DNA from: Amoebophrya sp. A120
Taxonomy: Eukaryota > Protista > Dinoflagellata
NCBI GenBank assembly: GCA_905178155.1
Contig: CAJINV010000006.1
Location: 3,968,130 to 4,032,129 of the forward strand
Direction: 5' to 3'
Length of the DNA stretch: 64,000 bases
Of this stretch, positions 1 through 64,000 are shown in pieces. Within the stretch, counting starts at the first letter, position 1, and every line of letters starts with the position of its first letter. Below the pieces are notes generated by a model that was given only the letters and a program-made list of their open reading frames with translations, had not been told where the DNA came from and ran no database searches. Both the position numbers and the translations under genes were made by a program.

Positions 1-497
1 ACATACCACAACCACTAACAGATTGTGATTGCGTCTTGTTAGCATGACATAGTAAAATTTTTTGAACGTGCTAGTACTGTATCACGCCAGTTCATCGGCT
101 CAGAGTCTTTCGTTCGAACACACAGCTGGAAGTTATGTTTAAGTACTCACCAGCCCAAAAAATGACGTGCGTGGTGCAGCGTGCAGCACCTGCAGCAGGA
201 AGACTTGGATATACAGGGTCATCAGGTCGAGAAGCGTGTGAAGCTCAAGCTTTTTTTGTTGTAGGGGTAATTACAAGTTGTCCTTTTTGTTTCATATCAG
301 GAGCGTGCGGCGCAAACCGGCGTGCTGACGGTTTCAGGGCGTTGAAAGGTGCGGGTTCTCCACGACCTTTCCGCCAGGGTTGTGCTGCTGTTGACACAGG
401 ACGCAGATGTTGTACCAGATGTGATTGTGAATGCGGTGCCAATAGAAGAAGTAAGTATTTACACGACATGTCATCATCATACGGAAGCTGTCGCGTC

Positions 498-2606
498 CTA
501 CTTCTTTGACGTCGTTATCCTGAGTAAAAACGTCCCCACCCCATAGTCAAGACGGAGATCTCGCAGCACAAATCGATAAGTTTTGGGAGGCAAGCATGAC
601 AAGTTCCTCTCTGTAGTGTAGTGCAGTTTTTCAAGCACAGCCGCAACACAAATCCATCTAGTCATCCTGTTACTGTTCACATCAGGATTACACAAAGTCC
701 AAAACACGACTGGAAACGCCTCTCGTGGGGATGCGCATTACAAATCTTCCTGTAACTGCAAATCTGCATGACAACTCTGGGGTGGGGACGTTTTTACTCA
801 GCATAGTCGTTCCCGCTTGTTTTTGCTCCTCCTGGTCTGTTTTCACCCCGTACATTTTCTTCAACAATTTATGAACTGCAAAAGCATCGTACTCGTAGTA
901 ATTGCTGTTATGCATGACAAATCTCTCTCCGAAGGTAAAACAGCATTACAGATTTGATTTGTAATGCTGAGCTGATTTGTAATGCGATTTATACTAGTAC
1001 GCTACTTTTGCACAGGATACAATTCGTTTTCCTCCAATTTTGCCTGGATATCCGCCTTTTTCTGGCGTATGGGGCTCTCAAATCGGTTACCTTCTCAGCT
1101 GTTCCATGAATTTGTCATGCAAAACTCTCATCAGTATCACTATCATCAAGCTGCTTCGCATGACAAATTTCCGAAGGGCTAAATGAGAGCATCTAAACTT
1201 GTGCCGAACCTGTAATGCAAAGGCGCGTAAGCTTTTCCCTTTCACTTTTGCGGTTCTTGCATTACAAATTTCATGTAACAGTTGAGAATGTAACTGACTT
1301 GAGAACGCCATATGACGGTTTCGCTGGTTGTAGTAGAGCAGGACGAGATACCTGGAGATCACATCAAGAAGAGTGTCGTTGACAATGATTTAGTTCAATT
1401 TTTCATTTTCATCAAAAAAAAGCCTCTTAGGACCACCAGGGTATTCATCTTGTTTATTTTTTGCATGACAAACTATAACTACACAGCACGCAAATAGATG
1501 AAGATTTTAGCAGGATCATTTATATGGCTGTGTTTTATATCAACTGCAAAAATGTCTGGGTCTGGAAACTTGTGATGCAACTGCAAGTCCGTGAACAATA
1601 AGTGCTCTGTGATGCGCCGCAAGCATGACAAGTTTTTTCGTGCTTCTGTGATGCGTATTTCGCATGAGAAACTGTGCTTTTGCATGACAGCCAAGAGGAC
1701 CTCTTGGTGGCCGCGCAATACAGAGTGCAGAGTCATGCCAGACTAGCATGACAATCTTCCAGACCCAGACATTTTTGCATTTGAATTTGATACTTTATAC
1801 CTTCCGTCCACATTAAACCCGGACAAACTGTCCAAAGCCAGCTTCGCATCGTAAATATCGTCGTAGACCACGAAATATGAACTGCAAAAGTATCGTACTC
1901 GTATTGCAATCTATGCATCACAAATCTTTTTCTTACGGTACATCAGCATTACAAATTTTCTTTCTCATGCTGAGGAAATTATTTGTATAGGCATTTCTAC
2001 AAGTATCGAATACTTTTGCAATGCATACGAAAGCGGTTCCCTTGGTTTCCTGCGTGTTTCCTTTGCGGATCTGTCTTATGGACCCGAATTTCCCGAAGAT
2101 GTCGTACAGCTCATCAGTGTATCAAGTAAAAAAATTTTTTCTGGATGCCTGGATGAAACTTGTAATGCTAAAAGTGAATGATAGACGCACTGCGACTGCC
2201 ATTACACGCAGCCAAGCATGACAAATTTCTGAGCTGCTGCCCATCGTGTTCATCTTGTTGCGTATTTTTCCACAAGTTGACATGGCAACCTGCGACTTTG
2301 CATGATAGGTTGTCAGAGGACTCTTTAATAATATTCTAATGCCCATATATGCATCTTCACAGTAGATGCTCGAGTATATGTCATGTCAGAAATGCATCAT
2401 GACAAGTGTACTAGCAATCTCCCAGACCACCCAGACATATTATTTGCGGTCGATACCGAAGTGATTTTGTAGGGAAGATTCCGGACGTAGATTATCCTGT
2501 TCACCTCCGGGGGCAGCCGGACTGATCTCCTTCCCGCGGCTGTGGACAACACGGACGGGTTGCTGGCGATGGGATGCGGAGTCTCGGCGGTCGGCGGGGG
2601 AATCAT
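498..2606 (-). CDS. SF3B6: Splicing factor 3B subunit 6 (p14, U2 snRNP branch-site RRM protein), 7 exons
   Basis: Spliced exons give [82 protein letters not shown]...LLKKMYGV, matching the known p14 sequence. Five introner introns plus one GT-AG intron (~1352-1800). Confidence 0.95.
516..805. mobile_element. Introner family A
   Basis: TIR TATCCTGAGTAAAAACGTCCCCACCCCA; TSD GTCGT. Confidence 0.95.
870..1019. mobile_element. Introner family B
   Basis: TATGAACTGCAAAAG...CTTTTGCACAGGATA; TSD CAATT. Confidence 0.95.
1068..1312. mobile_element. Introner family C
   Basis: TATGG..CTCAA...TTGAGAACGCCATA; TSD TGGCG/TGACG. Confidence 0.9.
1538..1792. mobile_element. Introner family D nested in a GT-AG intron
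   Basis: TGCAAAAATGTCTGGGTCTGGAA...TTCCAGACCCAGACATTTTTGCA; TSD TTTTA/CTTTA. Confidence 0.9.
1876..2027. mobile_element. Introner family B
   Basis: Family TIR; TSD CGAAA. Confidence 0.93.
2120..2455. mobile_element. Decayed introner, D-like
   Basis: TAT..ATA ends and degenerate CCAGAC TIR; TSD diverged; removal restores the SF3B6 frame. Confidence 0.8.
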
Positions 2607-3750
2607 TTTTGCAGTTTTTTTTGGGGGGGCGCCTTCGAATTCCGTTGCACAGCTTTATAGATTTCTTCGAACTTCCTTTTTAGTTTTGCTTTTGGGTGTA
2701 CATCAGCAGGGAATATAATCAAAACTAGAGGACAAAACACAAAAAAGTCCCTTGGAAATACTCGCTACATGAAGGTGACACAAGATGAAATTATCTCTAT
2801 GGATGAAAAGGACTTAGAAACACACTCGCCTGTTGAACCAAATGGAAATATAGTTGAAATTTGATTTGGAAGGAATGAAACACATAAACAAGACGTGAAA
2901 ATCGGAGAAAAACAAAAATGAAAATTTGCATCTGTAATTTAGTTTTTCAGAGTTATATTTCTCTTTTCCATTTTCAATAGTGGAATTTTAGAACCTTTGC
3001 GTTGGCGCTCGCTTGCACGACGAGCAGAACTTGAACTCCTCGAAGAACAGTGAAAATTGAAATTCACATTTTACCTCAGAATTCTAAAGCCAGATCGTCT
3101 GGATCTGGTGGGGATCTCTGCTTTTAGGTCGTCGACGGGATGCAGATGCAGTGTCTGAGTCAGTCAAGTAAGTACTTACTTAGGTACTCATACATCACCG
3201 GAAAGTAGTAGACAAGATCAATGATGCTCCCGCTTGTTGCATTAGATACTTTCAACATCGGAAAGAACTACAGCTGATGTTGAGATTCAGATTGAGATTT
3301 CGTTTGATCAAATAAACGACTGGCCTCCAGCAAGTCGCTAAAGAGAAGCTCGTCGTCGTCGCGCTCCCTACGTCTACATGCCAGGCGCAGGCCGCCCGAC
3401 CACAGGGGAGACAGAAAGAAGTACTTACGTGGCTGTCGCGAACAAGAAGAGGACCCGCTTATGCTTTCGATTTCTTTTTCTTGCTCGAAAGTCTATTCAT
3501 AATTTCAAAACATCAATCCTAGGGCACGACCTACCCTAGGTACAACCTGTGCTGAAAATTCATTTCCGACCCGCCATCTGATCTTCTTCGGAAAAAAAAT
3601 GGAAAATGATATTGAAACGTCGATGAAAGCGAATTCTCCAAATTTTGGTACAACAACTTTTGCTGCGGTGATGTTTTACTTTACTTTCAGCAAGACGACG
3701 TGATGGAAAAGAAAAAAGCCACCGGAGCTGCATGAAGATCGACCCCAGCA

Positions 3751-4044
3751 TATTCTGAGTAAAAACGTTCGTTCCCACCCCAGAATTGTCACGCAAATCT
3801 GCATGCCAAAGAAGTGTCTCATGCGGAGACCCATGAGAGGTATTCCCAAGCTGTGTTTTGGAATTTGTGATGCTAGAATCAGCGCGATGTGCTAGATCTG
3901 TGATGCGGCTGAGCTAGCTAGTAGACAGGATTACACTACAAGGACAAACCTGTCATGCGAAACAGCCAAAGCTGGCTGATGTGTCTAGCAGATTTCCCAT
4001 CTTGTTCACTATATGGGGTGGGAAGGTTTTTGCTCAGAAAGATA
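3751..4044. mobile_element. Introner family A (3' UTR)
   Basis: Family TIR; TSD CAGCA. Confidence 0.9.
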
Positions 4045-4049
4045 CAGCA

Positions 4050-7000
4050 CTAGTTATAGGCAAATCCCGGGGGCCGCGCTGCTGTTCTTGCCTGTGGCGG
4101 ATCATTATTCGCGAGCATCGGTGCCGCTGCGGGAGGAGGCGCTGCTCCTGCATTACAATGAAAAATGCCCCCACCCCCGAACTTGGGAGCATTTGTGTTG
4201 CAAACCTTTCAAAGTGAAACGCTCGCCCTCTTGCATCTATCAGCATCACAGATTTCCAATCACGAGTAGCAAAAATTTGTATTGCAAAAGATCCCAGCAA
4301 GGGCGGCGCTTGTTGTGCCAGCGATGCGATATACGCCTAGAGTCTGCATCAGAAAGACTCATACTCCTTTCATGCATGACAAAAAGTTTTCATTTGGAAA
4401 CCTCGCATCACAAATTCTTGCAGCTTTGGGGGTGGAGGCATTTTTCACTGTAATATCCTGCGCCGGAAGTTCTCTCCCCCCGCCCGTCCGGTGCTCCTAA
4501 ATTCTGCTGCCCCGATATCCTGTGCAAAAGTATCGTATTCGTATAAATGCATTACAAATTTTCTCAGCATCAGAAAGAAAATTTGTAATGCGGATTTACC
4601 TCAAGAAAAAGATTTGTAATGCAAGACTGGCATTTATACGAGTATGTACGATACTTTTGCACAGGATACCCGAAGGCTGTTGACCATGAAGATGACCTCC
4701 TGCTGCGCTGGTGTTTCTGTTTGGCATGTAGTTTTTGGCACTACCGCTAGTACCACCTGGCACGTAATTCCGCAGATATCTCCACTTGTAGAACAGCAGC
4801 GCGCCCATGACCAGGAAGTAGATCGAAATGGCGACCAAACTGATGAATGCGTTGACGAACACCGTGTAGGAAAGCAAGGGGACGCAGTATATTCAGAGGA
4901 AAAATGCCCCCTCCCCATATCAAAATGAAAATCTGTGATGCCGGATTTGTGTACACAAATCGGATTTGTCTTGCGGTGGAGGAGGAGGACTGCAGACAGA
5001 TACAAAGCCCGGAACGGGGTGGCTTAGCAGGGTAGGCACTTAGCATGACAGACATCCGCTCTAGTAGCGTAGCAGCATTACAAATCGCCTGCGAAATGCA
5101 GCGGAAGCCCTGGCGTTGCTCCACTGCAGGACAGACTTGATTTGTGGCCGCAAATCAGCATCACAAATTTTGAGGGAGGGGGGATTTTTCCTCACAATAC
5201 AGTACGCAAAGTGGCCCGGGGTGAACGCCAGCCAGCCGCCCCAGATGTGTATGAATGTGTGAGGATCGAAAACGACAAAATCGAAAAACTTGTCATACGT
5301 AAAATGTAGGGCACTGAAGGCCTGTATTGGGAAGCAGGCAAATGAGACCGATTGTAAGCCTGTAGTTGAGGGGTGCGCAATGTGCTGCCAGAGTAGCATG
5401 ACAGGAGCAGTCTTCTTTGCCCACACAGCATGACAGACCGGACTGGGGTGCAGCTCCCGAAATTTGTCATGCGCCACTTGGAAACTGAGGCTCCAACTGG
5501 TGTCGATATTTTGCATCACAAATCTTTCGATTTTGTCAATTTCGATTCTGACACTTCCATAATGTGCACCCCCAGTGTGAGAAAACTCGTCGCCACCGCC
5601 ACGGAGCGAAGCTCGACTGTAGGCTTGTAACGAAAGTAATATGAACTGCAAAAGCATCGTACTCGTATATATGCATTACAAATTTTCTCAGCATGAGAAA
5701 TGAAATTTGTAATGCGGATTTACCTTAGCAAAAGGATTTGTAATGCATGATTGCAATACGAGTACGATACTTTTGCACAAGATAAGTAACACTGGATCGC
5801 AACGTCAAAAGCGGAGACGGCAGTGCCGGTGAGTTGTGAATTCCAAAAATAATGCTTGGGTCTACTGGAAGGCTGCAGACTTGTGATGCAAAATCCAGAT
5901 CACACAAAAATCTGTGTTGCGCAATTTCCAAAAGCTGTTCATCTTCATTTCATCTCATGCGGGCGACAAGGGATCAAGAGGCAACAAGCGCCAAAGAAGA
6001 ATCTGTAATGCTTTATTTCTGTGTACTATTTTTTGTGTGAAGCAAAACCTGCATTATATATACAACAATCTTCTGCACCTGTCGCTCTCCAGACCCAGAC
6101 ATATTTTTTGCAATGGATATGAAAAGGTAGGCCAACATTTCCGAGCAGATGGAGTACCTGAAGACGAGTTGTACTTGTATCCATAAATTTGGACCATTCG
6201 TCACGCGTCCGAAACAAATTCATATTCAAATGCATTTTTGTACTTACACCCCAATTATCGATCCTGCCGCATCTTGTTCGAACAAGTGGATCAAGAATGG
6301 TACTTCTGGTGCACTTACTTACTTACTCGTGCGAGTGGTATTTCAGCCAGCCACGCACCGGCGCGTTCCACGTGAGCATTCCCACCATTAATGCGCTCGC
6401 CCAAAGGAGTATCGAAGAAAAAAACTTTGTGAAGATGCGCACCATGCAAAGGGAACAATGCGTCTGTCACGCTGGTCATGCATTCTGAGCGCCATCCAGG
6501 CGCGTTTATTCCACGTACGTCAACTGCGCACGACAGGATTTTGCTGTCATCAATGCCAGACAGATACTTCTATTTGTAATGCTGTTCCTCCAATAAAAAA
6601 GTAGTTACACCTACATTCTTTTTTTCTCAAATAACAAGCCCCGGCGGCACCAGAAACGGCGCATGAACTGCAAAAGTATCCTATCGTAATCGTATAAATG
6701 CATTACAAATTTCTTCAGCATGAGAAATAAAATTTGTAATGCGGATTTACCTTAAGGAAAAGATTTGCAATGCATGACTGCAATTACTACGAGTGCGATA
6801 CTTTTGCACAGGATACGGCGCTAGCACCGACATTTTTTCGTACTTGGTGCCGTTGGTGAGGTTACCAAAGATCGACAGCTTTTGCTTCTCGTGCTGCGGC
6901 TGCTCGGCGTCGCTGCCGCTCTGTCCTATCCTGAGCAAAAACGTCCCCACCCCATAGTCAAGTTGAGAATCTAGCAACACAAATCTCCAAATTTTGAGAG

Positions 7001-9376
7001 CTGTGCATCACAAGTTTCCCTCTGCAGTGTAGTTCTGATTGGCAAGAGAAGCCGCATGAGAAAGCCACTTTCACATCCTGTTTACAGCATCACAAATTCC
7101 AAAACTACACGATTGGCATTGGAAATTCCCCTCATGGAGCTGCGCATTACAAATGTTCCTGTCATTGCATATTTGCATGACAACTCTGGTGTGGGAACGT
7201 TTTTACTCAGGATATGTCCGGAAGATGCGTTGCCCGTCTGATGACCTGGTTGTTGTTGACCTTTCGTTCCTATGAACTGCAAATATGTCTGGGTCTGGAA
7301 GATTGCCAGGCTTGTCATGCATATTTTGAATGACCCCTGATGTCTGTGAGGTATGCCCTAGCGTCACAGATTTTTAGAGGGCTTTGCGAAGCCTCTACCG
7401 TGTGAGAAATGCCCTCTCCGCGTAGCACAAACTGGAGTCCTCTTGCACTTGCTGGTCATGCAATACAAATTGAAATTTTTTTAGAATCCAGAGACAGCAT
7501 TACAAGTTAAGAATCTTCCAGAGCCAGATATATTTGCATTTGATAGTTCCGTAGATGCCCTTCGTGAAAAACGTGTCTAGCTGGTCCAGAAAGTATAACG
7601 CTGCGACGCAGCATCCCGCAATGAAAAAAAACAGCAGCCCGATGGTCAACGACTCGGCCCTTCTGTCTTCCGCATTCGGGATATGACAGTGCACTACTCC
7701 GCCTCCTCCTCATTTCTCATGCAAAATCCCAAATCCAGTCACTGCCTTGTAGCTGTAGCACTGCTGGCTGCATGACAAATTCCGGAAGCCCAAACAGTAC
7801 TACAATAGGTACACAAATTTGTCATGCGTAGCCTCCACGTGTGCTGGCTTTTGTAGTGGTGTTCATGCTATACAAATGAGGGGGAGGGGGAGTTGTGCAC
7901 TCTCATTCGGGAACGCCGGGTGTCGCGGGTTCTCTTTCTTGAATCGCTGGTAGTGCGGGGAACTGGAAGCGTATCGTGAGAAAAAAGTGCTACAGTTACA
8001 CACTCTGACGCAGGACGAGCAAGACAGACAACCTCTGTCATGCAGGAAATGCTTTTGCTTGCCAGCGTCATTCTCATTTATTGGTGTTTTCCCTTGGCAT
8101 TACAAGTTTTCTCTGCCATGCAGAGCACATTTGTCATGCTGAAATTCCATCAAATGTGTAACTGTAACACTTTTTTCCTGTGATAAAGCGGCGGTGGATT
8201 CTGTTGTCCCGCTTGCAGTTCCGGTTCTTGCGGACGGCGAAGCAGCACGATCTGTTGTAGCTCCTGCGGCACCTGCTGGCGTGGTCGGGGTACCCGGCTG
8301 CACGACAGGGTTATGGCGTTCTCAAATGTTACATTCTCAGCTGTTACATGATTTGTCATGCAAAATGACCATGAGCCACCAGACGATCGCGCTGCTTCGC
8401 ATGACAAGTTCTCGAATGGCTAAACAGCGTTTAAATCTGTACCAAATCTGTCATGCAAGACGCGCAAGCTCCCTCCTTTCATTTTTGCCATTCTTGCATG
8501 GCAAAGTCATGTAACAGTTGAGAATGTAACAGTTGAGAACGCCATAAGGGTCTTGGCGACCATGTAGTTGCGTGGAAGCCGCATCATCTTCCCGTGACTT
8601 TCTGATTCTGCTTGATATTCTGCCTTGTTTCTCATTATTTTCCGCCAGGAGAACTACTAGATCTCCCGCTCTAGTTATCCCAAGAAAAAAGTGTTACAGT
8701 TACACATTTGTTGTCAATTCAGCAACACAAATTTCTCTGCATGAGAGAGAAAACTTGCATTGCTGAAATCCTACGGGAAAACACGTATGAAACAAGGTTT
8801 GAAAGCATTTCGTGCATGACAGAGGCTGTCTGCCATGCGTGTTTTGCAACACAATGTGTAACTGTAACACTTTTTTCTTGCGATACTAGTAGTACTCCCC
8901 GTTTTGTAGTTCTTGTGAGGGTCGTCGTCGCCGGCAGTACCAGTACCACCAGCGCCGGCGGTTTGCTTCAGAAAGGACCGGAACGCCGACTGGTTCTTTT
9001 TGGCGCTCGAGATCCACGAAGGATTCGGTTTGCGTTTGGGGGAAGCGCCAGAGAGTTTCTTATCCTCAGCCCCATGGTGACGTGTCTCTAGTGGTTGTAC
9101 CTGCTCCTTCGTATTAAGGACGTCGAGAGCATATTGCTTTTTGTCCAGCTGTAGAAACTGCTCGCCATTGAGAAACCCGAACGTGCTGAGAGCGGCGACA
9201 GATATCGCGGTCTGCGGCACGAGGTTGGCTACTAGCGCGGACAACACGAAAGAACAGCGCACGATTCTTCTTGTTCGAGTATGAGGACGAGCTCCGCTTC
9301 CGGCTGCGGTTCTTGGTACAACTACACTCGAAAATGAAACCCCCGACCAGCGGCCGTGGCCGCGTCCCGGCGCCAT
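4050..9376 (-). CDS. Multi-exon hypothetical multi-pass membrane protein
   Basis: Exons between introners join into hydrophobic segments (LTIGLLFFFIAGCCVAALYFL; YTVFVNAFISLVAISIYFLVMGALLFY); stop TAG at 4050-4052. Middle exon boundaries uncertain. Confidence 0.6.
4151..4455. mobile_element. Introner family E
   Basis: TIR ATTACAATGAAAAATGCCCCCACCCCC; TSD TCCTG. Confidence 0.93.
4516..4668. mobile_element. Introner family B
   Basis: Family TIR; TSD CCCGA. Confidence 0.95.
4890..5199. mobile_element. Introner family F
   Basis: TIR TATT..GAGGAAAAAT.CCCCCTCCC; TSD CAGTA. Confidence 0.93.
5250..5561. mobile_element. Introner family G
   Basis: TIR TATGGAAGTGTCAG.ATCGAAA; TSD ATGTG. Confidence 0.92.
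5640..5784. mobile_element. Introner family B
   Basis: Family TIR; TSD AGTAA. Confidence 0.95.
5835..6119. mobile_element. Decayed introner family D
   Basis: GGGTCT..TGGAA / CCAGACCCAGACAT; TSD diverged. Confidence 0.75.
6410..6633. mobile_element. Decayed introner, H/J-like
   Basis: TATCGAAGAAAAAAA...TTTTTTTCTCAAATA; TSD diverged. Confidence 0.65.
6662..6815. mobile_element. Introner family B
   Basis: Family TIR; TSD CGGCG. Confidence 0.93.
6927..7214. mobile_element. Introner family A
   Basis: Family TIR; TSD TGTCC. Confidence 0.95.
7271..7545. mobile_element. Introner family D
   Basis: Family TIR; TSD GTTCC. Confidence 0.95.
7682..7907. mobile_element. Introner family I
   Basis: TIR TATGA.AGTGCACAACTCCCCCT; TSD CGGGA. 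Confidence 0.92.
7972..8185. mobile_element. Introner family H
   Basis: TIR TATC...GAAAAAAGTGTTACAGTTACAC; TSD AAGCG. Confidence 0.94.
8312..8546. mobile_element. Introner family C
   Basis: TIR TATGGCGTTCTCAA.TGTTACATTCTCA; TSD AGGGT. Confidence 0.95.
8676..8885. mobile_element. Introner family H
   Basis: Family TIR; TSD CTAGT. Confidence 0.95.
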
Positions 9377-11341
9377 CAGATTTTTCAATCAAGTTCTACA
9401 TTTTATTGCTGTCCACGTGGAGACCGCGATGGAGCAGGTGTTTGAGGTAGTTTTTTTTATGTTTGATATACGAAGGAGCAAGAAGTTCATTCTTGCGCAT
9501 CATGACTCAAAGACTTGGTCCACCTGACCGACCGAACACGATGAAAATAAATTCACTTCTTTTACACAGCAGGTAGTTGTAAAATGAAGTCCAACACGAC
9601 GACGGAGTAGAGTGGACAGTGTGAAGTTGAACGCCGGGGAAATAAGAATAACAGAACATCAGCTGCGAGGAAGGATTTTTGCACGAAAAGCAGAAACACC
9701 ATAAGAAATCCGCTTCGGTGTCTGTGTCTCACAGTCGAGACAAAAAGTTCTTCCTCTTTTCTGACGATTTCCACTCAACCCAAAAAGTTGTTCAAGACGC
9801 GGTTTCCGATTCAAATTTTTTGTCCAAAAGACCAAAACTGTTTAGAAGATGATGCAACGGATTACAACTACTTCTTCTGTTCCCATAAATAGAAAATGAA
9901 GATCATAAAACTACAAACAAGCTACACAAAAACAAAAAGTCAACGCCAACAACAGACAAAAACAAAATGTGTACAGCAGGGCAGGCATAAATAAAACGGC
10001 AGCTGTGTGGTGATTCGAATTATAGTCCTCCAACTTCTAAGCCAACAATTCATTTCGCCGAAAACAAGCATGAACGAAATTCTCTTCATTTTCATCTGCA
10101 GCGGCAGAACTCCAACCTACAAACACAACAACAAGGGAAGAAGATTTATTTTTCCGCAACCATGAGAGCGGTTGTACTTGGAGAAAACAAATTATCTGGA
10201 CGTCGGCAAAAGTTCCTAGCAGCACAGGAGGTGTAGTTTGCGCTACTTCTGCTGTGTCGCTTATATTTCCATTGTTCTCGTCGGACTATTCTTGTTCTAC
10301 TGCTCTTTTTTTACCTTCGAAGATTACAACAAGTACGCGAATCCTCGTCCGTTCCAGACCGCAGAAGCGGGATGAGAATAATCCTGTATTTGCGAATAAT
10401 TCCAGGCTTGCACATGCTCAAGAACTGATCCTCTCGGATAATTTCTATGTATACCTGGTTTAAACACAAATGAACCACGACGCCATAAAAATCCGTGCAG
10501 ATGATGAAGCAGATCCTCGTGTTGTGCAGTCCTCGCGTTCTATTCTCCACTACATCTACTTCGTGCTGCTTTAGCATCTCTGTTTGCGTTTGGTTTCGTC
10601 CAGGTCGTTTATCATAATTGCGCTTTATCTTCTACTTACCATGATCAAGCAGCAGGCTGCTCCACGACCATCCTACTAGTACTACTGCTGCTGCTGCAAC
10701 GAGTGGTCCGTTGTACATCGTCTCGTTCTAGCCGGTTTATTCATGGTCGATTGTGTCGCTGCCTTGTCGTGGTCGTTTGTAGTTCGACAGGGAAGTAGAG
10801 AAGGTCGTGGAGTACTTGTTCTAGTACAGCAGGGCTGCGCGGCCGCGGTTGTTGTAAGTAGTTGATGCCGTTGCGCCGGGTCTTTCACATTTGCTTTTAC
10901 ACTTTCCAATCTGCAGCTCGTGGCCTTCACGTGGTACTCGTCATAACAGGTTTTTATCGCGGCCAGGGGATACCGGAGTTAGTCTTACTGGTAATACTGG
11001 TAGTAATTCATCTTGTTCGCGAAAATAGTACAGGGAGGTGGTAGACAAAGGAAAAACGTTGAGTTGTTCTGAGTAAAAACTACTACCGGGGGCGAGAGGA
11101 CGAAGATGAAGCCCAGGGGCGACAGCGGCTTCTTGTTGTTGTTTCGGATTAAAAATTGTTTTTACTACACGAAGGACGATGGATCGAGCAGGACGAGGAG
11201 GTGCGGAAGATTTATTAGGGCAGCTTTTTGTCGTGTGGTTTTTCTGCAGATGGTGCGTCAAGAACAGTACATCAATCATTTTGTGCGGATACTTATATTC
11301 TTCATGGGGAGAAGTTTGTGATGCGGAATCTGGATTCGATT

Positions 11342-13361
11342 CTACGCCCGATCCCCGAGCTTGTCCGCTTCCACCTTGTTGTTCTGCTTCCGCAGCAATT
11401 CCCGCCCGGTTGCCTTGTGTATCCTGTGCAAAACTATCGTACTCGTAGTAAATGCAGTCACGCATTACAAATTTTTTTCCTAAGGTAAATCCGCATGACG
11501 AATTTCATTTCTCATGCTGAGGGAATTTGTAATGCATTTATACGAGTACGATACTTTTGCAATGCATATTGTAGTCAAAGTCGCAGTTGTGCTCTTCCGG
11601 TAGCCGGTGGGCGCTGCAAAACACGTAGCCGCACCGGCACTCGATGGCACCTGGAGTAGAAGATTATATAGATTTGTTTACATTCATCTTCTTCATCATG
11701 CTGTTTGTCATGCGAAACATCCACAGAAAGGTAGTTTGTCATGCAGAACTACATCAACCATACGCTATAATTACCCGCCAACTTGCACTTCTTGTTGCAC
11801 ACCCAACACCTCGTTTTGTCGGTCTGAACAGGTCGCTCCTTCTTCTCTTCTTCGTCGTCGCCTTGTTTCATCTCGACGTCTTTTTCGCCCTTTTGTTCCT
11901 TCTCCTCCGCTTCTTTCTGCTTCTTTAGTATCTCTTCCTGGTCCTTCTGCTGTTTCTGGGTAAAACACTTCGAGCAGTAGTTTTCCGTTTTCGGGTTGCC
12001 CTGTTGTTGTTCAATAATTAAAATTATTTTTCGTTTATTATTTCCATAGATGTAGATGATACTGAGTGAAGATCAAGTTCAAAGTGCAGCATACTATCAG
12101 TTGCATGACAAATCGAAGAGCAGGAGATCAACATTCCGCGCATGATGACGAAAAAAACCTACGACGAAAAGATGGAACTACATATAGAAGGACTATAATA
12201 CCCAAAACCCGCAGTCGCCCTTACACCTGACCGGCTCGGCGGATTTGTCATCCTTCGTTTCCTCTTTCTTCGCGCCGTCTGCACTGCTGCTCGTATGCAC
12301 TGCAAATATCCCTGGATGTTGTCTGGAAGAGTTGTTGTCCGAGTTTGTCATGCTAGGTCTGATCGACACAAAAGTCTGTATTGCATGACCAGCAAATATT
12401 AAAGCGTTCACTTTTGCTCACCCGATGAAGACAACGGCTGTCATGCGGAATAGGCATCGTCGAGGAGCCTTTTCAAAACCTGTGATGCTGGGGCCCGCAT
12501 TCCAGACCTTCTGGGTCATGCGAAACCTGCATGACAAACCTTGCAGTCTTCCAGACGCCGGAGACATATTTGCACTAGATAGCTCGCCGCACTCGCCGAA
12601 GTCCCTGACACAACCGTCCCCTTCACGAGGAACACCGTCGCGCCGCTTGCGACCTTTTTGTCTGCCAGAACGTCGTCGTCGGTGAGGACTTTACCTGACA
12701 ATCGGATGAAAAGGATCTTCTCTTCATCCTATCTACAGCAAGACAAAACTGCACACTCATGTCAAGTTCCGCATCACAAAAAAAGTATTACTCGACGTAA
12801 GCAAGTAGAAGTAAGTACTCACACTATACCTTTGAACACCAGCTTCTGGACTTCTATTGGGAATTTCTGTTCCGTTTTCTTCGCTATCAAGTCCTTCAAG
12901 TCCGGTATCCTGTGCAAAAGTATCGTATTGCAATCATGCATTACATATTCTTTTGTTAAGGTGAATCCGCATTACAAATTATATTTCTCATGCTGATCAA
13001 ATTTGTAATGCATTTATACGAGTACGATACTTTTGCAATGCATATCCAGGGTTTTCACGCATTTTGTCTTGTCCGCTTCTATACTGACAGGTGTGGACCC
13101 GGAGACTTTTATCGTGAAGGTCAGCAAGTTTTCGGGTGGTATTGACGGGGCAGCACGGGAAGCAGAATCATCTGCTGGCTCGTCTTTTGCGTCTTTGTTC
13201 TCGTCTGTTGAAGTGCCGGTTTTGTTGTCTCCTGTTGGGTTGTCGTTTGCGTTGCCTGCGGTGGAAGAGGAGGAGGTTGCTGGTTTTTCTTCTTCGGGTT
13301 TGTCTTTGTTCAGGACCAGCTTGTCCTCCGGCGGAGGGGAAACTTCCGGGGTTCCCGACAT
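11342..13361 (-). CDS. Ubiquitin-like + A20 zinc finger + AN1 zinc finger protein (ZFAND/SAP-like)
   Basis: UBL: [34 protein letters not shown]20: [22 protein letters not shown]1: [40 protein letters not shown]. Confidence 0.88.
11420..11568. mobile_element. Introner family B
   Basis: Family TIR; TSD TTGTG/TTGTA. Confidence 0.93.
12294..12581. mobile_element. Introner family D (diverged)
   Basis: Family TIR; TSD GCTCG. Confidence 0.88.
12906..13044. mobile_element. Introner family B
   Basis: Family TIR; TSD TCCGG/TCCAG. Confidence 0.93.
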
Positions 13362-14936
13362 TTTTCTCGTTTTGGGTGTAAAAGTCAAACTTAAGCTGAA
13401 GCTTATTCAAAAAGTTGTTCTCAACAGTAGCTCTGTATCTATAATTCGCTAGAAGAGGAACAAGAATCTCTAGTGGATTCAATTTGCTGGACTTCTCGGG
13501 TAGGAAACTTATGTCACAAATAACAAACGCCAGGTCGTTGTAAGGTACTGTCTTTGTACAAGGGCGTGTGACTACTTAATATTACCCAGCGGGTTTTCTA
13601 AACTCTGGCGTCGCAACCACGATTTTTGCTGCGAAAAAAAAGTAGCTCTAATAATATTGCGTAAATACAACAGTGTTTGTGTTCTCAATCGGCACTGCGA
13701 GTTTGTTGTGTGTTGCGGATTTTCTTAGCATATGGTCTAACTACAGTAACAGGAGTCGAGGATCGTACTGCTATTACAACTAGATTTCAGGATTATTTCC
13801 TTTGCAGCTCCGTTTTTTTTTCGTTATCTTTCTTCTTAGATGTTTGGTGAACGCCATTGCGGGGTTGGTGCTAAATAATTGAACCCTAAAATCAGCAGCT
13901 CATCGTCCGCGCCGGCTCGCGGTATTCATCGATGGTTACCAAAGTCAACCACAAGAAAAATACAAATCTCACGCTCACACTGATGGTGAAAGCTCACAAT
14001 GTTTTCATACAAATTCTGGGTCCAAAAATTTCAAAAATAGAAATGCTCAGCGGGGAGGCGTGGTGGGTATTAAAGTGAGGTTCGTAGCGACAAGAGTGGC
14101 CTGTGGTGCGATAAATTTCAACAATTGTGTTGGACACACAGGGAAGATATTGAAGTAGAGGCATGAAGATCCATTACAGCCAAGAGGTAAAGAAATCTTT
14201 CTCTAACTTGTTGTCCAAACAAGGCCGCAGTGGAACAAACACACCACCAGAGCAAAGATAGAAGGCCGAGATTCGCAACAGGGACCGAGTTGCAGTTTCC
14301 AGCTTCGTTTATTTCTTTTTCATCTCTTGAACAACGATGTAAAGGGTTCTTCCTCCGGTACTAAATCAGAAACTACAAGCCGCAGACCGAGTCGAAGTAG
14401 AACGACGAAGTGTAGTTTCTCGCTCTCTCATACTTCATCATCCTCTCATTCTCTTTCTCAGGCGAACGTCCTCTTCGATAAAATCATAGACGAAGCTTGA
14501 TGTACTGGCAGACCGACTCATCTATTAGTTGTAGAATAGGTATGGCATATTTCGAAAGTACTATTTCGCGCGCAACGAAACGATGAATAGACATCAAGGG
14601 GGTAGCGAGATATTAAAGATGAACACGGATCTATCAAATTTTTTCTACCTCACCGACTCAGCTCGTCGTAGGGACACGACCTACAAGGTGAAGAGGCGCC
14701 ACCTCATTTAGTACAACTTATTCGTTCTATTGCAATGTCATATGAAATAAATCCAGCCTGTTTCTGCGGTTTTGTCAACATGTGTTTCCGTTGGAAAAAC
14801 ATTTATGCGCGAAGCGTATAATCGTCAGATAGAGGTGGTCGTGGTTCTATGTGTCAGGATTTAGAGTTCATCTCCGGAGCAGGAGGTGGAAAACAACGTA
14901 GAAAATCCCAACCACAACTCAATACGCAGCCTGTAT

Positions 14937-17323
14937 TCACTTTTTCCCCCTTCCCTTTCCGCCCTTTCCACCCCCTCTTTTCGACGTTTTCTTCACGACG
15001 CCCTTCTTCGCTTTCTTCTCGCTGGCCGCCTGAAACTGCCCCGTTTTGCTGTTCACCTTGGAACTAAACCCCCCGTTTTGCACCTTGTCGAACGTCTTCA
15101 AAACCGCCGAAGTCTCGTTTTTCTCCACCTTTATGGCGCTCTCAACTGTTACAATCTCAGCTGTTACATGATTTGTTATGCAAAATTACCTTGACTATCA
15201 ACGCCATCAAGCTGCTTCGCATGACAAATTCTCAGACGGCCAAACAGGCTGAGAATCTGCGCCAAATCTGTCATGCAAGACGCGCAAGCTCCTTCCTTTC
15301 ACTTTTGCGATTCTTGCATCACAAATTCATGTAACAGTTGAGAATGTGACGTTTGAGAACGCCATAACCTTCGCCCCGCTGTTGGAACCCCCCGCAACGA
15401 GTTTCTTCTTCCCGTATGACAGTGCACAACTCCCCCTCCCCCTCATTTGTGATGTAAAGTCCCATATCCAAGTGCTGCCTTGTGGCACCGTTTGCATGAC
15501 AGATTATGGAAGCCGAAACAGTAAGACACTACACGCATGAACTTGTCATGCGCAGGCTCCATGTGCGCTGATGTTTCTATTGCTGCTCATGCAGCACAAA
15601 TGAGGGGGAGGGGGGGTTGTGCACTCTCATATCCCGCCCCGCTTCTTCACCACTTCTTCCTTCTTCGCCAGTCGGTCGAACTTCCCTCGGGAGCCGGAGG
15701 AGGTCTGGGCGCGTTTAAGGGCCTCTTTCAGACCGTCTTTACCCCGGTTACTGTTCGTGCCCACGTTCTCGCCTTTGAATTGGTATTTTCGACAAATTTT
15801 TTTACGTTTCAATTTTTGGGTATTGTTCTTTCTATTTGTATTTGCAGATCTTCCGCAACGACCGCATGACAGATGAGGCTATACCAGCAGCAAACATTGC
15901 ATAGGACATCAAGATCAAGTAGTACAACAAAGTTGAGTATTAGTATTTGTCTTTTTATACCTGTTTTCTCCAGAGAAACCGGTGCGAGTTTGAAGCCGGC
16001 CTGTTCCACTTTGTTCCGCATCTCCCGTAGTTTCTGTTTTGCCATGTTCAGCTTTTTTTCCGTTTTCCGCTTCTTAAACGGGTCCTCCATCGGGTCGGTT
16101 TTCCCGTCCTCTTTAACCTCAATGGCCCACTCCGCATTCTCCGCGTTCTGCTTCACAGATTTGTAGCCGTACCGCCGGGACCAGCCGCCGACCGTTTCGT
16201 CCCACACCATTTTGCTGCGCTTCTTCTTCTCGATACCACGAGCCTCGGCGAATTTCTGAGGTTGAAATTTTTTCTTTTTGACTCCGAGTACTATAAACCG
16301 AAGGAACTTACGAATGCTGCTGCCAAGCTGTAGTTCACATCTGACGAAACACGCAGGAGGGATACAAGAGCTATGGCTAGTATGCTGCAATTAGCATGCG
16401 TATAAACTAAATTTGAATTAAAATTATTTCATCTATCTGGTATAAGATGAAGCTCTATACCTCCCATCTGGTTTTTTCCTTCTGTTTCGGGCAGGGCTTC
16501 TGTCTGGGCAGCCGATAAACCTCCGCCGGACTGTCGAAGTGGCCCCGTAACACCGCGACGGTGCCCGTTTCCGCGGACTCCTATCCAGCAAAAAAACTGT
16601 GTAAGTGTAAGTTTGTAGGAAGATCAGCATCACAAATGCGTTTTGCATCACAGGGAAATAAACCTGTCATGCGCAGCTAGTATCAGTGGAAACACCTATG
16701 AAAGTGGCCTGTGACCACGCACCTCTAGCATGACAAGTGTATAACAGTTCTTTGGCATTTCCTGCATCACAGACTTAGTACACCTACACAGTTTTCTTCT
16801 TGCATAACTCCTGCGGTAAACTGAAGAGTTTATTCACCAACAATTGCACGTTGTCCCGCGTCGCGGTGACCAAGGCCTTGTTCTTCGCCGACAAATTGTT
16901 CAATTTTGACTCATCGATTTTAATTGGAGTAATGTCGAAAGCGGTCATATCCGCGAAGTTGTAGGTTAAATTGTCCTCTTTATTCTCCGGCACCGCGGAA
17001 AGCAGCTCCACTTGCTGCCGTTCCACGATTTTTGGCTCTTTGTCTTTGTTCAGCTGCACAACGGCCTTGGAGGCGGTCGTTGGTGTTGAAGTCGTCGTCG
17101 TTGCTGCTGCGACTGCAGTTGTACTAGCAGAAGAAGTTGTACTGGATGCAGGCGTAGCGCTGGGTACAGCAGAAGCTGGGTCGTTCGTCTTGTTCACAAC
17201 TGTTTCCACAACATCTGCAGTTGTGCAAGTCTTTCTCGCCTCTCCCACTGTTGAAGCAGCAGGAAGGGGGGAAGCTACAACAGCCGTCTTCTCGGCCGTA
17301 CTATTCTCGTCCATGGTCGTCAT
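14937..17323 (-). CDS. RRS1: Ribosome biogenesis regulatory protein RRS1
   Basis: Motifs TRDNVQLLVNKLFSLP, QKFAEARGIEKKKRSKMVWDE..GGWSRRYGYK and AQTSSGSRGKFD. Three introners and two GT-AG introns. Confidence 0.9.
15132..15366. mobile_element. Introner family C
   Basis: Family TIR; TSD ACCTT. Confidence 0.95.
15415..15631. mobile_element. Introner family I
   Basis: Family TIR; TSD TCCCG. Confidence 0.95.
16582..16806. mobile_element. Introner family J
   Basis: TATCCAGCAAAAAAACTGTGTAAGTGTA...TACACAGTTTTCTTCTTGCATA; TSD ACTCC. Confidence 0.92.
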
Positions 17324-18312
17324 GATTCAGTTTTTCTGGTGGTTTTAACTTTTTCGGAGCAGGGTTTGACAATTCTGGATCTACTTAACGCAAACGAGCC
17401 CGGTCTAAAAATGAATTCAAAACAACTTCAAATTGATTTCAAACATTTTGAAAATTGAAGAACTAGCCCCTTTCTTCCGGGGAGAAGTGGTTCGCAAGCT
17501 GGCAGAGCAGTGCTTTTAGCTTCATTTGGTTCAACAGGGGAGGAGCGCACTCTTGCCATACAGGTGCCTGCTTCTTGGGAGGGCGCGCGATGCTCTTATT
17601 CGAAAAAAGGAAAGACGACAACCCGCGCGCGCGTTGCAAATCTGTCTCCAGCTTGGCATGTGGCCCGCCGTAGTTGTGTGTTGACGACTTGGGCCATATA
17701 TAGACGCGCCCTGGCGCCAAATAGGGCAAGGCTAGCTACAAGGAAGCAGAAAAGTGATGGGGTCCGCATTGTTGATCTGGTTCATTTTCGCGATGCTTAG
17801 CCAGGAGGGCGAGCGCCGCTCCGTCCAGGGTGGGCTAGTGAGCGACAGCACAGTCAAGGCACAGCACAGCCCTTTCTTCTGTGCCATATAAACGCGCGCC
17901 AGCTTTTGGCGTGAGGCGGACCACCGAGGGAGGGGCGGCAAGTAGTGCCTTGCGAACGTCCAAGCCAGCCCTCCCTGGCTTCTGTGCTTGGTCTTAATGC
18001 TGTTGCTGCTGCTGCAAGCGGAAAGCGCAGTTGGAGAAGCCTAATTCTGCGACCCTCCGCCCCTGCAAAGGCGCAAGAGCCGGCGCTTGGTGGCTGCCAT
18101 TGGAGCGCCGGGCGAGAGCAGGTGGCGATGGTTGCTCTTTCTAGCAGCCGACGACCAGCATTGCGAAGGCAGGCAACCCAATTCAGTCCGACAGACAATC
18201 CGGCTGCAATCCAGGTCAATCCGAAAACAGTCCAAAAAAATCTGCCATCTTAGAATCCAGGTCAAGACTTTTTTGGACTGAATTTGGTTGAGGTCGTGGA
18301 TTGAGGTTTGTC

Positions 18313-18430
18313 CGGCCAACTTCAAACGCCGGATTGGATTTTTCGGACCAACTTCAAACGGCGGATTGGATTTTTCGGACCAACTTCAAACGGCGGATTG
18401 GATTTTTCGGACCAACTTCAAACGCCGGAC
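18313..18430. repeat. 32-bp tandem repeat, ~3.6 copies
   Basis: Unit GGACCAACTTCAAACGGCGGATTGGATTTTTC. Confidence 0.95.
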
Positions 18431-18819
18431 TGCAGTCGCTTCGTGAGGCCATGTCGGAGCAGGGTTTGAAAATTCTGGATCTACCTTCGAAGGCGCGCGC
18501 GTCGTGCACTTCTTAAAAAAGAAGGCCAGGCCTTCCTCAGCCACCCAAAATTTTTGGCTTGGCGCGGCGCTGCGCGCCGCGCGTTTGTTTTGTTTTTCCT
18601 CACCCAACTGGTAGGGGCGTGCAGAATTTTTGTGAGAGAGGAAAAAAGCGACGGCGGGGTGTGCTCGCTGTCTCACTTCAGCCCGAATCTGTCTTGTTGT
18701 TCAATTTGCAATTTGTCACGCGCTTGTTATTGAAATGGCTCTTAGTGCTTCAACTTTCCACCAGAGTGCTGCAATACCCATCTCAATAGCCGCTGCGTGA
18801 CACGTTGCAAACTGAAGCT

Positions 18820-19010
18820 GGACAACAACGCAAATTGTTGGAGTGCCCACTTCAACAATTTGCACAACGCAAATTGCTGAAGTGGTTACTTCAACAATTT
18901 GCTGCACGACGCGAATTGTTAAAGTGGCCACTTCAACAATTTGCGTTGTGCAAATCACCATTTCAGTAATTTGCACAACGAAAATTGTTGATCGTGCAGC
19001 TTTCAACAAA
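18820..19010. repeat. Degenerate ~40-bp palindromic tandem repeat
   Basis: Units resembling CACTTCAACAATTTGC-N-GCAAATTGTTGAAGTG. Confidence 0.8.
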
Positions 19011-21315
19011 ACTGTCATGCAGTTTTCGCGTCTGAGCGAAAGCTGTGTCATGTAAAACGCATCAAATTGCATGACAAGTTTCCACGTTGGAGAATTTGTC
19101 ATGCAAAATGCATCAAATTGCTGAGCCTGAATTTGAAATGGCTACTTCCCTCATCGAAGGAAAGTTGAAGTGGCCACTACTTCGATTTTCCTTCATCGAA
19201 GGAAAGTCGAAGCGGCTACCTCAGCGCTCCTTTCTGCAGGAAAGTGGAAGGAGCCGCTTCAGCAGCCTTCGCACCTCTTTCGTCCTTCTGCGTGACAAAT
19301 TTCCAAACTTGGAAACTTGTCATGCATAAATGAAGGAGAAGGACCACAGAACGCCAAAGTTGTTGAGGTGGCCACTTCGGCTTTTCCTTCATCGGAGGTA
19401 GGAAAGTTTAAGGGGCCGCTTCGTTAGCGGTTTGCTTGCCCCTCATTTCTGCGTCGCACATTGCCAATCATGGTGGCAATTTGTATAAGCTGCAACGAAG
19501 GACAAAGGAAAGCGCTTCCTTTGTCCTTCGAAAGTTCCGGCCCCCGCTCGTGGAAGAACGAAAAAGCTGTGACCTGAATAAAGATTTTACTCAGGTCCGG
19601 CGGCCTAAATAAAACTTTTACTCAGGTCCGATGGCCTGAGTAAAATCTTCAGTCAGGAGGAGCAGGGCCATGCCCAAAAAATTGCTCGCGAGCGGTCGGG
19701 ATGAGAAAAGCCCGCTTGAAAATTCAAAAAACATTTGGAATTTCCACGCGGCTTTCTGTCCAGAGACTTCCTCGCGAAGGATTCTCCTCGACGCAGTCCA
19801 TGGAGAAAAGCCCGGCCGGATATTCAAAAAGTTTATTTGAATTTCCGGGGCGGTTTTTCATTTTCTTAACCCGAAGGTCCGGTGGCCTGAATGCAACTTT
19901 TATTCCGATCGCGTTTCCTTTGTCCTTCGTTTCTGCATGATTTGTAATGCAGGAACGTAGGAGAAAAGAGGGGCCGCGTCAACTTTCCTCAGATGGGAGA
20001 AAATTGAAATGCCCACTGGCTGCAGCAGTTTCGTGCTTCTTTTGTCCCTCATTTCTGCGCCACGGGCTTCCAACTTTGGAATATTGTAGCGCAGAAGTGA
20101 AGGATCACTAGGACAACAGAGAGGCGAAGTAGTTGAAGCGATCAACTCAGCGACGCGGTGGATCGGCGGCCAGTGCGTGATGGAGGAGAACGAAGACGAT
20201 AGGACGGCTCGGCGCAAGTTGTCACCGGTTTGAGTAATGCCCAAAAACCTTGAATAATGGTCCGACTTTTGTTGGACAAGATCTAACTTTTTCGGAGCAG
20301 GGTTTGAAAATTCTGGATCTACCTTCGAAGGTTTGAATTTGATACTGACTGCGAAAAGTATACTACGAAAAAATGGTGGACGACAATTATATTCGGGTAT
20401 CTACAAAAACTTCACGTGCACGACCTGTTGCGGTTTCATCACACAGAAATGACCTCACAACCAACAGAAGTATTGGAACAATATTCGGAGAGGGAACCAT
20501 TTCAAGCGTGAAGATGAATGCCAAAAGAAGGATCTTCATCGATGATCTCGGTGTACTACATCACGAGGGCGGTCTCAATTTTTATATGCGCTGTTCTTCA
20601 TCATCTTTTTCAGAAGTAGATCCGCATATGATTCCTCGGAAGATCAGATTTCGACTTGCAGATCCACACCAATGTAATTGCTTCAGACAAAGAGCAAGAC
20701 GTGATCTGGGTCTGCTACGTCGAAGATTTTCAAGTTCATGCCCCACGATCTTCACTTTGGCGCTGCATTTCTCGCAGGCGAGTCGAAGGATCTATTGGGT
20801 GCTTGCTTTCGGCACATCATGATCTTCACAGCCTTGCCAGGACAGAAAAGATGACCTGAATTGCTTCACTGCCGGGCGGACAGAGCAGAATTGTTTCAAT
20901 GATCGCAGGGAGAGGGATGAAAACTCAAACGAAAAGGTCGGAAAAAATTTAAGTACGTTGCAAAAAGAGGACTAGGGGCCAGCACCTTCGCTTGTTTTGG
21001 TCCCTTGTTGTGTCTTGTTTTTGTACAATGACTGGATTCTGAGTTCAGGTACAAAAGGTCAAACGTACGAACAAGCTCAACTGTTCGACATTTGCCTAGG
21101 CATTAACACGATAATTCGGGTCTTGTTCTACTTCCGGACGACAGGGATCCATTACAATCCGAGCGGTCTCTGGTTGTTTTATTGCACGGTTCAAGTATAG
21201 ATACTCTCGGAAAAGAAACTTCTGTGGAAATAGAGCTGGATTGGGTTTATTCTTTCAGCACGGCTAAAACTATCAATGCTGCTAATTTAGACATACAGAG
21301 GCATGGTGCTTTTCA

Positions 21316-23226
21316 TCACCCTCTCCTGATAATCCGCAAAAACTCCTCTTCTGACACTAGCCCGTCGCCGTTATAACCCGCTAAGGTGTGACAATCTCAA
21401 GCGTTACAATAGAACCTGGAATCTGTCTTGCACGATGAGCATGACAGACTCGTCGAGCGTTCCACTTTCTGCAATACAAATTTCGCCAGTCTCTAGTGCG
21501 GTTTGGAACTCCAGAACTTGTCATGTGCAATCCTTTGCTGGGAGTAGGCTAGATTATGCACTTTTTGCATCACAGATCTCCATATTCTTTTGTAACCTTT
21601 GAGATTGTAACGCCTGAGCGAGTTATAGCCGTCTCTATCGGCTTCTTTGATCATCTCGAGCAGCTCTTCGTCCGACATGGTTTCACCTGTTCGTTGTTGA
21701 TTTTTGCATGCTCGCATGACAAAAGCGCATTGCTTTTGCATAAATTAGAAACACTGCCTTTACGTTTACCTACTTTGATTTTGTTGCGATATGCAGCTAT
21801 GCATGAGAAATTTCCTCACCAAAGTACTATACCGAGCTCCTTTGCCACTTGCTTTAAATCTTCGAGAGAAATCTTCCCACTACCCCCCTGGAAGAGCAAA
21901 AACGCCTTCTGTATCTGCTGCTTTGTGTCTTTTTCACTCATTTTTGCCGTCATTGCCGCAACAAACTCGTTGAAGTCGAGTTTTTTGGAACCTATGGGAC
22001 GAATTGGTTGTGTTCATTGCATGAGCCGCAAGGGAACATAACAAGTTTTCTGTTTTAGCATCACAAATGTCAACAAAAAGAAATCTGTCATGTGGAGAAA
22101 CCTACAGTACAGAAATCTGCCATGCGGAAAGAAATCTGTCATGCAACAGTACCTGCGTCATCCCCTCCTTCCAATCCTGAATATCCTGTGCAAAAGTATC
22201 TGATACTCGTATAATCGCAGTTGTGCATTTGTTAAGGCAAATCAGCATTACAAATTTTTTTTCTCATGCTGAGCAAATTTGTAATGCATTTATACGAATA
22301 CGATACTTTTGCAATGCATAGTGAAATCAGTTTCTTGATCTCTTCTTTCCTCGGCTCGAAACCTGCGTTTCAGTTTGTCATGCTGACGTGCAAGACAGAT
22401 CAGTTTGTCATGCTGACGTGCAAGACAGATCAGTTTGTCATGCTGACCGGCTCGAGATCAATTTGTCATGCTGACGCGTGCAACACAGTGTATCTTTGTG
22501 ATGGGTGTTCATCACAATTGCACATTTTTCATGATTTTAACTGCACGACCATGCATGCAGTGCCAGCAGGACTTTGTCATGCACAAACAGAAACAGCAAC
22601 CGCTATAATACCGAGTGCTCTCAATGCGACTTTCAACTCCTTTGCGTCGATGCTTCCGCTTCCATCGGTGTCGAAGAGGTCATATGCTGTGCAAAAAACT
22701 CGCAGTAGTGCTGGTCAAACGATACGTTGCAATCAAGCATGATTGACAGGTTACTTCTTCACACATCTCCCTGCATGACAAACTCAAACTCAAACATTTT
22801 TGTTGTTGAGAAAAAATTTGCACTGCGATTTCTACTCAATGCGAAGTTACAACTTTTGCACAAATGCGTAAGTCGAAGGCTTCCTTGATTTCCTGTTTCT
22901 GCTCTTCTGTCAGAGAAAAATCCCGCTTTTTCGATATAACCTGCTCATGTGTAACAATCTCAAACGTTACAATAGCATATGTGATGCAAGAGCTGCATGA
23001 TCTAGCGTACTCCCACAGGATTGCGCATGACAAGTTTCGGAGTACCAAACCGCACTAGAATCAGGCGAAGTTTATGTTGCAGAAAGTGGAACGCTGGGAG
23101 AGTTTGTCATGCTCATCATCATCAAGCAAGACAGAATCCAGATTCTATTGCAACGTTTGAGATTGTAACATCTGAGCAGGTTATATTCGAAGCCGCAGAC
23201 TTCCGCGCTGCGGTGGGAGAAGCCAT
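21316..23226 (-). CDS. Centrin (EF-hand caltractin)
   Basis: [40 protein letters not shown]...[47 protein letters not shown] after removal of 4 introners and GT-AG introns. Confidence 0.93.
21372..21627. mobile_element. Introner family K
   Basis: TIR TATAAC.CGCT.AGG.GT.ACAATCTCAA; TSD GCCGT. Confidence 0.94.
22182..22320. mobile_element. Introner family B
   Basis: Family TIR; TSD CTGAA/GTGAA. Confidence 0.92.
22370..22480. repeat. 30-bp tandem repeat inside a GT-AG intron of centrin
   Basis: TCAGTTTGTCATGCTGACGTGCAAGACAGA twice, plus two partial copies. Confidence 0.9.
22683..22870. mobile_element. Decayed introner family B
   Basis: TATGCTGTGCAAAA...CTTTTGCACAAATGCGTA; removal restores AFDLFD. 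Confidence 0.82.
22935..23185. mobile_element. Introner family K
   Basis: Family TIR; TSD TTCGA. Confidence 0.95.
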
Positions 23227-24158
23227 TTTTCCTTTCTGGTTTCTTTGCTTTTATTCCGATACAACGCAACTTTTTGTTTTTTTTCTGATGCTTCATCTTC
23301 AATTCGAGGTCCTCTTCGCAAGTGAGCGACAGCAGTAGCAGGTCCGTCAAGCGAGTCAACCTCATACTTGAGCACACATGCGTTGCTGCGAGAAGCGAGG
23401 ACTCTATCTCTAGCTGTAATTCAAGTCACCCTCACTTTTTCGAACTCAAAAGCCTGCATAGCCCGAGAGTTGTGATCTTCATGCGCCGTCGCTCCTCAAT
23501 GGTGGTCTCTCACAACAGTTGAAATTCCCTCAAAGAGCCAGCTGCGCTCACGGAGGTCACGGTCAAACGAAGATGTATACAACGAGCGGGCTCAAGTAGA
23601 ACCAGTCGAGAACGAACAGAAATAGAGTTTATACACCCAGATACAAATCTGAAAATCGGTCCAATCGAACACCGCAAGCAGCACGGGGTTTATAGCGATT
23701 CAAGCTCGAGAGGGCTAATCTGACTTCATCCATGCTGTCAGCCTGAAGCAATTAGCAATTCAAAAAATCCGCCATTTCCCGAAAACGGGAACCACCCAAA
23801 AAACTGGCAGATTACAAACAAAACCGGTGGACTTTTCGATTTTTTCTCACAGCAAAACTGTGAGTTTGAAAAATCCAGGAACAACTACCGGGAAAAAGGA
23901 ATTGCCTTTCGGAGCTGCAGCCCCCGCTGAAATACTGATACTTTTCAAAACAAAAGACGTGCAAGCATGATTTATTTGTGCTGTACATCCAAAAAGTTTT
24001 TCGAGTTCATTATCCGAGACGGAATAACTTGATATGAAACCTAGGAATTTTGGTCTCGTACTCGTTCTCGACGTTTTGCACGTACTTACTGTTGTTACAC
24101 TTGCTGGTATTTTGCAATACAGATAATATATAAATTAAAATTTATTTTCAGGAAAATT

Positions 24159-27100
24159 TCAAATCGGTTCCTCAATGGGATTGTCTGTGGACGCGGTGGA
24201 GCTAGAAGTTGTACTCAGCTGTGTTTGTAACGCTGTAGTTGTAGAAGAAGTTAGAGATGTACTAACCGGCGCCATAGTCACAGCAGCAGTTTCGGATGCT
24301 TGTTCACCGTCAAGCTTATCATCACCACCACCAACTCCGGGCGGCAGCAGTCCCTTTTTCTTCAGATTCCCAATTTCATCTTGCAGTAACTCCTTTTCCA
24401 ACTCTTTCGCTACCACCTTCTCCAGTTTCGCCCGTTCTTCCTCCTCAATTTTCGCGGTTTCTTCCTCCAACTTCGCTTTCTCATATTCCTCCTTTTTCTT
24501 CTCCCCATAGTCCGCCACTAACGCTTTCTCCAGCTCTTGCTCACTGCTCGCCGCAGCCAGCAATTCCACCTCCCGCATTTGCTCCAACTCTTCCCTGATG
24601 GATTGCAAAAGTGTCTGGGTCTGGAAGAGTGCCAGGTTTGTCATGCAGATTTTGCATGACCCATGAGGTCTGTGATGCATGCCCTAGCATCAGAGATCTT
24701 GCGAGGGCTTTCTGATGCTCATACCGCATGAGAAATGCCCTCTCCGCGTAGCACAAACTGGACTCCTTTTGCTGGTCATGCAATACGGACTTTTTTGGAA
24801 TCCAAAGACAGCATGACAAGTTCAACACTCTTCCAGACCCAGACATTTTTACAGTTGATATCTCTCGTGATTCTGGGTGCCATGAAGTGTTTCGTCTTGT
24901 CGTACGCATATCCTGTGCAAAAGTATCGTACTCGTAGTAATCGCAAACATGCATTACAAATCTTGCTCTTAAGGTAAACCTGCATTACAAATTTTATTTC
25001 TCATGCTGAGGAAATTTGTGATGCAATTCATACTAGTACGATGCTTTTGCAGTTCATAACGCAGGGTGGGTTACCATATCCTTGTGATATTACAATGAAA
25101 AATGCCCCCACCCCCAAAGTTGGAATAACTTGTGATGCATAAGGTTTTCAAATGAAGAACTTTTTATCTATGCGTGAAAGGAGTATGAACCTTTCTGCTG
25201 CAAAATCTAGGCGTATATCGCATTGCTTGCATGACAAGCGCCGCTCTTGCTGCGATCTTGCGCAATACAAACTTTTTCTATTCACGATTGGAAATCTGTG
25301 ATGCTGATACACGCAAGAGGGCGAATGTTTCATTTGCAACGGTTTGCAATACAAATGCTCCCAAGTTCGGGGTTGGGGGCATTTTTCATTGCAATATGTG
25401 AAGAATCTTCTTCCTCATATTGGTCTTCGGGTCGTGCACGATTTTCGTGCCGAGAAAGAAATGCTATCCTGTGCAAAACTATCGCAATCGTACTATTGCA
25501 GTCATGCATCACAAATCTTTTTCTTAAGGTCAATCCGCATTACAGATTTTATTTCTCATGCTGAGGAAATTTGTAATGCATTTACACGAGTACGATGCTT
25601 TTGCAGTTCATAAGTGCAACGGATGGTCAATGTGCAGCTGCTCTTGCAGTAAGTGCGTCAGATGCGCAATCACAATCCCCCCGGAGAACCCAACCCCGAT
25701 GCAAATCACGATCAGGATGAGAGCCGTTTCCCGCCGGTGTTTTTGCTTTTGATTCTCAGTCACTACTTTACTGTGGCGATAATTATTGTTGTTTTGGTAA
25801 ACCATGTGGCTTTGCATCTGCTGTTGCCGCTGCTGGTTCATGTTGTTTTCTTGTTGATGAAAATTGTGTTCATATTGCGGCGTGGCAGAGCCTGAGGATG
25901 TTCTTGATGACCCGAAGAAGTCCGCCGCCAAATACTGAAATCCGGGCACGAAACTAAGAACGGTGTAGAGAAATTGGTCTAGTTTTGCGTTCAAATGGCG
26001 GATTTTCGAGTGATGCGGGTGTTTAGTCGTAGTTCCATTGTACGCTGATGTTGAAAGCGGGCGCCCGTAAGAATCGTATTTAGGTGGCCGTTCCCTTTGT
26101 GTAGAAGTTGTTCCACCTTCTGGAAAATTATATCCACCACTATGGAACGGCACGCCCTCGCTCGACAAGTGCTTATTAATCTTGGTAGGAGCCGCGGGGG
26201 TTCTTCCGTCGGTCACATAATTCGGGTGATGTTCGTTCTGATTCTTGTTCATCCCGTAGTTTGGGTAAAAATCAGTGATTTGCTGCTGTCTCCCCGGTGG
26301 TTTCGGGCGCAGTAATCTTTCCAGATCCCGTACCCCCTCTCGCGTCCCAAACCCCGCGGGGAGCATCTTTTTCAGGATCAGACTCGCGTTCGTGGTCGAG
26401 GAGGACCTGGTGCTTGAACGACTGCTGGTTAAACTAAAAGACCCGTCGTCCGTTGTTGGATCTAAGCCCAGGTAGTCGCTGTAGAGATTCTCGTAATGCT
26501 GTTCGTCGTTTCGGTGGATCCCTTCCGCTAAATGCATGTCAATCACGACGGAATCAATGCTGTGGTCGGCGTCTTCCTCCTCAACCGTCCAGCCGTAGTG
26601 CTCCACCTGCTGCTCCTCCTGGTTGTAAAACGGAAGTTGTTGCAGGGAGTCGTAACTGTTGTGCATAACAGAGGATGATCCGTCATGACTATTGCCGTAG
26701 TTGTTCATCGTCGACGAGGAGCCTGCTGAGAGTAGCTCATTCCTTTCCGGCGAGTCATGCTCTTCCTCTTTCCCCATCCAGTCAGACGGAAGAAACCGGA
26801 GGCCAACACCAGCAAGATGAAGAGGCGTTCTTTGTTCTTCTGGGTTTTGGGTGCTAGACTGCAAATGCTGCAAAGTAGAACCACCTCGCGTAGTAGTAGT
26901 CTTATTGTTCAACATCGGCGCAAGACCATTCGTCTTCACATTCCCGAATTGCAACGCAAATGGGTCGTGCAAATCGTTCGGCAACGGCGCCGGTTTCTCG
27001 CTGAATTTTATCCGCAAGTTGCTCCTTTGCGCAGCTTCCCGTTTTTTCCTTTCGATCTCCTCCGACACCTTGAGTTTTTGTAAATACTCGTGCTCGTGAG

Positions 27101-27623
27101 CCGAGGAGGGGAAGTGTTTTCCGTGGAGAGGGTCTACAGGTAGTTGACCGTCGGATGAACAAATTGGGGTTCTGGGCTCCGATCTCCGAAGCCATTGCGT
27201 CCAGTGCCGGGCGGCGGATTTCACTCTTTCGAAACTGCTGAAAGTTGTAGTTGCACTGCTCGCTGTGGCAAGTCCTACGTCATGTGAAGAGGATAGATTG
27301 CTGCTCCTGGTCGCCGCGGATGGGTGGTTTAGAAGTCCTGCTGGAAGAACTCCTCCTACCGGGGTGCTATTGGCCGTGGAAATTTCTGAGGCTCGTGCAG
27401 AAGTAGCGAGGGGCGAGTTTATTTTTTCAATGCTGTTGCTGAAACTGAATGAGTTATTTCTTGAGTAGGAAATAAAATCGGCCGATGTTCCGTAAGTGTT
27501 CGTGCCTGATAGTGCCGCATTGTCAAACTCGTTTTCGTCGCCAGAGGAGTCCACGATTTCCGAGAAATCTCGCTCAGAGGCGAAAAGACCACCTCCCTCT
27601 GCACCGGTACCGGAGCCTGACAT
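24159..27623 (-). CDS. Hypothetical low-complexity protein with one TM segment and a C-terminal coiled coil
   Basis: 2-kb open first exon (ORF 25608-27623) with TM segment ALILIVICIGVGFSGGIVIA, four introners, and an E/K-rich last exon. Confidence 0.7.
24597..24860. mobile_element. Introner family D
   Basis: Family TIR; TSD TCCCT/TCTCT. Confidence 0.92.
24909..25058. mobile_element. Introner family B
   Basis: Family TIR; TSD ACGCA. Confidence 0.95.
25088..25396. mobile_element. Introner family E (inverted relative to 4151-4455)
   Basis: Family TIR; TSD TGTGA. Confidence 0.95.
25465..25612. mobile_element. Introner family B
   Basis: Family TIR; TSD AATGC/AGTGC. Confidence 0.93.
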
Positions 27624-28504
27624 GGTTTTACCTTCAGCTAAGAGTAAGATCTAGCCCAGTAATGCGACCACATTTGTTCATGGGCCTTTTACTCGCACGC
27701 CCGCTCATGTTGGCGCGCACGAAGAGGAACAATAAGAATTATTCAAGCAACCGGTGTGGATTTTTTCTATTTCAAACAAAAGGGGGTACTACGGTGCTTA
27801 CTCTTAGATGTTTACATACTCCGCAGATGTCTAGCGTTAGGTGCTGGTGAATAAACTTTTGAAAGTGATGATGAACTAGGGGAAGTTAATACCTAAAACA
27901 GAACCCTGGACATCAAGTTCAAGTGTGAGGAGAAGATCAAGATCATAGAAGCGCAACCGGCGTGCACCAAAAAGAATCACTGTCCCACAAAATAAAAATA
28001 AGAGGAACAAATCACGATGTTGTGGTCTAGCACACGAGGCAGAGATACTAGCAAGGACGAACATTTTTCAACATGTTGAACGAAAAAACAGACCGGAAAC
28101 CGAAACGATATCTGCATCACTAAGACCGACAAGTTGCACTGCGGAATAGCTGCCGAATATTAAATGCTGAACGAGTATGTACGAGAGGACCACACGCAGG
28201 TGGAAGTATAGAACGAAGCCGAGTTTATAAACGACGTACGAAGGAACCTGGAGAGACCGAACGACATCAACTTTGATGTTCGGAAAAAACGACAGCACCG
28301 AAAATCATATTCGACGAAACTTATCATGCTGCCTCTGGAGAAGCGGTCCAATTTGCAAGAAGCGACAATACGTCTACAAGTAGAGGACCTTGGCGTTGCA
28401 AAGCAACTCCGTTGCTGCATCCTTTGCAATATGCAGTTCCGGTTTTAAGTACATTTGGAACTGAAAGGCTTTTTTATTTTTGTCTACGCCTCCTAGTCTG
28501 AGGG

Positions 28505-31500
28505 TCATAGAAACGGACAAAACACGTCTATCCTCTCTTTCCTCAATACATCCACGCCAAAAACGGTTCGAAAATCATTATCCCCCTGCTCCTTCCTGTC
28601 AAAAACCTGCAATTTTTCCTCGAAATCAGGGAAATTTGATATCACCCCATTCACATGCCGTTCCTCGAGACTTCCAAACCAGCCCTGCACCTTCACCAAC
28701 GCGACGTAATAGGTGGATACTAGGATCTCCTTCATATGGAACTGTCAGGATCGAAATCGTCAAAGTTGAAATGATTTTTTTGTCATGCATAAAATGGATA
28801 CCAGTTGGCGGCCAGCTTTCAAGTGGCGCATGACAAATTTAGGAAGAGCCTAAATCCAGTTTGTCATGCTGTTTGGGTAAGCAAGACGCCCCCTGTCATG
28901 CTACTTTAGCATCTCTTTTTTTACCCCTTAACAGGCTTACAATCTGCCTCACTTGCCTACTCTGCAAGACAATCGCTTTGTGGGTTGCATTTTATGCATC
29001 ACAAACTATTTCAACTTTGACGATTTCAATCCTGACACTTCCATACCTCAACTTATTATTGTACTGGTTGCTGCTCGGTTTGATGTTATTGTTACTTCCC
29101 GCTGTGCTGTCCGGCTTTATTCGGTTTTTTATCTCCCCACCCAGCTGTTGCATTTTTCTCCAAACCGGTTTCACGTTCAATTCCCACTCTTGCTTATGCA
29201 TTGCAAATATGTCTGGGTCTGGAAACTTGTAATGCAAGGAAGGGAATAGGAAGCGCCCTATAATGCGCTGACAAGCAAGACAAGTTTTTTTCATGCTTCT
29301 GAGTCGCGTAATATTCCGTATGAGAAACTGCGTTTTTGCATGACAGGGAGGAGGAGCTCTTCGGGGCCATGCAATACAGAGTTCAGATTCATGCCAGACC
29401 AGCACGACAAATCTCGCAATCTCGCAGACCCAGACATCTTTGCATTTGATACTGCTCGATCTCCGTTTTGTGCGCTTTCCGGAAACGGTCAATGTCCGCC
29501 TGGCCGTATTCTATTCTCGAATACATTTCTGACAACTCCTTTCCATCAGCAGTGGTCCCCGAGGTGAAAACAGCTGTTTCCCCCGTTTTCGACTTAGTCA
29601 GATTCAGATCGCTCCGAACGGAAACATTGGTTTCCAAGGAGCTGCTTTCGATCTTGATGCTTTCAACAAAACTATGGTCCTGGATGCCGGGAGTAGAAAT
29701 AGCCTGTGGTCCTGCAGTTGCTGTCCCTGCTCCTGCTGTGTGCGGACTTTGATGTTCGTCACCCGTCTTCACCAATACCCGTGACAAATACCCCTGCATC
29801 ACCCTTGGGCAGATATTTTCGACGATTCTACTGAGAGGAAAAATCCCCCGTCCCCATATCGACGCGGTATGCTTCCGAAAATTTGTGCTGCTGATTTGAG
29901 CCCACAAATCACGTCTGTCTTGCAAGAAGGCAACTCCACAAGCTCCGCAGCATTTTGCAGGCGGTTTGTGATGCTGATGGGCCTACAGCACGGACGTTTC
30001 TCATGCTAGACGCCTAGGCCAAAACCTCTCTAGTTAGGCTTAGTATGGGCCTGCATTCCTCTCCAGCAAGACAAATCTGATTTGTGTACGCAAATCCTGC
30101 GTCAGAAACTTCGTTTTGATATGGGGAGGGGGGATTTTTCCTTTTGATAGATCCGAAACTTTATCTTTTCCACGATTTTCGCGAAGCCAAACGACATCTT
30201 TTCAAACGCGGAATCGTCAATGTCGTCAAAGTAGCGGATATCCAAGAAAAAAAATTGTTAGTGTAGCTTTTTTTGGGGGAACAGCATTGCAAATCTGTCT
30301 GGAATGAGAGCAAAAACCTGTCATGCGCAGATGGTACGTGAAAACGCGCTTGAATGGCCCTCGCAATGCATGCCCAGCATGACAGCCGCAAAGAGTGTGC
30401 ATCTTGTGCATCACAAAGTCACACTAACAACCGTTTTTTCTTCGATAGAGAAGAAATTGCTGGGAAAACCAGTTGGACACCAAATTCCGCAACATCTTGT
30501 TCCACTCGTGGATCAACGCGTCTCCCTCGTGGTAAGCATCGGAAAGGATCACGGTTTTTTGGTGAAAAGAGGCGCAGGAACGGATGTCGAGGGGGTTGTT
30601 GCTGTCTTTGATGTCAATGTTGTTGTTGTCATCATGCTGCGGTTTACTATTTTCAATCAGGGGACGAGACGAAGATGGTATCGCTTCTTCAATTTTTTCT
30701 GCGATGCAATTTCCCTCCGCTTCGGCAGCTTGCTTCCTAGTCTCCAGCTTCGTCAAATTTTGCACTTTTTCGATCAGGTCAATGCTGTCGGAGTAGTATG
30801 GAAGGGAAATAAAGAAGGGCTGAACAACTCTGATGTCGTATGGTTGGAGTATTACCGTTTGCAAAACAATTACTATTTAAACAGCAGCAAACCAGAGTTT
30901 TTGAAGCTTTGGGGTGTGTTCTGGGGTATGCAAAGTGGCCGCGTAGCATCGTGATTCGTAATTTGCAGGGCACACCCCGAACACACCCCAAACACACCCC
31001 AGACACACCCCAGACACACACCCCCGACACACCCCGGCAAGAGCTTTTGGGCCTTAGGTCAACGCGTGGACTCGGCCCCCGCGTCATGACCTCCTAAAGA
31101 AGGGCTGAACAACTCATGTAAGGGAAATAAAGAAGGGCTGAACAACGGTGATGTCGCATGCAAATCTTGTATTACCCTTTGCAAAACAATTCGTCATGCT
31201 GCACACTTTTCCCTCTATTCTCATCTATTTCGTTTTCGATGTATTTGCAAAATTAATAATCGCATGCCAGCAAGAGTAACCCTTTGAGCTGAAAGGGCAT
31301 GATCCACCAAATGACCGTTATGAGCAGCCCCACCTTGAACCATATCCCCAACAGTGCGGTAGGTGTTCCCTTGGTAATAAAAGATCTTGTTCTCCTCGAA
31401 CCAATACGGTCCGGCTTGCACACTGTTTCGATACCGCCAATTCCAATTGTTGAAGCGTATCTGCTGTCGCAAGCAGTCCTCATCCCCCTGCCAGCCGCAG

Positions 31501-34500
31501 GATATAACCCGCTCAGGTGTTACAATACTCAAAGCGGTTACAATAGAATATGGAAATCTGTGATGCAAGAGTGCATGATCTAGCCAACTCTCATAGGATT
31601 GCGCATGACAGGTTCCGGAGCCCCAAACAGCACTACAATCTGGCGAAATTTGTATTGCAAAAGGTGGAACGCTGTGCGAGTCTGGCAGGCTCATCATGCA
31701 ACACAAATTCCACATCCTATTGTAACGTTTGAGATGGTAACCGATTTGAGCAAGTCATACAGGAAACCCGGAGATTCTCCATGTAGTGCTGCCACTTCGT
31801 ATCGGTTATGAACTGCAAAAGTATCGTACTAGTAGTAATTGCAATACAAATTAGCTCAGCATTACAAATGGAATTTGTCGTGCTGTTTTGCCTTGGGGTG
31901 AAGATTTGTAATGCATGACTGCGATTACTACGAGTACGATACAACTTTTGCACAGGATATCGGTTTTCAGCTGCTCGTCTTGAATCGAGTCAATGTGCAT
32001 CGATTTGTCAATCTGCTCCTTCGCAGTGGCAGAGTTGAGAAGCATCTGGTGAACCACGGTGGGGCTGATGTTGCCAGTAGGTGTTGCATATCAAATGTAA
32101 AAATGTCTGGGTCTGGAAGATTGGAACTTGTGATGCTAACTTTGGACTCTAGAAAAATCTGTAATGCATGACCAGCAAGAGGAGTCTAGTTTGTGCTACG
32201 CGGGGAGGGCGTTTGTCATGCGGAGTAGGCATCAAGAAGTCCTCGCAAAATCTGTGATGCGCGATCGTGCATTACAGACATCCTGGGTCATGCAAAACAT
32301 GCATGACAAATCTCAGAATCTTCCATACCCAGACATTTTTACATTTGATATTGCGGAGTTGAGAAGCATCTGGTGAACCACGGTGGGGTTGATGCTGCCA
32401 GTAGGGTATGACACGCCCAACGTACCCAGAGGCCTAAATCCCATGGGGGATAAAAAAAAAATTTTTAGATAGTGCAGTAGAGCATTAGAAGTTGCATGCT
32501 TAAGTGAGCTGCTTTTCAATGTGCTGACCAATTCAGATAGCCAAGTAGGGCGCTTTTGAATGTTTGAAGGGGCCCACAGGGACATCTCTTTGGCCATGGA
32601 TTCGCCTGCGAATTCATGGGCCGAGGGAAGTTGATGCCTGGAGGCGACGCGTGTTATGCAAAGCATCGCCAGGCTGGGTGAGCTATTGCTTTTGCATGGG
32701 GATGATATTTGTCTGCAAGACCGATGGGGCGAGGCCTCCGAAACTCTGCAGCTGATGGGGATCGCTGCAGGGGGATCTCCTGTAGAGGGAGCATTTTTAA
32801 AAATTGCAAGGCGTCTACTTTGTCAAAAGAGAATCGTAGCAAATCGAATCCGTGGACCAGGAGAGTCCACTCCTGGGCTCCTTTCACCATGCCAAAGCGC
32901 CTTTTTTAGCTAGCTATCTAAATGAGTACCTAGCTCAAAAAGATCAAGCAGTTACATTAGAAATAGCGATCTACTTTGAAGTTAAATTTTTTTTCTTGAT
33001 CCCCCCTGGGTAAAAGGCCTTTGGGTACGTTGGGCGTGTCATATAGGGGTTGCAGTTCTCTCGGAGTTGAGAAGCATCTGGTGAACCACGGTGGGGCTGA
33101 TGCTGCCACTAGGTGCTGCAGTCGTTATTGCAGCCTCTGTTTCATCTCCTGCTGCAGTTTTGATTCCGGGAGGACTGTGGTCTCTGTGTCTGTCACTGTC
33201 TGCCCTGAACTTTAGCAAATTTGCCTGTTGTGATTTCCGTTGTTGCGCACGGAAGACGATTTCCCTGTTGTGCTTCTCGTTTTCTGCGCAGAGATGAACT
33301 TGATGCTGTTTTTTCATCTGCAGGAGGGATTGTGCATCATGTGCTGCGGGGGCATCAGAAACAGCTGAAGTAGTTGCACTTTTTGCCGGTTCCGTTGTAG
33401 ATGATGAAAACAGTTGTGTAATAGTACTCAGTGGGCTGCACCCGGCCATGAACACCTTTTCCATTTTTGGGTTGATCTGGTTCATGTCAAAGGCGAAAAG
33501 CGAGGCGTTGGTATTCTGAGAAAAACGGTCCCCACGAGGACCCCAGAGTTTGTAATGCAAATCTGCACGCCAAAAAAAGTTTTTCATGCGGAAAAACCCG
33601 TGAGAAGCATTTTCTAGTCGTGCTGTTTTGGAATTTGTGATGCTATACGATCGGCGTCACGCGCTACATCTGTGATGCTGCTGAACTAGCGCTGCGAGGT
33701 GGTCACGCTTGTCATGCGAAACAACCAAAGCTTGGTGATTTGTCTAGCAGATTTCCCATCTTGACTCTGGTGTCCTCGTGGGGACGTACTTAGGATAGTT
33801 GGTCAAGTGACACGCGACTTGGAAGAAGGTTTTTAAATATCAAAAGGAAAAATCCCCCCTCCCCATATCGAAACGAAATTTCTGATGCTGGATTTGCGTG
33901 CGCAAATCAGTCTGTCTTGCTGGAGAGGACTGCAGGCATATACCAAGCCTGGGTCGAGAGGTTTTGACGTAGGGGACTAGCATGACAGACGTCGGCCCTG
34001 TAAGCCCAACAGCATCACAACCCGCCGGCATAATGCGGCGGACTCTAAGGCTTTGCCTTCTTGCAAGACAGACAGGATTTGTGACCTCAAATCTGCATCA
34101 CAAATTTTCAGACGAATGCGTTTTCAATATGGAGAGGGGGGATTTTTCCTCTCAATATTAAAACACTGGCCCCAATTTCGATGTAGGCAGTGGCAGTGTT
34201 TCTTGTCCTCATCTCGGGGTAGTAGTTGCTTTCGCCGATTGTCGTGTCGCTGGACGAGGTCGTGGACCCTGGCACTTTTGTTCTTGACGGAGCTCCTGCA
34301 AGCGGTGGTCCTTTCACCAAGTAGATCAGCAGGTCCGTAAACGTCGCCGGTCTCGACGGTCGTGTTCGGCCCGGTTCGTGGGCTCCTGCGGAAGATGGAG
34401 ATGAAATACGATCGGTTTCCACTACCGTCCGATTCCGAGCGTACGGGTGAAAGTGCCCGACTAGTTTCTGCATGTCTGTCGGCTTCAAACCGTACCGGTC

Positions 34501-35285
34501 CGTATCCTGTGCAAAAGTATCGTGCTCGTAGTAATCGCAGTCATGCATTACAAATCTCCATCCCCAGGTAAAACAGCATGACAAATTCCGTTTGTCATGC
34601 TGAGCTAATTTGTATTGCAAGTACTACTAGTAAACGATGCTTTTGCAGTTCATAGTCCGGTGCTCTCACAGATTCGTACCAGTTGATCCAACGAGGGGAC
34701 TGTGGCAATTTCTGGATCTCTGCATCGGACTTCTGCATGACAGAATTCATATGGAAGCGTCAGGAACAGGATTGAAATCGTCAAAGTTGAAATAAGTAAC
34801 TTGTAATGCATAAAATCAACACCAGTAGGAAGCCCAATTCCCAAGCATTGCATGACAAATTTTCAGAGCACCGGTGGAATCCAATTTGTTATGCTGTTTG
34901 GGCACAGGCGACTGCTTTTGTCATGCTACTTCATCTTTAGCAGCTGTATTTCAAACCATAACAGGCTGACAGTCGGCCTCGCTTGCCATCCCAGCAAGAC
35001 AGGCACTTCATGCCTTGCATTTTATGCATGAGAAATCATTTCAACTCTGACGATTTCAAACCTGACGCTTCCATAATTCAGCAGCTGTGCGTAGAGGTTG
35101 TTGCTGTATAGCTCGTCCCGGGAAGTAGTTGATGGGCTTGTTTGCTCAATCCTCTCTGCCGCCACCTGCGAACAAGAAGTACAACTCCTGTCATGCACGA
35201 GGGCGAGAAGCACCAGCAAGCGCTGCGGTCGTGCTAAAATAGTACTACCCCCAGCACCACGGTGCGGCACCGGCCGAAGCCGCAT
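28505..35285 (-). CDS. Large multi-exon hypothetical protein, possible signal peptide
   Basis: Exons separated by ~12 introners join in frame in most places checked; no recognised domain; could be two genes. Confidence 0.55.
28735..29045. mobile_element. Introner family G
   Basis: Family TIR; TSD CTTCA/CCTCA. Confidence 0.94.
29195..29451. mobile_element. Introner family D
   Basis: Family TIR; TSD TTGCT/CTGCT. Confidence 0.93.
29829..30149. mobile_element. Introner family F
   Basis: Family TIR; TSD GATTC/GATCC. Confidence 0.92.
30239..30447. mobile_element. Introner, J-like (diverged)
   Basis: TATCCAAGAAAAAAATTGTTAGTGT...ACACTAACAACCGTTTTTTCTTCGATA; TSD diverged. Confidence 0.82.
30970..31037. 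repeat. 11-bp minisatellite (ACACACCCCAG-like)
   Basis: About six consecutive ACACCCC units. Confidence 0.85.
31503..31759. mobile_element. Introner family K
   Basis: Family TIR; TSD CAGGA. Confidence 0.92.
31807..31959. mobile_element. Introner family B
   Basis: Family TIR; TSD TCGGT. Confidence 0.94.
32089..32350. mobile_element. Introner family D
   Basis: Family TIR; TSD TTGCA/TTGCG. Confidence 0.94.
32407..33043. mobile_element. Long singleton TIR element (family L), 637 bp
   Basis: TIR TATGACACGCCCAACGTACCCA.AGGCCT extending imperfectly ~55 bp; TSD TAGGG. Confidence 0.95.
33512..33797. mobile_element. Introner family A (diverged)
   Basis: Family TIR; TSD GTTGG. Confidence 0.88.
33838..34157. 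mobile_element. Introner family F
   Basis: Family TIR; TSD TTAAA. Confidence 0.94.
34503..34654. mobile_element. Introner family B
   Basis: Family TIR; TSD GTCCG. Confidence 0.95.
34750..35075. mobile_element. Introner family G
   Basis: Family TIR; TSD ATTCA. Confidence 0.94.
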
Positions 35286-36348
35286 TTTGGTCGTGTTTTG
35301 TTGAAACAACTGAAAGCTTCAGAATCAGAATCAGAAAGGTCTCGAAAACTGCGCGCTCCACCATCGAGCACACCAAAATCGTGGTGAGAGCCCGACGGTC
35401 TGGTCGCGAAACATCATGGCAACATCAGCAACCAACCAACAAACAAACAACAGTGGGAAAAAATAGCGATAGCGATGGCCCAACCTACCTACTTCCAGAG
35501 AGAAAGCCTTACCTACATACAGTAGTCGTAATTGCGATAGCAAAAGATGAAGAGCGTACCTAAATACAGATGAAAATAAACAACAACAGCAACCTACAGA
35601 CAAATGGAAAAGACGAATACTGCTCCTGATTGAAAATTGAAAACAAATGGAAATAGCGAAGAAATCGGCTAGAAGATAGTTGGCAGTAAAAGCTAGCAGC
35701 GCGCGCCTCACATAGCAACTAGATCCAGATTCACATACGAAAAGGAAAAACCGACCTCTCAGAGCGTAGCGGCTCGCTTTAAAGTTACAATTGCTTGATC
35801 TGCTCTGATGATCGCGAGTAAAACCTTGTGCAGCAATGATCTCAACATCAAGAACAACTACGCATGGTTTCTTTATTTCCATCCTGTATTGAAAGACGAC
35901 TCCGTGCGTTGGTTGCCGCACTTGTGTTTTTAGAGGTGTGAAATAATCCCGCAACTTCATTTGACGTCAAAGTCCTCTTCAGGCGAGGCCTGGAAAATTT
36001 CCTGTTTCGCAAAGAAATGAAAAACGGTTTTCAATAAACAATGCTACAGCTGCAGAAGGGGGTGTAAAGTTATATGATCTTCGTGTTTCTTGAATTCAGG
36101 AATCGGTACTACGTCGAAAATTCGGGTCGGCAATTCTACTCAAATGTGGTCGGGTCAACTTCAATTACTGTGATGGAAGAGACTACTACAATATGTTTAT
36201 CTATGTAAAAAGGAAACAAAAGAAATAAATTTGAAAATTATAAAAAGAACTGAAAAAGCGAACGGTTCAAACATGGTCCCCTTGTCTACGACATGCGACG
36301 TTGGTCAATATCCATCCTCCTCCGCTTCGCGGGATTTCGTGCACCTCC

Positions 36349-37056
36349 TCACTCGTCGCCATAATACATCCCGTTGTCCCCAATTTCGGCCACACCGGCG
36401 TCCTTCAAAACAGCGTCTTGCTGAAAAGCATGAGAAACAACCGCCGGGTGTTCTACTGCGGCGCTTCTTTCAACCACCGGCGAAGAAAGTTGTTCAGCAT
36501 GATTTTGATGTTCTGCGGGGGACTCAACATGGAGGTGGGCAGGAGCGTTCTCCACATCCACACTTGATGTTTCATGATGTGCTGCAGTGTTTGCCTCTTC
36601 GGATGTGCCAGCAAATTTGGAGAGAAACGAAGAAACCCACGAGACGAGGTTAGAAGTTGTACTTGCACCGTCATGAAGATCCTCTTCGTCATCCTCCTCA
36701 TCTCCCGCTGGAGGTGGTAAATCGTCCCTACGTTGCAGAAATTTCCGCTCCCAGACGACCTTCTTTTTCTTCTTTTTCACGACCCGTTTCTTGTTCTTTT
36801 GCGAGACAGGTGGATGAGGCTGGTCAAACTCGTCGGGCTCATCATCGTTCTCTGCATCGTGGTCATGGTCTGCAATACCACCTGTAGTCTCCGGCTCGTC
36901 CGGCGGCGGAATGTCGTCCCTTCGTTGGAGGAATTTCCGCTCCCAGGCACGGACGGCGACAGTGTTGTAGTGCAGCAGCAGCCCAGCCGTAGTGCAGAAA
37001 ACGCCGTTGCGGAGGGGAAGAGATTTCATATTGCGAGGTGGAGGGCGGGGTGCCAT
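36349..37056 (-). CDS. Intronless putative secreted acidic protein with duplicated WERKFLQRRDD motif
   Basis: 235-aa ORF with hydrophobic leader (GVFCTTAGLLLHYNTVAVRA) and an internal repeat. Confidence 0.65.
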   Translation of the reverse strand: MAPRPPPRNMKSLPLRNGVFCTTAGLLLHYNTVAVRAWERKFLQRRDDIPPPDEPETTGGIADHDHDAENDDEPDEFDQPHPPVSQKNKKRVVKKKKKKVVWERKFLQRRDDLPPPAGDEEDDEEDLHDGASTTSNLVSWVSSFLSKFAGTSEEANTAAHHETSSVDVENAPAHLHVESPAEHQNHAEQLSSPVVERSAAVEHPAVVSHAFQQDAVLKDAGVAEIGDNGMYYGDE

Positions 37057-38056
37057 GGTTTGTATCTGAAGTATTTGTAGTCGTACTCTGCTCGTATGGA
37101 AAATTCAAAACCGAAGAGAAGAAGATGACAGGGGGTCTCTTCATAGAGAGTGCGAAATTATAAAGATGGGGTTTCTTTTGCGCCTTCGTTGGATCCGCCT
37201 CGATAACAGCGCTGATGTTTGTTTTAGACAAGAATAAAATTTGCTTTGCAATCAAAAAGCGTGGCTCGTCGTGACTGTCTACTTTTACAACACAACTACT
37301 CTGACAAGACGGTTACATATTATGAGCGGCGTTGGCAGTACGACCTGCAACTCGCGACGAAAAGCACCGACATACTTTCATTGTCGTGAAAAACCGATTT
37401 ATAATATAGTACCTACTGCGGAGACGAGCAAACTACCGAGGATCATGGCAACTACATGAATAGAGGCAGACCAACGAACCTGCATTGGTCCAACTACGAG
37501 AGCAGGACAACACTGCAGAAGAACGTTGCAGCACTCCAAGAAACCGATGAATTTTGTTGAGAGAACCGGAAATCTTCTAAGTGCCGACACAAACTACCGA
37601 GAGCGTCAACGATAACGAGGTAGCACTCCTAAACCGAGCAGTTTATTCTCATGACTTCTTTGTAGCTGGTATAGAAGAAAAAGTGCTTCCAGTGGTATTG
37701 GGAAGGAGCTTCCCATGGGAAGGATTGTGGTCCTACTGGAAATAACCCGTGACACAGCTGTGGTTCGCAGTGCTGTGATTGACAAAGCCAAACTCACGAC
37801 AGGACTAGGGAGGTGGACACCGTTCCTCCTACCATCAACATGTTTGAAATGCTTCTGCGGATAGGAAGCAGCTACTAGGGCAGCTCATGGAGTCGTCATT
37901 CGCTGTAGTGATCATCGATTTTCATTTGCAGGAACGATATTAGTACAAGAAGTCTTCATCGCTTGTAGTTGCGGTCGTGTAGAACTGCAATTCACAGCTT
38001 GTTCACAATCCTGGTCGATTTCCACTTTCCGACTTTTTCAACCATATCGATCAGTA

Positions 38057-39611
38057 TCATCGAAAGTACTCCAAAAACTCCAATTCGCACTCGTGCAACT
38101 CGTACGCAGGAATGACCAGAGCGTGCAGTGGCGGTCCGAAGTCAAAATCCATCAACTTGGCCGCATCACCGACCTTAATCACCTGATCCACTGCGCCAAT
38201 CCTTGCCACCCCGATCAGATTCTTCTCCGATTCCAGGTCAAATTCTTGCTCACTGTCGAACAATTCGTGCTCCTCTCGTGCAGCTCTTTGTTCGCTTATT
38301 TCTCCTGACGACGACGGTGTTGTGTCTACTGACTTGGCCTCCAGTCCTGCTGGCGATGATTTCGACTTGTCGTCTTTTTCACAAGTCTTCCTGTTCCTTG
38401 CGATTTCCACCAATTGCTCCATATGCATTGCAAAAGCATCGCACTGGCACTACTAGTAGAAGTCGCATTACAAATTCGGCCAGCATGACAAATGGAATTT
38501 GTCATGCTGCTTCACCTTGGGATGGAAATTGGTAATGCATGAGTGCGATTACTGTACGAGTACGATACTTTTGCACAGGATACTCCAACGCCTGTCCCAC
38601 AGTCATGTACCGTGGTGGCTCGAACACGTTGAAAATGCCCCGTTTCATGTTCAACATCGACCGTTCCTTCACTTGAATGTCCAGCAGACACAGCGTGTGC
38701 AAATTCATGCGGCGATTCGCGATAATTTTATCATAAAAGCTCTCCGGCCGCCAGCTGTTTTGCCAGAAGGGGAGGGAAACTGTTTCTCCGAACCGGTAGA
38801 GCTGGAGTCCACAGGAGGAGATCGCGTTCATAATGCTGGCGTTGTGTACCACCTCGTAGCGCAATTTCTTCTTATCGAATGCAAACATGTCTGGGTCTGG
38901 AACCATGCAAGGTTTGCCATGCACATTTTGCATGACTCCTGATGTCTGTGATGCATGCCCTAGCATCACAGATTTTGTGAGGGCTTCTTGATGCCTACAC
39001 CGCATGAGAAATGCTCCTTCGCCTTGGCAAAAACTGGAGCTCTTTTGCTGTTCATGCAATACAGATTTTTGTGGAATCGAGACGCAGCATGACAAGTTGC
39101 ATCCTTCCACACACACACATATTTGCAATGCGTACTTCTCCTTGCACCGAAGAATTAAATCCGTGTGCGTCGTCGCACACAGGGCGTCGCCGACCACGAG
39201 AAAAGCGACTTTTTTCCCCTGTTCGACCTTGTCCAGAATCTCCTTTCCCGATTCCACCAGTTCCCGGTCGGCTAAGAGGATTTGCTTCTCGGGGTACAAG
39301 TGGAAAAGTTGCTGCGCGGATGTTTCGCCGTTTTGCAGCTCCAGGATATCATCAAGAACGTGCTCCTGCTCTGGTGTTGTTTCCGTAGCTTGTTGATGTT
39401 GTTCCGTTTCTAGTGCATGTTCTTGACCACCGACGTCTTCGTTCACTTTCCTCCTCGTCGCTTCGTCGCGTGAAGAGGTGTTGGACGCAGCTGCGGGCAA
39501 GATCGCCGTGTAAGCGTCTAGATAGACGAAGTCCGCTTGCTCAATCACCTTTTTTCCCCGGAGGGTGACGTCCTCGGCAGAACCGAGGCCCAGGCCGACG
39601 AGGGACAACAT
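38057..39611 (-). CDS. DPH5: Diphthine methyl ester synthase
   Basis: MLSLVGLGLGSAEDVTLRG, VYLDAYT, VAFLVVGDALCATTHTDL, VVHNASIMNAISSCGLQLYRFGETVSLPF, HTLCLLDIQVKE, DFGPPLHALVIP; two introners. Confidence 0.95.
38422..38582. mobile_element. Introner family B
   Basis: Family TIR; TSD CTCCA. Confidence 0.94.
38873..39134. mobile_element. Introner family D
   Basis: Family TIR, right arm mutated to a CA run; TSD CTTCT. Confidence 0.92.
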
Positions 39612-40553
39612 TTTGATTTTATTTCTGTAGCGTCGTGTCGGATAAAAGCCTTGATACTGCAAAAAGAAGAACTGCAGGGGAAGTAAATGCAGAAGTTGCA
39701 GCGAACAAGACTTTGACGATAGTACAATAGACGGTCGCGCGATAATCGAAGATGAAACTCTTCTCAAATGACTCAGCACATCTGCCCGAGTGCTTTAAGA
39801 ATTTCTCGCCTGTTCGAGGATGTTCAAAATTCAGGATTTTTGACTGCAGGAGAGTAAAGCGCTGTGTAGTTCCGGATCATTGACGTTGTTCGATCTCCTA
39901 TTTCCAGTAGATCCTGCTTTGTACAAACAGAAAGCGAGCGCGAGTTGTGCAGCTCTGCCAACATGCGTGGTGATCTCTAGTTCTAGCAGTCGACGGGGCC
40001 CGACATCAGGGACAAGTTAACTCAGAGCCGCCGTTTTGTGTTGATCGTGATCTCGCCCTCCTGCTGATCAAGCGCCATTGAAGATGTTGTGGCAAATCAT
40101 TTTTTGTGGTGCTGGGTGGATCATTTTGGCTCTATTTCTAAAAAGACCTCGTCACGTAAGTAAGTACGTAGTTTGTTCGCTTCACCTTCAAGGCGCTGCT
40201 GCTTGTACGCTGCCTTCTATCGATAGTGCAGCTGTAGTCGACAGCATGCGCACAGATTTGATGAACATCACTTTAGAATTTCCAGAGGAGTAGCGGTGCA
40301 GTAGAGCAGAGTTGCTTCAATCTACGATCTCTTTTGGTCCCTCGAACCGTTCACCATTTGTACTTTCTTTTGTTCCAGTCTGCTACTGCAGGAGAGGGAC
40401 TATAGCGGGGATCTGCTGGCGTTAAAGTTCATCCTTTCCAAGAGTAGTAGTTGTACCGCTCTTGATTCATGTAGTTGCGTAGTAGAATTCCACTTACAAC
40501 CCCGTTGTAAGGTGGCAAGTGCTAGTCTCCTAACAGCAACTACTTACCGTCAC

Positions 40554-40921
40554 CTATCCTGTCCATTCCCACTTCTGCCCATCCGGTCTGCAATATACTG
40601 CCGAGCGGAGTGCAATTATCCAGCAGAAAAAAAGCACAACCATACCAAAAGAATTTATGTATGAACTTGTACTTGCGTTTCTGATAGCGCTATGGCCAAT
40701 ACAGCTACAGGCAATTGATTCTCTGTCATGCGGAAAGTAGCAGCACTTCTGCTAGGTGTTGACTAGAAGAACCGGAGACAGACCAAAGAAATGTGTCATG
40801 CTGATAATTTTCTGTGACACTACTACAACCTGCAACACAAATTTCTTTTTTTTCCTGCTATGGGTGTTGTGCTTTCTTGTTGGATAGCAGAACCGAGGCC
40901 CAGGCCGACGAGGGACAACAT
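40554..40921 (-). pseudogene. Chimeric relic: DPH5 first 12 codons + decayed introner + diverged copy of the neighbouring gene's last exon
   Basis: MLSLVGLGLGSA copy at 40887-40921; AVYCRPDGQKWEWTG* copy ending at 40554. Confidence 0.65.
40691..40886. mobile_element. Decayed introner (duplicated copy)
   Basis: TAT...TTGTTGGATA with internal TGTCATGC motifs; paralogous to 42108-42331. Confidence 0.65.
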
Positions 40922-41953
40922 TTTGATTTTTTTATTTCTGTGTCGTCGTCGCGTATTGGATAAAAACTTTGATACTGCAAGAACTTCTACAGCAGGGGAA
41001 ATGAACGCAGAAGTAAGTTGCAGTAAACAACACAAACACTTTGACGATGATACAACAGGCGGTCGCACGATAATCGAAGATAAAATCTTCTCAGATGACT
41101 CAGCACTTTGGTTCGATGAAACAAGAGTTTTTTACTTCAAACAGCATAAATATAGCACTTCAAGAATTTCTCGCCTGGTGATAGGATGTTCAAAATTCAG
41201 GATTTTTGACTGGAGGAAAGTAAAGCGATGTGTAGTTCCGGATCATGGACGGTGTCGTTCTTCGAATTCGATCTTCTCCTATGCATATTTCTTAGCAATG
41301 TAGATCCTGCTTTGTACAAACAGAAAGCGAGCGCGAGTTGTAGTGCAACTCTGCCATGCGTGTGTTGTCATTCTAGGCGGGTGGTGAGCTCTACTTCTAG
41401 CAGTCGACGGAGCAAGAGATCATGGACGGACAAGTTAACTCAGAACCGCCGTTTTGTGCTGATCGTGATCTCGCCCTCCTGCTGATCATCAAGCGCCATT
41501 AAAGATGTGGCAGATCATTTTTTTGTGGTGCTGGATCGTTTTTTTGGCTTTATTTGTAGAAGATCTCGGGACGTAGGTAGTTTGTTCGCTTCACCTTCAA
41601 CCCGCTACCGCTTGTACGCTGCTTTCTATCAATAGTGCGGCTTTAGTCGGCAGCATGAACATAGATTTGATGATAAACATCACGCTACAATTTCTAGAGG
41701 AGTACGTAGCGCTGCAGTAGAGAGTTGCTTCAGTCTACTTTCTATGATCTCTTTTGCTTCCTCGACCTATTCACGATTTTCTTTTCCGAACTGTTACTGC
41801 AGGAGAAGGACTTCTATAGCAGGGATCTGCTGGTGTCAAAGTTCATCCTTTCCAAGAGTTGTAGCACCACTCTTGATTCATGCTGCGGTCTAGTTACAGT
41901 TCGGTTGTTAGATTAAGAAGCACTAATCTGCTAACAGCAACTACTAGTGTCAC

Positions 41954-43805
41954 CTATCCTGTCCATTCCCACTCCTCCCCATCCGGTCTGCAATATACTG
42001 CCGGGCAGAGTGCAATTATGCAGCAGATGAAAAGTCCACCCATTCCCAGCATACCATAACAAATATAAACTTCCGTTTCCGAATGTCTTTCAGTTGTGAA
42101 AAAGCTCTATCATCTAATGCAGAGACCAAAGGAAGGGAAGTCTCGGTCATGCGGTAAGTAGCAGCAGTACTAGGCAGCGACTAGAAAAAGCTCTTCACCA
42201 TGACAGCACATCTTTTTAAAAGATGTGCTGTCATGGTGAAGAGCCACTGAGAGATGATATTCATATTCTGCAACACAAATTTCAATTTGATAAACTTTTT
42301 CCCTGTATATGAGTGCACTTTTTGTTGGATAGCAGTACCTCCTCGAAAATCGGACTTGTTCCCCGGGCGCTCGTATCCTGTGCAAAAGTATCGCACTCGT
42401 ATTGCAATCATGTATGACAAATCGAAATCTTGTTCCTAAGGTAAATCCGCATTGCAAATTTTGTTTCTCATGCTAAGTAAATTTGTCATGCATTTATACG
42501 AGTACGATACTTTTGCATGTCATAGCTCGGAATGTGCTCGCCGGCGGGACCGGCCCGCCGCCCGGGGTCCGAGTGGTACACTGTTGTTTCATTTGTCCGA
42601 TAATTTCTTTAGTAGTGTGGTTCATGGTTATGCATGCATGCATGAGTGACAGTTTCTACACGACCCAGCCAAATGCAAGAAAGTTTTGCCATCCAGGCTA
42701 AACACGATGAACACCAAGGATAACGAATGATATCGACATCTACTTCTACCTCTACGAGCATACGAAGGGGCCCTTGTGCAACAACAAGCGCAGCTAATAT
42801 AGAAAAAACCATACTGTTCCCCCCGACAACGCCCCACGCGTTCCAGCCTCGTCCACTGGCGATCGCCGGCGCCTTATCCAATGACAAAAGTGTTACGAAT
42901 TTAACATTTGTACTTGTAGTTAATTCAGCATCACAAATTTGCCTCGCATGATGGAGAAAACTTGTAATGCAGAGATCATAAGGCAAAACACACACGCAAC
43001 GAGACTCGCAAGCATTTTGCGCATTGCAGAGGTCGTCTGTCTTGCATGTCTTGCAACACACGGTGTAACTGTAACACTTTTTTCTTTGCATATGCCTCTA
43101 TCCCCAACCTTCTCTGCATTTCCGCACTGCTCAAGTTACTTCCGCGTGCCCCGCCCCCGGAATGCTGCCCAAGAACGCCACCAGGGCCGGTTCCCGTGTC
43201 GTCGTTATTTACTGCGCGCGGGCCGAAGGCCCCGGAGGACTATCCTGAGTAAAAACGTACCCACACCAGAGTCAGAATGGGGATTTTGCAACACAAACCT
43301 AGGAGTTTTGTGAGTCACGCATGACAAGTCGCGCTATGCAGTGTAGTGGAGGTTAGCAAGTGCAGCCGCGTCACAGATTCATCTGCTCATCCTGTTCACA
43401 GCATCACAAATGCCAAAACACGATTGGAAATGCCTCCCTTGGGGATGCGCATTACAAGTCTTCCTGTCTTCGCAAATCTGCATTACAACTCTGGAGTGGG
43501 GACGTTTTTACTCAGGATAAGGACGAAGACGCAGCTACTCCAGCAGAACCGTTGCCACCTCCATTCATGCTAGGACCTGCTCCCATCATCCCTGGGCGTG
43601 CGCCGTTGATGCTGGAACTACCGCCACGACTTCCGAACATTCCGCCACTGACTCCGCGATTGTTCCGGTTGCCGCCAAACATGGGGCCTGGTTGGTGGAA
43701 AATTTCGATTTCGTGATCGTCGATTAGACAGCGCTCCGCGCAACATTTGTGTTGGCACTGGGCAACACATTCGGAGAAAGAGGAGGGGAAACAGGAGGAA
43801 AACAT
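41954..43805 (-). CDS. Hypothetical Gly-rich protein with C-terminal TM segment
   Basis: Gly-rich exons; last exon FIFCYGMLGMGGLFICCIIALCPAVYCRPDGEEWEWTG*; four introners. Start codon uncertain. Confidence 0.6.
42108..42331. mobile_element. Decayed introner
   Basis: TATCATCTAATGCA...TGCACTTTTTGTTGGATA, located between two exons. Confidence 0.7.
42374..42524. mobile_element. Introner family B
   Basis: Family TIR; TSD GCTCG. Confidence 0.94.
42875..43092. mobile_element. Introner family H
   Basis: Family TIR; TSD CGCCT/TGCCT. Confidence 0.88.
43241..43519. mobile_element. Introner family A
   Basis: Family TIR; TSD AGGAC. Confidence 0.95.
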
Positions 43806-44489
43806 CTTTTGGGTTAGATGTCGTAGTGGTAATGTCTAATGCTGATGCTTTATTTGTTCCATTTGAGTTTTAATATGATTGCAAGCGATACAGCGTTGTT
43901 GTAAAAAAACCGAAGCTGCGGTTGCGAAATAGAGAGGCCTTTTCGTGATTGAAGGCCGTTTTTACAGTGGTCACTACACCTTGCGTCTGCGCACCAGTTG
44001 TTGTTCTATCACGCCCCTCGATGTGAAAGCAACGAGAAAAAAAAACCGTTATTTCCGCAAGCTAAGTACGCGGCCATTCTACTAGAGAAGACTTCAGAGC
44101 TTTTAGTGTTGATATCCAAGCAAAAACGACTTTGACAAGTGTAGAGTGTACAGTGAGGTTCTATATGTGAAGATGACGATTGACGAAGCCCGACGATATA
44201 ATTCCGACACACGACTAAACGACTTCCTTGAAGGAAAAGAACCCCCGAAGTTTCACACGCAGCGACGAATGCGATATCTAGCGATGTTGCGGTTGCCTGA
44301 CAAGTGAAGCGCGAAAATACTTGGGAGTGGCCGTTTTTGTGCTCTCAGCCAGACTTTTGGATCGGACTTTTGGATTGCTAGTGTGCCACCGCCAACTAGT
44401 CAAGCCCATTGAAGCGTCTACATGACCCACGGAGAAAAAGGTAGCGAGCCCTCCTGTAAAAAAACACACACATGCTGCAGAGGTTGCCA

Positions 44490-46160
44490 CAATGCTGGAT
44501 GCTGAGCTCGAGCCCATTACGAGACTGACGGCCCACCGAGGAAGGCTGCACCGATCCGAGCGGGAAGCGCAGGCGGAGGCTGTTGCCGCGCGCGCGAGTC
44601 GCCTGCGCCCGCGCTTTTGCGGGGCACACCGCAGAAGCGCGCGCGCCGCGCGGGCACACGGCGGCACAACATACGGAGCGCGCGCGCCACGTCGCGAGCC
44701 CCCTCCGTCCCCTTGCTGGATCTGGCGCCCACCTTTGCCCTGTCCCACTTTTCCTTTTCCCGAACCGCGAGGCGATAATAAAACCGGGCGCCGCGGCTGC
44801 GCTACCTACCGGGTCCGCGCGCCCCGAAGCGGAGGACGCCGGCGCGTACCCACGCCGCAGGCTTTCGCCGTACCCCCCGGCGCCCCGGCGGCCGCCACAC
44901 GAGGCGCGGGCGCCCCCCCTTCGCCAAGATAATCAAACAAGAAAACCCGCCGCGGCTTGGGCGCAGGCTGTTCCTGGCAATGTGTGCGCCTTCTTCCATC
45001 TGCGAGTACGAGCGCAGGCCGCCGGCGCGGGGCGCTTGTCGCCCGCCGTGCCGCGCCCGGTTCTTCGGCCCCACCTGCCTGCCAGCCTCGTAGGATGTCG
45101 CACATGTTTCGGCTATTGGCCTGGCCAAATTCCCTAAAATGGCGCGTCCATTCGCCATGCTTGTACGGCTTGAAGCCGATGCGTGGCACCACGTGCCGCG
45201 CCAGCCGGCGCCTTCGGCAAGCCCATGCGCGATCCGGCCGCGGCGCGGGCGCCGGCCCTCCTCGCGGCCGGCGCTCGCGCTTTGGGCCCGGTATCGCTTG
45301 GGCGAGCTCCCAGGGTCATACCCTCGCGCCAACCTACGTCGTACCTGGTGAAGGATCGCCTGGCGCCCACGACGCGCCCCCTTCTTGTTCGGCTTAGCTG
45401 CCGCCTGGGAGGGCCTGGAACTGCGTGGCGCCCGACTGCTGTGCTTCGGCTTCGGTTTTTCTTTGGGCGATCGGTGGGTGGCGAAACCCGCGGACGGCGC
45501 CGGCACCGCCGCACCATTCGCCAAGCTCAGGCGGGCAACAGAACTGGAATTGGTGCGGCGCTCATGTAAAAAAACGCGCGCGCCGATGATTAGGCCGCGC
45601 GCCTTGTGAAATCGGCGCAGCACTGTCGCGCAACGTACGCGAAGCCAATCCACTGGAGAAGCCCGCGACACACATTTGGCCCATAGCAGCGCGCCGCCCC
45701 CGCCTCTCCTTGGTCCCCGTCTGGGGTCCACGGGCCGCGACCTTCTGGGGCGCTGCCTGCAGCCGGGAGCGCAGCAAACACGCCGGGCGCACGCCACGAG
45801 CCGCAACAGCTCCCCCCCCGGGCGCGGGATGCGGCAAAGCCAGCCAAAGTCGGCGAACTGGCCCCGGGGGACCACGTGGGGCCTCGCAAACTCCGCGAAG
45901 CTCTGGATTGCCCGAAGGTGCTGGTCTGCCCTCCACGTCCCTCCCCTCGATCTGGATGGCCCCGCAAAACCGCGACGCCTTGGTCTGCCCTGTTTCGCTG
46001 GTAGCAGTGCGCAAAGATGTACCACAGGGGCGCAGGCTTCAGCGCTGCCGCCGCCCCCAGCGTGTGGCGCATGTGCGCAATGTCTACCCGAAAGCCCGGC
46101 CGCGCGGCCGCGCGCACGGCCTGCGCAAGGCTCGCCCGCGATTCCCTCCAGCTTTCGCCT
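44490..46160. other. GC/CpG-rich island of unknown nature (possible decayed mobile element)
   Basis: Abrupt compositional shift, only overlapping Arg/Ala/Pro-rich ORFs, no introners. Confidence 0.5.
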
Positions 46161-46365
46161 AGTCAGTTTTGAGTCTGAGCAGATTCATATATGCAGGCTG
46201 CAGGAGTCATCTCAAGTCGGAACATACTTATCGTGAGTGTGGAACTTGACCGGGTTCTTGCTGTACTTATGCTGTTGCTGCCGCTTCAAATTCTTCTTCT
46301 TTTCATTATGTCTGTTTCTGTACGTCTTCTCCTGAACATGATTGAACGTGCTTTGTGAACGATGG

Positions 46366-49330
46366 CTAAAAGCAGCAGCTCCTGGCACCAGTCCCCGGCT
46401 GCACGGCTTGAACAACCTGTGAAGAACGGACAGACCTCTCCTGTCCTACACCTACTTCCTCACACACATACAGCTCCCGCCACTTTGTCGTGAAAAACTC
46501 CAACACCGGGGTCCTCGTCGTGCACGATCTGACGGCGTCAGCACCAGCAATACCATCTGCTGCTCCTTGTGCCGCAGCCGCCCCCTGCTCAACACAAATA
46601 AGCCACTCGTCCTGTTTCAACAACCGCATCAAATCCACACCCCGCCGCCCGTTCTGCTCCGTCACGAGCAGCGTTCGCAAGAACCGCTTGGCTTGCTCAC
46701 TCACTTCCGGATACACCCTAACTGGGTCCACGATCGGTCTCACCAAGTCCCCGTCTTCGTCGTACACCATAAAGTCCTTGTCCGTCAGCCTTCTCTCTTG
46801 CATCCTCAACCGCTCTTTTCGCCCCCTGTACCCGGGTGCCGGTATTTCCCAGTTTTGTGACTTGATCTGGTCGAACAGCGGGACCGGGGCGAAGTGGAAA
46901 AACGGCAGCTTTCCGAACAGAAAACAGTATATCAAATGCAAAAGTGTCTGGGTCTGGAAGAATGCGCGACTTGTCATGCAGATTTTCCATGACTTGTGAG
47001 GTCTGGAATGCAGGAACTAGCATGACAGATTCTGCGAGATCTCTGTCATGCCTGTCCCGCATGAGAAACTCCTTCTCAACCAGGTCAAAAGTGGACAGCT
47101 TTTGGTAAGCATGCAACACAGACTTTTACAGGAAGCAGACTTAGCATGACAAGTTGCAACCTTCCAGACCCAGACATATTTGCAATGCATACAGTACGCG
47201 GTGACGCCAATGGCCCAGACGTCCTGGGACTTCATGGACCATTTCTGTTTGTACTCGTAGTCCACGGCCTCCTATGAAATGCAAAAGCAGCGTACTAGTC
47301 TAAATCGCATGACAAATTTCCTCAGCATGAGAAATGAAATTTGCAATGCGGATTTAACTTGAGAAGGAAATTTGTAACGCATGGCTGCGATTACTACGAG
47401 TATGATACTTTTGCACAGGATACCTCCGGGGGGAAAAATTCGTAGGTACCCTGGTCGTCCCGCGTGAAAACAGAAAATTTGTCATCTTGTTCCTGTTGTG
47501 CTGTGCTGTCGACGTCATCAACGGGATGAATTATGGCCGCACTGTTAGAGTCGCCCGGTTGAAGCAGATGTGTCGTGCTGTCAGAAAAAGTTGTGCTTTT
47601 CGGAGCTGTTGTTGTAGTTCCCCCATTTCTATGCAGCTCCGGCTCCGTGAATTCAAAGGCCCGGCCGAAATCGCAGAGCTTCCCGACCCCGAGGTTGTCA
47701 ATCAGAAAATTTTGCGGCTTGACGTCTCTATGGGCGATTTTCAAGTTGTGAAGGTACGCCACCGCGGAAACCAGATCGAAAACCAACATCAAGTGCAAAA
47801 GTGTCTGGGTCTGGAAGGTTGGAACTTGTCATGCTGACTCTGGATCATGCAAAAATTTGTGCTGCATGATTACCAAAAGCTGTCCACTGTCAACCAAGTT
47901 GGGAGGCAGTTTCTCATGCAGCATAGACATGACAAAGACCTCTCAGAGTCTGTCATGCTAGGTCCCGCATTCCAGACATCATGGATCATGGAAAACCTGC
48001 ATGACAAGTGTACACTCTTCCAGACCCAGACATTTTTGCATTTGTTAACCAACTGCCGGGCACACGTTTCCGGGTAGTAGTGGTGGGTTGCTGGGGGCGG
48101 AGGTTTTGTGGTTGATGTCACTTGTTCAACACCGGGTTCTTGTGAAGAAGATGTAGTAGTTGTCCTTGTCCTTCCATGAGAGGTTGTTACGTCATTTTGA
48201 AGAAGCGCTTCTGTCTCGCTCACGATTCGTCTCCTTTGTATCTTTCCAACATAATGTTGTCCTCCAGCCTGCTCTCGTCCAGTAGTTGCAGTAGCAGAAT
48301 TTCCCCCGGTTTTAAAATTTTTACTCTTTTGATGCTTTTTTTCTTCTTCCACTTCTATCAGCCTCTGCAGCCCGGGGATCACAAAGGAGTTTAAATACCT
48401 GTTCTGCGCCCAATCGTTTTCAAAAGCGATTTTCCTCACCTCGTCCTCATCCAACTCCTCTTCCCATTTATTTTCCTCCAAACTCGCACCGAATTTGTCG
48501 CATGACAGTGCACAACTCCCCCTACCCCTCATTTCTCATGCAAAATACCGAATGCACATCCTGCCTTTAATCACTCTGCACATGACAAGTTTTGGACACC
48601 CAAACAGGACTACATTCCATGTACGGATTTGTTATGCAAAAGCTACATTTGTGGCATTGCTTCTGTTGCTGTTCGTGCAATACAAATGTGGGAGGGGAGT
48701 TGTCGTGCACTCTCATATGTCGCAACACGGCTCGAGAAACATGTAGAGGTATTTCTCCTTGACCAAAAGAATCGGTTCGTGCAGCCGAATGAAATAATTA
48801 TAATTTTCGCAATTTTTATTTGTCATGCTGTTTTTACTACAATGTAAATGAAGCTTCTCCATGATGGCGATCTCCTCGTAAACCAAATCGAGTTTCGTCC
48901 TGGGCTTTTTACTTTTCCGTGCCTGCAAGAGCCCACCACTCCCTCCTGGGGCGTCGATTTTCTGCTTTCTCAGTTGCGGTTCGAAGAAACATTTTACGGC
49001 GCAGTTTTTTAATGTGCTGTTCGGGGACGTTGGCGTGGCGACAGTTGCGCTCTCTCCTGCTGTTCTGGTCGTTGTACTCCTGCTGCTGCTGCTACTACTG
49101 CCTTTCTTGATCACGCCGAAAGTGCCTTCACCTAGGAGAGTGTCGTGGTAGATGAGACGATACTCCTCGTTTGTGCCGGTGGTCTCCGTAGCGGAAAGCC
49201 GAAAGATCTCAATATCCTGATCCGTAGTATGCCCATTCTTTCCTCTCTGCCCTTGTTTCGGCGCATCTGGTTTGATATCTGGCGTCACGTGTACGAACGA
49301 AAACGGCCGGGAGCTGCTGCTGCTGGACAT
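46366..49330 (-). CDS. Ser/Thr protein kinase, CaMKK-like
   Basis: [65 protein letters not shown]; four introners. Confidence 0.92.
46930..47191. mobile_element. Introner family D
   Basis: Family TIR; TSD CAGTA. Confidence 0.95.
47273..47422. mobile_element. Introner family B
   Basis: Family TIR; TSD CCTCC. Confidence 0.95.
47787..48047. mobile_element. Introner family D (inverted relative to 46930-47191)
   Basis: Family TIR; TSD ACCAA. Confidence 0.93.
48501..48717. mobile_element. Introner family I
   Basis: Family TIR; TSD TGTCG. Confidence 0.93.
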
Positions 49331-50217
49331 GGTCTGATGGTCTTATTTCAGCCCCCGAGGACCGCTTTTTTCCTTTTATCGATCGTTTACAACGTTTACG
49401 TTTCCTCCATTTGTGCTTTTCATTTACAAAACAAGAGGAACCTCGTGAAGGAAAACAACTACGCGAGAAAGTTAATCTCCAGTTTCGTTCGAGGCGCTGA
49501 ACGCAGTAGCACATAGAAATTCCAAAAATTAAAACACGTTCACGTCGTGCAGCTGCGCCCTCGTATTAAAAAGTCAGACACATGATCGGACATGCTGTTG
49601 AGGGAGCGACCGAAACTCGGGCAGCGTTGCTGACAGAATGGTTGGTCCTACAGAGGATCTGTGTCTGGATCATCCAGCTGCACTGGATAAGGATATCGAT
49701 ATGGATACCCTGGTCTGATCCTAAAAATAAACCATGTAAGCAGGCACTTGACCGGAGTCACGGACTGATCCTAACAAGAAACCTCCAGGTGAGTATAAGC
49801 TTGGCCCGTATGATCCTCGGAGGAATTAGAACAAGCGGGCTGCCCCTGTTTCCGAACAACAAGTATCAAGGTCAAGATCGCCGTGCGTTCGTACTAGGGA
49901 GGCCAAAAAAATCATGCAGAATCATAGCTGCAACCGTATCAAAGTAGAGCGACAAGGAACTTTGTCCGAACGCTTGCATTGTTGCACTAAAGGAAACCTT
50001 TGCAGAATTTTCATTTTGTCATTATTAACATGATATGAGCGTCTTGTACAACATCTAACTATAGTGGACTTGCATGCTATTTGTTAACGCTGTGCAGCGA
50101 GCACTGATTTCTACATAGTACTCCTGAGAAGTGCATCCTCAACCACGAACTGTTTTTCCTGTAACATCATCAACCAGGTTGTTGTACTTAGTACCACAGT
50201 TCCGCTTAAATCTTCCC

Positions 50218-53200
50218 TCAAATCCCGTCCGTCACAATGACCGCACTTTGCAGTGGACCGCCGGACGAGTTCACTCGGTGCATGTTCACGCTTTGCTCAA
50301 AATAAACACCAACATCCGGCTCCCGCTCGACAGTTTCAACATCATGTAGTTGATCAGCGGGTTGTTCATCTGCAAGAATTGTTTGTGTTGCTGCGGCAGA
50401 ACCAGAACCATCCGTCTTCTCCTTCCTACTCAAATGCACAATCAGTTCCAAGTTCACCGGCATTTTCATCTGTTGCACCAATTTCATGAAATTCTCTGCC
50501 GCTCGGGCACTATCGCGGCTTTCAAGAAACGGCAACACTACGTTCGAATACGCGTTGTGGGTTATCCGCAACTCAAACTCCAGCTGATTCCTCTCGCCGA
50601 CGTCGACGAAAATCCCCCTCCTGCGAAACACGTACCCCGGGGGGGACGTGAAACTGCCCTCGCGGTCGTTGCGGAGCTCGAAAAATCGGTTGGCGTGGTG
50701 GAACCGGGGGTCGGGCTTTTGCGGCGTTTCGGCGGTCAAGTACTCGAAATGATCGAGGTAAGGCTTAGCATTGTCCTGCTGAGAAGTCGGAGCCGCCTTG
50801 GGAGGTGTTGCCGTAGGTCCAGCTTGATGTGCAGCTGCTGCGACCTCCACTGCAGGAGGGGAAGGAGTTGTTGACACGAGTTTTGACAAATTCGGCGAAA
50901 CGACGGAGTTCAACCGGATCCGCAACACCGTGTAATGCTTGGATCTTGGAACGAATGGCCGGTATGACAGTGCACAACTCCCCCTCGTTTGTCATGCAAA
51001 ATACCAAATCTACGTCCTGCCCCTACACACTATCTGCATGCCAAATTTTTAGACAACCTTAAACAGTACTACAAGCTACCGTATCTTCCAGATTTGTCAT
51101 GCGGAAGCCGCATATCTGCGGTTGCTTGTATTGCTGTCCATGCAATACAAATGAGGGGGAGGGGGAGAAGTTGTGCACTGTCATAGCCGCTGCCCTGCTT
51201 GCACTGATGACCGTGAGGTCTGCAGGTCCAGCTCTTCCTCGAGTTTCAGCTTTGACATGACTTGCTGCATCCCAAAGTCCTGCATGCCATCGTATTTATC
51301 AAATGCAAATATGTCTGGATCTGGAAACTTGTGATGCTGATCTGTGGATGACTGAAATACTTGCCAATGCAGCCAAGCATGACAAGTTTGCAGAACTACG
51401 CTCTCTCATGTTTAGTCCGCATGAGTAGAAACTGCGCTTTTGTATGACCAAAAGGGGCGTCTTTTTTGTTAGTCATGCAACACAGATTATGCAGGAATGT
51501 AGGACTAGCATTACAAGTTCCATGTTTCCAGAACCAGACAGATTTGCAATGCGTAGTATTTTTGGCTCATCAAATCTTCCAGCAAATCCAGAAAGTACCC
51601 AAGATGTTTGTCCGTGTGCAGTGCCGTATTAGGACGAGAGGGAATTTGCTGTTGATGCTGATGCTCTGCCGATGATCCATGTTCTTGTTGTGCGGGGGTA
51701 CAACTAGTCGCTTTCTTTACCAACTTATCCCACGAAAAAAGTGGTACAGTTACACATTTGCTGATGCTGTAACTTCAGCATCACAAGTTTTCTCTGCATA
51801 ACAGAGAAAACTTGCAATGCAAAGATCAAAAGGGAAAACAGGAAGGAAATGAAGATCCAAAGCATTTCCTGCAAGAGAAACGTTGGCAGTGTTGCTGGTC
51901 TTGCAACACAGTGTGTAACTGTAACTCTTTTTTCTTCCCATACAACTGTCGCCGTTCCACAAATTTTTTCAGCTGCTCCTTCAAAGTGAGTTGCGCGGCG
52001 GCGTGTCTCTCGCTTTCCCGTTCCTCTTGTTCTAGTTCGAAGATACCGTTGTCGTCGTCATTACCGCTATCGTTGTTTGCTCCTGATGAAAATCCAGGCA
52101 AATGATCCAGCTGTATCAAACAAAAAAGTGTTTACATAAACGGTTTTCATAGATTGCAAATATGCATGACAAATTTTGCCTAGAATGCATGCTATGCATG
52201 ACAAATTTCAATTTGGCGCGTTCTGTGATGCATTACTGCATCACAGATTCCATTAACGTTAACACTTCTTGCTGTGATAAGCTGGTACGTCATTCGAGAC
52301 TCGAAGAACCTCCCGCCCCAGAACTGGCTATCATGGCCGTGGTTTCTATTGTTCTCGAGTCCGTACTGTTCCCCCGTGTTCAAACCCGCCTCGTACCGCG
52401 CCTCAACCGCCCGCGCTTCCTCATCCTTCAGAAACCGGAACTTTTTGCAAATCTTCTCCATATTCACGGACAGTTCCGTTTTGATCACATTCGAACCACA
52501 TACAATGTGTTATGGGAGTGTCAGGACCGAAATCGACAAAGTCGAAATTGTCTGTAATGCATAAAATGCTACAGAAAAAGCGACGCTATTGCAGAGGATG
52601 CAAGGAAGGCGGATTATAGTCCTGGTATACGGGTCAAATGCTGGGCATGGGCTGCCGACTAGCATGACAGACGGCAGCTCTTTTGCCCTAAACCGCATGA
52701 CAGATTCGCTTCCAGAACGGGGAAAATTTGTCATGCGCCGACTACAAACTGTGGGTCTAACTGGCTACTTTTCCATTTTGTCAATTTCGATTTTGACACT
52801 TCCATACGTGTTTCTCGTCCTGTATTAGAACCGACCGCTGGGACGCATCATAATCGGTGTAGAAGTCGAGGTTATGAACTGCAAAAGCATCGTACTAGTA
52901 TAAATCGCATGACAAATTTGCTCAGCATTACAAATTGAATTTGTAGTGCTGATTTGCCTTAATTTGTAATGCATGAATGCAATTACTTCGAGTACGATAC
53001 TTTTGCACAGGATAGAGGTTTTTTTCCAGCAAATCCAGTAACACCATCCAGGGTTGGTGGTTCCGGGTGACGAGGGCTTGGATTTCGATGTTCCTGCTAT
53101 TGCTACTAGTCGTAGTTCCCGGAGAACGAGGACCCACACTTGGCTGTGCTGGCGGTCGCGGTGGTCCTTCCACCCCCTTCCCCGTGTCTATTTCAATTGT

Positions 53201-54487
53201 CGGAAGTGGCTCTTCGTCGGCGACCTGCACGTCTTCAACGACCAACAATTCATCCACGAGGTATTTGTGGTCGTTGATCGCCTCGGAGGAAACAGGACCA
53301 CGACGACGTGAAACATTACTACTAGATGCTGCTGCTGCACCTCCTTCTGCATAAAAATCGTTATCCAACACTGAAGACGAGGGCAGGGCTAGTGACAATT
53401 CGAAGTGCATGTCCAGGTTCTTCAGCAGGTCCAAACCTTGCGATGTTAAGTACTGTACCCACTTGTCCTTCAATTCCCTTATTGTCCAATTTTTCCAAAT
53501 CTCTTTCGGAATCACGGCAATCAGGTTGCCGTTCAAGCCCCGGACCTGGAGCTGCTGCTGCTCTTCCGATGTCGTGGTGGGATGAAAAAATTCAGCATCT
53601 TCGTAGCCGTGCAGACCCGAAGCAGACCCCTCAGCTGGTGTATTAATTCCCGTTGATGCAGCGGCATTATCAAGGCCCTGCTGCTGACGAAGCCGGAGGC
53701 TCCTGGGACTCAAGGTACTAGTGTTTGCTTCGTTCCTGCCGGTACTAGTACCCTGTCTGCTTTGTGAAGAAGAAGCGGTACCTCGAGTTGTACATCCTGC
53801 AGGCTGCTTCACTGCCCCTCCACTTGACGACGGCGGTTTCTTCACCCCGCCTGTGCCAAACCAGGTCGACGACGAGAATCCTGAAGATGATCCGCTCGGA
53901 CACCTCCCATGCGTTGCGTTCACGCCTGGCAGAGCGTGGTCGTCGTGGCCACCAGGAACAATTGTTCCTCCGGAAGCAGGCAACACCCTTCCCCCCGCCG
54001 TGGGAATGAAAGCCCCGGATTTGTACCTCGTGTCAGCTGTTGCTGGAAAAGGGTGTTCGGCCGAAGCAGAATGATAAGTAGTACCGCGAGCAGGTTTTTC
54101 TCGCACCTCGGGACTGAAGGGACGGACCGCTGTGGCGCCGGAAGATGATGCGTCAACATGTTCGTCATGCTGTTGCCGATACCTGCCAGCGAATGCCAGG
54201 TCACGAGCACCAGAGGTCTCCTGCTGCCCACTGCTATCCTTCGAGGAGATCCTCTCCCAAAAGCCCTGGAGTCTTTGGAAAGGAGAGGAAATGGTAGATG
54301 CAGCGTGTAGTGGCTGACCCTGTGGTGCTGCACGTGCGCCATGATCTTTACCGCTCCTCGGTGCGGAGCGAAGCTTGGTCGCTAAAGTTGAAGACAGGCG
54401 TGTGTTGCTGCAAAGCAGCAGCAGTAGCCGCACCATTTTGGCGGGCGGGAGAGAAGCGGGAGTCATAGCAGGAGGTCTACTTGTCAT
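50218..54487 (-). CDS. Large hypothetical protein
   Basis: 519-aa first ORF and 236-aa last ORF, with short exons separated by six introners. Confidence 0.6.
50963..51185. mobile_element. Introner family I
   Basis: Family TIR; TSD GCCGG/GCCGC. Confidence 0.93.
51297..51555. mobile_element. Introner family D
   Basis: Family TIR; TSD GTATT. Confidence 0.93.
51726..51942. mobile_element. Introner family H
   Basis: Family TIR; TSD CAACT. Confidence 0.93.
52114..52279. mobile_element. Introner family M (singleton)
   Basis: TATCAAACAAAAAAGTGTT...AACACTTCTTGCTGTGATA; TSD AGCTG. Confidence 0.88.
52511..52806. mobile_element. Introner family G
   Basis: Family TIR; TSD TGTGT/CGTGT. Confidence 0.92.
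52873..53014. mobile_element. Introner family B
   Basis: Family TIR; TSD GAGGT. Confidence 0.95.
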
Positions 54488-56462
54488 GGTTATTGATTCT
54501 TGTTGGTTCTTCGATTGAATCGGTCGAAAAAAAAATGATAAAAAAACAGGTGCAACAATGCAGCGTACAGATGGTGCAAAAAGTCAAAGACAGCTAAGAA
54601 ACCAGCACAGCAGGCGTCGATTGTGCTGCAATAGACCCAAAATTTATCCGAGCAGAGAGTGGCCCGAGGCAAAATGAAAAAAACTTGTTCTCGCAACCTC
54701 TACCCCGCAACCAATGCGGCCATGACCTGGCTGATGCATCTTCCAAAAAGGAGCGCGCTATATAAGATCGAAGTTTTTCTTCTGTGAGAAGTCCGGTGCT
54801 TGAGAAGATCTTCTGAAAAAGCCAAATTGATGGTGCACTGGAACCTCAACAACCTGAACTTAAAGTTGGAGAAGTGCAAGTACTACCAAAACGCGATCAT
54901 GATACGCAGGATCAATCGAATCGGGTGCTCGCGAGTCAACGTGTTTGTGCCATCCAGCGAAGATCAACATCAATCGATCCAACACTTCTACTTACTTCCG
55001 CAGCCGTTCGTGTCTGGTTGTGCAGCTTTAGCGAATTTTTTTTTATCAAATCTCTTTCCCTAAATCTAAACAATTTCATTCGTACTTGATTTATTCCGCC
55101 GGTGGAGTTTATTTGTTTCAACGCCATTTTTTCCTCCACTAGCACAACTATCCAGCTAGGAGTACATTTTTCATCTTGAAACGATTTTTTTTTTGAAAAT
55201 TGTTTTTCGAAACGATATAAAACTGTAAGTAAATCGGAGCTCTAGAAGAAGGGTAGATGAAACCTAAGTTTGAGTTTGGTACAGGCGTGCATTTTTGGAG
55301 AGGTCTCTTGTTTGCATCATCAAGTGCACAGAGTAAATCCTTTATTTTAGCACGACAGTTACTTGCTCAGGTCTGTTAAGCTATAGTAAGTCGTTATTTG
55401 TTGGTACAGAACCTTCCTGCTCATTTGATGTTTCATCACAATATCTGTATCTGATCCGATCGTAGAAACGCCAGAAATGCTGAATTCCCTAGTAAAACAA
55501 GTTTTCTCTGAAATCTGATTAGTTGTAAAGTGTAAACAAGAAACGGTATAAGGAAATCTCTTGTACTGTAATTTTTTGCAATTATTTTCAGCTATTCTGC
55601 TGGTGCTTAGCTTTTCTAGAATTTGATTGCGTGACTGCGCAGCGTATCTAGAAGTATATCGTGTGCTGTATTCCCGAATTTAGGTTCTCTGAAAAGCCTC
55701 GACAATATCATTGGAAAAATAATTCACATATTCAAGTGTATTAACAGAAAGGTAAAATTGTGAAAGCTCTCGTTGGTAGTAGTGTGTCATCACGCGAAGA
55801 GCAGAGCCTTGTGAAGATTCTGATCACAGGCCCTGACTACGCGGACATCACAGCAGGTAAATGGGAGCCGCGATGGTTGATCGATTAACTGCGACGGCGA
55901 CCACCATCCGGTGCAGCTGCGACGGGCAATTGCTATAGTCTCAAGAAGATTTTTGTGTGATAAGTGAATTTTTCTTCGAAATTTTTCCTGCTGGTCCTAA
56001 CAGCGGCTACGATTATTTGCCCTCCCTGTCATGTCGGAGGCCGCAAGGGTAAACGCAAAAAGCTCTCTAAATTTGGTGTTCTTGCTGTAAACTGAAAAAG
56101 CATTAACAAGATCGACAACTGATGTCCCATTGGTGTTTGAAGTTTTTGATAAGTACTCCGATGATTTCTTTGTCTGTGATCAATTATATAAATTCTGCAA
56201 TAAATAAGTGACAACACGTCTGATAAGCGTAACTAAATGAAATCGAAATCTGAATCTGTTTATTCTGAACAATAAGGTTCTAACCTAAGGTCGGTAAAGT
56301 GTGCTTTAAACTGAAAATAATAATCACGAATTTTGATGCCTACGCTGTCATAGACTTTGAAACGGATTTAGGCTATGAATCTGAAACCACTTGCGAATGC
56401 GAGCCGAAAAAATTTTTCTGCAGTACAAATTTCTCTTCTGATTTTGCTAATTCTGGATTAAC

Positions 56463-59400
56463 CTAGTACTGACCTTCCCCCGCACCAGCTCCCTCTTCAT
56501 ATTCCCCCTCGTCATACTCCCCCTGCTCGCCCTGATCCCCATCCGCGGTGGACACCCAGTTTCCATCGTCATCGTAGTAGCCCCCCTCGCCATTCTATCC
56601 CGAGAAAAAACAGACGTTACAGGTACACACTCTGGTGGAAGACACGCAAGACAGACAACCTCTGTCATGCAAGAAATGCATCCCAGCCTCGTATCATTCA
56701 TGTTTTCCCTTATAGTCTGCGCATCACAGGTTTTCTTTGCCATGTCGAGCAACCCTGTGATGCAGAAACTCCAACAAGTGTGTAACTGTAACACTTTTTT
56801 CCTGTGATACATTCTCCTGGTTCTCGTCGTAGCTCCCCTTGGAGTCGTAGTTGCCGCTACACTATCCAGTGGAAAATCATCGTACTAGTATAGGTTCTTG
56901 CAAGACAAATTTCTTCAGCATGAGAACTGGAATCTGTAATGCGGAATTACCTCAAGAAAAAGATTTGTAATGCATAACTGCAAGCAATTGCTACGAGTAC
57001 GATGTACTTTTGCAATGCATATACCCTCCTCCTGTCCATCGTCCTCGACGGACTCCACTTCCCGTGCGCTGCTCCGTCGGGGTGCGCCATCCAGCACCAT
57101 GCTCCGAGTCGTGGATCTACGAGCCGCGTCGTCGTCCTCCTCGTTCTTTTTCGGCGGGGGGCGCACCGGCCCTAGGACTCCGCCGCCGAAATTTCGCTTC
57201 AACTTGCTATCAAAAGGAAAAATCTCCCCTCCCAATATCGAAAAGGAAATCTGTGACGCTGGATTTGCGTACACAAGTCAGATCTGTCTTGCAGTAGAAG
57301 ACTGCAGGCATATGCCAACCCTCGGCGGCGAGGTTTTGCTTTTGACATAGGCGCCTAGCATTACAAATGTCCACCCTGTAGGCCCAGCAGCATTACAAAC
57401 CGCCTGCACAATGCGGCGCAGCCTGTGGGGTTGCCTTCTTGCAAGACATCACAGGCGATCTGTGATAACAAATCAGCATTGCAAATTTTCGTTGGCTTCC
57501 TTTTCGATATGGGGAGGGTGGATTTTTGCTTACGATACTTGCTTTCTCTTGACTTGGCCGCGTCGCGGTACTTCGCGTCTAGGTGTTGGTGGTAGTCAAA
57601 AATTTGCTTGTCCGTTTCCAGATACTTTTCCGCGACCGTGTCCCTCCGCGGTCCCGTGTCCGTTGACACGATGGATTTCTTGGACGCGCCGGCGGCTAAG
57701 AACCCGGCATCCGCTAAAGCGTCAGCATCGAGATCAACCCCAGCCTTGATGTCCGCGATGTAGCTTCCTCGGCGCTTGATGTGGGAGTCGAGCTCCAAGT
57801 GCCGGGCCATTTTTTCTTTGTCCAGGTAGTACTGTCGTCCGTGCGAGAAGTCTAGACTGTCCCGGAACTTGACATAGTGCTCCAAAATGTCCGACATCAA
57901 GTCGGACAGCGCGCCGACCAGAATACCGAAGAAGATCAGGCCGAGGAAACACTGGAAGTAGCAGAGGAAGATCCCGGTGTATGTCTCAAAGTCCGGCGTG
58001 ACCCACTCGCCGAGCAGAAAGAAGAGCGTGTACATCATGCTCGTCGGAATGGAGTCAAACGCCCCACCCATCTCGCGCTCCGCGTACCACCAAAGACCCG
58101 AGCAGACGCACAGCGTATGCATTGCAAATATGTCTGGGTCTGGAAGGTGGTAACTTGTGATGCTGTCTTTGGATTCCAGAAAAATCTGTATTGCATAAAC
58201 TAGCAAGAGGAGTCCAGTTTGTGCCACGCGGGGAGGGCGTTTCTCATGCGAGATACGCATGATCAGGAAGCCCTGTGAGAATCTGTGAAGATGCTAGGGC
58301 ATGCATTACAGGCGTCATGGGTCATGCAAAACGTGCATGACAAACGTGGCAATCTATCTTCCAGACCGAGACCCAGACATATTTGCATTTGCTACAGCGT
58401 GAACAGCGACAACGACAGTCCGCCCTGGAAAATGACGAAAAAGGTCCCCATATCCTGACTAAAAACGTCCCCACACCAGAGTCAAGATGGTAAATCTGCT
58501 AGACAAATCAACCAGCTTTGGCTGTTTCGCATGACAAGTTTATCCTTGTAATGAGTAATCCTGTTTAGGTAGTTCAGCAGCATAACAGATCTAGCATATA
58601 ATGCTGATTATAGCATCACAAACCCCAGAACACGAGTAGAAAATGCCTTTGATGGGGCTCAGCATGATAAACTTCTTTGGCATGCAGATTTGCATTACAA
58701 CTCTGGTGTGGGGACGTTTTTACTCAGGATACCCCATGCCGTTGTAGAAGCTGCGGATCCCGCGGAAGAAGCCCAGGTTAACAAAATGGATCACGTGCAG
58801 AGCAAGGACACACTGGAGAAAGTTGTTGGCGAACAAGGCGTGGTACTCGTTTTCTGGCATCCGCGTTTTCTCACCTTGGGCGTCGAGACGAGCCTGTGAC
58901 CGATTTTTTTCACTTTATTTGATGCAAAAATGAATGAAGATCATGGTTGTGCTGATTTCAAAATTCATGATCATGCAGACCACACAAGGAATAAAACATT
59001 GACATTCCTTATTCAATTTATCTCGTCGCATTTTTCCCAATATTAAAACAAGCGTCGCTTCATGTGACAGTTGTACCACTTGTGGCCATTCCTCCGGATC
59101 CAGTAAAAAGAGCTGCTCGAGAACCAGCCACACGAACGCGGCTAGTAATACAGCGTCAACCACCCTGACGAAGCCAAACAGCTCGTACACGACGGAAAAT
59201 TTACTGGTCACGTTGTCCGGGGCCGCCCGGAGGTACAGCGAATACTCGATCACGTAAAACACGAACAACACGCACTCGATGCAAAAAAAGCCAAACGCCC
59301 AATCCCCTACCTCTGGGGTTGCGTAGCCCTTGCTGGTGAACTGCCGCGCGTCCTCGCCCGCGAGCACGTACAGCGACGCGTCACAGGATTGGAATATGCC

Positions 59401-62400
59401 GTCGATGGTGGTAAACAGATGACATGTGATATCCTGAGTAAAAGCGTAGCCACACCAGAGTTGTAATGCAGATTTGCAAAGACAGGAAGACTTGTAACGC
59501 GCATCCCCATGAGAGCCATTTCCAATTCTGTTTTGGAATTTGTGATGCTGTGAACAGGATGAGCAGATGAATCTGTGACGCGGCTGCACTTGCTAACCTG
59601 CACTACACTGCATAGTCCAACTTGTTTTGTCAAGCGTGACTCACAAAACTCCTAGGTTTGTGTTGCAAAATCCTCATCCTGACTCTGGTGTGGGTACGTT
59701 TTTACTCCGGATATGTGAGCATGAAGTACTGGTAGAACAGACCGAACCTGTCGTTCAGGTACCTGGGTTGGTCCGCAACGAGGCCCAGCGCGAGGTTCCT
59801 CTTCTGCCTCCGCCCCTGTTTTGTGTTGGGAATCGGGGGAATTATTGCCTCCTCTTCCTGCCCCTCCCCGCTGTACTGACTGGACATCTTGGCCAACGAC
59901 TTCGCCGCGCCGGACGGCATGCCGGAGGATCGATAGGAGTGGGAGACGGAGGTGTGGCCGGAGGCGTTATCCAGGAAAAAAGCTCCTGTGTAAGTGTAAC
60001 TTTGTAGGAAGAACAGCACCACAAATTCGTTTTGCATGCTTACAGGGAATAGAACCTGTCATGCGCAGCTAGTACGCGGAAACACGTGTGAAAGTTGCCT
60101 AAGCCTATGACGCACATCTAGCATGACAAATGTATAGAGTTTTGCATTTCCTGCATCACAGACCTTACGCAGCTTTTTTCTTGCATATGCGTAGGAGCTC
60201 GACCAGTATTGGGTCTTGCTTTCTTCCCCGTCGCCTATGCTGAGCAAAAACGTCCCCACCCCAGAGTCTTCAAGTTGGGAACTCAGCAACACAAATCCGG
60301 AAGCTTTGGGGGTGACGCATGACAAAAACACGACCAGAAATGCTTGTCGTGGGGGTGCGCATTCCAAATGTTGCTGGAATTGCAGATCTGCATGACAAGT
60401 CTGGGGTGGAGACATTTTTGCTCAGGATATCGCCCCCGTCTTCTTCACTTGGGTACGTCCCCTCCGATTGGGTTGCCAGGTCTTCGTGGCTGTTATGGAA
60501 GTGCACAACTTCGCCTGCCCCTCATTTGTATGGCGTCCGCAGCAATACAAACACCAGCACCCGTGGAGCTTGTGCATGACAAATCCATGCGCCTAGCCTG
60601 GTACTGTTTAAGCTTTCCGAAGTAGATGAATTTGTGATGCAAGCAGCGCCACAAGAGGCAGCGCTTGGGCTTCGCTTGGCTTTGGGGTTTTGCATGACAA
60701 AGGAGGGGGACGAGGGAGAGCTGTGCACTCTCATAGTAGTCTTCGTCCGTGTATTCCTGCTCCTCATCGTAAAATATCAAATGCAAAAATGTCTGGGTCT
60801 GGAAGATTGCAACTTGTCATGCAAAATCCGAATCATGCAAAAATCTGTGTTGCACGAGAGCCAAAAGCTGTCCACTTTCGACCATGTTGGGACGGAGTTT
60901 CTCATGCAGGAGAGGCATGACAGAGACCTCAAAAAGTCTGTCATGCTAGGTCCCGCATTCCAGACCTCATTGGTCATGAAAAACCTGCATGACAAGTCTG
61001 CATTCTTCCAGACCCAGACAATTTTGCAATTCGTATAAAATTGAAATACCTGTTTCGGCTTCCCATCTGGCCCGGTTGTTGTGGTAACGCGCACCGGGGC
61101 TTTGTTTTGTTGATTTCTACTCGAAGAAGTACTTCTTGATTTATCTCCCGCCCTTGATGAAGTAGTAGATGATCTTCCTCCTGCGATCGTCGGAATAGGC
61201 TCCACTGCGGTTTTGCTGCTGGTGGACCGCTTGGAGGACGAAGTTGATGAGGAAGAAGAAGAGGACGTTGTGCCTAGTACTTTGTTCTTCGACGCATTGT
61301 TCCTACTGGACGATGCTGCTTTGTGCCCTCCCTCAAAATTCGCGGCCAACCCGCCGCCGGCAACGAAGCCCCCGGGGCCGCCTTGCTGGCCACCTTCGTC
61401 GTAATTTTCGTCGTACTCCCCGGATTCGCCGTAATTCTCCTCCCCGTTTATCCTGTGTAAAAACGTCCCCACACCATAGTTGTCATGCAGCTCTGCATGT
61501 TTAAAATGTTTCTCATGCGGAGCCCCATGAGCAGCATTTTCTAATGCGGTTTGGAAATTCCAATTTGTCATGGTCCAATCAGCATGAGATACTAGATGTG
61601 TAATGCTGCTGAACTAGCTCAAACAGCACTACACTACGCGTCCAAATTTGTCATGCGAAACAGCCAAAGCTTATGGATTTGTCTAGCGGATTTCCAATCT
61701 TAACTCTGGTGTGGGGACATTTTTACTCAGGATACCATTTTCGTCATACTCCCCAGATTCCGGGTACGCCTCGCCGTTTTCATCGTTATCAAGTGCAAAT
61801 ATCGATCTGGGTCTGGAAGAATGCATGTTTGTCATGCTTCTCTGACATGACTCTTAAATCTGTCATGCACGTTACGCAAGAGCTGCGCCATTTTTCTGTC
61901 ATGCGTAAACGCAGTTTGTCATGCATAATAGGCAACACCTAGAAGAAGCTCAGAAACTTGTCATGCTGAGCCAGCACTTGTGGCCTCCTCATGATACGCC
62001 ACCCAGCATCACAAGTTTCCACAGACCCCGACACTGTTACAATCCATAATCGTACTGACTATCATATTCCCCATCGTCTTCTGCAACCGAGCTCAGCTGG
62101 GAGCCCTTCTATAACGCGCTCAGGTGTAGTTACAATCTCAAACGTTACGAATAGAATCTGGAATTTGTGTTGCAAAATGTGCAACATCTGGCCAACTCCC
62201 ACAGGAGCGCGCATGACAAGTTTCGGAGCTCCAAACCACATGAGAATCTGGCGAAATTTGTATTGCGAAAACCCCAAGTCTCTGTACGGTACTCATGCTG
62301 TTTATGCAAGACAAATTTCAGATTCTATTGTAAAACGTTTGAGATTGTAACGTCTGAGCAAGCCATACCTTCTGCGACCCCTTTTTCCTCTTTGAAGCCC

Positions 62401-64000
62401 TGGTGCCCGTCGTTGCGCTAGACGCCGTGCTCGACCGGACACTGCTCATCATCTCCTGAGAGCCATCTTCCGTGCCGTCGTAGGATTGCTCGGTCTCTCC
62501 GGAAGTCAGCACCGTCCCCCGGGACATCGAGCTCCTCCGGGAGCTCCGGCTCTTCCGGCCCTTTATGTATGCTGTGCAAAAGTATCGCACTCGTAGTAAT
62601 TGCAATCATGCATCACAAAACTTTTTCTTAAGGTAAATCAGCATGAGAAACTCCTTTTGTCATGCTGCGAAAATTTGTAATGCGATTTCTACTAGTACGA
62701 TGCTTTTGCAATGCATATCATCTCCTCGCCGGCGAATTCCGATTTCCTGCCCTTTTTCCCTTTGCCCTTCATGGTCTCCCGTTTCTTTAAGATCGGCCGC
62801 AAATCCGGATTTTCTTCCCGGAACTTCCGCAGTCGTTCCTCGGATTCCAGCGCCTTTTCCTGCACCGCTTTTCTCATCAGTGAGAGTTGCCGGTACATGC
62901 GCCAGGTTTTTTGAATCGTGATGGCCGCCCCGTTATGCATTGCAAAAGTATCGTACTAGTAGAAATTGCAATACAAATTTCCTTAGCATGAGAAATGGCA
63001 TTTGTCATGCGGATTTGCCTTAGCAAAAAGATTTGTAATGCAAGACTTGCATTCATACGAGTACGATAGTTTTGCACACGATACCCGTTCTGGTCGTTTT
63101 GCCGCATGGTCCTTCGTGCCCGCTTCTATCAAATGCAAAAATGTCTGGGTCTGGAAGGTTGGAGCTTGTGATGCTAACTTTGGACTCTACAAAAATCTGT
63201 ATTGCATGATCAGCAACAGGAGTCTAGTTTGTGCTACGCGGGGAGGGCATTTGTCATGCGGAATAGGCATCAGGAGGCTTTCTAAAAATCTGTGATGCTA
63301 GGTCATGCATTACAGACATCCTGGGTCATGCAAAATATGCATGACAAACCCGGAAACATTCCAGACCCAGACATTTTTGCATTTCATAGCTTCATCTCGT
63401 GAATGATGATCGCGGTGATCAACCCGACCGGCGCGCCTAGGAACCCCGTATGAACGTGCGCAATTCCCCCTCGTTCTCATTTCTCATGCAAAATCCAAAT
63501 CCAGTTGTTCCCTTGGATCAGTATTATGCATGACAAATGCTGGAAGCTGCCCAAACACAGCACTACAATCCGTGCATAAACTTGTCATGCACAGCATGCA
63601 CGTGCGCTGGTGTTTGTATTGCTGTTCATGCTATACAAATGAGGGGGAAGGGGAGGGGGAGGGGGAGCTATGTGCACTCTCATACCCCGTCATGAAAATC
63701 CACATCACAAAGTGGATCAACCTGGCCAGCAAGCAGTACTCGACGAGCGGGTAGTATCCAGAAAAAAAAGCGTGTAAGTGTAACTTTCTTTGAGGAACAG
63801 CATCACAAATTTGCTCTACATGACAGAGAAAACCTGTCATGCGTGGTTTGTAAGGGAAAACACACAGGAAAAGAGGACTTCATGGCTGTCTGGCATGACA
63901 GGCGTAACTCTGTTGCATCTTCTGCAAGACAAATTTACACTTACACAGTTTTTTTCTCGCGATAGGTAGTCCCCGGTGGAGTGAATCATCATGAACTGCA
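56463..64000 (-). CDS. Ion-transport (voltage-gated channel-like) protein with IQ motif; 5' end outside the window
   Basis: IQ motif AAITIQKTWRMYRQL; S2-like FFCIECVLFVFYVIEYSLYL; pore/S6-like FDSIPTSMMYTLFFLLGEWVTPDFETYTGIFLCYFQCFLGLIFFGILVGALSD; ~18 introners; acidic Tyr-rich tail. May be more than one gene. Confidence 0.72.
56596..56809. mobile_element. Introner family H
   Basis: Family TIR; TSD CATTC. Confidence 0.93.
56863..57021. mobile_element. Introner family B
   Basis: Family TIR; TSD TACAC/TACCC. Confidence 0.88.
57208..57537. mobile_element. Introner family F
   Basis: Family TIR; TSD CTTGC. Confidence 0.92.
58116..58394. mobile_element. Introner family D
   Basis: Family TIR; TSD CAGCG. 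Confidence 0.93.
58451..58731. mobile_element. Introner family A
   Basis: Family TIR; TSD CCCCA. Confidence 0.95.
59430..59713. mobile_element. Introner family A (inverted relative to 43241-43519)
   Basis: Family TIR; TSD TGTGA. Confidence 0.94.
59968..60187. mobile_element. Introner family J
   Basis: Family TIR; TSD GGCGT/TGCGT. Confidence 0.92.
60236..60429. mobile_element. Introner family A (short, internally deleted)
   Basis: Family TIR; TSD TCGCC. Confidence 0.93.
60494..60735. mobile_element. Introner family I
   Basis: Family TIR; TSD GCTGT/GTAGT. Confidence 0.88.
60775..61035. mobile_element. Introner family D
   Basis: Family TIR; TSD TAAAA. Confidence 0.94.
61449..61734. mobile_element. 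Introner family A
   Basis: Family TIR; TSD CCGTT/CCATT. Confidence 0.93.
61787..62048. mobile_element. Introner, D-like (diverged)
   Basis: CTGGGTCTGG / CAGACCCCGACA; TSD ATCGT. Confidence 0.87.
62110..62367. mobile_element. Introner family K
   Basis: Family TIR; TSD CCTTC. Confidence 0.93.
62568..62717. mobile_element. Introner family B
   Basis: Family TIR; TSD TTATG/TCATC. Confidence 0.92.
62934..63083. mobile_element. Introner family B
   Basis: Family TIR; TSD CCCGT. Confidence 0.95.
63127..63388. mobile_element. Introner family D
   Basis: Family TIR; TSD GCTTC. Confidence 0.95.
63449..63684. mobile_element. Introner family I
   Basis: Family TIR; TSD CCCCG. Confidence 0.92.
63755..63964. 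mobile_element. Introner family J
   Basis: Family TIR; TSD GGTAG. Confidence 0.93.

What the first reader, a model, noticed from the sequence alone, without database searches (positions are those of the whole stretch)
516..63964. About 82 non-GT-AG, MITE-like introns from 12+ unrelated families share one excision grammar
Seen: elements of ~140-340 bp interrupt conserved genes (SF3B6, RRS1, centrin, DPH5, kinase). Each has the form [5-bp TSD]-TAT-family TIR...TIR-ATA-[TSD], usually with an A-run about 10 nt inside each end, and no consistent GT/AG at or near the boundaries. Removing the element plus exactly one TSD copy restores conserved motifs such as FPPE|AV, AYC|FLFG and DRDG|DG. Established: inverted-repeat/direct-repeat non-canonical introners are known from Amoebophrya, and to my knowledge the removal mechanism is unresolved. 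Inference: a dedicated host excision system (modified spliceosome, structure-guided RNA cleavage/ligation, or DNA-level excision) reads hairpin geometry rather than family sequence.
Basis: partly seen in the sequence, partly recalled or inferred. Interest (0 to 1): 0.88.

Follow-up and report, generated by a model that had tools for sequence, protein, structure and literature searches.

The report
Transposon introns cut at fixed offset
These are the already published transposon-like introns of Amoebophrya-type marine parasites, and transcript data show they are removed at one fixed, direction-dependent position (1 base before and 4 bases after the element) without GT-AG ends, likely by a spliceosome that has relaxed its usual end signals.

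Summary
I find 81 elements of the form [5-bp TSD]TAT…ATA[TSD], covering 30% of the window in about 16 sequence clusters, all in minus-strand genes. Transcript-like contigs remove element+5 nt at all 27 sites they bridge, while a DNA-like run keeps the elements.

The class is published (Amoebophrya A120 introners, PMC7789003), including the TAT start, A-run, 5-bp repeats and RNA-seq support. That paper left the splice position 'variable/unknown'.

Elements with mismatched TSD copies fix it. All 15 informative sites in 12 elements fit a single cut, intron = N|TAT…ATA|NNNN in transcript direction, and every other register conflicts with 4–11 sites. Across 405 elements the end triplets decay in a polar way: U+2 and A−7 are kept while their mirror bases drift (p=1e-4). 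Verified canonical donors are GTAY, and one intron joins a GT donor to an ATA+4 acceptor.

Best reading (0.6, inferred): a spliceosome that has dropped G+1 and the 3′ AG and sets the 3′ site by distance, possibly from a branch A at −7. DNA excision and an RT artefact are unlikely. Selection on the RNA hairpin was not detected.

The parts
870..63083 (.). Family A, 19 copies, 139-161 bp: 870-1019, 1876-2027, 4516-4668, 5640-5784, 6662-6815, 11420-11568, 12906-13044, 22182-22320, 24909-25058, 25465-25612, 31807-31959, 34503-34654, 38422-38582, 42374-42524, 47273-47422, 52873-53014, 56863-57021, 62568-62717, 62934-63083
1538..63388 (.). Family B, 14 copies, 255-288 bp: 1538-1792 (inside a canonical intron), 7271-7545, 12294-12581, 24597-24860, 29195-29451, 32089-32350, 38873-39134, 46930-47191, 47787-48047, 51297-51555, 58116-58394, 60775-61035, 61787-62048, 63127-63388
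516..61734 (.). Family C, 9 copies: 516-805, 3751-4044, 6927-7214, 33512-33797, 43241-43519, 58451-58731, 59430-59713, 60236-60429, 61449-61734
7682..63684 (.). Family D, 6 copies: 7682-7907 (the only window element lacking U+2; it has a GA start), 15415-15631, 48501-48717, 50963-51185, 60494-60735, 63449-63684
6410..63964 (.). Family E (6410-6633, 16582-16806, 30239-30447, 59968-60187, 63755-63964) and family F (7972-8185, 8676-8885, 42875-43092, 51726-51942, 56596-56809)
1068..62367 (.). Families G (4890-5199, 29829-30149, 33838-34157, 57208-57537), H (5250-5561, 28735-29045, 34750-35075, 52511-52806), I (21372-21627, 22935-23185, 31503-31759, 62110-62367), J (1068-1312, 8312-8546, 15132-15366), K (4151-4455, 25088-25396)
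2120..52279 (.). Single-copy elements: 22683-22870, 32407-33043 (637 bp), 40617-40886, 42017-42331, 52114-52279; also 2120-2455 (not clustered; TSD only 2/5 identical; in SF3B6)
22178..22321 (-). Diagnostic intron in centrin (element 22182-22320, CT..CA); transcript keeps TSD base 5 from the downstream copy
   Evidence: joint 22177/22322 in 4 runs
22679..22871 (-). Diagnostic intron in centrin (element 22683-22870, TT..AC); base 1 from the upstream copy, base 5 from the downstream copy; using the whole upstream copy would change a conserved EF-hand residue
25461..25613 (-). Diagnostic intron (element 25465-25612, TT..AT); base 4 from the upstream copy
   Evidence: joint 25458/25612 in 3 runs
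28731..29046 (-). Diagnostic intron (element 28735-29045, GT..AA); base 4 from the upstream copy; junction in a 1-nt homology although a 3-nt block was available
29191..29452 (-). Diagnostic intron (element 29195-29451, GT..CA); base 5 from the downstream copy
30235..30448 (-). Diagnostic intron (element 30239-30447, CT..CG); bases 2 and 4 from the upstream copy (left side read from contig record coordinates)
59964..60188 (-). Diagnostic intron (element 59968-60187, AT..GC); base 5 from the downstream copy (one piece end plus length sum)
62564..62718 (-). Diagnostic intron (element 62568-62717, AT..TA); bases 1 and 4 from the upstream copy
30793..31352 (-). Hybrid 560-nt intron: GT donor with an element-like 3' end (ATA then 4 nt, ending AC); no TSD; the join restores the frame
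   Evidence: (one contig, loose end at 30792)
21687..22611 (-). Three canonical GT-AG introns of centrin (21687-21832, 21992-22152, 22363-22611); donors GTAT, GTAC, GTAT
58894..59076 (-). Canonical GT-AG intron, donor GTAC, missing from the same contigs that skip the elements
1352..1800 (-). Canonical GT-AG intron of SF3B6 (donor GTAT) containing element 1538-1792; predicted from the protein, no RNA laid here

Best explanation
These are non-autonomous TIR transposon insertions (Amoebophrya A120-type introners) that transcript contigs show are removed at one fixed, transcript-polar register, intron = N|TAT…ATA|NNNN, most likely by a relaxed major spliceosome. Shown: they insert with a 5-bp TSD in either orientation; the DNA retains them; element+5 nt is removed; the cut lies between TSD bases 4 and 5; perfect TSD identity is not needed; U+2 and A-7 are conserved in a polar way. 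Inferred: the TAT end gives the donor its +2..+4 bases (U-A-Y), the same as this organism's canonical GUAY donors, so G+1 is dispensable. Also inferred: the 3' site is set by distance from the ATA (the cut falls 4 nt after it) rather than by an AG, with A-7 the best candidate branch point (about 0.35-0.4 on its own). Because the element is an inverted repeat it supplies both signals in either orientation, and because 1+4 equals the TSD length, a new exonic insertion would leave the protein unchanged. The mobilising transposase was not found.
For: Register: 15 mismatch sites in 12 elements give 0 conflicts for a cut after TSD base 4 and 11, 8, 6, 4, 4 conflicts for cuts after 0, 1, 2, 3, 5; P=0.01 if each element chose its register at random. 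Removal of element+5: 15 direct joints and 12 more by exact contig length sums. Polarity: variants at +2 number 1 against 11 at mirror -5, and at +4 14 against 3 at mirror -7; Fisher p=0.03 in the window (n=80), 0.007 in loci (325 of 367 with a strand call), 1e-4 pooled. The +4 variants are mostly C (9 of 14), and all 4 RNA-supported canonical donors are GTAT or GTAC. When the TAY is damaged, G+1 is present in 6 of 9 against 29% background (p=0.02, post hoc). The hybrid intron 30793-31352 combines a GT donor with an ATA+4 acceptor. Published: all 9 predominant A120 non-canonical sites start xT and all 9 in A25 start TT (PMC7789003 Table S4); U2, U4, U5, U6 and 83 of 89 spliceosomal proteins were found in A120; in the tunicate Fritillaria the U2 spliceosome removes TIR-derived non-GT-AG introns.
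Against: No lariat, branch or knockdown data exist here. In solved spliceosomes G+1 and the 3' AG are docked in the active site (PMC11482624), and here both are free: +1 and -4..-1 are near random. U1 was not detected in A120. Elements have G/C at +5 while four of the five GTAY canonical donors have A/T there (the 58894 donor too), so the likeness covers +2..+4 only, and the hybrid's GT donor is not GTAY. Beyond +4 no polarity was found (all p>0.06), and the bases around A-7 do not resemble a branch consensus. One RNA-verified intron has G at -7 (element 29829). The RNA evidence is assembled contigs from one study (2 samples), which show the majority path only; 3 of the 12 diagnostic elements rest on one piece end. 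All window genes are on one strand. Locus strand calls come from a coding model that miscalled 7 of 67 confident window sites.
Confidence: 0.6

Rival explanations
1. A non-spliceosomal endonuclease plus RNA ligase (as proposed for euglenid nonconventional introns) binds the base of the TIR hairpin and cuts 1 nt 5' and 4 nt 3' of it.
For: Elements fold into strong hairpins (z=-5.5 for 22182). The terminal 3 pairs and +9..+15 are mostly paired. A fixed 1/4 stagger with free terminal bases suits a structure-measuring enzyme. U1 was not detected in A120. Euglenid TIR introns leave as circles, not lariats (review PMC11282704).
Against: No G-U over A-C bias on the transcript strand (84:71, p=0.34; 202:177, p=0.22). 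The +4 U-to-C changes break the pair with A-7 yet recur. The hybrid intron keeps the 3' offset of 4 with a 5' offset of 8 at a GT. G+1 is enriched where TAY is damaged. Sense folding is slightly more stable than antisense (50 of 78, p=0.025), which is weak and may be compositional.
Confidence: 0.27
2. Elements are excised from DNA in some nuclei or life stages (ciliate IES-like), and the transcripts come from element-free templates.
For: TIR plus TSD anatomy. Low-level element-free joints in the DNA-like run could not be excluded, because its joint table was swamped by repeats (15 of 1,907 rows shown).
Against: DNA-like run X1 has contigs across element-exon junctions at even depth 23-33 with no differences. 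The contigs that lose the elements also lose GT-AG introns. The register and the decay of the end triplets follow transcript direction.
Confidence: 0.03
3. The skips are reverse-transcriptase template switches across hairpins between direct repeats, and the mRNAs keep the elements.
For: A hairpin flanked by a direct repeat is the classic template-switch substrate (recalled knowledge). All RNA evidence here is cDNA-derived.
Against: In 4 of 12 diagnostic elements the junction lies in the shorter homology block, in two cases only 1 nt. A single register holds across families. Retention would destroy centrin, SF3B6, the DPH5-like gene and the kinase.
Confidence: 0.03

Closest known systems
Amoebophrya A120 introner elements / non-canonical introns (Farhat et al. 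2021, PMC7789003)
   Same: IR starts TAT, then 7 variable nt, then 3 or more A; 3-5 nt direct repeats with a 5-bp example; many families; mean length about 240 nt; RNA-seq-validated removal; top non-canonical sites all xT.
   Different: The paper calls the splice sites 'variable' relative to the hairpin and the border 'unknown' (Fig. 3 legend). Here the register is fixed at 1/4 and the end signals are polar. I could not see the figure images (Fig. 3, S19, S23), which may already hint at this.
Amoebophrya A120 introner families in Gozashti et al. 2025 (PMC12130899)
   Same: TIR DNA-type introners of about 150, 210, 260 and 305 bp with mostly non-canonical ends.
   Different: Their automated calls give mixed TSD lengths (2-5) and mixed co-opt/carry modes in the 22 of 58 rows I saw. 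Their family 38, with Copia/Gypsy-like ORFs, has no counterpart among the long elements I checked.
Fritillaria borealis non-canonical introns (PMC13326754; review PMC11282704)
   Same: TIR/TSD transposon-derived introns, over 90% non-GT-AG, removed by the U2 spliceosome.
   Different: Preferred termini (AG-AC, AG-AT), a conserved U1 and duplicated U2AF. Here +1 and the last four bases are free.
Euglenid nonconventional introns (via review PMC11282704)
   Same: TIR hairpin, TSD-like repeats, non-canonical ends, and a longer unpaired 3' than 5' overhang.
   Different: Pairing is +4..+6 with -8..-6 (3/5 overhang against 1/4 here), the junction has a consensus, and the excised RNA is circular. The product here is unknown.
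Polarella, Aureococcus and Micromonas introners (seen only through PMC11282704 and PMC7789003)
   Same: MITE-like elements that become introns using TSD or TIR bases.
   Different: They keep G+1 (GT/GC/GA) and the 3' AG.

Membership tests
Amoebophrya A120-type introner elements | Terminal inverted repeat starting TAT, 7 variable nt, then an A-run | tested here: met
   definition
Amoebophrya A120-type introner elements | 3-5 nt direct repeat at the exon-intron borders | tested here: met
   5-bp TSD, 74 of 81 with at least 4/5 identity
Amoebophrya A120-type introner elements | Repeated, multi-family, non-coding | tested here: met
   11 multi-copy families; no transposase Pfam hit in 9 ORFs of 3 long elements
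Amoebophrya A120-type introner elements | Removed from transcripts without GT-AG | tested here: met
   27 of 27 bridged sites removed; 2 of 79 GT..AG
Amoebophrya A120-type introner elements | Sequence identity with published A120 family consensuses | tested here: inconclusive
   Two end motifs were not found in 12 of 14 supplement files of PMC12130899; the matching rows I saw give family metadata, and I did not check whether any file holds consensus sequences
U2-type spliceosomal intron | GU..AG (or GC/GA..AG) termini | tested here: not met
   N-U start and free end
U2-type spliceosomal intron | Lariat with a branch adenosine; dependence on U2/U6 | not testable with these tools
   A-7 conservation is only suggestive
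Euglenid-type nonconventional intron | CAG +4..+6 pairing with CTG -8..-6 | tested here: not met
   UAU +2..+4 pairs with AUA -7..-5
Euglenid-type nonconventional intron | Full-length circular excision product | not testable with these tools
   no matching raw RNA reads (X9)
Ciliate-like DNA-eliminated sequence | Absent from somatic DNA | tested here: not met
   DNA-like run X1 keeps the junctions; other life stages untested
MITE of a named superfamily | Cognate autonomous transposon with the same termini | tested here: inconclusive
   none in the window or in 150 loci, 562 kb with overlaps

The most novel reading that the evidence does not exclude
A spliceosome in this lineage splices tens of thousands of introns with neither G+1 nor a 3' AG. 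It reads only U+2/A+3 and an adenosine 7 nt from the end (a branch point carried in the transposon's terminal AUA) and measures the 3' site from it. That 1+4 offset equals the 5-bp TSD, so any insertion in either orientation becomes a scarless intron: host splicing geometry and transposase stagger are matched.
Probability: 0.35. Interest if true: 0.85.

Novelty: already known. Interest (0 to 1): 0.55.

Why it matters
How Amoebophrya removes its non-canonical introns has been open since 2021, partly because the direct repeats hide the true splice sites. A fixed N|TAT…ATA|NNNN register would correct the exon borders of tens of thousands of introns. It also names the bases any machine must read (U+2, A+3, A-7) and gives an exact prediction for lariat mapping: a branch near -7, or else a full-length circle. 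If the reaction is spliceosomal, it is a natural case in which both active-site docking nucleotides (G+1 and the terminal AG) are dispensable. It also explains why such elements can invade exons almost without cost.

Tried and rejected
1. The internal motif GCA(T/G)NACA(A/G) as a branch point: rejected. It is orientation-symmetric in elements (105 sense, 118 antisense; near the 3' end only 12, mirror only 16) and occurs in either orientation in canonical introns.
2. RNA-hairpin selection tested by G-U/A-C bias: not detected.
3. Preference at +1 or -1, or covariation between them: none evident.
4. My first reading placed the cut after TSD base 1 by assuming plus-strand genes; one search showed minus-strand genes and I reversed it.
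5. Autonomous element or transposase: none in the window or loci. One RMI1_N hit at E=0.01 was below its cutoff.
6. snRNAs or other Rfam families: 0 in the window and 0 in 14 of 150 loci.
7. Ab initio canonical-intron prediction was too noisy for a donor logo.
No RNA holder was on record; X3-X6 are judged cDNA because they skip GT-AG introns.
9. Viral contigs: 0 matches.
10. No genome is held for this window, so no genome-wide test or U1/U2/U6 search was possible.
11. Earlier-findings look-ups returned nothing.
Full report
OBSERVATION. A scan for a perfect 5-bp direct repeat flanking TAT…ATA with complementary arms gave 44 pairs with at least 9 of 17 arm matches; Markov shuffles gave 0.07. Allowing imperfect repeats and gapped arms (up to 700 bp) gave 67 pairs against 0-3. 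I dropped three overlapping false pairs (starts 1523, 51310, 62564). I added 17 elements by hand, most with variant terminal triplets or poorer repeats. The final set is 81 elements, 19,349 bp, 30% of the window, 139-336 bp except one of 637 bp. TSD identity is 5/5 in 56, 4/5 in 18, 3/5 in 6 and 2/5 in 1. Eighty of them fall into 15-18 clusters, 11 of them multi-copy families at 50% coverage.

Centrin (7 introns) and SF3B6 (6 introns) are rebuilt whole. Exon pieces hit Pkinase, TP_methylase, RRS1, EF-hand and RRM (9 of 37 pieces had hits). Two SF3B6 pieces match human p14 residues 4-31 and 33-61 with one codon between them.

KNOWN STATUS. Farhat et al. 2021 (PMC7789003; I read the abstract, passages, sections 10, 16 and 36, supplement parts 1-2 and table rows, but no figure images) describe this class in Amoebophrya A120. 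The inverted repeats start TAT, then seven variable bases, then at least three A. Direct repeats are 3-5 nt with a 5-bp example. There are 29,850 copies in 1,954 families, RNA-seq validated, and U1 was not detected. The grammar is thus published. Their Fig. [quoted passage not shown] In Gozashti et al. 2025 (PMC12130899; passages and 22 of 58 A120 rows of one supplement; files 13-14 not searched) the same families carry mixed TSD lengths and boundary modes. Five searches showed no paper that fixes the register. Subscription papers (Roy 2023, Henriet 2019, Guminska 2021) were not read and are known to me only through the review PMC11282704 (section 6). I assign the window to this class by anatomy; sequence identity to published consensuses was not established.

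TRANSCRIPT EVIDENCE. One search listed runs holding the stretch. X1 behaves as DNA: its contigs cross element-exon junctions without differences at depth 23-33. X3-X6 (kind guessed by the tool; one study, two samples) behave as cDNA, since they skip canonical GT-AG introns as well. In 21000-31000 all 12 elements are skipped: 11 as listed joints and 30239 by record coordinates. Three more direct joins come, and all 15 remove element+5. Twelve further elements are removed at exactly the summed length. That makes 27 of 27 bridged sites; the other 54 elements lay outside the two laid stretches or were not bridged in the rows shown.

THE REGISTER. With a perfect TSD the junction cannot be placed, but 24 of 80 elements have mismatched copies, and 12 of these were covered by contigs. 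In transcript orientation, four elements (22182, 22683, 29195, 59968) show TSD base 5 coming from the downstream copy. Four (25465, 28735, 30239, 62568) show base 4 coming from the upstream copy. The rest are compatible. Over 15 sites, a cut after base 4 has no conflict; cuts after 0, 1, 2, 3 and 5 have 11, 8, 6, 4 and 4. A common register would arise with P=0.01 if each element chose at random. Three of the 12 (59968, 61449, 50963) rest on one piece end; the nine with both sides still give the same unique answer. The intron is therefore N|TAT…ATA|NNNN. Only 2 of 79 are GT..AG, and +1 and -4..-1 are near background. A perfect TSD is not needed for removal: 3/5 copies are spliced (22683, 30239, 62568), and the 2/5 element in SF3B6 must be. 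In 4 of 12 cases the junction sits in the shorter homology block, which argues against RT switching. Farhat's Table S4 fits: all nine predominant A120 non-canonical sites begin xT, and all nine in A25 begin TT.

POLAR SIGNALS. A DNA-acting transposase sees both ends alike, so only asymmetry tied to transcription points to splicing. A pattern scan fetched loci of one metagenome assembly holding the same families (150 files, 562 kb with overlaps; 75 of 80 window elements matched, up to 95% identity). They gave 385 non-redundant elements, found without requiring TAT. Of these, 367 had enough flank and 325 received a pooled strand call; the coding model miscalled 7 of 67 confident window sites. 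Changes at +2 number 1 against 11 at the mirror position -5, and at +4 14 against 3 at the mirror -7 (Fisher p=0.03 window, 0.007 loci, 1e-4 pooled). So U+2 and A-7 are protected. Positions +5 to +25 show no polarity. The one +2 exception has G+1 (a GA start), and G+1 is present in 6 of 9 donors with damaged TAY against 29% overall (p=0.02, post hoc). The four RNA-supported canonical donors are GTAT, GTAC, GTAT and GTAC, and C is the commonest +4 variant in elements. One 560-nt intron pairs a GT donor with an ATA+4 end, which suggests the two ends are read separately.

Against this reading: +5 differs (G/C in elements, A/T in the canonical donors); the hybrid's donor is not GTAY; one verified intron has G at -7; and no branch consensus surrounds A-7.

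HAIRPIN. Elements fold strongly (z=-5.5 for one example). The three terminal pairs and +9..+15 are paired, while +5..+8 is paired only about half the time. G-U does not exceed A-C on the transcript strand (84:71 and 202:177), and sense folding is only slightly stronger than antisense (p=0.025). Selection on the RNA hairpin is therefore not shown; the pairing may reflect transposase needs. The shared internal 9-nt motif is orientation-symmetric and also occurs in canonical introns, so I reject it as a branch site.

MECHANISM. Shown: insertion with a 5-bp TSD in either orientation, retention in DNA, removal from transcripts at a fixed polar 1/4 register, and polar conservation of U+2 and A-7. 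Inferred (0.6): a relaxed major spliceosome takes N-U-A-Y as donor and measures the 3' site from the AUA. The Fritillaria precedent shows that a U2 spliceosome can process TIR-derived non-GT-AG introns (PMC13326754, abstract, introduction and part 1 of the discussion). In standard spliceosomes G+1 and the 3' AG are docked in the active site (PMC11482624 passages), so losing both is the hard part of this model. Rivals: a hairpin-measuring endonuclease-ligase as suggested for euglenids (0.27), DNA excision (0.03), RT artefact (0.03). Other papers were seen as passages only: PMC12005148 (another Amoebophrya with GT-AG introns and U1), PMC11453091 and bioRxiv 2022.06.08.495308 (pyrimidine at donor +4 in several lineages). 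No transposase was found.

LIMITS. The RNA data are assembled contigs from one study, so they show majority paths only. All window genes share one strand. No genome was available. The figure images of the 2021 paper were unseen and may already hint at the register.

VERDICT. Real, and a known class. The value added is a fixed splice register and polar end signals that make the open question of mechanism directly testable. Interest 0.55.

Noticed in passing
window 30793-31352 (-): 560-nt intron with a GT donor and an ATA+4 acceptor ending AC, no TSD; seen in one contig; the join restores the frame between two long ORFs.
   Followed up: partly
whole window, e.g. 22363-22611 and 516-805: A 9-nt motif GCA(T/G)NACA(A/G) occurs 267 times, in both orientations, in elements (at least 26 nt from their ends) and in canonical introns. 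It may be a DNA-binding or transposase site. I did not see it in the passages read and did not search for it in print.
   Followed up: partly
window 44805-46184 (-), within 44001-46000: GC-rich stretch (64% at 44001-46000) with a 460-codon open frame and no Pfam hit; close to no depth in the two RNA-like runs, which proves nothing.
   Followed up: no
window 2120-2455: An element in the spliceosomal gene SF3B6 has lost its TSD (2/5), yet removal of element+5 gives a gap-free match to human p14.
   Followed up: yes
window about 5841-6119: Degenerate family-B-like element whose plus-strand left end lacks TAT; not counted among the 81.
   Followed up: partly
window 24757/24829: A CT..AC joint of 71 nt inside element 24597-24860 in one contig (X4, short side 20 nt): possibly a canonical intron within an element, or another copy.
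   Followed up: no
L006:505-1608; L022:6184-6998; window 32407-33043: Longer TAT…ATA elements (1,104, 815 and 637 bp) with perfect TSDs and no recognisable transposase.
   Followed up: partly
window 18950-20300: Intergenic repeats carrying the internal motif but no TAT/TSD ends; possibly a different or decayed element.
   Followed up: no
whole window: All element-containing genes lie on the minus strand, a unidirectional cluster as described for dinoflagellates.
   Followed up: yes

Follow-up and report, generated by a model that had tools for sequence, protein, structure and literature searches.

We report a short motif that recurs in the introners and in the ordinary GT-AG introns of a 64,000-nt stretch of Amoebophrya sp. 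A120 DNA (the window), and whose copies lie whole helical turns apart and at fixed distances from element ends, an arrangement that is new here. The reading we favour, at a rough probability of 0.45, is that the motif is the site of a candidate double-stranded-DNA-binding, probably bending, host or domesticated factor, arrayed by introners for their mobilisation and kept by the host in ordinary introns.

The full motif is 12 letters long (H-GCAT-B-ACA-RR-T). Its strict form, GCAT[GCT]ACA, occurs 253 times in the window (129 plus, 124 minus), against 8.2, 10.0 and 15.7 copies expected from Markov simulations of order 1 to 3 and 37 from order 4, so the enrichment proposed in the initial annotation of this DNA holds. 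A purine follows directly in 247 of the 253 copies, in agreement with the AA or GA described there, and all the places cited were found within 2 nt (1463, 11706, 11737, 12103, 12771, 15864, 21714, 22058, 22137 and exonic 48821). At the core, 85-98% of bases are fixed and some letters are sharply excluded (G precedes the motif in 1%, A takes the middle position in 3%); the motif forms a loose palindrome (TGY-N3-RCA). We did not find it in print, the sole GCATGACA match in an Amoebophrya paper being a RACE primer. Eukaryotic ApT methylation follows the consensus VATB, and the main form of the motif fits it, including the lack of A after AT; a role as target of a base modification marking intron DNA, such as adenine methylation at CATB, is nevertheless barely credible, because A replaces T at 16-19% of sites, removing that ApT, and because the rest of the motif and its phasing would be left unexplained.

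Strict copies reach 11.8 per kb in introners (227 in 19,174 nt) and 8.8 per kb in GT-AG introns (14 in 1,596 nt; 6.7 by hand without the tandem-repeat centrin intron), well above background, whereas CDS (0.19), RNA-supported UTR (0.29) and intergenic DNA (0.15) stay at background level, which upholds the rarity claimed for exons and intergenic DNA. Two places outside introns are as follows.

48821..48828, minus strand: exonic chance copy in a kinase-like ORF, from motif scan and translation.
19000..19960, no strand assigned: intergenic repeat region with six strong copies, five of them phased, at anchor spacings 52, 32, 189 and 32.

A post-hoc excess just past stop codons in the window (4 of 5 non-coding matches, p 7e-5) was not clearly replicated in a second assembly, where a match lay within 100 nt at 3 of 18 ORF ends.

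All 80 introners of the window and 421 of 427 in the second assembly, each TAT-ended with a 5-bp target site duplication (TSD), carry the motif, with 15 family maps covered. The window holds 12 families. Their ends are terminal inverted repeats (TIRs) beginning with TAT, and the TSD is exact in 47 of 62 introners and has one mismatch in 12. Twenty-one elements are skipped in RNA-type contigs and are thus removed from mRNA; splice joints were taken from these contigs, with raw RNA runs X9 (90 reads) and X10 (4 reads) left out. Representative introners, with no strand assigned, are listed below.

516..805: family A (about 285 bp); RNA joint 510/806; 0 sense and 5 antisense motifs.
33512..33797: family A, opposite orientation; RNA joint 33506/33798; 6 sense and 0 antisense motifs.
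4516..4668: family B (about 150 bp, 19 copies in the window); motif order ++--, with anchor spacings of 31, 21 and 18.
32089..32350: family C1 (about 262 bp, six sites); RNA joint 32083/32351.
29195..29451: family C2 (about 255 bp); RNA joint 29190/29453.
1538..1792: family C2, nested in the SF3B6/p14-like gene inside GT-AG intron 1352..1800.
25088..25396: family D (about 306 bp), from sequence.
33838..34157: family E (about 320 bp); RNA joint 33832/34158.
28735..29045: family F (about 310 bp); RNA joint 28729/29046.
15415..15631: family G (about 220 bp); RNA joint 15409/15632.
7972..8185: family H (about 213 bp), from sequence.
30239..30447: family I (about 212 bp); RNA joint 30231/30446.
15132..15366: family J (235 bp); RNA joint 15126/15367.
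31503..31759: family K (about 257 bp); RNA joint 31497/31760.
52114..52279: family N (about 164 bp), the only window copy; the second assembly has four more.

The order of two forward and then two reverse copies described for family B is seen in 4516-4668, the second forward copy being weak. In 29195-29451 the TSD is mismatched, and its splice sites are therefore the better fixed. The families had been called unrelated; we do not retain this, as all have TAT ends and 5-bp TSDs, and B/H, H/I and C1/C2 have internal pieces in common. The motif had also been called universal, which is true of the short families but not of two longer elements or of a 139-nt insertion at 58912 that has no motif.

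32407..33043, no strand assigned: young 637-bp TAT element; TSD exact, TIR 24/25; one weak motif match.
30793..31352, minus strand: 560-nt hybrid intron with a GT donor and an acceptor 4 nt past the ATA end; one motif match; RNA joint 30792/31353, letters between unread.

The 637-bp element, having moved recently with one weak match, counts against the favoured reading. No RNA-contig joint spans it (region 28300-36000), but a local exon repeat breaks contigs there, so the missing joint speaks neither for nor against its splicing. Two long TAT elements considered as autonomous copies proved to be introners with GC-rich nested insertions.

Outside introners, the motif was found in 8 of the 9 GT-AG introns of the window, against 0.33 in shuffles.

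1352..1800, minus strand: GT-AG intron of what we take, from its translation, to be an SF3B6/p14-like gene (no Pfam match for the first exon piece); RNA joint 1347/1797; one antisense motif at 1463.
11651..11774, minus strand: GT-AG intron of an A20 zinc-finger gene (zf-A20 match); RNA joint 11648/11773; two sense motifs 31 bp apart.
12001..12201, minus strand: GT-AG intron with RNA joint; single antisense motif at 12103.
12695..12829, minus strand: GT-AG intron with RNA joint; antisense motifs at 12738 and 12771, 33 bp apart.
15773..15960, minus strand: GT-AG intron of RRS1 with RNA joint; single antisense motif at 15864.
16258..16460, minus strand: motif-free GT-AG intron of RRS1; an RNA piece ending at 16255 bounds the donor side; boundaries from sequence.
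21687..21832, minus strand: GT-AG intron of centrin (EF-hand domain matches); boundaries inferred from the open centrin frame; antisense motifs at 21714 and 21801.
21992..22152, minus strand: centrin GT-AG intron, with boundaries from sequence; its four motifs have anchor spacings of 32, 32 and 19.
22363..22611, minus strand: centrin GT-AG intron, with boundaries from sequence; a 30-bp tandem repeat contains or adjoins six of its seven motifs.

As had been reported, these introns lack TIRs (1-8 of 20 positions matching), and no TSD remnant was found at them (2 of 18 positions); they carry one to a few copies, with 31-34 bp pairs as in introners. The exception noted earlier, intron 16258-16460, has no match even at a PWM score of 7. 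In the second assembly, 10 of 22 predicted GT-AG introns carry the motif compared with 24 of 278 controls (p 2e-5). These predictions come from a stricter intron finder, which recovered 7 of the 9 known window introns (the acceptor being wrong in two of them) and made 2 false calls; a first version was dropped for its 307 noisy candidates. Because about half of the introns predicted in the second assembly and 1 of 9 in the window lack the motif, it is not required for splicing.

In the main rival, a single transposase would move all families and bind the motif as its subterminal repeat, the copies in GT-AG introns being functionless relics or repair patches of old introners. Intermediates exist, namely the hybrid intron 30793-31352, a candidate with a weak introner match (L018:1731-1890) and the following element.

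22683..22871, no strand assigned: degenerate introner of family B within centrin rather than a GT-AG intron, with one strong motif (22773); read from sequence, no GT-AG pair restoring the centrin frame and the TIR matching family B.

GT-AG donors are GTAT in 7 of 9 window introns, like the N-TAT donor of introners, and the next exon begins with G in 8 of 9. Nearly all ancestral introns are also reported lost in core dinoflagellates in the available part of bioRxiv 2020.10.14.339549. Against relics, a neutral-decay model that erases the TIRs leaves a motif match in 3-11% of elements, compared with the 8 of 9 observed, and the GT-AG copies are accompanied by neither TIR pieces nor, after masking, flanking homology. 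Furthermore, in the sections of PMC7789003 available, canonical introns make up 98.6% of the intron positions common to A25 and A120, which means that many of them are old. The earlier suggestion that canonical introns are eroded introners thus fails for neutral erosion, while erosion with selective retention could still account for them. We consider this rival unlikely, though far from negligible.

Three molecular roles had been offered for the motif: branch-point analogue, pairing element and protein-binding site. Sense and antisense copies are equally frequent in introners (159 and 169) and GT-AG introns (10 and 10), and 5 of the 8 motif-bearing GT-AG introns have antisense copies only. All sites of family A point in one orientation, and 516-805 is spliced with antisense copies only. 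Among 21 spliced introners, the nearest sense motif is 36-102 nt from the 3' splice site or absent. Of 5 variable positions, 3.16 match between inverted copies and 3.08 between random pairs, whereas the TIR arms covary (207 versus 118), and three introns have a single copy. Given the lack of strand bias, the antisense-only spliced introns and the absence of covariation, the motif is not a branch point, and a role as pairing element is not supported. An action in RNA of any kind, including binding by a guide RNA or an RNA-binding protein, is very unlikely: confinement to introns, a mean motif-to-motif pairing probability of 0.44 on folding, the loose palindrome and a core with the UnAC shape of branch points would suit it, but the strand symmetry and distances above do not, the period is 10.4 and not 11, and Rfam gave no match. 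The protein-binding site survives, on double-stranded DNA rather than RNA, as occurrence on either strand together with whole-turn spacing points to a likely DNA-binding protein site.

Across introners, spacing was best fitted by a period of 10.5 with the anchor at G+1.5 (mean cosine 0.58 versus a shuffle maximum of 0.40; 0 of 600 shuffles), and phasing persisted without the 31-33 class (0.51 versus 0.36), in adjacent pairs and in subsets of 8 or 10 of the 12 families (0 of 500 shuffles each). With 15 families, the period was 10.4 (bootstrap 10.3-10.5), the signal falling to -0.04 at 11.0. The outermost anchors lie 38.5-40.5, 46.5-50.5 or 58.5-61.5 bp from the element end in 27 of 30 ends (R 0.68). 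Two observations count against the favoured reading: element lengths show no periodicity (R at most 0.38), and in the three added families 2 of 8 intervals are off phase.

A helical period also brings in chromatin, with the motif as a positioning sequence whose shape, rather than bases, is read by nucleosomes or DVNP. The period of 10.3-10.5 overlaps nucleosomal values, the commonest family measures 150 bp, and a loose 10-bp rhythm of A/T steps surrounds the motif, with a TTGC half-site one turn upstream. However, the fixed core bases with their sharp exclusions argue for base-specific reading, a 114-bp family exists, and, where nucleosomal DNA places GC steps opposite the A/T peaks, the GC step here is roughly in phase with them. 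We regard this explanation as improbable.

Among replicating lineages, 7 of 280 core columns are polymorphic compared with 622 of 1,283 interior columns, a contrast partly built in by defining sites by majority. After insertion, rare changes in core bases occur at 0.43-0.76 of the interior rate (pooled, 2.2% versus 3.8%). Spacing shifts of at least 3 bp affect 194 of 1,476 intervals with no preference for whole turns, and no phase-preserving indels were found among introner intervals. The array is thus fixed among replicating lineages and weakly kept after insertion, and behaves as if kept mainly by mobilisation and not by splicing at each locus, a reading absent from the initial annotation. 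Weak core retention and these shifts weaken an in-place host role for the array. In addition, where convergence of unrelated transposons had been proposed, one common mobilisation machinery is as plausible. End-phasing and constraint among replicating lineages also favour the single-transposase rival, as they match the subterminal arrays described in the available text of PMC6188088 and PMC1636448.

In those sources, subterminal transposase-binding repeats (IS607/IS1535 TnpA, hAT Hermes, the Emigrant/Lemi1 MITE) are short, multiple and internal to the ends; in IS1535 they are 9-bp motifs in helical phase, 20-60 bp from the end, and in hAT elements they occur in both orientations. Introners likewise hold several copies at set, phased distances inside their ends. 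Unlike such repeats, one motif is common to some 15 TIR-divergent families, fills the whole element and, rather than being confined to them, recurs in TIR-less host introns (8 of 9 and 10 of 22). Paramecium IESs, removed by domesticated PiggyMac, are also short, lie within genes, derive from transposons and have a 10-bp helical signature that is interpreted as looping of the DNA; in them lengths are periodic and removal is from DNA (PMC3464196), whereas here internal sites are periodic, lengths are not, and removal follows transcript direction. IHF, Fis and HMGB1 are host bending cofactors of transposition, and resemble the favoured factor as proteins on one helix face that help a short DNA loop; the ACARRT half of the motif presumably resembles HMG-box sites. 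We know of no host bending cofactor that marks introns genome-wide.

Under the favoured reading of a bending factor, the predicted protein would read the motif on double-stranded DNA, and four to seven sites on one helix face would loop an element of 110-330 bp, a length near or below the DNA persistence length. Looping would load a transposase at the ends, where TAT ends would be cut and moved, leaving TIR sequences free to diverge from family to family as long as they keep the self-complementarity that the RNA hairpin needs. Selection by the host would maintain the copies in GT-AG introns, their most plausible role being that of a DNA intron mark that aids co-transcriptional splicing; this is the weakest of the three inferred steps. 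Farhat et al., in the available sections of PMC7789003, raise the open question of how Amoebophrya, with no known transposase or U1, manages to splice its tens of thousands of non-canonical introns and to spread them, and report that U1 snRNA was not detected in the lineage. A bolder version, which we hold to be doubtful, is that a helix-phased factor, perhaps a domesticated transposase domain, licenses the movement of every introner family and flags intron DNA for co-transcriptional splicing, making tens of thousands of non-GT-AG insertions tolerable without detectable U1. A host role, if true, would mean that introns carry a signal read in DNA and not in RNA; a transposon role alone would mean that one machinery, measuring to the ends in helical turns, is needed by some 15 TIR-divergent families. 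The defined 12-bp double-stranded site and its spacing grammar provide a bait for the candidate protein and yield genome-wide predictions: the motif would be conserved in shared canonical introns, splicing efficiency would vary with motif count, and A25 would have the motif.

The elements agree with published A120 introners (Farhat et al. 2021, PMC7789003; Gozashti et al. 2025, PMC12130899) in having inverted repeats that begin with TAT and include an A run, in their short direct repeats and strain families, and in splicing at non-canonical ends; the published donor classes GT, CT, AT and TT fit the N-TAT donor. In the portions available, these descriptions treat terminal repeats only; an internal common motif, phasing and copies in canonical introns were not found there. 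On a wider scale, the family-B TIR pattern had no match in viral contigs, and a triple-motif pattern matched there at one locus (2 matches in 5.6 kb) and in prokaryotes 7 scattered times versus 5.3 expected, both attributable to chance. The 5-bp TSD and YA..TR ends of introners fit, we assume, hAT elements. In the part seen of file 8 of PMC12130899 (22 of 58 rows), A120 entries are mostly classed as 'TIR DNA, Unknown'.

The strict octamer GCAT[GCT]ACA occurs 253 times in the window, compared with 8-16 copies expected under Markov models of order 1-3 and 37 under order 4, and the EM form of the motif (H-GCA[T/A]-B-A[C/G]A-RR-T-Y) has 428 matches at a score of at least 10 (27 by chance). About 14 genes, every one of them encoded by the minus strand, lie in the window (47.5% GC). 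They are studded with elements of 110-330 bp that start with TAT and end with ATA; the 5-bp target duplication is exact in 47/62 of them, and their features are those of A120-type introners, described for the parasitic dinoflagellate Amoebophrya in the portions of PMC7789003 used for comparison. Strict copies reach 11.8 per kb in 80 introners and 8.8 per kb in the nine GT-AG introns, versus 0.19 in coding sequence, 0.29 in UTRs and 0.15 in intergenic DNA. The motif coordinates given in the initial annotation were all confirmed, as was the rarity it noted in exons and intergenic DNA. The density in canonical introns exceeds that in other non-coding DNA (p 1e-12); a single tandem-repeat intron of the centrin gene supplies 5 of the 14 strict canonical copies, and leaving it out lowers the GT-AG rate to 6.7 per kb by hand count. 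At score 12, eight of the nine GT-AG introns have a match, compared with 0.33 in dinucleotide shuffles. The proposed universality held for all 80 introner elements, each with at least one match, and failed for a TAT element of 637 bp, which has a single weak match, and a 139-nt insertion with none; a 560-nt hybrid intron, a further exception, has a single match.

Replication was sought with a family-independent triple-motif pattern over metagenome contigs, which matched 153 loci in 20 of the 64 parts, 152 of them from one assembly (JACKZZ01); the remaining locus, L098, looks like a chance match. The merged loci comprise 484 kb with 427 TIR elements of the window's families and three further ones, and 421 of these elements match the motif, although families B and F were ascertained by the motif-based choice of loci, whereas neighboring elements were not. 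None of the loci overlaps the window, and the strain could be the same or another. A motif-blind finder gave 26 GT-AG candidates, reduced to 22 after dropping four for introner-homology overlap or duplication; 10 of these unvalidated candidates carry the motif, in 9 sense and 6 antisense copies, and a decayed introner may be among these ten; the count for AT-matched non-coding tiles is 24 of 278 (p 2e-5). Together with the 8/9 in the window, this shows that the motif marks many ordinary introns, as initially proposed, but not all.

Splicing was followed in contigs of runs X3 and X4, whose RNA status is the tool's guess, although these contigs skip GT-AG introns too. Of the 58 joints for positions 1-17400 (X3 and X4), the 15 listed skip 10 introners and 5 GT-AG introns; between 28300 and 36000, 14 joints of X4 contigs skip 11 introners and one hybrid intron, the other two being short and within one element. 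Both ends are thereby RNA-confirmed for 5/9 GT-AG introns, and the boundaries of the RRS1 intron (16258-16460) and three centrin introns follow from the reading frame. Mismatched target duplications in RNA contigs (2114/2456, 28729/29046, 29190/29453, 30792/31353) leave a single possible cut rule: on the gene's strand, the intron begins 1 nt ahead of TAT and extends 4 nt beyond the terminal ATA (N-TAT...ATA-NNNN). This agrees with the donor classes GT/CT/AT/TT of Table S4 in the consulted part of PMC7789003, and with the host's GTAT donors; canonical introns have G|GTAT in 7/9 cases and not GTAAGT. According to PMC7789003, U1 snRNA went undetected in the Amoebophrya group. Nearly all introners lie within coding sequence (20.6 kb), UTR and intergenic DNA (16.4 kb) holding about three.

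A pairing element and a branch-point analogue, both of which would act in RNA, had been among the initial suggestions. Folding does pair motif copies (mean 0.44), as it would any inverted repeat. Sense and antisense copies are equal in number, 5/8 motif-bearing GT-AG introns have antisense copies only, and three have just one copy. Family A introners hold every site in one orientation, and two of them are spliced with opposite contents: 516-805 (0 sense, 5 antisense) and 33512-33797 (6 sense, 0 antisense). Of 5 variable positions, inverted copies share 3.16 and random pairs 3.08, whereas TIR arms, unlike motif copies, covary (207 double changes versus 118 expected). Equal strands, antisense-only spliced introns and lack of covariation speak against an RNA signal, which we hold to be very improbable.

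Spacing is regular on the scale of the DNA helix. Within windows picked post hoc, same-orientation pairs at 31-33 bp occur in 9/12 family maps (1.6 expected), divergent pairs at 38-42 bp in 7/12 (1.4) and convergent pairs at 41-44 bp in 5/12 (1.1). A phasing test that corrects for its own search across period and anchor put the period at 10.5 and the anchor at G+1.5; the mean cosine is 0.58 versus a shuffle maximum of 0.40 (0/600); the value is 0.51 once the 31-33 class is removed, and phasing persists in adjacent pairs alone and without families sharing modules. The 15 larger families give a period of 10.4 (10.3-10.5), and at 11 the signal is lost; 6/8 intervals of the three new families keep the phase, and at 27/30 element ends the outermost site is about 39, 49 or 60 bp away. 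GT-AG introns repeat these pair spacings, with 31, 33, 32, 32 and 19 in the window and, for the second assembly, 34, 33 and 21; spacings of 87, 28 and 111 are off phase. Phased spacing of this kind is the trace that a protein touching one face of B-DNA would leave. Our preferred explanation, at a probability of about 0.45, is a host or domesticated factor that binds double-stranded DNA. Through its phased sites it would bend the short elements and place the transposase at their TAT ends, and the host would retain it in ordinary introns as well. Chromatin positioning, in which the sites would be read by shape, seems unlikely, and a modification site most improbable of all; a remainder of the probability is assigned to no explanation.

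Copies of one family differ at 0.30 of their interior sites; the figure is 0.14 for TIR sites and 0.04-0.09 for the five core motif positions. Polymorphic columns number 7/280 in the core versus 622/1,283 in interiors. Rare variants give another picture, core sites carrying 2.2% versus 3.8% for interiors (ratios 0.43-0.76) in five families not chosen by the motif pattern. Intervals are shifted by at least 3 bp in 194/1,476 cases, mostly by 3 or 6, and no return to phase was seen among them; length changes after insertion are chiefly +3 or +6 bp in all families, non-coding DNA included, a mutational bias toward short duplications. These results imply an array kept tight in replicating lineages and loose in landed copies. 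With four to seven redundant sites, host selection on any single one could be hidden.

The canonical introns had alternatively been viewed as eroded introners. GTAT donors (7/9), a G after the acceptor (8/9) and visible intermediates speak for such an origin. GT-AG introns of the window have no TIRs (1-8/20 positions matching) and no target-duplication remnant (2/18 positions; 15/44 in the predicted introns), and, after masking, the flanks of their motifs match no introner family. Because simulated decay of real introners until TIR loss keeps a motif match in 3-11%, not 8/9, the neutral form was rejected. The copies may instead stem from erosion coupled to selective retention, from gain de novo, or from introner patches copied into these introns. 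That the sites serve the transposase only, the GT-AG copies being relics, is a less probable reading than the DNA-binding factor.

In design the array works like subterminal repeat arrays (PMC6188088; PMC1636448, as far as covered) and resembles Paramecium IESs in its helical signature (PMC3464196, likewise), but it is set apart from the former because it spans families and enters host introns. Searches of the openly accessible literature on Amoebophrya introners, on GCATGACA, on TGTCATGC with Syndiniales, and on introner periodicity and DNA motifs in splicing found no report of the motif. In the portions available, neither PMC7789003, in its main or supplement text, nor PMC12005148 contains 'GCAT', and 12/14 supplement files of PMC12130899 lack GCATGACA; PMC9860276 and bioRxiv 2020.10.14.339549 were also compared in part. 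Figures S19-S25 of PMC7789003 (images), files 13-14 of PMC12130899 and subscription papers could bear on novelty.

Further features of the window are as follows.
32407-33043: the 637-bp TAT element, young, in a coding region, with exact 5-bp TSD and TIR 24/25 but no A run or motif array; it offers a natural way to ask whether splicing or mobility requires the array.
17354-20331: intergenic region that three 40-bp direct repeats delimit; it has tandem units of 31, 32 and 39-42 bp and phased motif copies at 19000-19960.
6582, 11324, 24114, 56420: strong motif copies 17-48 nt past stop codons, an excess without clear replication in the second assembly.
44300-46200: motif-free GC-rich block (up to 69% GC); similar inserts lie inside second-assembly introners L014:505-1608 and L036:6184-6998.
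39500-42330: diverged duplicate of the 5' region of a DPH5-like gene, containing two decayed introners (40617-40886, 42017-42331).

The family consensus maps also show a recurring, weaker half-site, TTGC, which precedes the motif by one turn (9-11 bp upstream).
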